In this document: piece by piece, positions 1-46,919 of the stretch
How positions within the stretch are numbered: the stretch's first letter is position 1
Layout: each line of letters opens with the position of its first letter
IMG/VR virus record: IMGVR_UViG_3300046788_000219
Location: 1-46,919 of that record
From: a virus
Taxonomy: Duplodnaviria; Caudoviricetes
DNA length: 46,919 nt
Strand: one strand, 5' to 3'
Position numbers and translations under genes: made by a program
Notes under the pieces: generated by a model
Databases searched by the model: none
Told to the model about the DNA's origin: nothing
Seen by the model: only the letters and a program-made list of their open reading frames with translations

Positions 1-99
1 TTTGCTTGGGTCAACCGCGCATGGCCGCGCGGCTTCCTCGGGTCAAGCAGGATGCTGTTCCGGGCCCGAGGGTTTTTCCTCTAACGCAGAAAGGTTCGA
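1..99 (+). repeat. Terminal direct repeat, copy 1 (circular assembly overlap)
   Basis: Identical to 46807-46905. Confidence 0.95.
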
Positions 100-102
100 A
101 CG

Positions 103-534
103 ATGAGAAATCTCGACACGGCGGACGAACTGGTAAAGCTGGCTGAACGCATTCGCAACGCGGAAGCGAAGACGGCTCCGATCCGCCTGGAAGCGGGCAG
201 CATGACGATCACGGAGGCGGACTCGATTCTTTCGCTCGCCTTCAAAGATCACAGCATCAGCATGGAGTTTCAGCGGAACGCCTGGCGCGAAGCCCCGACC
301 GTCAAGTGGAAGGTCTGGGACGGGAAAACGTGGCATCACGGCCCGACCCTGCGAACGGCGGTGCAGATGGCCATAGCTGGCAAGGACAACGGCGCGGCCG
401 TCGAGGCCGATGCTGCTCTCGGCATTCCGATGATCAAGCCCGGCGAGCCCTGCGGCCACCCCATGATCGAGGATGGCGTTTGCTCGTGCTGCCACGCCGA
501 CATGCGCGCGGCTGTCGTCGGCGCCCCCGGTTGA
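103..534 (+). CDS. Hypothetical early protein with C-terminal Cys/His cluster
   Basis: 143-aa ORF, AAAGG upstream, CGH...CSCC motif, collinear with the early operon. Confidence 0.7.
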   Translation: MRNLDTADELVKLAERIRNAEAKTAPIRLEAGSMTITEADSILSLAFKDHSISMEFQRNAWREAPTVKWKVWDGKTWHHGPTLRTAVQMAIAGKDNGAAVEADAALGIPMIKPGEPCGHPMIEDGVCSCCHADMRAAVVGAPG

Positions 535-568
535 TCGCTCTTTCCCCCAACAGGAAACGGAGGTCCTG

Positions 569-829
569 ATGCTTGTTCTCTCCCGCAAGGAAGGTCAGTC
601 AATCGTGATTCCCTCGCTCGGCATCCAGCTGGTTTTCATCCGCTGCAAGGATGGCCAGTGCCGCGTGGGCATCGAAGCCCCGAGGGAAGTCTCGGTGTAC
701 CGAAACGAAGTCCTTGAGGCGATGCGTGATCGTAAGGATGGGCCGGCTTCGCCTGGGCCGATAAGCCGGATGGGTCAGCCGGATTCCTTTCCCGGAGCGC
801 TGACAACCGGCCAGGCCGTCAAGCCGTGA
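569..829 (+). CDS. csrA: Carbon storage regulator CsrA/RsmA family RNA-binding protein
   Basis: MLVLSRKEGQSIVI...RVGIEAPREVSVYRNEV fits the CsrA signature; GGAGG RBS before ATG 569. Confidence 0.93.
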   Translation: MLVLSRKEGQSIVIPSLGIQLVFIRCKDGQCRVGIEAPREVSVYRNEVLEAMRDRKDGPASPGPISRMGQPDSFPGALTTGQAVKP

Positions 830-926
830 GTGGCGGCAATCGAGCGCATGTGAGATCCGCTTGCCGTCGCGGATGCAAAACCACGGTGACGGCTGCTTTC
901 TTCAACCCTGTTTCACGGAGGATCGA

Positions 927-1217
927 ATGATCAAGCCAACAGTTGGCCGCGTGGTCTGGTTCTATCGGTTCAGCGGAGCCGGGCTCGGGCATTCTGGACC
1001 CCTTGCCGCGCACGTGGCCAAGGTCCATTCGGATCGGATGCTCAACGTCATGGTGATAAACGAGACGGGGACGCCGTTCGCCGCCCCTTCGGTCCCGTTG
1101 ATCCAGGACGGCGAAGAGGTTCCTGCGAGCGATTACTGCTGCTGGATGCCCTACCAGATTGGACAGGCGGCGAAGACAGAAGTGGCCGAAAAGGCGATCG
1201 CTGCCGGCACGTTGTAG
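927..1217 (+). CDS. Conserved phage hypothetical protein (KPTVGRVVWFY type)
   Basis: GGAGGA RBS, ATG 927; N-terminal motif recalled from many phage proteins. Confidence 0.75.
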   Translation: MIKPTVGRVVWFYRFSGAGLGHSGPLAAHVAKVHSDRMLNVMVINETGTPFAAPSVPLIQDGEEVPASDYCCWMPYQIGQAAKTEVAEKAIAAGTL

Positions 1218-1253
1218 GTTTCCCGATCTCTGTTTTTCACGGAGGATTGCGAC

Positions 1254-1394
1254 ATGCGGAAGGTTCTGATTCTGGCCCTGGTGGCCGCCTGGTTCCTGTC
1301 GGTGGCCGGCGAGGCGTCCGCTCGGTGCGGGCGCGGGTTGTTCCGGCATCGCTGCGGTGGGCGTATTCACCTTTTCCATCGGCACTGCCGCTAA
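1254..1394 (+). CDS. Small exported peptide, 46 aa (not in the ORF track)
   Basis: GGAGGA RBS; MRKVLILALVAAWFLSVAGEASA|RCGRGLFRHRCGGRIHLFHRHCR has a signal peptide with an A-S-A site. Confidence 0.75.
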   Translation: MRKVLILALVAAWFLSVAGEASARCGRGLFRHRCGGRIHLFHRHCR

Positions 1395-1473
1395 CCACGA
1401 GTTTCCCCGGCCCGGCTGAAAGCGTTTGGGCGAGATGCGGACGGCCGGGTCTGGGGAATTCTGAGGAGTAACG

Positions 1474-1818
1474 ATGACGACGAAGCGGTTCCACACGGCG
1501 TCCGTGCTCACATTGATTGACGGCATTGTTTATGAGGAATTCGGCAAGGTTTGTGAACTCGCTGAGTGGGTGATGGGCCATCCGATCTGGACACACGAGT
1601 ACGCCGATCGTGACTTGGCCGCACGAATCAAGTCAGCACTGGTCAAGCAGCATCCGAAGCTGGCCGACTTCGCCAAGGGCAGCGAGGAGCACTGGAAGGA
1701 TGCGTTGGCCCGCGCCGAGAAAACCTACGGCAAAACCCTGTTGATCACGAAGGGCGATGAAGAACGCATGGAAGGGCCATTGACCTCACTCCAACGCATC
1801 ATCGGAGACAAGCCATGA
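1474..1818 (+). CDS. Hypothetical protein
   Basis: GAGGAG RBS, 114 aa, ATGA-coupled to the next gene. Confidence 0.8.
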   Translation: MTTKRFHTASVLTLIDGIVYEEFGKVCELAEWVMGHPIWTHEYADRDLAARIKSALVKQHPKLADFAKGSEEHWKDALARAEKTYGKTLLITKGDEERMEGPLTSLQRIIGDKP

Positions 1819-2036
1819 AGCCCTGGTTATTGGAACACCTGGAAGCCTCGCAAGGCTGGCTGATCGACGGCCGCTATGCGACCGAAGACGAGGCCACCTA
1901 CCAGAAGCGGACGACGCCGAGCGTCTACCAGCGGCGCGTGCGCCTCGCCCTGGTGAATGTGCCCATCGCCGGGGGCGCGATGCGCACGGTGGAATCGGAG
2001 CGGTTTCGCAGGGCATGCGGGAGGGTTTCGTCATGA
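1815..2036 (+). CDS. Hypothetical protein
   Basis: GGAG RBS, ATGA overlaps at both ends. Confidence 0.7.
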   Translation: MKPWLLEHLEASQGWLIDGRYATEDEATYQKRTTPSVYQRRVRLALVNVPIAGGAMRTVESERFRRACGRVSS

Positions 2037-2860
2037 TCGCCACCGCGAACCCCGCAATCTGGCACTGCTCAAATTCGGCCTACCATGCCGAGCGTGAGCA
2101 TGAGTCGTCGTCAACGCTCTCCTGCTTCATCCAGTCCCGCCCGCTCTACCACGGACGTTTCGTGCTGGGCACGATCCCGCGCGACGAGCCGACCCAGGCC
2201 ATGCAGCTCGGCACGGGTCTGCACATCCGCCGGCTTGAACCGGATCTATGGAACGAGTCGGTTTCCATCCGGCCCGAGATGGATCGCCGCACGAAACTCG
2301 GCAAGATTCAGTTGGAGCGATTCTGCGAACAGTCCGCCGGCAAGACGATCCTCCTGCCCGATCAAGTCGAAACCATCGACCGCATGAACGCGGCTATCGA
2401 CGCCAACCTCTTCGCCCGCGACCTGTTCGCCGCGCCCGGCCAGAGCGAATTTAGCCTCCGCTGGGAGCTAGAAGGCGTGCGCGTCAAAACGCGGATCGAC
2501 CGCTGGCTGGACGCCGCCATCGTCGTGGACCTGAAGACGACGACGGACCCGAGCCCCGAGGCGTTCAGCCGTGACGCCTACCGCTACGGTTATCACCGGC
2601 AGGCCTGGCTTTACCGGGAATCAGTGCGAAGCGTCTTCGGCGGCCACGGCGCGGATGCAGAGTTCCTGCACGTCGTTTGCGGGAGCGAGCCACCCTACGA
2701 GTGCCATGTCTACGAGCTGGACGACAGGGCCCTTGCGCTGGGCGAGCGGGAGATCGTCGAGGCGCTCCACGATCTACGGCATTGCCGGGAAACCGGGAAT
2801 TGGTCCAGCCCTCTCAGCGGACGCATCAACAAACTGAGCCTTCCCAAATGGGCATTTTGA
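2033..2860 (+). CDS. RecE/exonuclease VIII-like PD-(D/E)XK nuclease (DUF3799-like)
   Basis: AMQLGTGLH, KTRID, VVDLKTT, YGYHRQAWLY motifs; upstream of an annealing protein. Confidence 0.85.
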   Translation: MIATANPAIWHCSNSAYHAEREHESSSTLSCFIQSRPLYHGRFVLGTIPRDEPTQAMQLGTGLHIRRLEPDLWNESVSIRPEMDRRTKLGKIQLERFCEQSAGKTILLPDQVETIDRMNAAIDANLFARDLFAAPGQSEFSLRWELEGVRVKTRIDRWLDAAIVVDLKTTTDPSPEAFSRDAYRYGYHRQAWLYRESVRSVFGGHGADAEFLHVVCGSEPPYECHVYELDDRALALGEREIVEALHDLRHCRETGNWSSPLSGRINKLSLPKWAF

Positions 2861-2873
2861 AAGGAACCCGACC

Positions 2874-3857
2874 ATGAATGACACCCTCGTTCAACCCGTG
2901 CCCCAGCGCCGGGACCTGGTGACCGCAAGCCAGGGCAGCCAAAACATCGGCTTCACCGGCGCCGCCGACTTCGCGCTTACCCTGCGCGTCGCGGATTGCC
3001 TGTCGAAAAGCGAACTGGTTCCCGACTCCTACCGTGGCGAGAAGGGCTTCTCGAACTGCGTCGTCGCCCTCGAGCTGTCGGCCCGGCTGGGCATCTCCTG
3101 GATGGCCGTGATGCAGAATCTATACGTCGTCTACGGCCGCCCGGCCTGGATGAGTTCCTTCCTGATCGCGAACGTCAACGGCTGCGGACGGTTTCACTCG
3201 CTCCGCTTCGATCTTGAGGGCCAGGGCGAGAGCCGGGCCTGTACGGCCTGGACGTGCGAGAAGTCCGTCAAAATTCCGGCGAACGTGCGCACGCTGGCCC
3301 AGGCGAAGGCCGCGGATCTTCCCGTCCTCGAGGGTGCCACGATCACCTGGAAGATGGTGGTTGCGGAAGGCTGGCATTCGAAGAAGGGCAGCAAGTGGGT
3401 GACGATGCCCGATCAGATGTTTCGCTACCGGGCTGCGTCGTTCTGGTCGCGCGTCTACGCACCCGAGCTGACCATGGGTATTCGGACGGTCGAAGAGATG
3501 GACGACGCGCCCTTGACCGTCGCCAGCGAGGATCGGACCCAGGCCGTGCGGGACAAGCTGATCGCCAACGCGGCGACCGTGACATCCGTTCTGGCGGAGC
3601 CTCACGCGGACGAGGCTCCTGGCTCTGAGGAGAAAGGCTCCGGCCATGCCTCGCCCGACGAGCCGCCCAGCCGGAGCGATCCCGGCTTCGTCCGGCTCAT
3701 GCTGATCGACCTATTCAGCAAGGCCGACAGCAGCGCCGCCGCAACCGCAGCCGTCGAGCAGGCCGACAAGTTCACGAAGTTCGGGCCCAAGTGGCGCGCG
3801 GGGCTCAATCCGCAGATCGAGGCCATGTGGAAGCGGGTTGAAGGATCGGGGGAGTAG
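2874..3857 (+). CDS. RecT/Redbeta-like single-strand annealing protein
   Basis: SELVPDSYRG, VMQNLYVVYGRPAW, SKWVTMPDQMFRYRAASFW motifs; paired with the exonuclease. Confidence 0.8.
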   Translation: MNDTLVQPVPQRRDLVTASQGSQNIGFTGAADFALTLRVADCLSKSELVPDSYRGEKGFSNCVVALELSARLGISWMAVMQNLYVVYGRPAWMSSFLIANVNGCGRFHSLRFDLEGQGESRACTAWTCEKSVKIPANVRTLAQAKAADLPVLEGATITWKMVVAEGWHSKKGSKWVTMPDQMFRYRAASFWSRVYAPELTMGIRTVEEMDDAPLTVASEDRTQAVRDKLIANAATVTSVLAEPHADEAPGSEEKGSGHASPDEPPSRSDPGFVRLMLIDLFSKADSSAAATAAVEQADKFTKFGPKWRAGLNPQIEAMWKRVEGSGE

Positions 3858-3864
3858 CGAGCCG

Positions 3865-4575
3865 ATGTACGACCACGAGGAATTCGGGCAGCTGCAGCGG
3901 TCGATTCTGGCGAACCCGGGGGACGCATACCTGCGCGACATCGCCGGAGACTGGCTGGAGGAACGCGGTATAGATCCGCACAAGGCGCGTGAGGTGATCG
4001 AGCCGCCGACCTTCAGCCAGTTTTTGCCTGAGGAATATTGCGGCAGCGGCATCGGCAGCGGCATCGGCATCGGCATCGGCAGAGGCAGCGGCATCGGCAT
4101 CGGCAGAGGCAGCGGCATCGGCAGAGGCATCGGCAGCGGCATCGGCATCGGCAGCGGCAGAGGCATCGGCAGCGGCAGCGGCATCGGCATCGGCAGAGGC
4201 ATCGGCAGCGGCATCGGCATCGGCAGAGGCATCGGCAGCGGCAGAGGCATCGGCAGCGGCAGCGGCAGCGGCATCGGCATCGGCAGGGAGACAATCATGG
4301 AAGTCGGCAAAGCCTACTTGATTTCAACGGTCGATTGGTTCGCCTGGGTCGGCCGCGTCAAGCGGCAAATCGGGCCGTGGGAGTACGAAATGGAATCGTG
4401 CTCGAAGATCCGCGAGACGACCAACGGCGACAATTGGGAAGCGCTCGCCGCCGGCGACAAGGCCGCGCGGAAGGCGTGCGAATACCGCCATTACACGACG
4501 CCCGTGATTCTGGGGATGGGGGCTGTCGCGAAGGTGCTATGGGTCGGGCAGACGCCGCAAGAGGCTGGGTTGTAA
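3865..4575 (+). CDS. TIGR02996-like domain + (Gly-X)41 repeat + C-terminal globular domain
   Basis: ILANPGDAYLRDIAGDWLEERG resembles the Gemmata repeat-companion domain; GGGGAG RBS. Confidence 0.75.
   Translation: MYDHEEFGQLQRSILANPGDAYLRDIAGDWLEERGIDPHKAREVIEPPTFSQFLPEEYCGSGIGSGIGIGIGRGSGIGIGRGSGIGRGIGSGIGIGSGRGIGSGSGIGIGRGIGSGIGIGRGIGSGRGIGSGSGSGIGIGRETIMEVGKAYLISTVDWFAWVGRVKRQIGPWEYEMESCSKIRETTNGDNWEALAAGDKAARKACEYRHYTTPVILGMGAVAKVLWVGQTPQEAGL
4042..4287 (+). repeat. 41 hexamer units GGC-(ATC/AGC/AGA)
   Basis: Read directly; last unit is GGCAGG. Confidence 0.95.
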
Positions 4576-4611
4576 GGAAGGCAAAGGCTCGATTTGGAAG
4601 GAAAGGATTCC

Positions 4612-5433
4612 ATGGCAGGCGATTGGATTCCAGCTTGCAAGGGTCTGACACGCAAGCGCGAAGTCGTTGTGATAGCGGCGGCTACCGGCCGGTCGCGCCA
4701 CGAGGTGGCCGGGCTTCTGCTCGACTTCTGGGAATGGGCAGACGGGGAATCGGTCGATGGATCGATCCCCGGCGTTAGCCTATCCCAACTCACAAGCATC
4801 ATCGGTGCCGACCTGGTTTTCTGGAACTCAGTCGTCGCCACAGGATGGCTTGAGACTCACGACTCGGAAGGTCTTATCGTCCCCAACTTCGACCGCTGGC
4901 TGGGCAATTCCGCCAAGAGCCGTCTAGTTGAGACTCGGCGAAAACAAGCCTACCGATCTCGGGACGAAGTTGTCCCGGATTTGTCCCAGAAAAAACGGGA
5001 CAAAAACGGGACTACAGAAGAGAAGAGAAGAGAAGAGAAGAGGGAAGAAAAAACCCCCCGCGCGTGCGATCCTCCTGCACCCGTACCTGTGCAGCACGCA
5101 CCATACGCGGCCACCGAGCCGCTTTCGGCTTCGGAGTTTGCCGACAGTGCGGAGGATCTAGCCCAAGCGTTCGCCAGCGTTTCCGCCTGCCCGTCCCGGT
5201 CGATCGAGAAGGACCCGCGCGAAGTAACGCCGACCATGCGCGACATCCTAACTCGCGCCCCGGCCTCGGAGATCCGCGACGCCATCAACGCTCCGGGCCG
5301 GGCGAAAACCGAAAAACTCTGGCAGTTTGCGCGGCGGTGGGAACGTCCTCCCGCGCGCGCCGCGCCGGAAAATCTGAGCTATTCCGGCCTCAAGAAATTC
5401 GCCGCAAACGGGGCTTCCCATGACACGAGCTGA
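4612..5433 (+). CDS. Phage replication initiator (lambda O-like organisation)
   Basis: MAGDWI N-terminus, PNFDRW, central EEKRREEKREEK linker overlapping iteron-like repeats. Confidence 0.75.
   Translation: MAGDWIPACKGLTRKREVVVIAAATGRSRHEVAGLLLDFWEWADGESVDGSIPGVSLSQLTSIIGADLVFWNSVVATGWLETHDSEGLIVPNFDRWLGNSAKSRLVETRRKQAYRSRDEVVPDLSQKKRDKNGTTEEKRREEKREEKTPRACDPPAPVPVQHAPYAATEPLSASEFADSAEDLAQAFASVSACPSRSIEKDPREVTPTMRDILTRAPASEIRDAINAPGRAKTEKLWQFARRWERPPARAAPENLSYSGLKKFAANGASHDTS
4961..5053. promoter_or_regulatory. Candidate replication origin (iterons)
   Basis: TTGTCCC x2 (4970, 4981), AAAAACGGGAC x2 (4991, 5002), GGGAC at 4961, AGAAG x5 (5016-5040), all inside the initiator gene. Confidence 0.6.
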
Positions 5434-5995
5434 CTGGGTTCTCGTCGCCGCATACATTTCGGCGGCCGTGGTTAAGGACTTCACCGAGCACCAGGCCGAA
5501 GTTTACTTCGACCTGCTGCAAGACTTACCGACTGCAGCGGTCCAGATCGCGGCGAAGCAGTGCCTGCTCGAAAGCATTTACCCGACGATCCCAACCGTCG
5601 GGGCGATTCGGAAAGCAGCGACGGCCGCGGCGACTGGTTCGCATCGTCTGCCGCTGGCGATCGAGGCCTGGGAATCCGCTTTTTGGGCCGTCGGGCGCTA
5701 CGGTCTTTCGCGGGAACGCGAAGCCCTGGCGACGATGCCGCCGGCCGTTGCGAAGGCTGTTCGGGCGATCGGTTGGCGGGCTCTTTGCGACACGAAACTG
5801 GACGATCTGGACACGCTCCGAGCCCATTTTCTGAAAGCCTACGAAGCCATGGCGGCGCGAGATCAGCGGCAAGGGTTGCTGCCGAACAGCCTGAAAGAAA
5901 CGATCGAGGCAATCGGCATCGACGCCCAGCCGGCGCCGCTCGACAACCGAACCGGGGCCGAGATTTTGAAGGGTTTGCGTCTTCTCAACACCTGA
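5420..5995 (+). CDS. Putative helicase loader/inhibitor (G39P-like)
   Basis: YFDLLQDL, PTVGAIR, AIEAW, AIGWRALC, RAHFLKAYE; directly follows the initiator. Confidence 0.6.
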   Translation: MTRADWVLVAAYISAAVVKDFTEHQAEVYFDLLQDLPTAAVQIAAKQCLLESIYPTIPTVGAIRKAATAAATGSHRLPLAIEAWESAFWAVGRYGLSREREALATMPPAVAKAVRAIGWRALCDTKLDDLDTLRAHFLKAYEAMAARDQRQGLLPNSLKETIEAIGIDAQPAPLDNRTGAEILKGLRLLNT

Positions 5996-6009
5996 AAAGG
6001 AGTCTCCCA

Positions 6010-6534
6010 ATGTCCACGTACTACCAGGAATGCGACAGCGACACGATCGAGATGGCCGCGCGGCTGATCCTCAAAAACCACGAGGAAATCCGCAAGGCGG
6101 ACGTCTCGATCACCTACCTCTTCGCCGCGAACGAGGAAGGTCCGGCGCTCGTTCATGCGGGCTGGCCGGCGAAGGCGATCGTGAAGATCAACAGCCTCCG
6201 CGATCGCGTGGCCGGTCTCAAGGATGTGACGATCTGCCTGGATGGGGGCGGAGACGGCTGGAAGGAATGGACGAAGCAGCATCGCCTGGCCGTGCTCGAT
6301 CACGAGCTGCATCACATCGAAGTCCGCAAGAACAAGGTCGGCGCGTTCATGTACGACGACGCGAACCGGCCGAAGATCCGGCTGCGGAAGCATGATTTCC
6401 AGTTCGGCGGCTTCCATCTGATGGCCTCGCGGCACGGCGAGCATTCGGGCGAGGTGTTGGCCGTGCGCCATGTCGAAGAGGTTTGGTCGCAGGGCGTGTT
6501 TAATTTCGCGCGTGAAGTGGCCGGGAAGGAGTAA
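6010..6534 (+). CDS. Putative phage metallopeptidase
   Basis: AVLDHELHH (HExxH) and LRKHD; AGGAG RBS. Confidence 0.8.
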   Translation: MSTYYQECDSDTIEMAARLILKNHEEIRKADVSITYLFAANEEGPALVHAGWPAKAIVKINSLRDRVAGLKDVTICLDGGGDGWKEWTKQHRLAVLDHELHHIEVRKNKVGAFMYDDANRPKIRLRKHDFQFGGFHLMASRHGEHSGEVLAVRHVEEVWSQGVFNFAREVAGKE

Positions 6535-6562
6535 CCCCGGCGCCGCCGGCGAAAGGAAGCGA

Positions 6563-7417
6563 ATGAAGATTTCGGCTCTTGCACCCTGGTTCGGCAGCAA
6601 GCGGACGCTGGCGCCGCGCATCGTTGAGGCCTTGGGGAAGCATCGCTGCTATTGGGAGCCGTTCTGCGGATCGTGTGCGGTACTGTTCTCGAAAAAGCGT
6701 TGCACTTACGAGACGGTCAACGATCTGCACACGGACTTGATCAACCTCGCGCTTGTCGTCCAGGGCGAGAAGACGGCTCTCGACCTCTACGGCCGAGTGA
6801 ATCGCTGTCTGTTTCACGAGGCGTTGCTTCCGATCGCTAAGGCGTTCCTGATCGGCCGGGAGATTGAGCCCGGCACGCCCGACGTCGAGCGGGCCTACTG
6901 GTATATCGTTTTTTCGTGGATGGGCCTGAATGGCGTCTCGGGCACGCCGCTTTCGCATACGGGGACATTTGCCGTCCGCTATTCGGCGAACGGTGGCAAC
7001 GGCGCCACGCGGTGGGAATCAGTCTGCGAATCATTGCCAGAGTGGCATCGTCGGCTTGTGGGTGTGCAGATTCTGAATCGGGACGCGATCACGGTTCTTG
7101 AGAGACTCGACGACGCCGAAGGAACGGCGGTTTACATCGATCCGCCCTACTTCACCAAAGGGGCGAAGTATGTTCACGACTTCGCGGCCGATGATCATGC
7201 GCGGCTTGCCGCGGCGATCAAGCGTTTCGAACGGTGCAGGATCGTGGTGAGCTATTACGACCATCCTAAGCTCGAGGAGCTTTATCCGGATTGGCAGAAG
7301 ATCGATTGCGCTCTCGTCAAATCGATGATCAACCCAGGGCGAAATAAAGGCGAAGGGACCACGGTTGCGCCGGAGGTCCTGCTCGTCAACGGGCACGCCG
7401 AAAGGATGCTCTTCTAA
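6563..7417 (+). CDS. dam: DNA adenine methyltransferase (Dam/D12 class)
   Basis: PWFGSK, EPFCGS, VNDL, YIDPPY motifs; recognition site unknown. Confidence 0.88.
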   Translation: MKISALAPWFGSKRTLAPRIVEALGKHRCYWEPFCGSCAVLFSKKRCTYETVNDLHTDLINLALVVQGEKTALDLYGRVNRCLFHEALLPIAKAFLIGREIEPGTPDVERAYWYIVFSWMGLNGVSGTPLSHTGTFAVRYSANGGNGATRWESVCESLPEWHRRLVGVQILNRDAITVLERLDDAEGTAVYIDPPYFTKGAKYVHDFAADDHARLAAAIKRFERCRIVVSYYDHPKLEELYPDWQKIDCALVKSMINPGRNKGEGTTVAPEVLLVNGHAERMLF

Positions 7418-7599
7418 TGACCGACCCCGAATTCCGCTCCCTGGTGAAGCTCATGCGATCGAAGCAAAAGGAGTATTTCCGCACCCGGGATCAGGCCCTG
7501 ATCAGCCATTGCCGCGACCTCGAGCGGAGGGTGGATGAGGCCCTCTTGCCGCCGAAGCCGGCCGGGTTGTTCGATGCGAAATCGGAGGGCTCGCCGTGA
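7417..7599 (+). CDS. Hypothetical protein
   Basis: Coupled start/stop; MRSKQKEYFRTR motif. Confidence 0.7.
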   Translation: MTDPEFRSLVKLMRSKQKEYFRTRDQALISHCRDLERRVDEALLPPKPAGLFDAKSEGSP

Positions 7600-8087
7600 G
7601 GCTGACCTTCACCATCCGCGCCCTGCCGATCGCCCAACCCCGCCAGCGCGTGCGCGTCGTGCGTACCAAGGTCGGCCGCACGTTCGCCCAGAACTACACG
7701 CCGACGAGGGACCCCGTGAACGCCTTCAAGGCGAGTTTGCAGCAGGCGGCGGCCGAAGTCTTCCCGGGCCCGCTGCTCGATCGCCCGCTGGCCGTCGAGC
7801 TGCTATTCGTCTTCCCGCGCCCGGCGAATCTGGTCTGGAAGAAGCGAGCCATGCCGCGGCAGTGGCACGGGAAACGGCCGGACGCGGAGAACGTGGCTAA
7901 GGCCGTGATGGATGCGTTGACGAACGTGGTGTGGAAGGACGATGCCCAGGTGGCCCAGCTGCTGCTGCGGAAGGTGTATGCAGCGGGAGAAGAGGCGCCG
8001 AGCGTGACCGTGAGCGTCGAGGAGTTGGCGCCGATTGATGCGCCGTGTGAACCGGAGGGGGAGCAGGGAGGGTTGTTTGATGCGTGA
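7596..8087 (+). CDS. rusA: Holliday junction resolvase RusA
   Basis: RPDAENVAKAVMDALTNVVWKDDAQV. Confidence 0.92.
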   Translation: MRLTFTIRALPIAQPRQRVRVVRTKVGRTFAQNYTPTRDPVNAFKASLQQAAAEVFPGPLLDRPLAVELLFVFPRPANLVWKKRAMPRQWHGKRPDAENVAKAVMDALTNVVWKDDAQVAQLLLRKVYAAGEEAPSVTVSVEELAPIDAPCEPEGEQGGLFDA

Positions 8088-8328
8088 AAAAACTTACAAG
8101 GCTACCTCTCTGACCGGGGCACAGACGCAGGTTAGAAGACTTCGCCGACAGCGCCGTGAACTGGTCAAGTTGGTCGAACTCTACAACTTTCAGCGACAGC
8201 AACTCGCCAAGCTCGCGGCGGATGGTCCGTGCTTTGACAACCCTCTGATCGTCTGGGAAGCGAAAAGAATTCGCGACCGGATATTAAAGGACATGGGATT
8301 GCGTGCTGATGGTAAGTTCCTGACCTGA
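8080..8328 (+). CDS. Hypothetical protein
   Basis: GGGAGG RBS, overlaps the rusA stop. Confidence 0.65.
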   Translation: MREKTYKATSLTGAQTQVRRLRRQRRELVKLVELYNFQRQQLAKLAADGPCFDNPLIVWEAKRIRDRILKDMGLRADGKFLT

Positions 8329-8358
8329 TTTCCCCCCGGACTCCGCCCCCCCTTATCC

Positions 8359-8384
8359 TCGCCGGCTGCCAACCGGCGATTTTT
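8359..8384 (+). terminator. Intrinsic terminator between replication and packaging modules
   Basis: TCGCCGG-7-nt loop-CCGGCGA followed by TTTTT. Confidence 0.6.
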
Positions 8385-8397
8385 GTTTGGTGTTTCC

Positions 8398-8886
8398 ATG
8401 TCCAAAGGCAAACGTTCGAAGGGCAAAACAGGCCGGAAAAAGCCGGGGGCTCTGGGGGCAGGTGCGCAGCCGGCGATTATGACGGCCGCCGAATCTGCGA
8501 GTAGGACACCTGAACCTGGGGCCTCTGGCTCACGCCGCGACGAGTCGGGCCTGACCGCGCGGGAGATGAACGTTCTGATCGGCAAGGCGATCCGCCACGA
8601 CTTCCCTCTAGACGCCGCCGGCTTCGCCCAGGCCGTGGAGACGACCAAGCGGAACATGGGCCACGATGACGGCCGCACGAGCAACGGCGCCGTCAAGAAC
8701 TGGATTGAGATGGTACGGAGGCAGGACTCCCTCTCGACCCACGACGAGCAGGCCGAGCTGTGTAAGCAACTGACCGAGGCGATGAATGAGCTTCGCAGCG
8801 TTAATCCAGCAGGCTCAGGGGCAGCTGGCGGCCTTCCGGCTGCTCCGGGCGACCAGCCGGCCGATCCCGGCGCCGCCGCTGCGTGA
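8398..8886 (+). CDS. Putative terminase small subunit
   Basis: Position upstream of TerL, basic N-terminus; overlaps TerL by ~100 nt. Confidence 0.5.
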   Translation: MSKGKRSKGKTGRKKPGALGAGAQPAIMTAAESASRTPEPGASGSRRDESGLTAREMNVLIGKAIRHDFPLDAAGFAQAVETTKRNMGHDDGRTSNGAVKNWIEMVRRQDSLSTHDEQAELCKQLTEAMNELRSVNPAGSGAAGGLPAAPGDQPADPGAAAA

Positions 8887-10372
8887 GTGGGCCTATCGCT
8901 ACGTGCCTGGCTACTTCCCGGTCGCTCCCTCCAAATTTCACGCCTGGCTGGTGCCGCGGCTGAGCGACTTCCACCGAACCCGCGGGCAGAGGTTGAACGT
9001 GCTGGCGCCCCGCGGGGCGGCAAAGTCCACCTGGTCCACGTTCGCCTACCCGCTCTACCTCGCGATCCACGGCATCGAGCCCTACATCATTCTCACCTCG
9101 GACACGGGCGACCAGGCCCACAAATACCTGGACGCGATCCGGGCCGAGCTGGAAACAAACGAGTTGCTCCGCACGGACTATGCCCATCTCAGCGGCCGGG
9201 GCGCCATCTGGCGAGAGGATCGGATTCGCCTGGCCAACGGCGTCATGATAGAGGCTATCGGCACCGGCACGAAATTACGCGGACGGAAGAACAGATCGCA
9301 CCGGCCGAGCCTGATCATCGTGGACGATCCCCAGAACACCGGGCACATCCTGAGCGCCCTGCAGCGGGAGCGATCCTGGGAATGGCTGGTCAAGGACGTA
9401 TCGAACGCGGGAAGCCCGATCACGAACATCATCGCTCTGGGAACGGCTTTACATCGAGACTGCATCGTCTGCCGGCTTCACTCACCGAAGGACGGGGCCG
9501 GCTGGACCTCGCACCTGTTCACGTCCGTCATCTCGTGGCCGAAGCGCATGGACCTGTGGCGGGAGTGGGAGCAATTCCTGCTGGACCACGACGACGATGA
9601 CCGGCAGGCCAACGCGAAAGCCTTCTACCTCGCGAACCAGAAGGCCATGGACGCCGGCGCCGAAGTGGTGTGGCCCGAGCGGGATTCGCTCTATGCCCTG
9701 ATGCTGCTTCGCGTGTCGATCGGCGTCACGGCCTTCGCCTCGGAGCGGCAGAACGACCCGACGAATCCCGAGGCCTGCGAGTGGCCCCCGGAATACTTCG
9801 ACCATGCCGCCTTCTGGTTCGACGCCTGGCCGGACAACCTCGTCATGAAGGCGATCGCCCTGGACCCGTCGAAGGGCAAGGACGCCAAGCACGGGGATTA
9901 CTCCGCCTTCGTCTACGGCGGCACCGACAAGAACGGTGTCCTCTGGCTCGACGCCGACCTGCAGCGGCGGGACACGTCGAAGATCGTCAGCGATGGCCTC
10001 GCCCTCTGCGACCGCTTCCATCCGCACGCCTGGGGCTCGGAAGTGGATCAATTCCAGGAGCTGCTCTGTATCGAGATCGCCCGCGAGATGAAGAAGCGGC
10101 CGCGCCCCGTGGCGGTCTATGGCATCCCGACGGGCAACGTGGCGAAAATGATGCGGGTGCGCCGCCTGGGGCCCTACCTGAGCCAGCGAAAGCTGCGGGT
10201 GAAGTCGCGATCGCCGGGGGCGGCCTTGCTCGTGCAGCAGCTTCGGGACTTCCCGAACGGGGATCATGACGACGGGCCGGATGCGCTGGAGATGCTCGAG
10301 CGGCTGCTGCGGCACCTGCTGACGAAGGGCGAGAACGAGGCCGGGGGCGGAGCGCCCCGGCTGATCACATGA
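8786..10372 (+). CDS. terL: Terminase large subunit
   Basis: Walker A APRGAAKST, Walker B IIVDD, nuclease ALDPS and HDDGPDALE. Confidence 0.95.
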   Translation: MSFAALIQQAQGQLAAFRLLRATSRPIPAPPLREWAYRYVPGYFPVAPSKFHAWLVPRLSDFHRTRGQRLNVLAPRGAAKSTWSTFAYPLYLAIHGIEPYIILTSDTGDQAHKYLDAIRAELETNELLRTDYAHLSGRGAIWREDRIRLANGVMIEAIGTGTKLRGRKNRSHRPSLIIVDDPQNTGHILSALQRERSWEWLVKDVSNAGSPITNIIALGTALHRDCIVCRLHSPKDGAGWTSHLFTSVISWPKRMDLWREWEQFLLDHDDDDRQANAKAFYLANQKAMDAGAEVVWPERDSLYALMLLRVSIGVTAFASERQNDPTNPEACEWPPEYFDHAAFWFDAWPDNLVMKAIALDPSKGKDAKHGDYSAFVYGGTDKNGVLWLDADLQRRDTSKIVSDGLALCDRFHPHAWGSEVDQFQELLCIEIAREMKKRPRPVAVYGIPTGNVAKMMRVRRLGPYLSQRKLRVKSRSPGAALLVQQLRDFPNGDHDDGPDALEMLERLLRHLLTKGENEAGGGAPRLIT

Positions 10373-10382
10373 GGGGGAAGCT

Positions 10383-10619
10383 ATGCAGGGCAAGCTGCTC
10401 GTTTGCGTCGCCAACTTGAAGAGGATGCCCGAATTCCGAAAGGCCGTGAAGCAATCCGGCAGCCGGTGTCGTTCGGCGATTCGCGTCAATTGGGATCACG
10501 ACGGGAGCCGAAGCCTCATTCTGAAACTGGATGGCCCCCTTCTCCCCAAGGTGACCGAGGCATGCGTCATCCCGACGCTTTCGCTGGACGATTTCATTCA
10601 ATTGCTCAAGGCTCGCTAG
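10383..10619 (+). CDS. Hypothetical protein
   Basis: GAGGGGG RBS; fills the TerL-portal gap. Confidence 0.6.
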   Translation: MQGKLLVCVANLKRMPEFRKAVKQSGSRCRSAIRVNWDHDGSRSLILKLDGPLLPKVTEACVIPTLSLDDFIQLLKAR

Positions 10620-10634
10620 GCCAAGGAAGGCCCC

Positions 10635-13577
10635 ATGACAACCCTGAACGGACGCCCGAAAAAGCCCGTCGAGATCAAGGCCACCATCTCCGAAGCGAAG
10701 GAGCAGGCAAAGCTGCTGCGCGTCCAGGCTGCCGCGGCGAAGGCCGGCTACGAACGCGATCTCTATGAGGGCCTCTGGGGTTGGTGGGACGACTTCGGCG
10801 GCTCGGATCTCTGGGACCGGCTACGCCCCTCGAGCCAGGACGAAGACGGCGAGCGCTGGGTTCCGGCGAACATCCCCAGCGACCGCCGGCACGGCTACAA
10901 CTGGCCCATCTGGCGCACGCAGGTCGAGCTAGACGAGCGCCGGCAGCAAAGCCGCATCCTTTGCCAGACGAACAGCTTCGCGATCGGCCTGCTCAAGAAC
11001 ATGACGAATAACGTCATCGGCAAGGGATTCAGTTACAAGACGAAAGCGAAGGGTGACGATCCGACGCCCGAGGCGGAAGCCACTGCGAAAAAAACGCAGA
11101 CGTTCGTTGACTACTTCCTCCGCTCTAACCGCTTCAACGCGAACCAGATCGACCCGCGGAGCAACATGCTCGTCGCCATGACGCGCGAGCGGGAAATCTT
11201 CCGGCGGGAGAACGGCGGGGACGGCGAGTGCTTCGTCCGGCTGTTCCACCAGGAGAACGGCTGCACGTACATCCGCTTCATCGAACCGGAGCAGATCAGG
11301 GAAGGGCACGGCGGCACGGCGCAGGAAGGTTGGTCCGTCGGCATTCGCCATTCGATGCAGCCCGTCGAGGACGTGGAGACGCCCGAGGAATACGCCGCCT
11401 TCTGGCCGGACCCGTCCGCGAAGGGTGGCGGGGGCGGCAAGCCCGAGGATAAGGGCAGCTGGGAGATGATCCCCGCGAAGGAGATCGTCCACCTGAAGGG
11501 CCTCGACACGGCAAGCACGGTCAAGCGCGGCATTAGCCCTTTCCAATTCGACACGCTCAAGGCCCTCGAGCGGGCCGCCAAGCTGCAGAAACACGCCAGC
11601 ATGGGGGCGGCCGTCCGCGCGGCGACGGCGGAAATCTGGCAATCGACCACAGCCACGCAGGCCCAGGCCCAGGACCTGAGCGACGCCGTGAAGGTCTTCA
11701 CGCGCACCAACGGAACCACGGGCCACACGGAGAACGTGGAGCGGATCCGGCCGGGCACAGTGCGCCGCGTGGGTGGTGGGCAGGAGCTGGCCTCGCCGCC
11801 GGCTGATCAGACGCAGAGCTATCTGTCCGGCGTGAGCGGGGATCTCCGCCAGGCGAACGCGGCTTTCTGCGCTCCGGAATTTTGGACCGGCGACGCGAGC
11901 AATGGGAATTATTCCAGCCTGGAATCGGCAGCTGCCCCGGCCGTGCGCGCCGGGCAGACGGACCAGGAATACTACAAGATTGCGTTCGGGCTGATCGTGT
12001 GGAAGGCGATCCTCTGGGCCGTGGAGTGCGGGCTTCTCCCGAAGGACACGCTGGACGTCGTGGACCTGGACGTCGAGGCCCCGGCCGTGCTGCATCGCAA
12101 CGAGCTGGAGAAGGCCCAGGAAGATCAGCTGGGTGTCATGAACGGGTGGAAGGACCGGCAGACGTGCGCGAGCGAGCGCGGGCTGGATTGGGATACGGTG
12201 CAGGCGAATAACCAGGAGTATCAGGACGAGCAGGGGGGTGGGGCGGGGGGTGGCGCGTCGCCGTTCGGACTTCCGCCCGAGGGACAGCCGGGCTCAGGCG
12301 GCGGCCTGAGTGGCCCCGTTTCCGAATCCCTGCTGGAGTCGATGGACGCCGTTTGCCTGGAAGCGGGGTTCACGGGGGTCATCACGGATAAGCGCGGGCG
12401 GAAGATTCACTACCTGAACGGCAAGCGCGTTGCGGCTCAATCCTTCGACCCGACCAAGGAAGAATTCGGGCCTCGGACGCGGCAGCAGAATCAGCGGCAC
12501 CAGAAGCGGCAGGGGTCCGTCTACAACCGGAAGACGAAGCAATGGGAACAGCCGGCGAAGGCCATTGAACCGGGGGGCAAAAACCTAGCCGACGAAGTTC
12601 ACGCTGCGGGCAAAGAGATTCCGAACGCCTTCAACGGCCGGCCTCACGCGGAGGCGCCGGAGTGGATGCCTCACAAGGTTCACATCCTTGACGTTTACGA
12701 CAAGCTGAAAGCCGATGGAAAGCTTGGCGGAAAGACCCTCGATCAATTCAAGGCGGATCTTCTGGCGGCGCATCAGCGCGGGGATATTCGCCTAGCGAGA
12801 ACCGATCTCCCCCAGGCTACGGGCGACCCCAAGAAAGTCCAGGACAGCTCTATTAAGCATCTCACGTCGGAATTCAACAACGTAGAAATTCCGCCGGCGA
12901 ATTCCAGCGAACCGGCGACTCCGCCGAGCAACATAGACCAAGCTACTTCAGCATTCCGCGGACACCTTGACGCCGCGAGCAAGAAAAACCTGGACCCCGC
13001 GGCTCTCGATGCTGCAATTAAGGGTGCGGCGAAAACGCTCTCGGTCAAAGATTCCGCAAAAGTCGCGAACGATTTAGGCATTCCTGGCCGCTTCAAATCG
13101 AAAAAGGATGCCCTGGATCACATTTCGAGAAGAATTCACGGGATGCAAAATACCGTTGAGCGCGTCGATGTTTCTTCGGCCACTAAGCCGGCTTCAAAAC
13201 CGAAGGCTAAGCGCCCAGCCAATCCGTCTTTACCAGAACGGAAAGCGATACCGATTCAGCTTCCAGTGGAAAATAAGCCATACCCGAGCATCAACAGCAA
13301 CGATCGCCACAACGCCATGAACTCCAGCGAGCACACGCATAAGCTGGATCCAAAAAACCTCATCGCCACCCAAAGGAACGTCCTGAGCGATGCGCTAGAC
13401 CGCATCAAGGGTCCGCTGCGTGAGGATAAGCCGATTCTTGTCATTAGGCATAACGGAAAGGACTACATCGAAGAGGGGCACCATCGCGCGGTAAAGGCCA
13501 TGCAGACCGGGCAGAAGGTGCCCGCGCGAGTCATGACCGTTTCGGCTGACGGAAAACTACACCCGATCAAGGAATGA
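10635..13577 (+). CDS. Portal protein with long C-terminal extension ending in a ParB/Srx-like domain
   Basis: Portal motifs DGECFVRL, RFIEPEQI, EIVHLK...KRGIS, GDASNGNYSS in the first ~535 aa; C-terminal PILVIRHNGKDYIEEGHHRA. Confidence 0.88.
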   Translation: MTTLNGRPKKPVEIKATISEAKEQAKLLRVQAAAAKAGYERDLYEGLWGWWDDFGGSDLWDRLRPSSQDEDGERWVPANIPSDRRHGYNWPIWRTQVELDERRQQSRILCQTNSFAIGLLKNMTNNVIGKGFSYKTKAKGDDPTPEAEATAKKTQTFVDYFLRSNRFNANQIDPRSNMLVAMTREREIFRRENGGDGECFVRLFHQENGCTYIRFIEPEQIREGHGGTAQEGWSVGIRHSMQPVEDVETPEEYAAFWPDPSAKGGGGGKPEDKGSWEMIPAKEIVHLKGLDTASTVKRGISPFQFDTLKALERAAKLQKHASMGAAVRAATAEIWQSTTATQAQAQDLSDAVKVFTRTNGTTGHTENVERIRPGTVRRVGGGQELASPPADQTQSYLSGVSGDLRQANAAFCAPEFWTGDASNGNYSSLESAAAPAVRAGQTDQEYYKIAFGLIVWKAILWAVECGLLPKDTLDVVDLDVEAPAVLHRNELEKAQEDQLGVMNGWKDRQTCASERGLDWDTVQANNQEYQDEQGGGAGGGASPFGLPPEGQPGSGGGLSGPVSESLLESMDAVCLEAGFTGVITDKRGRKIHYLNGKRVAAQSFDPTKEEFGPRTRQQNQRHQKRQGSVYNRKTKQWEQPAKAIEPGGKNLADEVHAAGKEIPNAFNGRPHAEAPEWMPHKVHILDVYDKLKADGKLGGKTLDQFKADLLAAHQRGDIRLARTDLPQATGDPKKVQDSSIKHLTSEFNNVEIPPANSSEPATPPSNIDQATSAFRGHLDAASKKNLDPAALDAAIKGAAKTLSVKDSAKVANDLGIPGRFKSKKDALDHISRRIHGMQNTVERVDVSSATKPASKPKAKRPANPSLPERKAIPIQLPVENKPYPSINSNDRHNAMNSSEHTHKLDPKNLIATQRNVLSDALDRIKGPLREDKPILVIRHNGKDYIEEGHHRAVKAMQTGQKVPARVMTVSADGKLHPIKE

Positions 13578-14575
13578 CCCTCACCCGCCAACTCGCCACC
13601 CACGGCCACGCCCGCCAGCTCGCCGCCAGCGCCGCGGCCGACCGGATCGGCAACGCCACCGATAGGGCCTTGGGCGCCGTCTGGCGCGGCCTGATGTCCA
13701 TCCTGCGCACGCACACCCAGGGCGCAACCGCGTTCATGGAGGCCCGGCATCTCCTGCGTGGCACGCTCCCCGCGCTCGACGCCGTCCTTGCGGATGGCCT
13801 GGCCGGACTCGCCACGGAAGCCCACGAGCATTCCGCGAAGGCCCTGGCCCGCACGCTGCCGGCGAACTACCTGGCTGCGGCGCTGGCCCAGAAGGGCAAC
13901 GTCCACCGCGTCCGCGAAAGCCGGGATGTGATGGAGGCCGGTTTGCTGCAGTTCGCCCTGGACGCCGCCGGCCTGCGGATCGACATGCCCATGGACGCCA
14001 TCCCCACCGACGAGACGGCAGCCCGCAACCTGATTCAGTCGCTCCTCTTCCCGCCCCCTGACCGGCTCAGCGTCTACCGGATCGTGCGCGGGCTGCAGAT
14101 CAACGGGCAGACCTGGGAGCAGCGGCTACGGGGCACGGTAAGCGCCAGGTTCAGCCCGAACATCCTCGCCGGGATCATCAGCCTCGGTTATTCGCAGGGG
14201 AAGGATGTGAAAGCGATCGCGCAGGACCTGCGCCCGGCGATGGAAGGGATTCGCACCTCGGCGAAGCGGCTAGCGCGGACCTACGGGATGGCAATCGCCC
14301 ACCACACCCAGCAGCAGACGGCGGACCAGCTCGGGGACCTGGTGATTGGGTGGACGATTCACAGTGTGCACGGGAACCCGAATTCGCGGCCGTGGCATGT
14401 CGCGCGGGACGGGACGGAGTATTTCAAGGAGCCGGAGCCGTGGCAGAAGGGGCTGGCCCAGCTACCTCATCCACCGCTCGAGGCTGCGGATCCGGCGGAG
14501 CGTCCGAAGGGGGCGCCTCACATTGCCTGGAATTGCCTTTGTTATGCGACGCCGATTCTGAGGCCGCTGGGTTGA
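13574..14575 (+). CDS. MuF/SPP1 gp7-like minor head protein
   Basis: RLART, SRPWHVARDG, HPP...WNCLC motifs; follows the portal. Confidence 0.8.
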   Translation: MTLTRQLATHGHARQLAASAAADRIGNATDRALGAVWRGLMSILRTHTQGATAFMEARHLLRGTLPALDAVLADGLAGLATEAHEHSAKALARTLPANYLAAALAQKGNVHRVRESRDVMEAGLLQFALDAAGLRIDMPMDAIPTDETAARNLIQSLLFPPPDRLSVYRIVRGLQINGQTWEQRLRGTVSARFSPNILAGIISLGYSQGKDVKAIAQDLRPAMEGIRTSAKRLARTYGMAIAHHTQQQTADQLGDLVIGWTIHSVHGNPNSRPWHVARDGTEYFKEPEPWQKGLAQLPHPPLEAADPAERPKGAPHIAWNCLCYATPILRPLG

Positions 14576-14972
14576 GGATGCTTCGGGCGGCACGGGCATT
14601 CGCTTGGTTGAGGCAATTCCCGCATGGCCCGGCATCTGGATAGAACCAGCAGCCGCATGATGGGCAGCCTTCTCGGCCCGGCTCGCGAGGTGGCGTGAAG
14701 AATCGTTTAAGGGCGCGGAGTCCATCACGGACGTTTCCGGGCGGGATATCGCCCCGTGACGCCAGGTATTCCCGCCACAGATCCCCCGCGACCATCTCCA
14801 ACTCCTGCAGCTTTTCGAACTCCGCAACCATGCGCAGCAGATCCTGGCCCAGCAGTCGCACCGTCGCGGCGCCGGTCTGATGCTCTTCCTCGAGGCGGTC
14901 GGACAGGACCTGCAGATAGGCCTGCGCGTCGTCCAGGAGTTTTTGCAGCGTGTGGGTCACTGGTTGCGACAT
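14424..14972 (-). CDS. Antisense hypothetical protein with CxxC...CxxC
   Basis: GGAGGG RBS, coupled to the upstream minus-strand gene; 3' end overlaps MuF by ~150 nt. Confidence 0.55.
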   Translation of the reverse strand: MSQPVTHTLQKLLDDAQAYLQVLSDRLEEEHQTGAATVRLLGQDLLRMVAEFEKLQELEMVAGDLWREYLASRGDIPPGNVRDGLRALKRFFTPPREPGREGCPSCGCWFYPDAGPCGNCLNQANARAARSILNPAASESASHNKGNSRQCEAPPSDAPPDPQPRAVDEVAGPAPSATAPAP

Positions 14973-15373
14973 TCGCCCTCCACAATCTGCGGCTCATCGG
15001 CGACTCGCGCCTTGTCGAAAGCCTCGCCGGGGTAGGTCTCGGCGAGGAAGTCTTGCTTGGTCACAATGACGGCTTTGTTCTGGACGGGCGCGTCTTCCAT
15101 CATCGACTTTATTACATCAGCCGTTTTCTGCGATAGGTCGGACACCGGAGGAACCTTCATCCAGGGCTGCGCCGGCCTCAGCATCGCCACCACGCGCCGG
15201 GCAATGTCGTCCTTGTCTTCGTCCGAGAGGATGAGGAGGCCCTGTCGGTCCATTTGCATCGGGGGAGGCTCAGCCGGAATCGGCCCATTGGCGTTCTCGT
15301 GCCATCGCCACCAGCTTCCATCCTTGGCTTGCCATACCATCGGAATTTGCCCCCGGATTCCCCGCGCATCCAT
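14957..15373 (-). CDS. Antisense hypothetical protein
   Basis: Protein-like C-terminal part of the long minus ORF; fills the MuF-protease gap; start uncertain. Confidence 0.55.
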   Translation of the reverse strand: MDARGIRGQIPMVWQAKDGSWWRWHENANGPIPAEPPPMQMDRQGLLILSDEDKDDIARRVVAMLRPAQPWMKVPPVSDLSQKTADVIKSMMEDAPVQNKAVIVTKQDFLAETYPGEAFDKARVADEPQIVEGECRNQ

Positions 15374-15385
15374 CCTTGCATCCGT

Positions 15386-16597
15386 ATGACGCGCGCCGCC
15401 ATTAAACCACGATCCGCCCGGCCGTCCCAGGGAAGGGCCACCGCAGGGGCAAGACGCCCCGCCGGGCGGGTTCTCCGCGCCGAACTCCGCGAGGAGCGAG
15501 TCAGCGGGTTTACGGGCGATGCCGCCAGCCGCGTCGATCGCACCCAGCCCGGCCTCATTATCATCCGTGGGGTGAAGGTCGTTGGCAAGCGATCCCCCAA
15601 TCGCCACGGCATCCAGGGGGCCGAGAACGGGACGGAATACCTCGATTCGGCCCTGCAGGAATCCCTGCCGCTCTATGAAAACCTGCTCGTCAACATCGAC
15701 CATCCGCCGCGGCTGAATCCGAATCAGGACCGCGGCAGCCGCGAACGGCTTGGCAAACTCGTCAAGGCCCGCGTGGTTGAGGGCGAGACCTACGCTGATC
15801 TGGTCATGCTCGAATCCGTCGAGATGGCCAACGTCATCGCCAATGCGGCGGAAGCCATGCCCGAGGCCTTCGCCCTGTCCCACAACGCCCGGGGCGTGGG
15901 CGAGGTGGTCAACGGCGTCTATGTGATCCGCGAGATTCCCGAGGTTCGCTCGGTGGACGTCGTGAGCTACGGCGGCACGAATACCAGCCTCTTCGAAGGC
16001 AAGGAAACGAAGATGAAGACCAAAACCCTCCGCAAGCTCCTTCGCGAATCGGCCATGGACGGGGAGTGCAAGAAGAAGCTCCTCGAGATGGGCGACGAAT
16101 ACGCCCCGGACATGATGGACGCCGACGAGCCGGCCGCCGAAGGGGTGGGCGATCACAAGGACGATCTGGTTGAGGCGATCAAGAAGCTGGTCGCCAGCGA
16201 GGCGCCCGAGGATCACGCCCTGGCCGAAAAGATCATGAAGCTGATGAAGCCCGACACGGGCGAGCAAGCCGCCCCCGTCGAAGAGGACGACGATGACGGC
16301 GTGAAGGGCGATAGCGCCGTGAAGGAATCTCGGGAGCTGAAGGCGGAAGTCAAGTCGCTCAAGGATGACCTCGCCGTCCGCGATCTGTGCGAGTCGATGC
16401 AGTTCAGCCCGAGCGCCACCACGCGGAAGGCACTGCTCGCGCTTGGCAATGAGAAGGACCGCAAGGCCATGATTGGCGAGCTTCGCGGCAACCGCTCGGC
16501 GCCCCGGAGCGGCTCGCCTGGCCGGCCCGTGCAGGAGTCGCGCAACGATGCTCTGCCGAAGGAAGCCAAGGACCGCCGGGCCGCGTTGCTTCGCTGA
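15386..16597 (+). CDS. Prohead protease-scaffold fusion
   Basis: IRGVKVVG, VNIDHP, LSHNARG, SVDVV...TNTSLFE, then an acidic helical tail; start uncertain. Confidence 0.8.
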   Translation: MTRAAIKPRSARPSQGRATAGARRPAGRVLRAELREERVSGFTGDAASRVDRTQPGLIIIRGVKVVGKRSPNRHGIQGAENGTEYLDSALQESLPLYENLLVNIDHPPRLNPNQDRGSRERLGKLVKARVVEGETYADLVMLESVEMANVIANAAEAMPEAFALSHNARGVGEVVNGVYVIREIPEVRSVDVVSYGGTNTSLFEGKETKMKTKTLRKLLRESAMDGECKKKLLEMGDEYAPDMMDADEPAAEGVGDHKDDLVEAIKKLVASEAPEDHALAEKIMKLMKPDTGEQAAPVEEDDDDGVKGDSAVKESRELKAEVKSLKDDLAVRDLCESMQFSPSATTRKALLALGNEKDRKAMIGELRGNRSAPRSGSPGRPVQESRNDALPKEAKDRRAALLR

Positions 16598-16666
16598 TCT
16601 GCGGGCTTGCCTGAATGAGATTCACACGGCCGGCGGAGCCGGTCTGGACACGGAAAGGGATTTCCG

Positions 16667-17404
16667 ATGGGTATGAACAAGGCCGACCTGCATGACTCCT
16701 TCAAGCTCCGCCGGACCTATGGCCGGTTCGATGACTTCGACTTTTACGTCGATGCCCAGTTCTGGACGAAGACGCTGAACGGCTCCGCCACCGTGGCCGT
16801 CAACAGCGGCGACGCTGGCATTCTCACCATGTCCGCGATCGATTCGAGCACCAACCGCGAATTGTACGTGGGCTCGACCGTGGCCTTGTTCCTGGTCCAG
16901 GCCAACAAGGCGATGATCTTCGAAGCGGATGTGCAGTTCACCCAGGCCAACGTGAACAACATCGGTGTCATGTTCGGCATCTCGGACGCCGTTTCCAACG
17001 GCATGATTGCCGACACGACCCTCGACGCGAAATCCTCCTTCTCGGGCGCGGTGATCTACACGAAGCAGGGCTCCACGCTCTGGCAGACGTGCAGCTCGAA
17101 CGTCACCACGCAGTACAAGAACACCAGCACGAAGACGGCCGGCAACGGCTCGACCTACCAGCGATTGCGCATCGAGATCGAGCCCGTCTCTTCGACGCTG
17201 GCCGAAGTCACCTACTGGGTCGATGGCGTGCAGCTACAGATCAGCGGCGGCCGGCCCGGCACCTCCTTCATCAAGGACCAGCTCGTCTACACGGGCATGG
17301 GGCGAAGCAAGGTCTTCTTCGGCCTCAAGAACGGCTCGTCTTCGGCAGAAGTGCTCAACATCGATTACGAAGCCCACGAAATGCTGGCGCGACTCTTCAC
17401 GTAA
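16667..17404 (+). CDS. Putative head decoration/cement protein
   Basis: Beta-rich; lies between scaffold and major capsid. Confidence 0.6.
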   Translation: MGMNKADLHDSFKLRRTYGRFDDFDFYVDAQFWTKTLNGSATVAVNSGDAGILTMSAIDSSTNRELYVGSTVALFLVQANKAMIFEADVQFTQANVNNIGVMFGISDAVSNGMIADTTLDAKSSFSGAVIYTKQGSTLWQTCSSNVTTQYKNTSTKTAGNGSTYQRLRIEIEPVSSTLAEVTYWVDGVQLQISGGRPGTSFIKDQLVYTGMGRSKVFFGLKNGSSSAEVLNIDYEAHEMLARLFT

Positions 17405-17464
17405 TCCCCCTGGCTTGAACGGATTCGGACCCGGGGCTTTCCTGAAAACGCAAGGACGCGACCC

Positions 17465-18643
17465 ATGTTCAAGATGATCAACGTCAAGGAACTCAAGCGG
17501 CAGTACGAGCTTGAGCCCCAGCAGTGCATGGCCGACCTTTGCGAAGGCCTCGAGTCGAAAGAGCTGCGCCCCGAAAACTTCTCGATGCGCGACCTGTTCG
17601 AAGCCCTCATCCCGAACGGCCGCGAGCTTCTGTACGAAATCCAGTTCCGCCGCGGCCGTGGCAACCGGGCTGCGATCCTGGAAGCCGCCCAGGCCGTCTC
17701 CACGGGCGACTTCAGCAACATCACGGGCCAGATCGTCTACAACAAGATCCGCGAAGCCTACGAAGACCCGTCGCTGTTGTGGCCCGAACTCTGCACGACG
17801 CAGACGACGGAGTTCCTGAACGGCGAGCGCATCCCGGGCGTCGGCCAGATCGGCGACAAGGCCGAAGTCGTCGAGGAAGGTGCCCGCTACCCCTACGTTG
17901 GTCTGAACGAAGAGTGGACCGACACCGCGGCGACCATCAAGCATGGCTTCATTGTTCCCGTCACGCGCGAAATCATCGTCGCCGACCGCACGAGCCTGGT
18001 TCTCAGTTATGCGTCCAAGGGCACCCGCTGGGCTTCCGTTCTCAAGGAAAAGGAAGTCCTGGATTACGCGACCGGCCAGAAGAACAACTACAACCGCAAC
18101 GGCGTGAGCCTGAACACCTACCTCACGTCGGGCGCGTACATCAACAGCCAGACCGGCAATGCCCTCGACGGCCAGGCCAACGAATGGCGGGCCCTCGAGA
18201 AGGCCGATCTGCTTTTCGACGCGATGACCGATCCGAACACGGGCGAGCCCATCGGCATCCCGGCGAATCCGACCATCCTGGTTCCGTCCGCCCTGGTCCG
18301 CACGGCGAATCGCATCGTCGGCGCGACCGAAGTTCAGACCGTGGACATGCGAGCCCAGACGACCACGATCCGCACCACGGGCAAGAATCCCTACAGCGAC
18401 CGCCAGCCGAAGGTGCTGAGCAACCAGTACGTGAAGGCCCGCACGGGCTCGACGTCGCAGTGGTTCTACGGCGATTTCAAGGCCGCGATTCTGTGGATGA
18501 GCGTTTGGGACATCGAAGCGACCCAGGCCGCCAGCAACAGCGAGGCCGAATTCGAGCAGGACATCTGGGCGCGTCACAAGGTCAGCTACCGCGGCGTGGG
18601 GCAGATGTACGAGCCCCGCAAGCTGACCAAGAACGACACCTGA
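17465..18643 (+). CDS. Major capsid protein (HK97 fold, Mu gpT-like)
   Basis: 392 aa, strong codon bias, FSNITGQ, EVVEEGARYP, KHGFIVPVTRE, WFYGDF. Confidence 0.88.
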   Translation: MFKMINVKELKRQYELEPQQCMADLCEGLESKELRPENFSMRDLFEALIPNGRELLYEIQFRRGRGNRAAILEAAQAVSTGDFSNITGQIVYNKIREAYEDPSLLWPELCTTQTTEFLNGERIPGVGQIGDKAEVVEEGARYPYVGLNEEWTDTAATIKHGFIVPVTREIIVADRTSLVLSYASKGTRWASVLKEKEVLDYATGQKNNYNRNGVSLNTYLTSGAYINSQTGNALDGQANEWRALEKADLLFDAMTDPNTGEPIGIPANPTILVPSALVRTANRIVGATEVQTVDMRAQTTTIRTTGKNPYSDRQPKVLSNQYVKARTGSTSQWFYGDFKAAILWMSVWDIEATQAASNSEAEFEQDIWARHKVSYRGVGQMYEPRKLTKNDT

Positions 18644-18694
18644 GATCGGGGCGCCCCACTGTAACGCCCAATGGTACACGAGGGTTTCCAGGCC

Positions 18695-19117
18695 ATGGCC
18701 AACGAAGAGCAGCCCAAGACGGTCACCATCTCCGAACGCGAGTGGAAGCGCATCCAGGCGCGACTCGACGAAGCGGAGAGCCGCAGTCGCGTGGCCCTCG
18801 AGGCCGTGACCAACAGCCGCGCGAAGATCCTCGACCCCGAATACGAGGCCTGGAAGGCGAAGACGGGCCGCCCCGCTTCGGTCATCACCCAGGAAATCGC
18901 CGACGCAAAGTATGGGACCAAGGGCGAGCGCTTCACCTGCAAGCTCGACAGCACGAAGGAAGACGGCAAGCCCGGCCCGAACGTGAGCGAGCATTTCGCC
19001 CTGACCCTCTCGGCGAACTCGGATCTCGAGGCCCAGGCCCGCTACCTCGAAATCATGGGCATCAAAAAGCACGACTATAAGGTCGTGGTGGAACCCGCGG
19101 CCGCGCAGGCAGCCTAA
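18695..19117 (+). CDS. Hypothetical protein A (paralog of 20620-20862)
   Basis: ITQEIADAKY and ANSDLEAQARYLEIMGI. Confidence 0.75.
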   Translation: MANEEQPKTVTISEREWKRIQARLDEAESRSRVALEAVTNSRAKILDPEYEAWKAKTGRPASVITQEIADAKYGTKGERFTCKLDSTKEDGKPGPNVSEHFALTLSANSDLEAQARYLEIMGIKKHDYKVVVEPAAAQAA

Positions 19118-19178
19118 AACGAATCACTCGCAAAGGCCGAGGATCGGCCTTCTTTGAGAAGGAAAAAGGAGTTTCCGC

Positions 19179-19862
19179 ATGGCCGACCCCATTCAGCCCC
19201 AGGTAACCACGGTCGCCTTCAAGAGCGTTGGCTCGGGTGGCAATTCCGTCTTCCAGGAAATGACCAACCTGGGCGCCCAGCGCTACTGCCAGCTCGAGGC
19301 CCCGGGCTACGAGATGGCCCGCAGCGGCCGGAGCTTCTGTGGCGGCATCCAGGCCGTCACGAACGGCACGATTCCGCTCGTGGATCTGCCGACCACGACG
19401 GCGAAGCACATCCTGTACAACGCCGCGAACCCGGCGAACAACCCGCCGCGCCATCTGGTGATCAAGCGGCTCTCGTTCAGCTATGCCTCGGGCACGCTGG
19501 GCGCGTTCGGCTCGTCCGTCTTCGCGGGCGTTTCGCCCTCCGCCGTCACCGGCAACTGTATCCTGACCGCCAACGGCACCGGCTTCTCGATCGGTGCTAC
19601 CCGTGGCACGGGCGCCTCGGTTGCCTTCATGGATACCGCGAAAACCGGCTTCCCCTCGGGTGCGGCCCTCGCCCTGTTCGGTGGCATCGCTCACGGGGCG
19701 GAAACCACGATGAGCATCGGCTACACGGTGGACATCTCGAATTCGCCGCTCATCGTGCCGCCGGGCTTCGGGCTCAACTTCGGCGTGCTGGCCGATACCG
19801 GCACCACGGCCAAGTACCTGATGAGCGTCTTCTGGGATGAGGTCGAGGCCGTTCTCCCGTAG
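19179..19862 (+). CDS. Putative virion protein B
   Basis: AGGAG RBS; Gly/Thr beta-rich; paralog of the next gene. Confidence 0.8.
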   Translation: MADPIQPQVTTVAFKSVGSGGNSVFQEMTNLGAQRYCQLEAPGYEMARSGRSFCGGIQAVTNGTIPLVDLPTTTAKHILYNAANPANNPPRHLVIKRLSFSYASGTLGAFGSSVFAGVSPSAVTGNCILTANGTGFSIGATRGTGASVAFMDTAKTGFPSGAALALFGGIAHGAETTMSIGYTVDISNSPLIVPPGFGLNFGVLADTGTTAKYLMSVFWDEVEAVLP

Positions 19863-19925
19863 TCCACGGACGGACTACATGAACACACGGAGCCAATGAC
19901 GGGCCGCCGATAAAGGAGTTTCGCA

Positions 19926-20582
19926 ATGGCCGATCCCATCCAGGGACAAGTAACGACGATCAGTTTCAAATCGACCGGCTCGGGTCAGGGCCTTGTCGAA
20001 GAAATGTCCAACCTCGGCAATGCCCGCCTGGCCCAGCTCGAGCCGGTTGGCTTCGAAATGGCCCGCTCGGGCCGTTCCTTCCAGGGTGGCACGAGCGCCG
20101 TCGCCGGGGCCGTGGCCGCGATCATCGACCTGCCGACCACCACGGGCCCCGTCGTCTTATTCAACTCGACGCCTTCGAGCGGAACCAAGGTGCTTGTCGT
20201 CCGTCGCCTCTCCTTCAGCTACGGCTCGGGCACGCTGGGCGCTACCGGCTCGACTCTGTTCGCCGGTGTGACCGGCGGCAAACTCGCCACGCCGTTGACA
20301 GCGAATGGCGCCAACTTTGCCACGCAGGCGAGCCGTAGCGCCGCAACCCCCGTCGGGTTCATTGCGGCGGCTCAGACCGTGGTGCAGGGCATCTGGACGT
20401 GTCTGGGTGGCATCGGCCACGGTGCCGCAACGACCACGAGCGTCGGCTATAGCGTGGATCTCGCCTCCCATCCGTTCATCGTGCCCTCTCAGTTCGCCCT
20501 GGTGATCGGCGTGCTGGGCGTCGCGACGGGCAACTACATGCTCTCCGTGAACTGGGACGAAGTGGAAGCGATTCTCCCGTAA
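19926..20582 (+). CDS. Putative virion protein B'
   Basis: Shares MADPIQ.QVTT, EMARSGRSF, RLSFSY.SGTLGA, WDEVEA.LP with the previous gene. Confidence 0.8.
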   Translation: MADPIQGQVTTISFKSTGSGQGLVEEMSNLGNARLAQLEPVGFEMARSGRSFQGGTSAVAGAVAAIIDLPTTTGPVVLFNSTPSSGTKVLVVRRLSFSYGSGTLGATGSTLFAGVTGGKLATPLTANGANFATQASRSAATPVGFIAAAQTVVQGIWTCLGGIGHGAATTTSVGYSVDLASHPFIVPSQFALVIGVLGVATGNYMLSVNWDEVEAILP

Positions 20583-20619
20583 TTGGCAGACTTTGGCAGA
20601 TGGTGGCAGGGGGAAGCCC

Positions 20620-20862
20620 GTGACGGAAGCCGAACGCATCACGCAGGAAGTCGCCGATCGCCGGTTCAACGCCGGCCAGGTCGCGATGCCGCGTTATCGC
20701 GTGGAGCTTCCCGGCATCCCGGCCGCCGAGCTGCTCGCCGACAGCCCCCAGCAGGCGATCGACCGCTACAACGATCTCTGTGGCATTACGGGCGTCTTTC
20801 AGGTTCAGCATCATGTGACGCTGATCGAGGACTATCCGCCCGTGCTGCCGGATGAGCTATGA
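20620..20862 (+). CDS. Hypothetical protein A'
   Basis: GTG start after AGGGGG; ITQEVADRRF and ADSPQQAIDRYNDLCGI. Confidence 0.7.
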   Translation: MTEAERITQEVADRRFNAGQVAMPRYRVELPGIPAAELLADSPQQAIDRYNDLCGITGVFQVQHHVTLIEDYPPVLPDEL

Positions 20863-21161
20863 GCCAGCAATCGCAGAACGTCGATCGGGCCATCACGAAT
20901 TACACCCTGATTCTGGTGATGGTCACGGAGATGGTGGCCGCGGCCGGGCCGGCGGGCAGCCCGACGCAGGCTGATGTTCAACGGGTGGTGAACCAGGCCC
21001 AATTGCTCGGCGTGGTGACGCCCCAGCCCGACAGCTCGGTTGATGGCAAAAGTTACTCCTGGAGCGCCTACCAGGAGATGATCGGCCGGCATCTTGAGCA
21101 ACTGATGAAGGTCCGCGCGATGCTCGCCGGGCCCTACGATGTGCGGAGCCAGGCGATATGA
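20859..21161 (+). CDS. Putative head-tail adaptor (gpW-like)
   Basis: PQPDSSVDGKSYSW motif, size and position. Confidence 0.55.
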   Translation: MSQQSQNVDRAITNYTLILVMVTEMVAAAGPAGSPTQADVQRVVNQAQLLGVVTPQPDSSVDGKSYSWSAYQEMIGRHLEQLMKVRAMLAGPYDVRSQAI

Positions 21162-21961
21162 AAGTGATGCTCGGGGTTCCGGGTCTGGTCGTTCCGATGG
21201 AGCTTTGGGACTTCATCGAGCACGCATCCCTGAACCACGACGTCAAAGTATTCGGCTCCTGCAGGCCGGTCGGCAACTTCAACAAGACATGGTGCGAGGG
21301 GAACAATGCTTTCGAGCGCGGCGAGCGGGAACTGTTCGCCATGCTGCATACGGACACGTTCCCCAATTGCTACGGCTGGCTCGATCCGCTGATTGAGGAT
21401 GTGGTTCAGTACAATCTCGCCCTGCTCAGTGTGCCGATCGCGATCAAGGATCCGCGGGGCAAGATGAGCTGTGGGCTCGGCGACGAGAACGACCCGTGGA
21501 CGCCGTTCCGGCTTCTGACGGCGACCGAGTTGATGCAGCAGCCCCCCGTCTTCGACGCGGCGACGCTGGGCTACCCGGGGCGAATGCTCCTGCACAATAA
21601 CGGCTGTTGGATCGCGGATCTGCGATTCCCGCAGTGGCGGCAAACGGACAGCGAGGGCGGCCAGATAGCCCATTTCGAATTCAGGGAAAAGAACTACCGC
21701 AACGCGGCCGGCGAGTGGGACACGATTGACGAGAGCGAGGATTGGTTCTTTTCCCGCAAGGTCCACGAACTGGGCCTGCCCAGTGCCATTAGCCGCCGGG
21801 TGACGATCCACCACGAAGGGAAATGGCGCTTCTCGAATAACAAGGCCTGGGGCAGCTACAAGCAGGACGAGGACCTTCGGTACAAATGGGATCGATCACA
21901 AACCCCGGACGAAGGATCGGCCGGAATGAACCCTGCCCATGCGGCAGCAGCAGGAAGCTGA
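21158..21961 (+). CDS. GT-A fold (GT2-like) glycosyltransferase
   Basis: FAMLHTD, SEDWFFSRKV, TIHHEG motifs. Confidence 0.75.
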   Translation: MKVMLGVPGLVVPMELWDFIEHASLNHDVKVFGSCRPVGNFNKTWCEGNNAFERGERELFAMLHTDTFPNCYGWLDPLIEDVVQYNLALLSVPIAIKDPRGKMSCGLGDENDPWTPFRLLTATELMQQPPVFDAATLGYPGRMLLHNNGCWIADLRFPQWRQTDSEGGQIAHFEFREKNYRNAAGEWDTIDESEDWFFSRKVHELGLPSAISRRVTIHHEGKWRFSNNKAWGSYKQDEDLRYKWDRSQTPDEGSAGMNPAHAAAAGS

Positions 21962-22380
21962 AGCACTGTCATCCAGGAGCGTTCATGCAGGAGCAACAGC
22001 AGCAGCCGAACGGGATCGAACTGCCCAGCAAGAGCGTCAGCATCCGACTCGTCAAGGGACAGTCGGAACTGCTGCAGCGGAATGACGTCACCTTTCACGA
22101 TTGGGCGATCCTCGCCGCGAAAGCCGATGTCATGATGCGCGAGACGTGCCCGGACGCGGAGCCGGACTGGACCGACAAGGAAGTAACCTTCCAACTGCAC
22201 GCGGACGGCGTGGTCACGCGGGAAGGTGGCGAACTGATCACGCTGAACGAGTGGCACGCGATGCTGTGGATTTCGAACGCGGCCATGCAGCGAAACCTGT
22301 ACATGATGGAAGCCCGCGCCGAGCAGCAACAGATCCAGATGGCCCGGATGACCAAGAATCTGATCGCCGGCCACCGATAA
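21886..22380 (+). CDS. SEC-C motif protein
   Basis: IGRNEPCPCGSSRKLKHCH at the N-terminus; overlaps the GT 3' end. Confidence 0.75.
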   Translation: MGSITNPGRRIGRNEPCPCGSSRKLKHCHPGAFMQEQQQQPNGIELPSKSVSIRLVKGQSELLQRNDVTFHDWAILAAKADVMMRETCPDAEPDWTDKEVTFQLHADGVVTREGGELITLNEWHAMLWISNAAMQRNLYMMEARAEQQQIQMARMTKNLIAGHR

Positions 22381-22436
22381 CGAACCCAACGCCCCGGCAG
22401 GACGCCGCGGCCTGAACCGAGGAAAGGATTCCGCAC

Positions 22437-22892
22437 ATGGGACGCAAGTATACGGGCATCGCCGCCACCGTGGCCACGGGCACGAACAAGACCACGGGCA
22501 GCGTGCAGTCCGCCAGCACGATCCGGCCCAAGGTCTACGAAATCCTCGTCGGCTCGGAAGCGACGCCGGCCGACCAGGCCGCACAAATGACCGTGCTGCG
22601 GTTCACGGCCGTTGGCACGCCCGGCGGCACGTTCACGCCGATTGCGCTGGACCCGGGCGACCCGGCCTCGCTTGCGGTGTTCAATCAGGGCGTGTTCAGC
22701 GTCGAGCCGACCTACACGGCGAGCAGTAACCTCTTGCTGTTCACCTGGAACCAGCGCGCGACCTTCCGCTGGATCGTGAATCCGGGCTATGAGATCGTCT
22801 GCCCGGCGACCGCCAGCAACGGCATCGGCGTTCGCTCGCTTCTGTCCACGAGCACGCAGGCGGCCGATACCTCGATTTCCTGGGAGGAGTAA
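22437..22892 (+). CDS. Putative virion structural protein
   Basis: Strong RBS; Thr/Ala beta-rich; ends ISWEE. Confidence 0.75.
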   Translation: MGRKYTGIAATVATGTNKTTGSVQSASTIRPKVYEILVGSEATPADQAAQMTVLRFTAVGTPGGTFTPIALDPGDPASLAVFNQGVFSVEPTYTASSNLLLFTWNQRATFRWIVNPGYEIVCPATASNGIGVRSLLSTSTQAADTSISWEE

Positions 22893-22955
22893 AGCGTTTC
22901 CCGGCTATAATCGGCCGGAGGAAACGTTTCTTCTTTGGCAATGGAGGTCTGAATC

Positions 22956-23162
22956 ATGGCGAAGTGCGATCGATGCGAGGCCGATCTGGACGCGATCGTT
23001 GACCCGGCCGTAAAGGGCCACGGTTACGAATCCCAGACGGCGAAGACGGTCAAGCATCCGGCCGAGCCTCAGCGTTCCGCCGAAGAGAGAGATACGCTCT
23101 GCGCGGACTGCTACCGCAAGGATTTCGCCGTCGCGCATCCGGGCGTGGCCTGCCCGGTCTAA
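22956..23162 (+). CDS. Small CxxC...CxxC protein
   Basis: GGAGGT RBS; CDRC, CADC. Confidence 0.7.
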   Translation: MAKCDRCEADLDAIVDPAVKGHGYESQTAKTVKHPAEPQRSAEERDTLCADCYRKDFAVAHPGVACPV

Positions 23163-23180
23163 ATCAGTGCCGAGCGGGGT

Positions 23181-23212
23181 GGCGCGGGCCGAGCAGGGCC
23201 CGCGCCTTTTTT
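23181..23212 (+). terminator. Intrinsic terminator
   Basis: GGCGCGGGCC-GAGCAG-GGCCCGCGCC-TTTTTT. Confidence 0.88.
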
Positions 23213-23224
23213 ATGGGGGATGCC

Positions 23225-23515
23225 ATGGCAGGCGATAAGCAGCACACCGCGACCCGCGCCGCCGGTTATGCCATCGTGACCGGACCCGACGGCACCAGGG
23301 AAGCCGACACGCTGCAGTGCGGGCATTGCGGCGGCCATTGGGTCGTGTCTCCCGGTAGCGGCCGGCTGCGAGGCGTCTGCAGGATCTGCCACAAGGTCAC
23401 CTGCGGTCCGAACTGCATCGCCGGCACGGCCTGTATTCCCCAAGAATTGCTCTGCGAAAACATCGAAAAGGGCCGCCCGCTCGACTTCCGCCCCATTGTC
23501 TCCCGGGCCTCCTGA
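23225..23515 (+). CDS. Cys-rich Zn-binding hypothetical protein
   Basis: CGHC, CRIC, CGPNC; GGGGGA RBS. Confidence 0.7.
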   Translation: MAGDKQHTATRAAGYAIVTGPDGTREADTLQCGHCGGHWVVSPGSGRLRGVCRICHKVTCGPNCIAGTACIPQELLCENIEKGRPLDFRPIVSRAS

Positions 23516-23529
23516 AAGCGGGGTAACCG

Positions 23530-25272
23530 ATGCCCCTGCAAGGGACCGCCTACTACGACTTCTTCGGCAACGCCGCGCCCCCGCCGATTCCCCGGCTGGC
23601 TGACCGCGGCGGCGCTACGCCCGTACATCTCCTGCAGATCAACCTTCCTTTCGTTACGGCTGGCTCGGGCATGGCCTGGGCCGTGCCGACGAATGAGGCG
23701 CCGCGACCGATCAAGGCTCGGCTGCTCAATCCGGACATCGGCGGGAACTGGGTGCCGGGTGGCGTAACGGGCCTGCCATTTGAGGGATTCGCGGCCTGGG
23801 CTCGGCAGACGAATGATCCATTGCGGCCGCTGGCGAAGGTCCTGCCCAGCGGGGCCTCGCACCTGATCGCGCCGCCCGTGTTCGTGCAGGGGGATCCGTT
23901 CCCAGGTGGTCCGCAGACGATCACGAACATAGGCCCGACCATCGCGGGCACGGGTTCGAACGACACCAGCATCGGCGACCTTCCCTGGTCGAACCCGTCG
24001 CGCATCACGGCGGACGATGGGAGCTCGGCAACAATCAACATCAGCAGCAACGTCGTAAGCAACTGGCTCATCGGGAATAACTTTGGCTTTGCGATACCGG
24101 CAACCGCGACGATCCGCGGCATTCTGGTCGAATGGAAGAGGTTCAACAGTAACCCGGTCGGCAATGACACACTCGCCGACTTCGCCGTGCGCGTCATCAA
24201 GGGCGGCGTCATCGGCAGCGAGGACAGGTCGGCGGCCAGCAACTGGCAGCAAGTCGCCCTCGCCTACCAGAGCTACGGCGGCCTCTCGGATCTGTGGGGG
24301 CTGGGCTGGAATGCGAGCGACATTAATTCCGCCACGTTCGGCGTTGCCCTCGCGGTCATCGGGACGCAGTTCGGAGGATCGGCTGCGGTCGATGCCGTGC
24401 GCGTGACGATTTCCTACCTCACGGGCGGCTTGCCGATGGGCGCCCAGTACATGGTTTCGTCCGAGATGGCCCCGCGCCGCTTCGTGCCGACGATCGCCGG
24501 CGGTTCCACCTACAACCTCGCCGAGCCGTCGCTCTACACGCCGACGCCGGGGATCTCCTGGTATCGCCAGCAGCCCGAAGCGATCCCGGTGAAGCGGCTG
24601 CCGCCGGGCACGGGCGGAATGTCGTTTACGATCTTCCCCGACCTGGTTCAAGCCGGTTTCCCGCGCTGGTCGATCCAGCTGCCGGATCCGCTGCCGCTGC
24701 CGCGCCGGGCCTATCCACCGCAGAATCCGAGCGAGGCGCCGCCCCAGGCAATCGCCTCGATCACGGTCGATAAATGGTTCGTCCGGATCAACGATCCGCT
24801 GCGTCCGCTGGCGAAGTACGCCCAGACGCAGACGGTTCTCCCGCTAGCCCCCTTCCAGATCGACCAGGCGATAGGCTGGCTGACGCCCTCGCCGGCGCCG
24901 CTGCCCGTGCGCCGCTTCGTGCCGCTGGATGCCACGGTTGCGCCGCTCATCACGGATTCGCAGCGCTTCACGATGACCTGGCTCGTGCAGGCGAACGTCC
25001 CGAATCCGCCGATCCAGCGGCTTGCGCAGTCGCTGACCGTCCGACCGCTGGAGCCGACCCAACTCCCGGCCCAGTCCTTCGGCTGGCTCCGGCAGCCCTC
25101 GGAGCCGTTGCCGATTCGACCGCGGATGATCGATGCGAGCCAGAATACCGGCTGGCTGGGCGCCAGCTTTATCGTCGTGGCGCCCCCGTCGGCGATTGGT
25201 GGGCCCTACTTCGTGATTGCCGGCGGCGTCTTTGTGGCGGGCATGATCACGGTGGGGATTGAGACGGCATAA
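23530..25272 (+). CDS. Pro/Trp-repeat protein with an inserted beta-domain (probable virion protein)
   Basis: 580-aa ORF with repeated W-x5-P-L-P-x-R-like units. Confidence 0.75.
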   Translation: MPLQGTAYYDFFGNAAPPPIPRLADRGGATPVHLLQINLPFVTAGSGMAWAVPTNEAPRPIKARLLNPDIGGNWVPGGVTGLPFEGFAAWARQTNDPLRPLAKVLPSGASHLIAPPVFVQGDPFPGGPQTITNIGPTIAGTGSNDTSIGDLPWSNPSRITADDGSSATINISSNVVSNWLIGNNFGFAIPATATIRGILVEWKRFNSNPVGNDTLADFAVRVIKGGVIGSEDRSAASNWQQVALAYQSYGGLSDLWGLGWNASDINSATFGVALAVIGTQFGGSAAVDAVRVTISYLTGGLPMGAQYMVSSEMAPRRFVPTIAGGSTYNLAEPSLYTPTPGISWYRQQPEAIPVKRLPPGTGGMSFTIFPDLVQAGFPRWSIQLPDPLPLPRRAYPPQNPSEAPPQAIASITVDKWFVRINDPLRPLAKYAQTQTVLPLAPFQIDQAIGWLTPSPAPLPVRRFVPLDATVAPLITDSQRFTMTWLVQANVPNPPIQRLAQSLTVRPLEPTQLPAQSFGWLRQPSEPLPIRPRMIDASQNTGWLGASFIVVAPPSAIGGPYFVIAGGVFVAGMITVGIETA

Positions 25273-25276
25273 AGCC

Positions 25277-25525
25277 ATGATGGCACCGAAGCAGATCAAC
25301 CTGAACGAGCTATTCCATCGGGTTGTGCGTGATCGATGGACGCGCTCGCCCGATTGGGTTCGCCAGAAAAGCCGTGTGGAAGTGGTGGAGCGAATCGAAA
25401 CCTGCCTGACGCTCGAGCAAAAGGCCGAAGTAGAGATCCGCGTCGAAGCTCATCGCATCCGGGTTGAAGCCGAAGAAGCGGCGATCGCCGAACGCCAGAA
25501 ACGAGCCAGGGAGAAGCCGCGGTGA
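25277..25525 (+). CDS. Hypothetical protein
   Basis: Fills the gap; GTGA-coupled to the next gene. Confidence 0.55.
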   Translation: MMAPKQINLNELFHRVVRDRWTRSPDWVRQKSRVEVVERIETCLTLEQKAEVEIRVEAHRIRVEAEEAAIAERQKRAREKPR

Positions 25526-25938
25526 TCTACCTCGCAACTTCGCAATCGATCCCCGGCAAGAGCGGCGCTCTGCTCATGACGCGCGTCCTGGGCGCGAACG
25601 CCGTGCCGATGGTTCAGGCCGACATTTCCACCATCACCTATACCGTTACCGATCTGACGACCGGGCTCGCCGTCGTCTCGGCGGTGTCCGTCACGATCAG
25701 CAGCACGATCTTTAACCTGCTGCAGAACGATCTCCCCTGGCAGCTGGCCACGGGCGAGACGACGACGAATCTCGGGGCCGATGGTCTGGTCGGCTACAAC
25801 TTCAAATTCGTTTTGCCGGCGACCGCCCTGGTGCCCAGCGGCGACCGCTTCCAGGTGGATTTCCTTTTCACGCCGGCCAGCGGTCAGCCGTTCGTGGTTT
25901 CGTTCATGCTGCCGACGATCAAGGAATACGTCTGGTGA
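25522..25938 (+). CDS. Putative Ig-like virion protein
   Basis: Beta-rich: ISTITYTVTD, GYNFKFVLP. Confidence 0.65.
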   Translation: MIYLATSQSIPGKSGALLMTRVLGANAVPMVQADISTITYTVTDLTTGLAVVSAVSVTISSTIFNLLQNDLPWQLATGETTTNLGADGLVGYNFKFVLPATALVPSGDRFQVDFLFTPASGQPFVVSFMLPTIKEYVW

Positions 25939-25942
25939 GCCC

Positions 25943-26638
25943 ATGCAGCTCGACTTGAGCCGGAATTATCGAGTCTGGTCAAACGTCGAATCCGTGACGG
26001 TGGAATCCGTGCGCAACGGCAAGGGCGCGAAATGCAACATCGACCGCGCCATGCGGATCGAGTTGAACGCCCGCGAGAAGGCCACCTCGGGCGGCGTCTA
26101 CGTCGGCGCCGAATTGAACTGGCTACTACCCGTTCCGGAGATGCCGCTCAACTTCATCCCGAAGCCGGCGGACGTGCTGACCGATCACCAGCTCGACAAC
26201 CTGCCGTGGGTCATCCAGGAGGTTTGGGGTCAGTGCCGCGACGCGACCGGCTACCAGGTGTGGAAGGTCCGCGGGCTCGCCCTGTCGATCGCCCACCAAC
26301 TGCAAGACCTGATCGACGTGCAGCGCGCGGACATCGCGAACGACGCGGCCGGAGTGCCCGTGAAGACGTTCCCGGGCAGTGGGGGCGGATCGACGCCCTA
26401 CGCCCAGGTGCCTGCCCGCGTGGAAGAGATGAGCCGCGAGGAGACGGAAGAACGCGGGCTGATCGGCTTCAAGACGGCGTACACGATCTACGTTGCGAAG
26501 CCGGTGGCGACGCTGACGCTTGAAGATCGGGTAAAGTGGGTCAACGGTGGGGTGACGTATTATCTGACGATCAAGGCGCTGAAGAACGCGGAGAAGCTCG
26601 ACGAGCTGCCGTCGATCGAGGCGGTACTGGAGGCGTGA
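25943..26638 (+). CDS. Putative head-closure protein
   Basis: Position before the gp10-like gene; DLIDVQRA, VPARVEE, DRVKW pattern. Confidence 0.55.
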   Translation: MQLDLSRNYRVWSNVESVTVESVRNGKGAKCNIDRAMRIELNAREKATSGGVYVGAELNWLLPVPEMPLNFIPKPADVLTDHQLDNLPWVIQEVWGQCRDATGYQVWKVRGLALSIAHQLQDLIDVQRADIANDAAGVPVKTFPGSGGGSTPYAQVPARVEEMSREETEERGLIGFKTAYTIYVAKPVATLTLEDRVKWVNGGVTYYLTIKALKNAEKLDELPSIEAVLEA

Positions 26639-26892
26639 TGGATACGACTCAATCGCTGGTCGAAATAATCTTCCTGCTCTCGGTCGCGACCATCCTCGAG
26701 GCAATCGCGATCGGTCTTCTTCTGCGAAGGCTACGCTATGCCACGCGCCCGATCCGCGTTGTCGCTCTGCAGGCATACCCGCCTATCCGGTCGGGGAAGC
26801 GGCTCCGGCCGAACCCGCCGAGCCGCCGGCCGAATGGGATCCGGTCAATGATCCCGATGGGTGGAAGAATCGGCCGGCCTCATGAGAAGTGA
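26638..26892 (+). CDS. Small membrane protein
   Basis: GGAGG RBS, TGATG coupling, one hydrophobic helix. Confidence 0.55.
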   Translation: MDTTQSLVEIIFLLSVATILEAIAIGLLLRRLRYATRPIRVVALQAYPPIRSGKRLRPNPPSRRPNGIRSMIPMGGRIGRPHEK

Positions 26893-27254
26893 ATGCGATT
26901 CCCGCAGGATGAGCAAACCGTTCGCCAGGTCGGAATGAGCAGCCAGAGAACGGCCAGCGGAGCCAGAAAAAGCGGGAAGCAAAACGGGATCGCGAACGCG
27001 ACAGACGCCAGCAGCCAAAGCCCAAACAATACCCATCCGACGACGCTGATACTTCTCTTCTGCCCCGGATAATCGTCAGACCCGCAGAACGGACAGGCAA
27101 AGCTACCGCTACGGCGCTGCGCCTTCGCGGGCCGGCTAGTCTCGCCGCCGGCGTCGGAAGGACTGAACACGGCGCGGCAGCCGGGGCATTCAATGAGGAT
27201 GCCAAACGGGCCAGCAACTTGCGTCTGACAATGCGGGCAATTCAAGGTGTCCAT
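26880..27254 (-). CDS. Antisense Zn-ribbon membrane protein (LITAF-like domain)
   Basis: CPHC..CPGC, then CPFC-hydrophobic hairpin-CSSC. Confidence 0.7.
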   Translation of the reverse strand: MDTLNCPHCQTQVAGPFGILIECPGCRAVFSPSDAGGETSRPAKAQRRSGSFACPFCGSDDYPGQKRSISVVGWVLFGLWLLASVAFAIPFCFPLFLAPLAVLWLLIPTWRTVCSSCGNRIHFS

Positions 27255-27297
27255 GGGCCAGCGATTTTCGCACCGGCCCGTGGATGAGGCAAGCAAA

Positions 27298-27687
27298 ATG
27301 AACGCCCGCGTGGATTGGCATGGCGACGAACTCGAGCCGAAGCTCCGCGCGGCAGTCTGGGAGGCAATCGTCCGCTGCACCGAGTTCTTCTGGGCTCACT
27401 GCCTGCAACTCCTGAACATCTCAAACCCTCCGCCGCACAAGACGCCGAGTCAGCCGGGCGAGGCCCCGCGCAAGCGGACGGGGTTTTTGCAGGGGAACGT
27501 TCAGCGTGAGTACGATGAGCCCGCGCTGACCAGCCGAGTCGGGATCAGCAAGAACGCGATCTATGGGCTCTTCCTCGAGTTGGGAACCCGATACATGCGG
27601 CCCCGGCCCTGGCTGATGGCCACGCTGAAGGCGGTCATGCCCCAACTGCAGGCGACCATTGCCGCGGTGAAGCTCGAGGGTGAATGA
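27298..27687 (+). CDS. HK97 gp10-like neck/tail-completion protein
   Basis: PGEAPRKRTGFL, YGLFLELGTRYMRPRPWL. Confidence 0.85.
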   Translation: MNARVDWHGDELEPKLRAAVWEAIVRCTEFFWAHCLQLLNISNPPPHKTPSQPGEAPRKRTGFLQGNVQREYDEPALTSRVGISKNAIYGLFLELGTRYMRPRPWLMATLKAVMPQLQATIAAVKLEGE

Positions 27688-28199
27688 TGCCACTGGACCC
27701 GGCCCCGGTCGAAGATGACGACACCCGGACGGCCTTCCTCGCCCAGCTGGCCGGCGACCCGGACGCCGTAACGGCGCTGGTCGGCGGGATGACGTCGGGC
27801 AAGGTGCTGTCGAAGGTCGTCCAGGGCAAGACGCCGGCAACCCCGATGCCCTACGCCGAGATCGAGTGTGAGCAGGGCCCGAAGCCAAACGAGTACATCG
27901 CCCCCGTGCAGCGCGGCCAGGGCTACCACGATTTCCGGCATGTCACGATCTGCGTCTACGGTGTGCGGGCGGACGCGGTGAAGGCTATGGGCCACCTGCG
28001 CCGGATCTACGAATGGCAGCCGCGGCCGACGACGGAGACGGGCACGCGACAGATGGACGTGCCGAACGCGAGCCTCAAGGCGATTCGGCCGATGCCGGGC
28101 TCGGGCAAGATCGAGCAAGAGAAAGAGCGCGTGGGCGGGAACATCGTGTGGAAGGGCACGCTCGAATTCGAGTGCTGGACAGTGAGGGTGATCGTATGA
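27684..28199 (+). CDS. Putative tail terminator
   Basis: Position; PMPYA motif; size. Confidence 0.55.
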   Translation: MMPLDPAPVEDDDTRTAFLAQLAGDPDAVTALVGGMTSGKVLSKVVQGKTPATPMPYAEIECEQGPKPNEYIAPVQRGQGYHDFRHVTICVYGVRADAVKAMGHLRRIYEWQPRPTTETGTRQMDVPNASLKAIRPMPGSGKIEQEKERVGGNIVWKGTLEFECWTVRVIV

Positions 28200-28432
28200 G
28201 CCGCGTGATCGACCCGAAAGCCTATTCGATGGATCAGCCCTATCCCGTCGTCGGCGCCGCGGCGAAGCAGGCGGGACACGACATCCTGATAGCCGCCTGC
28301 CCGCGCTGTGGTCACAAGCTCGGCGTCGCCGTCGACGAGCAGAACCCCGACGGCCGCGCGCTTTGCCGACCGTGCAGCCTCTGGCTTCATGTGAGCGCCC
28401 CGGCCCAGCAGGAAGCGAAGCCGGCGGAGTAA
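28196..28432 (+). CDS. Small Zn-ribbon protein
   Basis: CPRC, CRPC; ATGA coupling. Confidence 0.65.
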   Translation: MSRVIDPKAYSMDQPYPVVGAAAKQAGHDILIAACPRCGHKLGVAVDEQNPDGRALCRPCSLWLHVSAPAQQEAKPAE

Positions 28433-28476
28433 CGAGAAGAGAGCGAACGCGCTGAACCACGGAAGGGACGGCGGCC

Positions 28477-28899
28477 TTGAACAACTATCAGCCATCACAC
28501 AATTGCCCGGTTCGATTCCAGGTCCTGGGCCAGGGCACCGTCGCTCAGATCAACGTCACCAGCCATGATCTCGATATCGAGGTCCTGCTCTACGACGTCA
28601 CCAACGTGACCCATGGCGGCGACCGGGCCCGGATCGCGGGTCTGCGGGATGCGTCAGCGACCATCAATGCCGACTTCGACGCCGATTATCCGCCCTACCT
28701 GTTCCCGCCAAACATCATCGAAGGCACGAGCGGGATCTTCCTTTTCTACTACTCCGCGCTCGCGCTGGGGCGGCCGATTCAGGTCCCCATGATCATCGGC
28801 AAGATCCACTATTCGATGAAGATTGCCGAACAAACGAAGTGGTCCTTTGACGTGAAGCTCAACAAGCTCGCCGGGTTGCTCGTCTATCCCGGCCTGTAA
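28477..28899 (+). CDS. Tail tube protein
   Basis: DVTN..HGG.RARIAGLRDAS..INADFD motif; TTG start; precedes the chaperone. Confidence 0.7.
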   Translation: MNNYQPSHNCPVRFQVLGQGTVAQINVTSHDLDIEVLLYDVTNVTHGGDRARIAGLRDASATINADFDADYPPYLFPPNIIEGTSGIFLFYYSALALGRPIQVPMIIGKIHYSMKIAEQTKWSFDVKLNKLAGLLVYPGL

Positions 28900-28914
28900 C
28901 ACCAGGGGGAAGCG

Positions 28915-29388
28915 ATGGCATCGGCGATCATGCCGCAACTGGGGCGCGAGGTCACGATTGAGGCGTGCGGGAGGAAGTGGACCCTCGCCCGCATGGAGAT
29001 CGATCGCCTCGAGGAGTTTATCGACTGGCTCCGGCCCCAGCTGCCCGATCCCTTCGCCGGCCTCGAAAAGATCCTGCCGAGCATGTCGCGCGAGGATGCG
29101 CTGAAGGAGATCAAGGAAGCCCGGGCCGCGGCGATCATGGATTACGACTCCCCCGCGATCCAGTCCGCTCTGACGACGGTGCGCGGCCGGCTGCGCATGT
29201 TCTACCTGTGCCTTCGCGTCAATCACCCCGAGATCAAGCTGGCCGACGCTTTCGCGATCGTCACGGAGATGGGGGAGAAGGAAATCGAGCGGGCTCTTGC
29301 CGCGGCATCGGGCACGGCTGGAAAAAAAAAGGACCAGGAAGCCGTCGCAGCGGCGCCATCGACTGGGGCGTCATCCTTCGTCGATTGA
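28915..29388 (+). CDS. Tail assembly chaperone (gpG-like); -1 frameshift extends it to 29612 (gpGT-like)
   Basis: Between tail tube and tape measure; slippery site; the -1 frame encodes IDWGVILRRL...PWEIRRLTIPEV. Confidence 0.85.
   Translation: MASAIMPQLGREVTIEACGRKWTLARMEIDRLEEFIDWLRPQLPDPFAGLEKILPSMSREDALKEIKEARAAAIMDYDSPAIQSALTTVRGRLRMFYLCLRVNHPEIKLADAFAIVTEMGEKEIERALAAASGTAGKKKDQEAVAAAPSTGASSFVD
29320..29331 (+). other. Programmed -1 ribosomal frameshift site
   Basis: GGA AAA AAA AAG contains an in-frame A AAA AAG. Confidence 0.85.
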
Positions 29389-29608
29389 TGGCCGGAGGCA
29401 TGGATGGGCCTGGCCTTCGCCCCTGGGAGATCCGGCGGCTTACGATCCCCGAAGTGATGGGCTACCTGGAAGATCCCGGCACAGGCCCACGGCCGCCTGA
29501 GAACGGCGAGCCGATTTACAGCTACAAGGATCACCTCGAGTACATCGCCCGACGCCGGGCAATGCCGATTCTGGAGCGCCTGCAGGAAGCACGCGCAGAG
29601 GTTCAAGG

Positions 29609-30532
29609 ATGAAGCTGGCTGAGCTGTTCGTTCAATTCACGGCGAAGGGCACCGAAGGCCTCAAAGCGGCTACGGCGGAGGTGCGCTCGGACCTGGATAA
29701 GACGGCGAAGTCCATCCATGCCGGCCTGGAGGAAGCCTTCGGCAAGGAACACGCCGCGCCCACGATGAAGGAGTTTGCCAAGGACAACCCCGGCAACGTC
29801 TCCTCTGGCGGCATCGCCGGAATGCTCGAAAGCATCCTCAAGCCGGCCGGGCTCGCCCTTGCTGGCTTCGCCGCAGCCGCAGCCGCCAGCTTCGCCGCGA
29901 TGGCCGTCTCCGGCATCCAGAACAGCGCCCAGTGGGATGCGATCACCCTGCAGCTCGGCTTGCTGAGTCGTGAGTTCGGCAGCGTCTTCCTTCCCGTCGT
30001 GGAGCTGGTTTCCGATGTGCTCGCGCGGATGATCCCGATTGCCGAGATGTTCACCGACATGATGCAGCCGGCGATTCAGACGCTCACCGACTCCTTCTTC
30101 AAGGTCCTCGACGCCGTTTCCCCGCTGGTTAAGGCCCTGGTCATGACCGAGGCCGTCTGGCTGAGCACTATTTTAGAAGTCGTCTCTATCGTCGTGGACG
30201 TCTTCGTTCCCGTGATCCAGGTGGCGGCGAACGCCCTGAAATGGTTCGCGGATACCCTTCGCCAGGTGCTGAATCAGATCCGCTCGGTATTCGGGCTGAA
30301 GGATCTGACCAACGTGCAGAAGGGCAGCGCCGCGCGATTGGGTGCCCGCACGGGCGGCTTCGAAGACGTGACAGCCGCCTACCAACGCATTGCCAAGCTG
30401 AGCCTCGCCGCCAGCTTCGGCGGCAAGAGCCGGGAGGCGAGGCAACTGGAAGTCGCCGAGCAATCGCTGGGCGTTCTGGGAGCGATCGAAGGCAACACCG
30501 GCCGGGCGGAGCCCGCCGTCACCACACGGTAA
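29609..30532 (+). CDS. Short tape measure protein (307 aa)
   Basis: MKLAELFVQFTA start, amphipathic Ala-rich helices, position after the chaperone. Confidence 0.8.
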   Translation: MKLAELFVQFTAKGTEGLKAATAEVRSDLDKTAKSIHAGLEEAFGKEHAAPTMKEFAKDNPGNVSSGGIAGMLESILKPAGLALAGFAAAAAASFAAMAVSGIQNSAQWDAITLQLGLLSREFGSVFLPVVELVSDVLARMIPIAEMFTDMMQPAIQTLTDSFFKVLDAVSPLVKALVMTEAVWLSTILEVVSIVVDVFVPVIQVAANALKWFADTLRQVLNQIRSVFGLKDLTNVQKGSAARLGARTGGFEDVTAAYQRIAKLSLAASFGGKSREARQLEVAEQSLGVLGAIEGNTGRAEPAVTTR

Positions 30533-30544
30533 GGATGCCGCGAC

Positions 30545-31669
30545 ATGCCGCTAATCCCCGTCGCTGGCGGCTTCATCCCCGCCGGCAACATCCAGAACGA
30601 GCCGGCCGGCGATATCGGCGCAAACAAGCTCATCAATCAAAGCGGCATCACGTCGAAGGTGACCAGCTATCCCGCCGGCTGGTACGAGGTCGAAGGCTAC
30701 CGCGAGATCATGAACAACGATCAGCAGATCGTTTACCGCTATTTCGAGGGTCCGTGGGTCAGCCGGAAGGCCTTCTATGATTTCATGTTGGGCTACAGCT
30801 ACACCGACACGAGCGGCACGATCAGCCGGCAGATCCCGAAGAATCACGAGGAGTACACCTGGCTCTATGCCGTCGATTGCGAACTGATCGAGGGCAAGGG
30901 AGCGATCACGGCGACGCTCGACAATGCCACGCCTCCCAACCAGACGGGCGTGATCGAATACGTCAACACGGACCCGACGGTGCCGACCAGCGGCGTCACG
31001 GGCATCGCGAAAGTGAAGATCACCTATCGCTGGCTCGATTACGAGATTCGCAGCGATGAGGAGCTTCGGGACACGTTCAACAATGACGAGCTTTACCGGA
31101 ATGTCACGCGGCATTCGGATTGGGCGATAAAAGCGCTGCCGATCCCCGGCGCAACGAAACTACGATTCGCCGAAGCGCCGCTCCTCAATAAGCCGATCGA
31201 GGCTGGCCTGGCTCAGTTCATCTTCCCGACGCGAGAGATCACGTACACCTGGCATGACGTGCCGGACGTGCCCCAGGTGAATATCGACCTTTGCTCCGGC
31301 TCCGTGAATGACGCTGCTTTCGATGTGCCGATTCAAGTAGGCGGTTTTCCGGTGAGCGGGTACGGCTCCGAAACCGACGGCTACCCGGCGCAGACGCTGC
31401 TTTTCATCACGCCGAAGGTCATACGCAAGCGATCCGTCCTGGGCCGCGTCTCCTTCGACATTGCGTATAAGTTCCTCTACCAGCCCCAGGGATGGAATAA
31501 GTTCCCGGCGATCGTAGAGGATCCTGTCACTCACAAGACATCTCTGAAGTTTGTGCTCGCGACCTTCGATGGCACCGCGACCGGGCAGACGGTCTATACG
31601 CCGTTCGCCTTCGATCTTCTCTTTAAGGCCCCCAACCAAAAGGGCCGCTACCAGAACGGCAACTGGTAA
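30545..31669 (+). CDS. Putative tail tip/baseplate protein
   Basis: Position after TMP; GSVND, AQTLLF, YKFLY...GWNK. Confidence 0.65.
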   Translation: MPLIPVAGGFIPAGNIQNEPAGDIGANKLINQSGITSKVTSYPAGWYEVEGYREIMNNDQQIVYRYFEGPWVSRKAFYDFMLGYSYTDTSGTISRQIPKNHEEYTWLYAVDCELIEGKGAITATLDNATPPNQTGVIEYVNTDPTVPTSGVTGIAKVKITYRWLDYEIRSDEELRDTFNNDELYRNVTRHSDWAIKALPIPGATKLRFAEAPLLNKPIEAGLAQFIFPTREITYTWHDVPDVPQVNIDLCSGSVNDAAFDVPIQVGGFPVSGYGSETDGYPAQTLLFITPKVIRKRSVLGRVSFDIAYKFLYQPQGWNKFPAIVEDPVTHKTSLKFVLATFDGTATGQTVYTPFAFDLLFKAPNQKGRYQNGNW

Positions 31670-31671
31670 CC

Positions 31672-32829
31672 ATGAACGGGCGCGACTTCCATTTAGTGAA
31701 CGACCGCGGCCAGCTCCGGGTTTCCGAGCTGCAGCGGATGGGTGCGCTCGCCGGCGCGGCCGTGATGGGCCCGCTCGGCGCGATCGGCGGCTACGCCTAT
31801 GCGACAACGCTCGGCACGCTTCTCAATATCGATCTGCCGTTCTACCCGCTACTCTCAATCACGGGGGCGCAGAAAGCGGATAAGTCCTGGCCCTTCAAGC
31901 AAGTCGTGGAGATCCCGACTCAGCCGATCACCTACGAGGATCCGGCCAATCCGATCACGGATGCGCTGATTCCGCTTTTCGAGATCAATAACGACGCGAT
32001 CGCCGACAACACGGTTGTGCGGGCCTGGCTGAGCGAGGATGGGACGCACTATCTTTGCTCGGTAACTGGGACCGGCAGCACCACGCAAACCGTCGTCCAA
32101 GTGCTCTCCCAAACGCCTGCCGGCGGCGGGACCTTCGGAGCACAGAACATCTACCCGGCCGTCGTCGGGGTGTGGGATGCGCTCCATAGCGTTTTCGTTT
32201 TCAGCGGCGCCCGCATTTGGCTGGTGAATCCGGATCTGAGCCTGCCGCAATTCTTCAATGGCGTCCCCAATCCCGGCGTTTATTCAGCCGGCCCGCTCGG
32301 CGTGACGTTTACCGGAACCCATGCCCTGGTTGCCCCGCCGGGAACGCTTCCGCTCTACGTCACGAGCCAGAACCCTCCGGCGACAGGAACCGGCCCGGGA
32401 ATCGTGAACACGGTCAATCAGACGCTGGGCGCGGGAACGAAGACGTTCACGAATGACATCGTTCTCGGACGGGACCCGACTCTAAACCTCTTTTCGATCG
32501 AGGCTGCGGGACAGATTTCTTGCACCGACTTGCTCACCATAGCTAGCCCATCGTCTCCGGGTTCGCTCGTTCAGTTCGGGACTCAGGGGTCCAGTGGAGT
32601 AATGCAACTCAACAGCGGAGCCGTTGTCATTCAAGCGATGGTTGGCGCCGGCCCATTTTTCGGGATTCAGCAACTGGGCGGAGGCGCCTCCGCCGCTAAC
32701 TTCGCCGTCTGGCGCGGCGGCCCGAATGTCTGGGAAATCGGAGTCGATGGAACCATGGCTGACGGTAGCAAGGTTTTCGGCGGGATCATCACCCAGATCG
32801 GCGCCGGCGGCTTCACGGGGGTGCTCTGA
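31672..32829 (+). CDS. Putative tail tip/spike protein
   Basis: Gly/Thr-rich, 385 aa, within the tail module. Confidence 0.6.
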   Translation: MNGRDFHLVNDRGQLRVSELQRMGALAGAAVMGPLGAIGGYAYATTLGTLLNIDLPFYPLLSITGAQKADKSWPFKQVVEIPTQPITYEDPANPITDALIPLFEINNDAIADNTVVRAWLSEDGTHYLCSVTGTGSTTQTVVQVLSQTPAGGGTFGAQNIYPAVVGVWDALHSVFVFSGARIWLVNPDLSLPQFFNGVPNPGVYSAGPLGVTFTGTHALVAPPGTLPLYVTSQNPPATGTGPGIVNTVNQTLGAGTKTFTNDIVLGRDPTLNLFSIEAAGQISCTDLLTIASPSSPGSLVQFGTQGSSGVMQLNSGAVVIQAMVGAGPFFGIQQLGGGASAANFAVWRGGPNVWEIGVDGTMADGSKVFGGIITQIGAGGFTGVL

Positions 32830-35093
32830 TGCCCCGGAAGTTCGTGCAAACCCTGACCGTCGCGAATGGCCTGATCCAGTCCGGCGCGAGCGATTTCATC
32901 CTGGCCAGCGATCTCCCCGCCTTCACCTGGTCCAGCATCACCGGCACGCCTACCACGCTGGGCGGCTACGGGATCACGGACGCCCAGCCGCTCGACTCCA
33001 CGCTGACCGCCCTGGCCGCCTTCAACACGAACGGACTGGTCACCCAGACCGCGGCCGACACGTTCACCGGGCGCACGCTCACCGGCACGGCAAGCCGCGT
33101 CGCCGTGACGAATGGGGATGGCGTTGCGGGCAATCCGACGGTGGACATCGACGCCGCCTATGCCGGCCAGGCGAGCATCGTCACGGTGGGCACGATCACC
33201 TCGGGGATGTGGCAGAGCAACGTGATCGATTCGACGTATGGCGGGACAGGGGTGAACAACGCTGGCCGGACGCTCACCATTTCATCGCAAAATGCGCACC
33301 TATCCTTTTCGTCCAGCTGGACCTTGAGCGTCACAGCGGACGCGACGGTCAGCGGCACGAACACGGGCGATCAGACGATCACGCTCACGGGGGCAGTGAC
33401 CGGATCGGGAACGAGCAGTTTCGCGACGACTATCGCCACGCCGGGAACTCTGACCGTCGCCAGCACGAATAGCACGGCCACGGCTCACACCCATGCCGTC
33501 ACGTCGAGCAGCGCCCCAGGAGCGGCGGCTTCGATCCTCGCGACCGATGCAAGCGGAATCATTGGCTCGACCGGAACGCGGATCGTCAAAGGCTGGTTCA
33601 TTGACCTGACCGTCACGAACGCGATCGCCGGTTCGATCACCGGCAACGCGGCCACGGTGACCCATGCCACGCTCACCACTGCCTTGACCGTGAACGGTGG
33701 GACACTGACGCTAACAGCAAACGCCGCGAATACCTCCGTTCTCACGATCGGAGCCGGTGCCGTCTCGGTGTCAGGGAGCAATACGGGCGATCAGACCATC
33801 ACCCTCACCGGCGATGTCACCGGCAGCGGCACCAGCTCCTTCGTGACGACGCTAAAGAACACCGGCACGGCGGGCACCTACAACTCCGTCACGACCGACG
33901 CCGCGGGCCGGGTGACTGCCGGGGCGAATCCGAGCGACGGCGGTTTCCTGGAAATGGTCAACACGACGCTCACCAGCGTCCCCATTGATCTCCTCGTTTG
34001 CGGGCGGGCCACGCTGACGACGGGCACGCCGGTTGCTGATGCGACCGCGCAAACCTCCGTATTCTGGACGCCCTACAAGGGAAATCGCATCGTTCTCTTC
34101 GATGGGACGCGCGATATTCCCGTGACGTTCTCCGAGCAGACTTTCAAACTCACCGACTCCGCGCAGACCGGCGGGACTATCACCGGAACGACAATCACCG
34201 GCCTCACGGACACCTCGAAACTGTTCGTCGGCATGAAGCTGTCGGCCTCGACCGGCACGGGCACGCTGGCGGCGAACACAACGATTGCGACGATCGCAGG
34301 CGGAACCTCGATCACGGTCAATAATGCCGCATCGGTCAACGGCACGCTGACCAACCTCGTTTTCAAGATGCCGCTGAACAGCAATATCGACGTGTTCGGG
34401 GTCTATTCGGCTGGTCTAGTCTTGAGGCCGGGCACGCTCTGGACGAACCAGACGACGCGCGCGGATACGGTGGCGATCGCGAACGACGGGCGCTGGTTCA
34501 ATACGTCAGTGGTGCGGAATACGCAGAACAACTCGATCGCGGCCAACGCCGGATTGCTCCTCTACACAGTCGCCACGAACGGCACCGACGGGCAGACAGA
34601 CGACTCACCTGGCAGCGGCGCGACGGCGGCGAGCCGGCTCTTGCTGAACTGGTACAACCGTGTCTCTCGCTCAATCACCATGTGCCCCGGCTATGTGGAC
34701 GATAACACCGCGACGTCCTACACCACGGCATCGACAACTTTTGTTGCGGCGAACAGCGGAACGGGCGCAACAATCAATTTCCTGTCATCGGGGGAAGATG
34801 CTTTCTCCGTGGACGCCTTCACGAACACGACAAACAATGGCGCCGGATCAAACTTCATCGGCATCGGCATCGACTCGACTTCGACGGCGGTAGCGGCCGG
34901 CGTCGTCACGCCGGGAACCACGCTTACCAATGCCGGCTCCAACTGGTCCGCGGTCGCCAGCGTCGGCTTGCATTCGATCAATCTGCTTGTCTGCGTCAGT
35001 GCCAATACGGGAACGTTCTTCGCCGACACGACACGCCGGGGCGGGGCAAGCGATCCGACGGTCACCGGCATCAGGGGGACAATCTTCGCATGA
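32829..35093 (+). CDS. Tail fibre/receptor-binding protein
   Basis: 754 aa, Thr/Gly-rich; GTPTTLGGYGITDAQPLD and TYNSVTTDAAGRVTAG fibre motifs. Confidence 0.85.
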   Translation: MPRKFVQTLTVANGLIQSGASDFILASDLPAFTWSSITGTPTTLGGYGITDAQPLDSTLTALAAFNTNGLVTQTAADTFTGRTLTGTASRVAVTNGDGVAGNPTVDIDAAYAGQASIVTVGTITSGMWQSNVIDSTYGGTGVNNAGRTLTISSQNAHLSFSSSWTLSVTADATVSGTNTGDQTITLTGAVTGSGTSSFATTIATPGTLTVASTNSTATAHTHAVTSSSAPGAAASILATDASGIIGSTGTRIVKGWFIDLTVTNAIAGSITGNAATVTHATLTTALTVNGGTLTLTANAANTSVLTIGAGAVSVSGSNTGDQTITLTGDVTGSGTSSFVTTLKNTGTAGTYNSVTTDAAGRVTAGANPSDGGFLEMVNTTLTSVPIDLLVCGRATLTTGTPVADATAQTSVFWTPYKGNRIVLFDGTRDIPVTFSEQTFKLTDSAQTGGTITGTTITGLTDTSKLFVGMKLSASTGTGTLAANTTIATIAGGTSITVNNAASVNGTLTNLVFKMPLNSNIDVFGVYSAGLVLRPGTLWTNQTTRADTVAIANDGRWFNTSVVRNTQNNSIAANAGLLLYTVATNGTDGQTDDSPGSGATAASRLLLNWYNRVSRSITMCPGYVDDNTATSYTTASTTFVAANSGTGATINFLSSGEDAFSVDAFTNTTNNGAGSNFIGIGIDSTSTAVAAGVVTPGTTLTNAGSNWSAVASVGLHSINLLVCVSANTGTFFADTTRRGGASDPTVTGIRGTIFA

Positions 35094-35854
35094 ACTATCC
35101 ATTCTCGATCAGCGTCATCATCCCGCTCGATCTCAAAGTCCTCATCGCGGCCTCACTGCCGTCCGTCATCGACGTGTCCGTGAGCGGCGGGACGCCTGAT
35201 TCGTCAGGGCAAGTATTCACGAACCCCACGGCGGTAAACGTCCTCTTTCCGTCGCCGCTATCCGACCCTGACGTGGCGACCATGAATGGCATCGTCGCGG
35301 CCTACAATCCGTTAGCCTCAGTGCAAGCGATCGCTGATGCCAGCATGTACGCGACGGACGTAACGATCATCAAAACGGCCTTCGACGTTCAGACGCAGGT
35401 GGGCCTCGTAACGCTGCTCAGCTTCATCCTGCTCCAGAGGCTGACGACGCCAGGAGCGTTGGCGAATCGGCTGGCATACCTGATGGGATATTTCACCTGG
35501 GCGGGCAACATCTACAACGCCTGCTTGGCCGCGCAAGCGGCGATCAATGCCGCCTTGACCCCGGCCGCCGCTCTGGCCGTGACGTTCGGACCCACGCAGA
35601 TAAAGACGGGCGATCTAACTGCTTCCACGCACACAATCGCCAACCTGTCTTCGACCGTGCAGATTTCCGTCGGGATGGTCGTCACCGGAACCGGCATCAC
35701 TGGCACGACCTGCACGGTGGCCACGGTGCCGAGCGGAACGAGCGTCACCCTTTCCGGGGGCACGTTGGCCAACCAGTCCGGGCAGAGTTACACGTTCACG
35801 TTGCCGGCGGCGCCGAACGTGACCATCCAGGGCGCGACGGCGATCAACAATTAG
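35090..35854 (+). CDS. Tail-fibre associated protein
   Basis: ATGA-coupled to the fibre; shares a VGM-containing beta module with it. Confidence 0.65.
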   Translation: MNYPFSISVIIPLDLKVLIAASLPSVIDVSVSGGTPDSSGQVFTNPTAVNVLFPSPLSDPDVATMNGIVAAYNPLASVQAIADASMYATDVTIIKTAFDVQTQVGLVTLLSFILLQRLTTPGALANRLAYLMGYFTWAGNIYNACLAAQAAINAALTPAAALAVTFGPTQIKTGDLTASTHTIANLSSTVQISVGMVVTGTGITGTTCTVATVPSGTSVTLSGGTLANQSGQSYTFTLPAAPNVTIQGATAINN

Positions 35855-35887
35855 CCCGCGGACTATCGCGCCCGGCATGATGCCCTG

Positions 35888-36067
35888 ATGATCGAGCGCC
35901 CGAAGGTTGATCCCGACACCCTCTCGGCCATCCGCCAGATGCCGGCGGCCCTGAAGACGCACGGCGATTCCCTGGACGGCCTGAGCCGGTCGATGGACTG
36001 GCTTTCGCTGGCCGTGTTTACCGGGCTGATCGGCGCGGCGATCATCTGGCGCGGAGGCAAGTCGTGA
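35888..36067 (+). CDS. Small membrane protein, 59 aa (not in the ORF track)
   Basis: MIERPKVD...WLSLAVFTGLIGAAIIWRGGKS. Confidence 0.6.
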   Translation: MIERPKVDPDTLSAIRQMPAALKTHGDSLDGLSRSMDWLSLAVFTGLIGAAIIWRGGKS

Positions 36068-36207
36068 AGGACTGGACGCTAATTGTGGTGCTCGCTCTCG
36101 GTCTGGGCCTCGCCTGGCTTGCCGATCAGACGCCCGCGAAGGCCCCGCCCGTGAAGCCGGCGCCCGCGCCCGTCGTGCCGGCGCCGAAGCCGAAGAAGCC
36201 TTGTTGA
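36064..36207 (+). CDS. Small membrane-anchored Pro-rich protein, 47 aa
   Basis: GGAGG RBS, GTGA overlap; MKDWTLIVVLALGLGLAWLA...PKPKKPC. Confidence 0.65.
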   Translation: MKDWTLIVVLALGLGLAWLADQTPAKAPPVKPAPAPVVPAPKPKKPC

Positions 36208-36241
36208 CCTACTTGCGGGCGGCCGGTTCGGTCGCTGGACA

Positions 36242-36397
36242 ATGACCCCGTTTCCGACTGACCTACCGCCGCTGCCGCCCATGCCACGCCCGCCGCTCAT
36301 GTGGTGGGATCTGAACGAGCTGGCGGCGCTGATGCGGATTCTCGTGTCCGGCGGGCTGTGGTTGTGGGACCTGTTACGGGCAGTCGTATTGAGGTAG
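36242..36397 (+). CDS. Small hydrophobic protein, 51 aa
   Basis: MTPFPTDLPP...LWLWDLLRAVVLR; weak RBS. Confidence 0.45.
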   Translation: MTPFPTDLPPLPPMPRPPLMWWDLNELAALMRILVSGGLWLWDLLRAVVLR

Positions 36398-36401
36398 GGC
36401 C

Positions 36402-36494
36402 TTGAGCGAACCCGCGCTGAATTCCCTGGTCGCTATCGCTTTCGGGCTCGTCTGGTTTGCGCTCGGTGTCTGGGTGGGGAGAGACATGAAATGA
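36402..36494 (+). CDS. Tiny single-helix membrane peptide, 30 aa
   Basis: GAGGT RBS, TTG start, ATGA-coupled to the next gene. Confidence 0.5.
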   Translation: MSEPALNSLVAIAFGLVWFALGVWVGRDMK

Positions 36495-36793
36495 AAAAGG
36501 CTCGATCGTTCTTCCTGCTGTTGCTCCTCATGACCGCTGCCTACGTCGGCGGTTTCTGGCAGGGTTGGCGCATGCCGATCTCGCGCGTGAACTGCTGCGT
36601 CGGCGAATGCGCCTGCGACAAATGCAAATGCTGCGCAGCCTGCACGCCGACGGTCAAGCCGATCCCTGAGCCGTTTTTGTCGATGGAAACCGCAGAGTTT
36701 CGCATTCAGTGGACCGAGGGAAAAGATCGCTGCATCTTTAGCGCGATCGAAAAGAGCACGGGCGAGCCGCTTCTGATGCCCTACATCGAGTAA
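36491..36793 (+). CDS. Membrane-anchored Cys-rich protein
   Basis: N-terminal TM helix; NCCVGECACDKCKCCAAC. Confidence 0.7.
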   Translation: MKKARSFFLLLLLMTAAYVGGFWQGWRMPISRVNCCVGECACDKCKCCAACTPTVKPIPEPFLSMETAEFRIQWTEGKDRCIFSAIEKSTGEPLLMPYIE

Positions 36794-36796
36794 ACC

Positions 36797-37018
36797 ATGA
36801 AAGATTTGATCCTGGTTGATCGAAGGATTTGCGCGATCGCGCTTTTCGTCGCGCTCGTTTGCGGCTTCGTCGCTGGCCATTTCTGGGCAAGAAACACCAT
36901 GCCGTCAGGTTGGAATTGTCCCTGTCGGTCATTTGGCAGCAAGTGTCAATGCGGTCCTGAATGTGTGAGCGAGAGCGGAGAGTTCGGCAAAGTCGGCTGC
37001 AGCAAGTGCCCACGATAA
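36797..37018 (+). CDS. Membrane-anchored Cys-rich protein
   Basis: TM helix, then CPC..CQC..C..CSKC. Confidence 0.65.
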   Translation: MKDLILVDRRICAIALFVALVCGFVAGHFWARNTMPSGWNCPCRSFGSKCQCGPECVSESGEFGKVGCSKCPR

Positions 37019-37060
37019 TAGCGCACGGACGCGCGGACAGAGCACAGCGAAAGGATTCGC

Positions 37061-37708
37061 ATGGATCGCCTCACTTCCCTCCTGGCGGCCGTCCTGGTCG
37101 CAGCCTCGGTCGGCGGCACGCGCGCACCCGACGGCACCGAAATTCACGTCGACATGCCGCCCGAGTTGCAGATGCACAACACCGGCGGCAGCGATGGCCC
37201 GCGCGGACCCGGAAGCGGCAGCGGGCTCTGCGTCTTCACCTCCACGGAACACGCCGGCATCTGGCAGGGAATCGACTCGCTCAAGGGCTTCCAGAAGTGG
37301 ATGACCCACTACCCGGGCGGCGGCACGCCCGACAAGCTCGCGAAGATGATCAAGCGGCGCTGCGCCGAGTTGAACATCCCCGAGCCGGTCTACATCCAGG
37401 TCGAAGGCTGGGACCCAGATATCCTCAAGGCTGCCTGCAAGGGCGGACGAATGCCGTGCATCACCTACGCCCAGAGCCCCACGGGGCGATACGGCGGGGC
37501 GCGCATCGCCCACATGGTGAATCTAGTTCACTTCGATGAGCGCGGCAACGTCGCGATCCTCGACAACAATTATCCGTGCTCGGCGAAGAAGCCGAACAAC
37601 TACGAATGGATGGACGCGGCGACGTTCAAGCGCGTGCATTCGATGGGCGGGGCGTGGAGCGTGGTGTTCTTCGAACCGGGGCCTCCGCCGCTTCCGAGGA
37701 ACCCATGA
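37061..37708 (+). CDS. Exported papain-fold (C39-like) cysteine peptidase
   Basis: Signal peptide; GSGLCVFTS (Cys), AHMVNLV (His), ILDNNYP (Asp/Asn). Confidence 0.7.
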   Translation: MDRLTSLLAAVLVAASVGGTRAPDGTEIHVDMPPELQMHNTGGSDGPRGPGSGSGLCVFTSTEHAGIWQGIDSLKGFQKWMTHYPGGGTPDKLAKMIKRRCAELNIPEPVYIQVEGWDPDILKAACKGGRMPCITYAQSPTGRYGGARIAHMVNLVHFDERGNVAILDNNYPCSAKKPNNYEWMDAATFKRVHSMGGAWSVVFFEPGPPPLPRNP

Positions 37709-38193
37709 AAACCGATCATGACGCCATCCACGCGGAGGAGCACGGCGTTCGCCGCTCTCCGCGCTGGCCTGCCGTGGAGCGGGCCTTCCTGAAGGCGAAG
37801 CCCTGGTGCGAGTGCTGCGGGCGGGACAAGGTTCTGCCGCGGGGCGTGCAGGTCCATCATTGCTTCCCGTTTCATTTCGCCATCCTTCTCGGGAGGCCGG
37901 ATCTGGAGTTGGACCCGCGCAATCTCATCGGTCTGTGCGAGACAGAGAAGGGCATCATCCTGCCCTGCCATCACGTTCTGCTGGGCCATTTGGATTTATT
38001 CAAAAGCTACAACGCGCACGTCCGCGAGGACGCCGCCCACCGTTACCACGGCTGGAGCGCGGCCCAGATCAAGGCGTGCCCGGTCTGGCAAGCGATGGTT
38101 GCGAGCAGGCCGAAACTCTGGCAGGACATGACCGACGAAGACAAGCGCGCCATGCGCGCGGCGATGGATCGGCTGTTACCTCGGAGTGCGTGA
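37705..38193 (+). CDS. HNH endonuclease
   Basis: RSPRW, CECCG, VHH, LDPRNLIGLC, CHHVLLGH. Confidence 0.85.
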   Translation: MKTDHDAIHAEEHGVRRSPRWPAVERAFLKAKPWCECCGRDKVLPRGVQVHHCFPFHFAILLGRPDLELDPRNLIGLCETEKGIILPCHHVLLGHLDLFKSYNAHVREDAAHRYHGWSAAQIKACPVWQAMVASRPKLWQDMTDEDKRAMRAAMDRLLPRSA

Positions 38194-38196
38194 GCG

Positions 38197-38382
38197 ATGA
38201 GCGAACTCCTCCCCGGAGATACGCCGGTAATGTGCAGCGCCTGCGACTGGCGCGGCGACTTCCGCGAAGCGGTCATGCCGCTCGACCGGGCGCCGATGTG
38301 CCCCGTGTGCTCGGAGCCGGTTCGGCAGGGCGGGGAGCAGCGCCCGCACTTCGATCTGTGGAGCGACCTCGCCGACAAGTGA
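38197..38382 (+). CDS. Small Zn-ribbon protein
   Basis: CSAC, CPVC. Confidence 0.6.
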   Translation: MSELLPGDTPVMCSACDWRGDFREAVMPLDRAPMCPVCSEPVRQGGEQRPHFDLWSDLADK

Positions 38383-38452
38383 CCCTGGAACGGCGCGCGT
38401 GCTAACCTCGCCTCAGCCTTCGGGCCCGAATCCGAATTCAAACGAGGGGATC

Positions 38453-39439
38453 ATGAAATCCGCTTCGCTCTTTCTGCTGGTTGCCGCAGTGACCTATCTC
38501 GGCACGATGTACGCCATCGCCGGTATTGTTGCCGTCGTCGCGGCCGTGCTCACCGGAATCGCCATCGTCTGCAAGCAGTCGAAGCTGTTCTTTCGCGCGG
38601 CCTTCGGCGTCTGCCTGCTGGGCTGCCTGATCACGGCCGCAACCTGGGCCACGGCGAGCAACGCCCTGATGCCCCCGATGACCAAGGGAACCTCGATCCC
38701 CGGCGGTCATTGGGTCGCGCACGAGGAAGACGCCGCGTGCTACGGCTACTTCGTGGGCGGCGTTCAAGTCGCCTATTACGACTCGGACCTTGATCTCTAT
38801 CGCACCTACGATGCCGCTACGGAAGGCTTTGGCCCGGAGCAGATTCCGCCCTGGGGTCGGCGCATGAAGGCCGAGCCGCGCGACGGGTTCAACTTCGGCA
38901 ACGACTACAAGAAAAATGCGAAACCGGCCGGCGACGAGAAGCCGAAATATCGCATCCAGGGCAAGCCCGTCTCGCGCGAGGAAGCCGTCGAAACGATTCA
39001 GACGGGCAAGATCCCCGACGACTCGGGCAAACTCAGGGTGACGGTGATCGGCGCCCAGACGGAGCGCGATCGCGTTTCGGGTGACCTAATGACCTCGCCG
39101 AGCTTCAAGGACCTGCGCGCCGATCTGGTCTGCAAGTTCTACCCGGCGAATGCCTGGGAAGTCTCGAAAGGCTTTTTCACGGCCGGGCATCCGACCATCT
39201 ATGGGCAGTACCCGGACGGCAAGGTCTTTCACCGGCAGGACGATTACGAGGGCGGCGCAGAGGCGCTCGCCGATGCGATTCGCCAGGCCGATCCGAATTA
39301 TGACCCCGCCAAGGATACCGACGCGCGGAGCGGCACATTTTCCGGCATCCTGAACGCGATCAAGGGCGAAAGCCAGTCGGCCGGCTGGGGGCTCGGGATC
39401 TTCTCGATTCTGGCCGTCGTCCTTCGCCGGTATGCCTGA
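38453..39439 (+). CDS. Membrane protein: N-terminal TM helices, large soluble domain, C-terminal TM
   Basis: GAGGGGA RBS; hydrophobic segments at both ends. Confidence 0.75.
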   Translation: MKSASLFLLVAAVTYLGTMYAIAGIVAVVAAVLTGIAIVCKQSKLFFRAAFGVCLLGCLITAATWATASNALMPPMTKGTSIPGGHWVAHEEDAACYGYFVGGVQVAYYDSDLDLYRTYDAATEGFGPEQIPPWGRRMKAEPRDGFNFGNDYKKNAKPAGDEKPKYRIQGKPVSREEAVETIQTGKIPDDSGKLRVTVIGAQTERDRVSGDLMTSPSFKDLRADLVCKFYPANAWEVSKGFFTAGHPTIYGQYPDGKVFHRQDDYEGGAEALADAIRQADPNYDPAKDTDARSGTFSGILNAIKGESQSAGWGLGIFSILAVVLRRYA

Positions 39440-39478
39440 GACGGATTTTCCCAACCCTCCAAGGATGGAGTCTTTGAC

Positions 39479-39862
39479 GTGAATACGACCGCTCTTTTCT
39501 ATCTTGGCGCCGCCCTAGTGGGTTACTTCATCCGGCACAAGTTCCCGCCGGCCAGCAGCTCGCCCGCCGCGCCCGTGAGCCCGCCGGCCATCGTCGCCCC
39601 GGCCGTTCCCGGGATCGCCAACCCGTTCGCGCAGAATCACCCGGCCCTGACCGCGCTGCTCTCGCAGGGGGAGCAGGTCGTTCAGTCGGCGCTGCAGGAC
39701 TGGCTGGCCAATGGCCTTCCCGGCGCCGCGCCGGCCGCGAGCGCCACGCACCCGCTGCTGACGGCTGCGGACCAGATTCGGCAGATACTGCAGGCCGTGA
39801 GCACCATGCAGGCGCCCGCTGCGCCGGTGGTTACCCCGGTGGTTGTGCCGAAGCCTGCGTGA
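39479..39862 (+). CDS. Membrane-anchored Pro/Ala-rich protein
   Basis: GGAG RBS, GTG start, N-terminal TM. Confidence 0.75.
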   Translation: MNTTALFYLGAALVGYFIRHKFPPASSSPAAPVSPPAIVAPAVPGIANPFAQNHPALTALLSQGEQVVQSALQDWLANGLPGAAPAASATHPLLTAADQIRQILQAVSTMQAPAAPVVTPVVVPKPA

Positions 39863-39875
39863 TCGGGGGTGAGCC

Positions 39876-40085
39876 GTGGGCCCGCATACGGCCTGGGTGC
39901 GCCGGCTGTTCGAAAAGACCGTCTGGTCCCGGTTCGCCGTCGGGCCATGGGAGAAAGTCGCCTTCGCGAACTGCCGCGAAGAGTGCTTTGACGCGGTGGA
40001 ATACTGGATTCGGGACAATCCTTTCGAAGAGCGCGAGTGGGTCGTGATTCCGGGCGACAAGCCGCCCATGGGAGGGCCGAAGTGA
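39876..40085 (+). CDS. Hypothetical protein
   Basis: GGGGGTG RBS, GTG start, coupled stop. Confidence 0.55.
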   Translation: MGPHTAWVRRLFEKTVWSRFAVGPWEKVAFANCREECFDAVEYWIRDNPFEEREWVVIPGDKPPMGGPK

Positions 40086-40303
40086 TGGGAGCAAGCATGG
40101 GCTGGATGGCAGCCGTCAAGCTGGCCTGGGTGGCATATCAGGCGGCGAGCGCGGCCTTGAAGAAGCGCGACGCAGCCGGCAAGCCGAAAATCTTCGACCC
40201 GCAGAACAAGCGGCCGATCCTCGACACGCTTCGCGATCTGATTCACGATGGCCTGGTCGCCTATGACGGCCACGCGCCGCTGGACCCGCCGAAATCCGCC
40301 TGA
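40085..40303 (+). CDS. Hypothetical protein
   Basis: GGGAGG RBS, TGATG coupling. Confidence 0.65.
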   Translation: MGASMGWMAAVKLAWVAYQAASAALKKRDAAGKPKIFDPQNKRPILDTLRDLIHDGLVAYDGHAPLDPPKSA

Positions 40304-40327
40304 CCGACACGTCCCAATCTCCTCCGA

Positions 40328-40374
40328 GGCCCGGGTGAGCCGAGAGCGACGGCTCGCCTGGGTCTTCTTTATTT
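40328..40374 (+). terminator. Terminator ending the late operon
   Basis: GGCCCGGGTGAGCCG/CGGCTCGCCTGGGTC stem followed by TTCTTTATTT. Confidence 0.7.
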
Positions 40375-40409
40375 CCTGGCTTTCCCGCCTTCCCAGCCTC
40401 ATCTGTGCT

Positions 40410-40438
40410 ATGTCACAAGCTCCTTTTCGGGTTATACT
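40410..40438 (+). promoter_or_regulatory. Putative sigma70-type promoter
   Basis: ATGTCA-N17-TATACT. Confidence 0.55.
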
Positions 40439-40443
40439 TGTGC

Positions 40444-40568
40444 CGTTGGGAGAGCCGGTCTTCTCGGGTCTGCAGGCCCGGGGAGCCGGTGAACGAAGCT
40501 CTCTCCCAACCCCATCTCCCAACGCCTTCGTGACCGGGCGGCGCCTCCGGCAGCCGTCGCCCTGGTCA
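40444..40568 (+). ncRNA. Candidate structured leader or small RNA
   Basis: Two long stems plus alternative pairing partners immediately after the promoter. Confidence 0.45.
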
Positions 40569-40629
40569 GGATTCCACGTTCCGCTCCTGCTCGATCCGGC
40601 GCCGCGGCCGGTTGAGTTGAGGCTCCCGA

Positions 40630-41070
40630 ATGAAAAACGATGACAGTCTCGCAAAGGGTGCGCGCTCGCATGAGGGGTGCGACGTCAAACCCGTGGTGCA
40701 GGATGGCTCCGGCGATGCCCTGGATGTCCGGCTCGAGCCCACGGCGGAGGATCTTGTCGAAGCCCTCGAGGGCGACACCGAGCACGTCTTGAGCGTCGAG
40801 CAATGGGCCGAGCGGTTACGGCAGCTCGACGCGCGGGCCTTCGGGGATCGACCCAAGCCGCGGCAGGCCGCCCTGGTTCAGCCGGGCACTGAGGCGAAAA
40901 TCGCGATCATGCGGGAACGCATTGCGCGCGGGGAAGATCCCTTCGGGCCACGGGACCTCGAGGATGGCGCCGTGCCCCAGGCGGGGCGGGACATTCAGCG
41001 CGTGCGGAATGGGCGGGATAAGCGGCTGGGATACCGCAAGCTGACCGATCCGAAGGGAGGCGCGGCTTGA
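40630..41070 (+). CDS. Hypothetical protein
   Basis: PGTEAKIAIMRERIARGEDPF, a motif recalled from planctomycete proteins. Confidence 0.7.
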   Translation: MKNDDSLAKGARSHEGCDVKPVVQDGSGDALDVRLEPTAEDLVEALEGDTEHVLSVEQWAERLRQLDARAFGDRPKPRQAALVQPGTEAKIAIMRERIARGEDPFGPRDLEDGAVPQAGRDIQRVRNGRDKRLGYRKLTDPKGGAA

Positions 41071-41288
41071 AATTCATCTGCTGCAGTTCCGCCATGAGGC
41101 CCGGTCGATCAGGAAGTTGCGCTTTCGTTGTGCAGGCTGGCAACGAATATGAAGCCGTCGGAAAGGCGTTAACTATCGCGCGGAAGCTATGGCCGGCCGC
41201 TTCGGGGTTCGGCGACTATGCGGTAAGAGTGATTCGGCACGACGCAAAGCCGTTGGATCCAGACTCGGATATCGCTCCTCTCGCCTAG
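41067..41288 (+). CDS. Hypothetical protein
   Basis: GGGAGG RBS, TTGA overlap. Confidence 0.6.
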   Translation: MKFICCSSAMRPGRSGSCAFVVQAGNEYEAVGKALTIARKLWPAASGFGDYAVRVIRHDAKPLDPDSDIAPLA

Positions 41289-41300
41289 CTAGGAGACCGC

Positions 41301-42074
41301 ATGAGCGACGCCCCCCGACAAATCCGCCTGGACAGCCTCGGCGATCACCCCGACCTGCAAGCCCGCTGCGGTCTGGACATGGCGCATGTCGAGCGCCTCC
41401 GCGCCCAGCTCCGCGAAGACGGCGAACTTGACCCGATCAAGGTGATTCGCGAGGGCCGCACGAACTGGCCGTGGGACGGCCTGCACCGGGTCTACGTCTA
41501 CCGCGACGAGAAGCGGAAGACGATCTACGCCGACATGGCCCCGGGCACACTAGACGATGCGATCCTTCTAGCGATCGGCACGGCCAACCTCGGGAACAAA
41601 TGGCAGCTTCCCCGCTCGAGCGCCGACAAGCACCGGGCCGTGAGCATCGCCCTGCAGCGCGAGAGCTGGACCGAGTGGAACGCGAACAACCGCGAAGTCG
41701 CGCGGCGCTGTGGGGTGAGCGAAGGGCTCGTGCGGATCGTCCGGGGCGAACTGGCTGCGCAAATTACGCAGCGCACCGACGTGGCCGGCGGCGTGTCAGG
41801 GATTCGGCGGGAGGACTTCGACGCACTGAGCCCCGAAGCGAAGATCAGGCTGCAGCAGAAGTTAGAGGAGCGGGCACAGAAGCAACGGGAGGCAGAAGAG
41901 CGACGCGCGGCCGAATCCTGCGAAGAGACGCCGGACGTGGAAGTGGTCAGGCTGATGCTGCCCGGGGATCTGCTGGACCGGATCGACGCTGCGGCACGGC
42001 GTTCGCGGCGGGACCGGACAACGGAGATCCTACGGAACCTTGAGAAAAGCTACGGACAGAAGAAAGGCAGGTGA
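41301..42074 (+). CDS. ParB N-terminal-like domain + HTH + C-terminal RHH-like segment
   Basis: PIKV...DGLHRV; NREVARRCGVSEGLV; LPGDLLDRIDAAA...RTTEI. Confidence 0.78.
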   Translation: MSDAPRQIRLDSLGDHPDLQARCGLDMAHVERLRAQLREDGELDPIKVIREGRTNWPWDGLHRVYVYRDEKRKTIYADMAPGTLDDAILLAIGTANLGNKWQLPRSSADKHRAVSIALQRESWTEWNANNREVARRCGVSEGLVRIVRGELAAQITQRTDVAGGVSGIRREDFDALSPEAKIRLQQKLEERAQKQREAEERRAAESCEETPDVEVVRLMLPGDLLDRIDAAARRSRRDRTTEILRNLEKSYGQKKGR

Positions 42075-42077
42075 GTC

Positions 42078-42341
42078 GTGCCGACGCTCCGCAAGGGATT
42101 CGACTTCATCCAGGAGCTGAAAAACGCCCTCGGGATGCGCGACCGCTACATCCGCCGAATCGTCATCGACGCTGCCCACAACAGCGCCGTTTTGGTATAC
42201 GTCGAGGAATTCTTTGATGCGCGGGCGTCCGTCGAGGTGATTCGGATGCTCGGCGAAGAGGGGATCGAACGGGAACAGCGGCCGAATCACGTGATCGTGA
42301 TGGATGACCATGGGCGGCCCAGGACGGAGCCGGCGGCGTAA
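42078..42341 (+). CDS. Hypothetical protein
   Basis: AGGTGA RBS, GTG start. Confidence 0.65.
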   Translation: MPTLRKGFDFIQELKNALGMRDRYIRRIVIDAAHNSAVLVYVEEFFDARASVEVIRMLGEEGIEREQRPNHVIVMDDHGRPRTEPAA

Positions 42342-42353
42342 AAGGGAGACAGG

Positions 42354-42815
42354 ATGCTTGATCGACGTGCTTTCCTCGGAACTCTCTTCGCGGCTGTGCC
42401 GGCTCTCGGCGGTGGCGCCGCGTTGCTCGAAAGGCTCTGCGCCGAGCCGGAACCCGAGCCAGTATGGATTGAGAGCTTCAATATCATTCAGTGGGGATGC
42501 CGCCTTCGGTCGGGCCAGGAAACCACGATGGCCGAGATCAAGGGACCCTGTCGCTTCTACGATCTCGTCGCCTACTCCGACAGCCAGGGCGCCAACCTCT
42601 CCCCTATTGGCCTTTCGCTTCGCCGATCGACCGATCGACACCCGATGCGGCTTATGGCCTTTTCCCTCGATCCGCGTGCCTCGCTGCGGTGGATAGCCGC
42701 GCCGATGCAAGAAATCATCATTCCCGAGGGCGGCCGCGTGCTGGTACGCGGCATCTGCGAAACCGATCACATGTGGAGCGCGGGCGCCCTCGTCACCCGC
42801 CCGCTGGACTCATGA
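42354..42815 (+). CDS. Protein with a twin-arginine-like signal
   Basis: MLDRRAFLGTLFAAVPALGG; GGGAG RBS. Confidence 0.7.
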   Translation: MLDRRAFLGTLFAAVPALGGGAALLERLCAEPEPEPVWIESFNIIQWGCRLRSGQETTMAEIKGPCRFYDLVAYSDSQGANLSPIGLSLRRSTDRHPMRLMAFSLDPRASLRWIAAPMQEIIIPEGGRVLVRGICETDHMWSAGALVTRPLDS

Positions 42816-43045
42816 TCTACCAATTCCGCACGAAGGATCACCCCGAAGCAAACGGCCGCGCCGCCCAGGACAGCGAGCGGCAATACCGCTTCTTCTTCCC
42901 GCTGGAAGGCGGCGCCACGGTCGTGATTCTCGGCGGGCAGCGGATGCGCGATGCGCTGGTTGAAATGCTCAGGCAGGAGGATGCGGACGAGGCTGCCGAG
43001 CTGGCCCAGCGGGAGAGGGAGGAAGCGGGGGAACTGCCGTGGTGA
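42812..43045 (+). CDS. Hypothetical protein
   Basis: ATGA coupling; MIYQFRTKDHPE... Confidence 0.6.
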   Translation: MIYQFRTKDHPEANGRAAQDSERQYRFFFPLEGGATVVILGGQRMRDALVEMLRQEDADEAAELAQREREEAGELPW

Positions 43046-43214
43046 CCGTGTTTTTCAGCTGCCGCAGCTCGTGAATCACATGCTCCTCGTCGAATCGCAG
43101 CGTCCGCGGCGTCACCCGAATGACGGGAATCCTGCCGATCCGGACCCATTCCAGCAGCGTCCGCTTCGAAATCTGAAGCGACTCACACATCTGGCTAACC
43201 GTCTTCAAGCCCAT
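42969..43214 (-). CDS. Excisionase-like helix-turn-helix protein
   Basis: LQISKRTLLEWVRIGRIPVIR...LRFD; GGAGG RBS. Confidence 0.82.
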   Translation of the reverse strand: MGLKTVSQMCESLQISKRTLLEWVRIGRIPVIRVTPRTLRFDEEHVIHELRQLKNTVTTAVPPLPPSPAGPARQPRPHPPA

Positions 43215-43377
43215 GATTCCGCCCTCCGTGCGCTGCGTAAAATGCGCAGCGCGGCCCGGTTTCGTCGCGCGTAAATCCTACGCGGATGAAGCGGCCGGGT
43301 GCAATTTGCGGCGGGATTGGCTGGAGCGATAGCTTCGGGGCGCAACGAAGAAGCCCGGCTGGCAGGCCGGGCTTCAG

Positions 43378-43449
43378 GCTCCTGAAGCTCAAGGGATGAG
43401 CGGTCCTCTCGTAAGGGTCAGGTTGTGGGTTCGACTCCCACCAGGAGCA
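43378..43449 (+). tRNA. tRNA-Thr (CGT), CCA not encoded
   Basis: Acceptor GCTCCTG/CAGGAGC, D-arm GCTC/GAGC, anticodon loop CTCGTAA, T-arm GTGGG-TTCGACT-CCCAC. Confidence 0.85.
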
Positions 43450-43473
43450 GACGAAGTATACCACGGGCCGGGC

Positions 43474-43692
43474 TCATGAGGCCCTCGCCGTTTCCTTGCG
43501 GGGGCGTCCGAAGCTCTTCCGGGGGATCTTTGCGAGGTCAGGACGCCCAACATAGGCCGCAAGGGCCTTCGCCGTTAGCTCGCTCAGGGGCAGATCTTCC
43601 TTCAACGCTACCGCTCCGGCAACGCGCTTCAATTCAGGGTCGCAATAGACTCGAATATCTGCGGCCATTTTCACCTTCCTTTTGGTCGCCAT
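43474..43692 (-). CDS. Ribbon-helix-helix-like regulator with a GRPRK (AT-hook-like) tail
   Basis: IRVYCDPELKR...LPLSELTAKAL; AAGGA RBS. Confidence 0.7.
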   Translation of the reverse strand: MATKRKVKMAADIRVYCDPELKRVAGAVALKEDLPLSELTAKALAAYVGRPDLAKIPRKSFGRPRKETARAS

Positions 43693-43746
43693 AACCCATT
43701 CCTTTGAAATAGTATCCTGCGACCGCTCCACGTGCAAGAACAAAAA

Positions 43747-43790
43747 AAGAATAAGTTGTTTGACTTATTGGGGTCGAGTCTCTTATTCTT
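43747..43790. promoter_or_regulatory. Divergent promoter/operator region
   Basis: TTGACT-N18-TATTCT; inverted repeats AAGAATAAG/CTTATTCTT and AATAAGT/ACTTATT. Confidence 0.65.
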
Positions 43791-43988
43791 CTCCTGTCGC
43801 TCACGATCCTCACCAGATCATTGACGCGGCCCCGCGAGTGACGACACCCAGCGTTTAAAGCACGGGTGGACTACGCGGGCAGTCGCCTGAGGCAGGATGC
43901 CTCCGCTTGCCGGGCTGCTTTCGACATGGGGCAGCTCGGCAGGCAGGGCGGCTGGTTTTCGAACCTCTTACCCGAAAGGACGGCTTCC

Positions 43989-44192
43989 ATGCTCGGCCTG
44001 ATGAATCTCTTCTCCGCGATCGCCCGGCTCACTCGATCGATCAACCGCAGCGCCGACCTGTTCGACGCCGCCAACGAAGGGCTGGCGAAGCAGCTCGCCG
44101 TCGGGCCGGAGATCGAGCCCGAGGCGCCGGCGCTCACCAATGGACACGGGCGGGCGCCGAACGGGCGGAAGACGGTTGCGGCGCGGGAGTGA
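43989..44192 (+). CDS. Hypothetical protein
   Basis: AAAGGA RBS in a hairpin; MLGLMNLFSAIARL... Confidence 0.7.
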   Translation: MLGLMNLFSAIARLTRSINRSADLFDAANEGLAKQLAVGPEIEPEAPALTNGHGRAPNGRKTVAARE

Positions 44193-44387
44193 TCATCCCT
44201 TCTGCGGCGTTCCTTGCTTGAGGGCTTCGATGTCCTTCTCCAGCTCCTGCACGCGATCCGCGAGCTTCATGCACAGATCCCGCCAGCGGGCGGCCGTTTC
44301 TGTCGCCGTGGGCCATTCGCGGGGAGGAAGGGCTCGAACGTCCTCAAGCAGCGCCTGCACGTTTTCCGCATACGATTTTGATACCAT
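44193..44387 (-). CDS. Small coiled-coil protein
   Basis: GAGGT RBS; convergent with the previous gene. Confidence 0.55.
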   Translation of the reverse strand: MVSKSYAENVQALLEDVRALPPREWPTATETAARWRDLCMKLADRVQELEKDIEALKQGTPQKG

Positions 44388-44471
44388 CCGTGGAACCTCG
44401 TCACAGGGGTCCCCGCGTCCGGCGATTGACCACAAGACGATAGCCGGCGCGGGGTTTTTGATTTCCCCAGA

Positions 44472-44513
44472 TGGGCGCTACAGGATTCGAACCTGTGACC
44501 CCCAGCGTGTCGA
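44472..44513 (-). other. attP core: 3' half of tRNA-Val(GAC)
   Basis: Minus strand TCGACAC-GCTGG-GGGTC-ACAGG-TTCGAAT-CCTGT-AGCGCCC-A, ~50 nt past the integrase stop; no 5' half present. Confidence 0.85.
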
Positions 44514-44565
44514 TGCGGGGATCTGGGTAAGTGCGCCCCGTATTCTGGAGACGGGGCGCAGCGCG

Positions 44566-45519
44566 TCACGTCTCCCGCTTCTTCCTCTTAATGGCGCTCG
44601 TGGCCACGTCGCGCAGGTGCGCCCGCTTCTGGGCCGCCTTGGAATACCATGCGATCATCCGCGTGTCCGCATGGCCCATCTGATCGGCGATCTGCCGATC
44701 CCCCACGCCCGCTTCGATGGCCCACGTACAAAACGAGTGCCGAACGCAATAGCCGCTCACCCGGTCCACTACGCCCTCATCCAGACCGATCCGCTTGGCC
44801 CAGCGTCGCAAATGCCGGGCGAAGACGTGGCGGTCCTTCCAGGGCTCGCCGTAGGTGTTCAGGAAAACGAACTCCTGGCCCTCAACTTTCTTGCGGTACA
44901 GGTTTTGGAGGAACCGCAGGATGCACGGCTCAAGGCCGAACATGCGCGGTTTTCCTGTCTTCGCGCGGGTCTTGTGCTTTTGCTTGACGACCACGCCGGC
45001 TTCGAAGTCGATCTCATCGAAGCGAAGCCCGCGCATCTCGGAAGGCCTGGCTCCCGTCCGGCGCAGGAAGAACAGGGCCCGACGCAGCGGCCGGCTCTTG
45101 CATCGCATGAGCGCGATGTATTCGACCGAGCTGGCTTCGCGGCGCGGGGTGACCGGGAGCTTGAGGTTCCGCGGCCGGCGATAGGGCGTGCGTTCGATCA
45201 GCTCCTCATCCTCTGCCCAGCGGAAACACGCGAGAATCGTCGCCATTACGCGGCGTTTCGTGGCGTTGCTCTTCCACTGCGGATTGAGTTGCAGCCAGCG
45301 CGTCAGATCGTAGCGCCGGCATTGCTCAATGGTCTGATTGCCGAACTGCTCCGCGAAGCGGGCCAGCTCGCGCGTAGCGTCTTCCAGGGCATGGGCGGAG
45401 TAATCCTCCGTGCCCTTCCGTTGCTTGAGGTGTTCGAGATAGGCCTCTGTGGTTTTTCGTACCGTCCAGGGACCTGCAGACCCTTCATCCGAAGGGCTGA
45501 AAAGGCGAAAGGCGTTCAT
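44566..45519 (-). CDS. int: Tyrosine integrase
   Basis: TGARPSE, KHKT, YCVRH, QMGH, WY catalytic motifs; GGAGG RBS before ATG 45519. Confidence 0.93.
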   Translation of the reverse strand: MNAFRLFSPSDEGSAGPWTVRKTTEAYLEHLKQRKGTEDYSAHALEDATRELARFAEQFGNQTIEQCRRYDLTRWLQLNPQWKSNATKRRVMATILACFRWAEDEELIERTPYRRPRNLKLPVTPRREASSVEYIALMRCKSRPLRRALFFLRRTGARPSEMRGLRFDEIDFEAGVVVKQKHKTRAKTGKPRMFGLEPCILRFLQNLYRKKVEGQEFVFLNTYGEPWKDRHVFARHLRRWAKRIGLDEGVVDRVSGYCVRHSFCTWAIEAGVGDRQIADQMGHADTRMIAWYSKAAQKRAHLRDVATSAIKRKKRET

Positions 45520-45559
45520 GCTGTTGCCTCCGTTGGCGTTACCCAGCACGGAGGCTGCT

Positions 45560-45586
45560 GCGATCGGGGCATGATGCCCCGATCGC
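45560..45586. repeat. Perfect 13-bp inverted repeat upstream of int
   Basis: GCGATCGGGGCAT-G-ATGCCCCGATCGC. Confidence 0.85.
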
Positions 45587-45749
45587 TTGTCAACCTTATG
45601 CCGCTGAGCGCCGCTCGGCAATCTTCTCCGAGCCTACTTCCCGGAAGATTAACCCGGCTAGTTCGCAATCGTGAAATGTCGCGATTATCGAATCGGTAGC
45701 GCGAAGCGGTTACGGTCGGGATGAACTTGTCGCACCATGCAGGTGTTTT

Positions 45750-46067
45750 ATGTCCCAGAAGCGTACGGAACCGGCTTCTCAGTTTCGCGATCTGACCGTG
45801 ATTCACTCGTCCAGTGAGCCCGAACGCTTTCAGGAATCGAGGCGAGGGGAACGGCAGAGGATGAGGTCCAGGGTGCCCCGGCAGTCGAATGCGCCGAGCG
45901 TACCGAAGCCGGTTCCGAAGTGGATTGCCACCGTGCCGGGGCAGACGTTTCGCGTTGAGGTCGAGGCCCATACCAAGGGCGAGGCGCGAGCCCGTCTCAA
46001 GGAAGGGTTGAAGCTCGAGCTGCTTCCGCTCGGAACGCTGATTGAGCGCCAGGAGCCCCAATCATGA
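45750..46067 (+). CDS. Hypothetical early protein (start may be 45861)
   Basis: VEAHTKGEARARLK; ATGA-coupled to the next gene. Confidence 0.6.
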   Translation: MSQKRTEPASQFRDLTVIHSSSEPERFQESRRGERQRMRSRVPRQSNAPSVPKPVPKWIATVPGQTFRVEVEAHTKGEARARLKEGLKLELLPLGTLIERQEPQS

Positions 46068-46438
46068 GGCCACACATGATCACCGCTCGCGTCCTTTGCG
46101 CCACGCCTGAAGATCGCGACCCGGCGAAATCCAACTACGTCGAGGTGGCCTTGCCCATCGGGTTCCGCCGGGTGTTCAGCGGCGCCGTCAAGCCGGGCGA
46201 TCGATTCCTGGACATGACGCCGCCGCAGCCTGGGGAGATGGTTGGGGTGCCGGTCTGGAAACTGGCCGACGGTGGGCATCTCCGCGGCGTGGCGGATCAT
46301 TACGCCTGCCTCATCCGGCCGGATCAATACCCGGTGGAGGAGGTGTGTGAGCGGTGCAAGTGCCAGGTGCGCGTCGAGGGACATCGGTTTTGCGCGGACT
46401 GCTGCGGGATTGTGATCGAGACGAAAGGGAGGGCGTGA
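46064..46438 (+). CDS. Hypothetical protein with a C-terminal CxxC pair
   Basis: AGGAG RBS; CERC, CADC. Confidence 0.7.
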   Translation: MRPHMITARVLCATPEDRDPAKSNYVEVALPIGFRRVFSGAVKPGDRFLDMTPPQPGEMVGVPVWKLADGGHLRGVADHYACLIRPDQYPVEEVCERCKCQVRVEGHRFCADCCGIVIETKGRA

Positions 46439-46665
46439 TGAAGTCGAGAGAAGAAATTCGCCGTCATCGCGACGATCTCCGAATCGCAATGGATATGCCT
46501 TGCGGATGCGATTCGAACGGGCACGCCGACGACTGCTTTCGCGGGTTGATGATGATGAAATCCACCGAATCGACGCTCTCCTGGGTGCTTGGAGAGAACG
46601 ACGATCTACAAGGCATGGTGGACCGTATGGCCCGCGACGTGGTCGCTTTCAGGAGGCAAAACTAA
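46438..46665 (+). CDS. Hypothetical protein
   Basis: GGGAGG RBS; TLSWVLGE motif. Confidence 0.7.
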   Translation: MKSREEIRRHRDDLRIAMDMPCGCDSNGHADDCFRGLMMMKSTESTLSWVLGENDDLQGMVDRMARDVVAFRRQN

Positions 46666-46797
46666 ATGACCTTCCCGCTCCTGCTGGCCGCCTGCGTGCT
46701 GCTGTCCACCATCGCGGGATGGCCTCTCGGAAAGCTGTTGCAAGGACTCGTCACCTCTTTCCAGAAGGGAGGGCAACGGCCGGCGGATGCCGGCTAG
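46666..46797 (+). CDS. Small membrane protein, 43 aa
   Basis: AGGAGG RBS; MTFPLLLAACVLLSTIAGWPLGKLL... Confidence 0.6.
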   Translation: MTFPLLLAACVLLSTIAGWPLGKLLQGLVTSFQKGGQRPADAG

Positions 46798-46806
46798 TCC
46801 GGGGGT

Positions 46807-46905
46807 TTTGCTTGGGTCAACCGCGCATGGCCGCGCGGCTTCCTCGGGTCAAGCAGGATGCTGTTCCGGGCCCGAGGGTTTTTCCTCTAACGCAGAAAGG
46901 TTCGA
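46807..46905 (+). repeat. Terminal direct repeat, copy 2
   Basis: Identical to 1-99. Confidence 0.95.
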
Positions 46906-46919
46906 GGTCTGGGACGGGA

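Follow-up and report, generated by a model that had tools for sequence, protein, structure and literature searches.

A candidate set of CsrA-type hairpin operators on virion genes of a temperate phage that carries csrA

The csrA gene and the hairpin-bearing leaders

The window, the whole 46,919-nt stretch of viral DNA analyzed here, carries a csrA gene on the plus strand (569 to 829) in an early block ahead of RecE/RecT and the replication initiator. The 86-residue product matches PF02599 with 67.4 bits (cut-off, 27) over profile positions 1 to 52 of 53 in the Pfam search, phrog_9500 in the PHROG search, and CsrA/RsmA proteins in the PDB sequence search (E value of 2e-7). It keeps L4, R6, and R45; in the alignment to CsrA/RsmA proteins of solved structure, L4 and R45 match L4 and R44, and R45 of the phage protein is R44 in E. 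coli numbering. L4 and R44 are described as RNA-binding residues of CsrA in the available part of PMC7652899. The C-terminal tail is rich in Pro and Gly, and the scores fall below the NCBIfam equivalog cut-offs of NF002469 and TIGR00202 (52 versus 73 and 48.2 versus 70.1 bits). The gene is an intact member of the CsrA family, and the Pfam score and the retained Arg44 equivalent bear out the initial annotation of this frame as CsrA. A single-protein query found no csrA relatives in viral contigs. The gene's own Shine-Dalgarno (SD) hairpin (551 to 568, plus strand) is weak, with 5 bp and a non-canonical 8-nt loop, and is absent from the centroid fold; it may serve autoregulation.

Hexaloop hairpins presenting the GGA of the SD sequence are found at nine genes on the plus strand, eight of them late. 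All nine loops are ANGGAN hexaloops on stems of 3 to 5 bp, with the GGA ending 4 to 13 nt ahead of the start, and five show the loop AAGGAU. The only early member is the replication initiator (GGA-AAGGAT-TCC, 4600 to 4611, before the ATG at 4612). The portal gene (10635 to 13577) follows GGCC-AAGGAA-GGCC at 10619 to 10632 (−6.1 kcal/mol), and the major capsid gene (17465 to 18643) follows CGC-AAGGAC-GCG at 17449 to 17460, with an unstable upstream partner at 17417. Five leaders add a second hairpin 23 to 27 nt upstream. In the leader of the gene that precedes the capsid gene (16628 to 16666; gene 16667/16673 to 17404), a 7-bp GGA hairpin at 16628 to 16644 precedes the SD hexaloop at 16651 to 16666. 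The 227-residue virion-block gene 19179 to 19862 has an AGGAT pentaloop (19133 to 19151) and an SD hexaloop (19161 to 19176), and the 151-residue gene 22437 to 22892 has an AGGAC pentaloop (22395 to 22407) and an SD hexaloop (22421 to 22432). The 374-residue tail-region gene 30545 to 31669 combines a GGA hairpin at 30503 to 30515, within the 3' end of the preceding gene, with an SD hexaloop at 30527 to 30540. The gene 37061 to 37708 shows an ACGGAC hexaloop (37021 to 37034) followed by the SD hexaloop (37047 to 37060). The ninth hairpin, CTCC-AAGGAT-GGAG (39457 to 39470), is SD proximal at the gene 39479 to 39862, and its upstream partner at 39438 is unstable.

Three further plus-strand leaders carry GGA loops. 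The paralogue 19926 to 20582 of the 227-residue gene follows a strong ACGGAC hexaloop at 19859 to 19878, with more GGAs at 19889 and 19915 and an unsupported SD stem of 1 bp. An upstream AGGAA pentaloop at 21948 to 21960, before the gene starting at 21985, was absent from the initial list of sites. The leader at 43885 to 43960, downstream of a sigma-70-like site (43760 to 43789), is strongly folded (−62 kcal/mol and a z-score of −3.66 for 43880 to 44000) and contains one AGGAT pentaloop (GGA at 43895); its membership in the set is uncertain.

Every hairpin string quoted in the initial annotation is present at the coordinates given there and stands ahead of an in-frame start. Eight tandem leaders had been proposed: both halves hold at 16673, 19179, 22437, 30545, and 37061, while only the SD hairpin holds at 17465 and 39479 and only the upstream hairpin at 19926. 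From the five proposed single sites, those at 4612 and 10635 stand; the 43972, xis, and int sites were rejected for a non-canonical loop or a competing fold; at int, the GGAGG of the SD is paired inside a stem of −19.5 kcal/mol instead of being shown in a loop. The int, xis, and 43989 genes are outside the hairpin set. The candidate set spans about 9 to 11 of 78 starts, and with eight of nine SD hairpins in the late block, the regulon is not phage-wide as first described. The late bias taken alone is not significant (8/43 late versus 1/29 early genes; P = 0.075). Target labels besides portal, capsid, and initiator are given by position. The earlier "lysis" and "decoration" labels find no Pfam or PHROG match, "decoration" resting on position only. 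The 37061 product shows a hydrophobic N terminus and a Cys/His/Asn pattern by eye; profile searches gave no family match, and the PDB sequence search named none. The ESM Atlas named no family for the 19179 and 22437 products.

The stretch 7465 to 27917 recurs at 99.995% identity in another IMG/VR record, so the late leaders are no assembly error. Contigs of four DNA sequencing runs contain short pieces only, two of which span leaders and show no differences; among the matches listed there are no leader variants, and no RNA sequencing run containing this phage is listed. The tyrosine integrase gene (44566 to 45519, minus strand; Pfam and PHROG) marks the phage as temperate. Adjoining the integrase end lies a tRNA-Val-like 3' half (44472 to 44513, minus strand), a likely attP core, which matches two Planctomycetota genomes with 95% identity over 42 nt and gives some match in 36 of 401 genomes. 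The phage tRNA-Thr has no close host match (best, 81%). The host is likely a Planctomycete.

Enrichment and shape of the canonical loops

The statistics cover 78 start codons at a GC content of 63%. With the SD GGA counted in any loop, 20 starts qualify versus 15.4 ± 3.2 in SD-fixed shuffles (P = 0.11). The canonical form, picked after the data had been seen, comprises an A(N)GGA(N) loop, a stem of at least 3 bp, and a ΔG of ≤0, with the motif letters fixed in the shuffles; here, 15 of 74 motifs near the starts qualify versus 2.09 expected (0/1,000 shuffles). Thus, the excess over SD-preserving shuffles suggested initially is lacking in its loose form and present for the canonical loop. The canonical SD sites number 9 versus 1.3 expected, and both counts give 0/1,000 at all five thresholds tried, including ΔG limits of ≤0, −1, and −2; relatives were scored at ≤0. 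Under SD-fixed shuffling, upstream GGA hairpins are enriched (13 versus 5.4), as are tandem pairs (5 versus 0.74; 0/1,000), the latter also with all GGAs fixed (5 versus 1.3; P = 0.008). In a flank-swap null, 9 of 32 ANGGAN SDs form the hairpin versus 1.38 expected (0/2,000), and the same loop shape with 63 other cores is found in 25 of 1,585 cases versus 15 of 89 with GGA. The words CANGGA and ACGGA are not enriched in the phage (5 versus 3.6 and 12 versus 8.2), and the A.?GGA count is uninformative since the shuffle itself makes new GGAs.

Chance would explain the pattern in that every SD contains GGA and short stems arise readily at this GC content. The loose count and the 13% of all GGAs, on either strand, that lie in hairpins of −3 kcal/mol or better fit this reading, which remains valid for the int, xis, and 43972 sites. 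It is largely refuted for the canonical set by the motif-fixed and flank-swap nulls, by the absence of enrichment in 38 of 40 related sets scored likewise, and by the compensatory changes in orthologues described below, leaving chance hardly credible.

Many stems are marginal, and whole leaders mostly fold no better than their shuffled counterparts. In free-RNA ensembles, the GGA is unpaired at four of the nine SD sites, intermediate at two, and mostly paired elsewhere at three (17465, 22437, and 30545). Such weak folds would suit protein-independent tuning, with SD hairpins setting the initiation rate or mRNA stability and GGA in the loop merely as the SD. However, a brake of this kind would bury the SD within the stem, as at int, and the upstream hairpins at 31 to 35 nt, which are not SDs, also show GGA. 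The loop size is constant at six nucleotides, with a shift to GGAT, which ends six of nine hairpin SDs versus 2 of the 23 ANGGAN SDs that lack a hairpin (P = 0.002); this shift suggests that SD strength is traded for the CsrA consensus. SD hairpins are depleted relative to shuffles in most relatives, which also speaks against tuning without a protein, and this explanation appears quite improbable.

Phage translational repressors of the RegA/RegB-like or autogenous type are established, and RegB cuts at GGAG. Another RNA-binding protein of the phage, either RegA/RegB-like or an autogenous virion protein, could read the loops, as Pfam and PHROG assign no family to most of the late and many of the early proteins. 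Against this, GGAG occurs in only one of nine SD loops, the phage encodes a CsrA, and loop sequence, loop size, stem length, and spacing fit CsrA ligands, making such a reader very unlikely. The available part of PMC7652899 describes SELEX ligands of CsrA as ANGGAN hexaloops on 3- to 5-bp stems and dimer bridging of sites 10 to 63 nt apart, with an optimum above 18 nt, a range that includes the tandem spacing of the phage. AAGGAU also makes up the loop of RsmZ-2, where binding occurs at about 270 nM (PMC3791407, in the part available).

Relatives and the probable reader of the hairpins

The closest comparisons are G006, which carries csrA, and its csrA-less sister G051; the tree places the window beside this pair at 100/100. 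G006 is enriched in hairpins (6 versus 1.3 expected; 1/1,000) and is the only genome with enriched CANGGA at SDs (16 versus 4.8), whereas the complete G051 shows no enrichment (2 versus 1.6). In the portal, capsid, and 19179 leaders of G006, both stem sides change and the loop stays constant: the portal leader shows two compensatory pairs, and the stem of the 19179 orthologue, 4 bp long, is entirely different. The capsid SD hairpin with altered stems recurs in L008, L162, L167, and L081, the last three showing two-sided change around a constant loop. The stem covariation proposed initially as a check is thus found in few sequences, and the orthologous leaders of other relatives lack it. At the 16673 orthologue, L162 has an SD hexaloop hairpin and G006 has none; the 30545 hairpin is not kept in G006. 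Both the statistics and the covariation in G006, the nearest relative with csrA, give good support to the candidate set of CsrA-type operators on virion genes.

Carriage of csrA alone does not predict hairpins, as nine of ten csrA-positive relatives are not enriched. In the suggested comparison with relatives lacking csrA, G051 shows a joint loss of csrA and hairpins, in one lineage. Among 74 csrA-centered viral loci, 42 hairpins stand against 22.4 expected, six loci with P ≤ 0.01 being partly redundant; 97 capsid-centered loci give 26 versus 20.8. With the 19179 alignment or the portal as query, only the near-identical record came up, and a search of cultured phages gave seven weak matches.

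Taken together, these features make it on balance probable that the phage CsrA, likely made early, binds the SD hairpins of the nine genes as a dimer and blocks ribosome loading on high-copy virion mRNAs. Early expression is suggested by gene position. In the five tandem leaders, the dimer would occupy the SD hairpin together with the upstream GGA hairpin, and the bound protein would keep ribosomes off and repress the virion mRNAs. Relief late in infection could come about, in the simplest case, once there are more late transcripts than the repressor can occupy. Such a brake might keep leaky or premature virion mRNA silent, also in the lysogen, and might adjust the relative output of independently initiated genes. 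CsrA paralogues of the host may contribute at these sites as well.

Alternatively, host paralogues may be the main readers, coupling virion synthesis to the state of the host, while the phage CsrA acts elsewhere by repressing host defense or motility mRNAs or by antagonizing host CsrA through mixed dimers. Planctomycetota genomes show 3 to 28 csrA matches each in 20 of 22 cases, so that the host could be the sole source of the binder. In two FliW-bearing Planctomycetota genomes, four of seven flagellin genes examined show an AAGGAT, AAGGAA, or AGGGAA hexaloop in the leader, the hexaloop type of the phage. The nine csrA-positive relatives lacking sites indicate other uses of phage csrA, and a phage RsmA is proposed as an anti-CRISPR measure in the available part of PMC8450108. 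Conversely, G051, the one complete close relative devoid of csrA, is devoid of the hairpins too, and none of five complete csrA-negative viral records is enriched. The residue preceding the key Arg of CsrA is important, and in an alignment of 12 family CsrAs, a His/Tyr is kept there only in the two enriched phages. Reading by host CsrA is regarded as rather unlikely. A point against repression by the phage protein is that about half of natural CsrA homologues did not repress a standard target (PMC13443453, in the part available).

Known Csr systems and G-ATA starts

As far as the available parts of PMC7652899, PMC4066749, and PMC3791407 describe them, repressed leaders such as glgC of E. coli and hcnA of Pseudomonas share with the phage an ANGGAN hexaloop over the SD, short stems, a second site at dimer-bridging distance, and a CsrA-family protein with L4 and R44. 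Unlike in bacteria, the candidate targets are virion genes and the regulator gene is phage borne; a CsrB/RsmZ-like RNA was not found in the phage, where Rfam gives tRNA only and eight intergenic stretches hold no canonical hairpin. The proposed brake also resembles CsrA-FliW-flagellin homeostasis (hag/fliC) in B. subtilis and others, where an abundant self-assembling structural protein is restrained translationally (PMC7652899, in part). The fliC leader stem-loop CAAGGAUG (PMC13418256, in the part available) shares the AAGGAT loop with the phage hairpins. In contrast to this system, the phage has many targets instead of one, and FliW was not found in it or in G006.

Genes for csrA are common in phages and already published. 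RsmQ is said to be a plasmid-borne CsrA/RsmA homologue. As with RsmQ and the phage csrA/rsmA genes of PMC7366521 and PMC8450108, a mobile element here encodes a CsrA homologue while the host genus has CsrA too. The available text of PMC7366521 counts csrA in 30 of 2,517 phage genomes, and in that of both papers, host targets are proposed or the role is left open, with no operators named on the phage's own genes. CsrA activity also affects the output of the temperate Salmonella prophage PSAP2-2, but there host CsrA acts through cI levels, and the available part of PMC12371270 reports no GGA sites. The literature searched gave no description of a CsrA regulon on a phage's own virion genes. Published ideas on targets point to host mRNAs, whereas in this phage, textbook-shaped candidate operators stand before portal, capsid, and other genes of the virion block. 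If correct, this would add a translational layer to the late control of temperate phages, similar to the way CsrA restrains flagellin. The proposal can be tested without growing the phage, as it involves short defined RNAs and an 86-residue protein that can be studied in E. coli or B. subtilis.

In G051, eight virion genes start at G-ATA, six being orthologues of hairpin-bearing genes. G051 and L072 appear to damp the same genes by ATA starts, which are weak and have no protein known to act on them, a point in favor of protein-independent tuning. L309, the sole match of a DNA pattern search for further G-ATA cases, was judged a chance match. Among 73 called proteins of G051 (C84), Pfam (E ≤ 0.05) gave no deaminase or initiation factor, and ARAGORN gave no tRNA. 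It is conceivable, if rather doubtful, that this Planctomycete phage lineage keeps a translational checkpoint on one unchanging group of high-copy virion genes but swaps the device, from CsrA with tandem GGA operators (the window and G006) to G-AUA starts (G051 and, independently, L072) that some other factor would switch on. With G-ATA starts on the same genes, G051 provides a natural control as well as a lead to a second mechanism.

CsrA-type hairpins at the starts of late genes

The initial annotation proposed a phage-wide translational regulon of a phage CsrA and GGA-loop hairpins at many starts, and the hairpin strings that it quoted are all present in the window. At 78 starts chosen by coding score, homology, and Shine-Dalgarno (SD) sequence, the SD GGA is not enriched in loops of any kind over SD-fixed shuffles (20 versus 15.4 ± 3.2; P = 0.11). 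Upstream GGA hairpins number 13 compared to 5.4 expected in such shuffles, and tandem GGA pairs exceed chance (5 versus 0.74, 0/1,000, with the SD fixed; 5 versus 1.3, P = 0.008, with all GGA triplets kept in place). GGA accumulates 33 to 35 nt before starts, with 15 counts at these three positions compared to ~2 per position elsewhere.

Under the CsrA-type loop criterion A(N)GGA(N), chosen post hoc once the leaders of the window and of its csrA-carrying close relative G006 had been seen, 15 of 74 motifs near window starts lie in a hairpin, compared to 2.09 when the motif letters are fixed and the rest is shuffled. Nine SD sites lie in such hairpins (1.3 expected in motif-fixed shuffles), and both figures are reached by 0 of 1,000 shuffles at each of five stem/energy thresholds. 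Swapping 3' flanks among 32 SD motifs yields 1.38 compared to the 9 observed (0/2,000), and automatic gene calls instead of picked starts agree (15/61 versus 1.83). Motifs of this loop shape whose core is one of the other 63 triplets lie in a hairpin in 25 of 1,585 cases, compared to 15 of 89 for GGA. The plus strand carries 25 CsrA-type hairpins (one a terminal duplicate), 16 of them no more than 60 nt from a start, and the minus strand carries 6, none near a start. An origin of the hairpins by chance, which the any-loop count would allow, is highly improbable beside these figures.

Each of the nine SD loops has six nucleotides, with AAGGAT in five, and GGAT occurs in 6 of 9 hairpin SDs compared to 2 of 23 nonhairpin SD motifs (P = 0.002). 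Late genes hold eight of the nine SD hairpins (8/43 versus 1/29; P = 0.075), and six of these late genes follow gaps of at least 25 nt (6/18 versus 2/25; P = 0.052). In ensembles of the free RNA, four of the nine sites leave the SD GGA unpaired, two are intermediate, and three have it mostly paired elsewhere, so several SD hairpins would depend on a protein for their stability. Action of the RNA structure alone is unlikely. Late genes of the window carry a CsrA-type operator set that is real and statistically strong, though narrower than the regulon first claimed.

Relatives with and without csrA

A capsid alignment search returned 185 related loci. The csrA search covered 50 of the 80 viral loci, mainly longer records, and found csrA over the cutoff in 10 of the 50 and in 5 of 10 complete records. 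Among 40 related sets scored by the CsrA-type hairpin test, only G006 (6 versus 1.32; 1/1,000) and the 6-kb locus L162 (2 versus 0.06) are enriched at P ≤ 0.01. Nine of the 10 csrA-positive records and all five complete csrA-negative ones fall short of this level. By the any-loop count, SD hairpins in most relatives are rarer than in shuffles, which makes the window an outlier. Capsid starts bear an SD hairpin in 7 of 140 distinct relatives, the twin of the window included (2.4 expected; P = 0.014).

The suggested stem covariation is borne out in the portal, capsid, and 19179 orthologues, whose stems change on both sides. The portal stem is GGCC/GGCC in the window and GAGC/GCTC in G006; the capsid stem is CGC/GCG compared to TTTTGC/GCAAAA, TGGC/GCCA, and GGC/GCC in orthologues, and the 19179 stem is GGAAA/TTTCC compared to TTCC/GGAA. 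The hairpins of 16673 and 30545 are absent at the G006 orthologues, as is the capsid SD hairpin in L002, L003, L004, L082, L083, L085, L005, and L006. In the complete relative G043, three divergent genes resemble csrA (G043:C1:46511-50678), and canonical hairpins are absent from its starts.

A capsid tree built from the 34 nearest rows and the distant relative L072 joins the window, G006, and the sister G051 at 100/100. The G051 contig, G051:C84, is a complete 51-kb circle in which no csrA was found and CsrA-type hairpin enrichment is absent (2 versus 1.57). Eight of its virion genes, orthologues of portal, 16667, capsid, 19179, 19926, 22437, 27687, and 28477, show a good SD followed by ATA at the expected start position (L270:10328; L271:1175, 1925, 3581, 4298, 5526, 11919, and 12381). 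The next canonical codon lies 7 to 46 codons on in seven genes and 2 codons on in one. G precedes all eight ATA starts compared to 19 of 47 ATG starts (P = 0.002), mostly in the context CYG-ATA-GC; a search of the contig for a tRNA, deaminase, or initiation factor gave no match. Six of the eight genes are orthologues of hairpin-bearing window genes. The pattern, seen in one lineage, points to selection on initiation of the virion gene set. L072 (G039) has ATA starts, each preceded by G, on four virion genes including capsid (5678, 6414, 9784, and 10334); its capsid is 35% identical and on a separate branch, and these starts apparently arose independently.

The phage CsrA and possible readers of the hairpins

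The csrA gene (569-829; PF02599, 67.4 bits) is placed among early genes, and its product scores below the NCBIfam equivalog cutoffs. L4, R6, and R45 (equivalent to R44) align with solved CsrA/RsmA structures, and these residues are described as critical (PMC7652899). Among 12 aligned family members, with two further matches outside the alignment, only the CsrAs of the window and G006 have His/Tyr before the key Arg, as host flagellar CsrAs do. The residue at this position is important in CsrA. According to PMC13443453, about one in two natural CsrAs gave no repression in a standard assay, so activity of the phage protein is not to be assumed. The two early genes that come directly after csrA have a common SD context, CTGTTT(TT)CACGGAGGAT (905-926 and 1231-1253), which is a CANGGANG word and lacks a stable stem.

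CsrA dimers are reported to bind ANGGAN loops, block ribosomes, and bridge sites separated by 10 to 63 nt (PMC7652899 and PMC4066749), and RsmA/RsmN to bind an AAGGAU hexaloop at about 270 nM (PMC3791407). The somewhat favored reading is that phage CsrA, made early, would bind at the SD hairpin, and at the upstream one in leaders that have it, and that high-copy virion genes with independent initiation would stay silent as long as late mRNA does not exceed this CsrA in number. Searches of the window for an antagonist, either an sRNA or FliW, found none. Another protein reading the loops is improbable given the CsrA-type loops.

Reading by host CsrA is a lesser possibility. Twenty of the 22 genomes behind the loci have 3 to 28 csrA matches each, and in G138 and G226, both of which encode FliW, a hexaloop hairpin lies 40 to 41 nt upstream in four flagellin leaders; three flagellin leaders of G065, G070, and G057 lack one. 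At 314 starts of four Planctomycetota genomes, 7 of 147 motifs lie in hairpins compared to 3.8 expected. G065, G069, and other Planctomycetota genomes have up to 27 to 28 matches per genome, which do not equal copy numbers; the maximum count quoted in PMC13443453 is 15, below the G065 and G069 match numbers.

In 74 csrA-centered viral loci of at least 9 kb, from 80 fetched, 42 motifs lie in hairpins compared to 22.4 expected, and six loci reach P ≤ 0.01, several being closely related; the 97 capsid-centered loci give 26 versus 20.8. In six other viral contigs with csrA (L320, L323, L332, L339, L348, and L362), starts close to the gene bear several canonical GGA hairpins. Phage csrA itself is published: it is reported in 30 of 2,517 phage genomes (PMC7366521) and in many examples (PMC8450108). 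A csrA gene beside TldR and flagellin is described too (PMC13418256), and host CsrA is described as affecting a prophage (PMC12371270). CsrA operators on a phage's own genes were not found in a full-text search covering few subscription papers.

Phage identity and borderline sites

The window spans the whole record of 46,919 bases; bases 1 to 99 recur at 46807-46905, which suggests a circular assembly, and IMG/VR classes the record as linear and 57% complete. It encodes an integrase, an excisionase-like gene, RecE/RecT, a replication initiator, terminase, portal, and capsid. A tRNA-Val-like 3' half beside the integrase (44472-44513), likely attP, is 95% identical over 42 nt to sequences in two Planctomycetota genomes (a match occurs in 36 of 401 genomes), and of the 25 capsid-related loci from genome collections, 21 have titles that name Planctomycetota lineages. 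From these features, the phage is likely a temperate phage of a planctomycete. A full tRNA-Thr(CGT) gene (43378-43449) and the tRNA-Val-like half separately border a small regulatory region. The head-morphogenesis and protease/scaffold genes are separated by two inserted minus-strand open reading frames (14424-15373), and the first of these overlaps 13574-14575 at the 3' end of the latter. Tandem paralogues at 19179-20582, 53% identical, belong to an unnamed virus-only family and are duplicated in G051 too.

The int, xis, and 43972 sites, included in the regulon by the initial annotation, failed the tests for CsrA-type members. The integrase SD (45525-45554, minus strand) is sequestered in a -19.5 kcal/mol stem, not displayed in a loop. 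Read on the plus strand, this DNA forms a canonical hairpin with an ACGGAG hexaloop (GGA at 45550), and a 27-nt palindrome follows at 45560-45586. A very stable RNA fold at 43880-43960 (z = -3.66) holds one AGGAT pentaloop, and the sigma-70-like promoter upstream of it faces away from the small minus-strand gene 43474-43692. The probable tail-region gene 28477 has an apparent TTG start and an ACGGAA-GGGA SD whose stem is 2 bp long; the orthologue in G051 has ATA.
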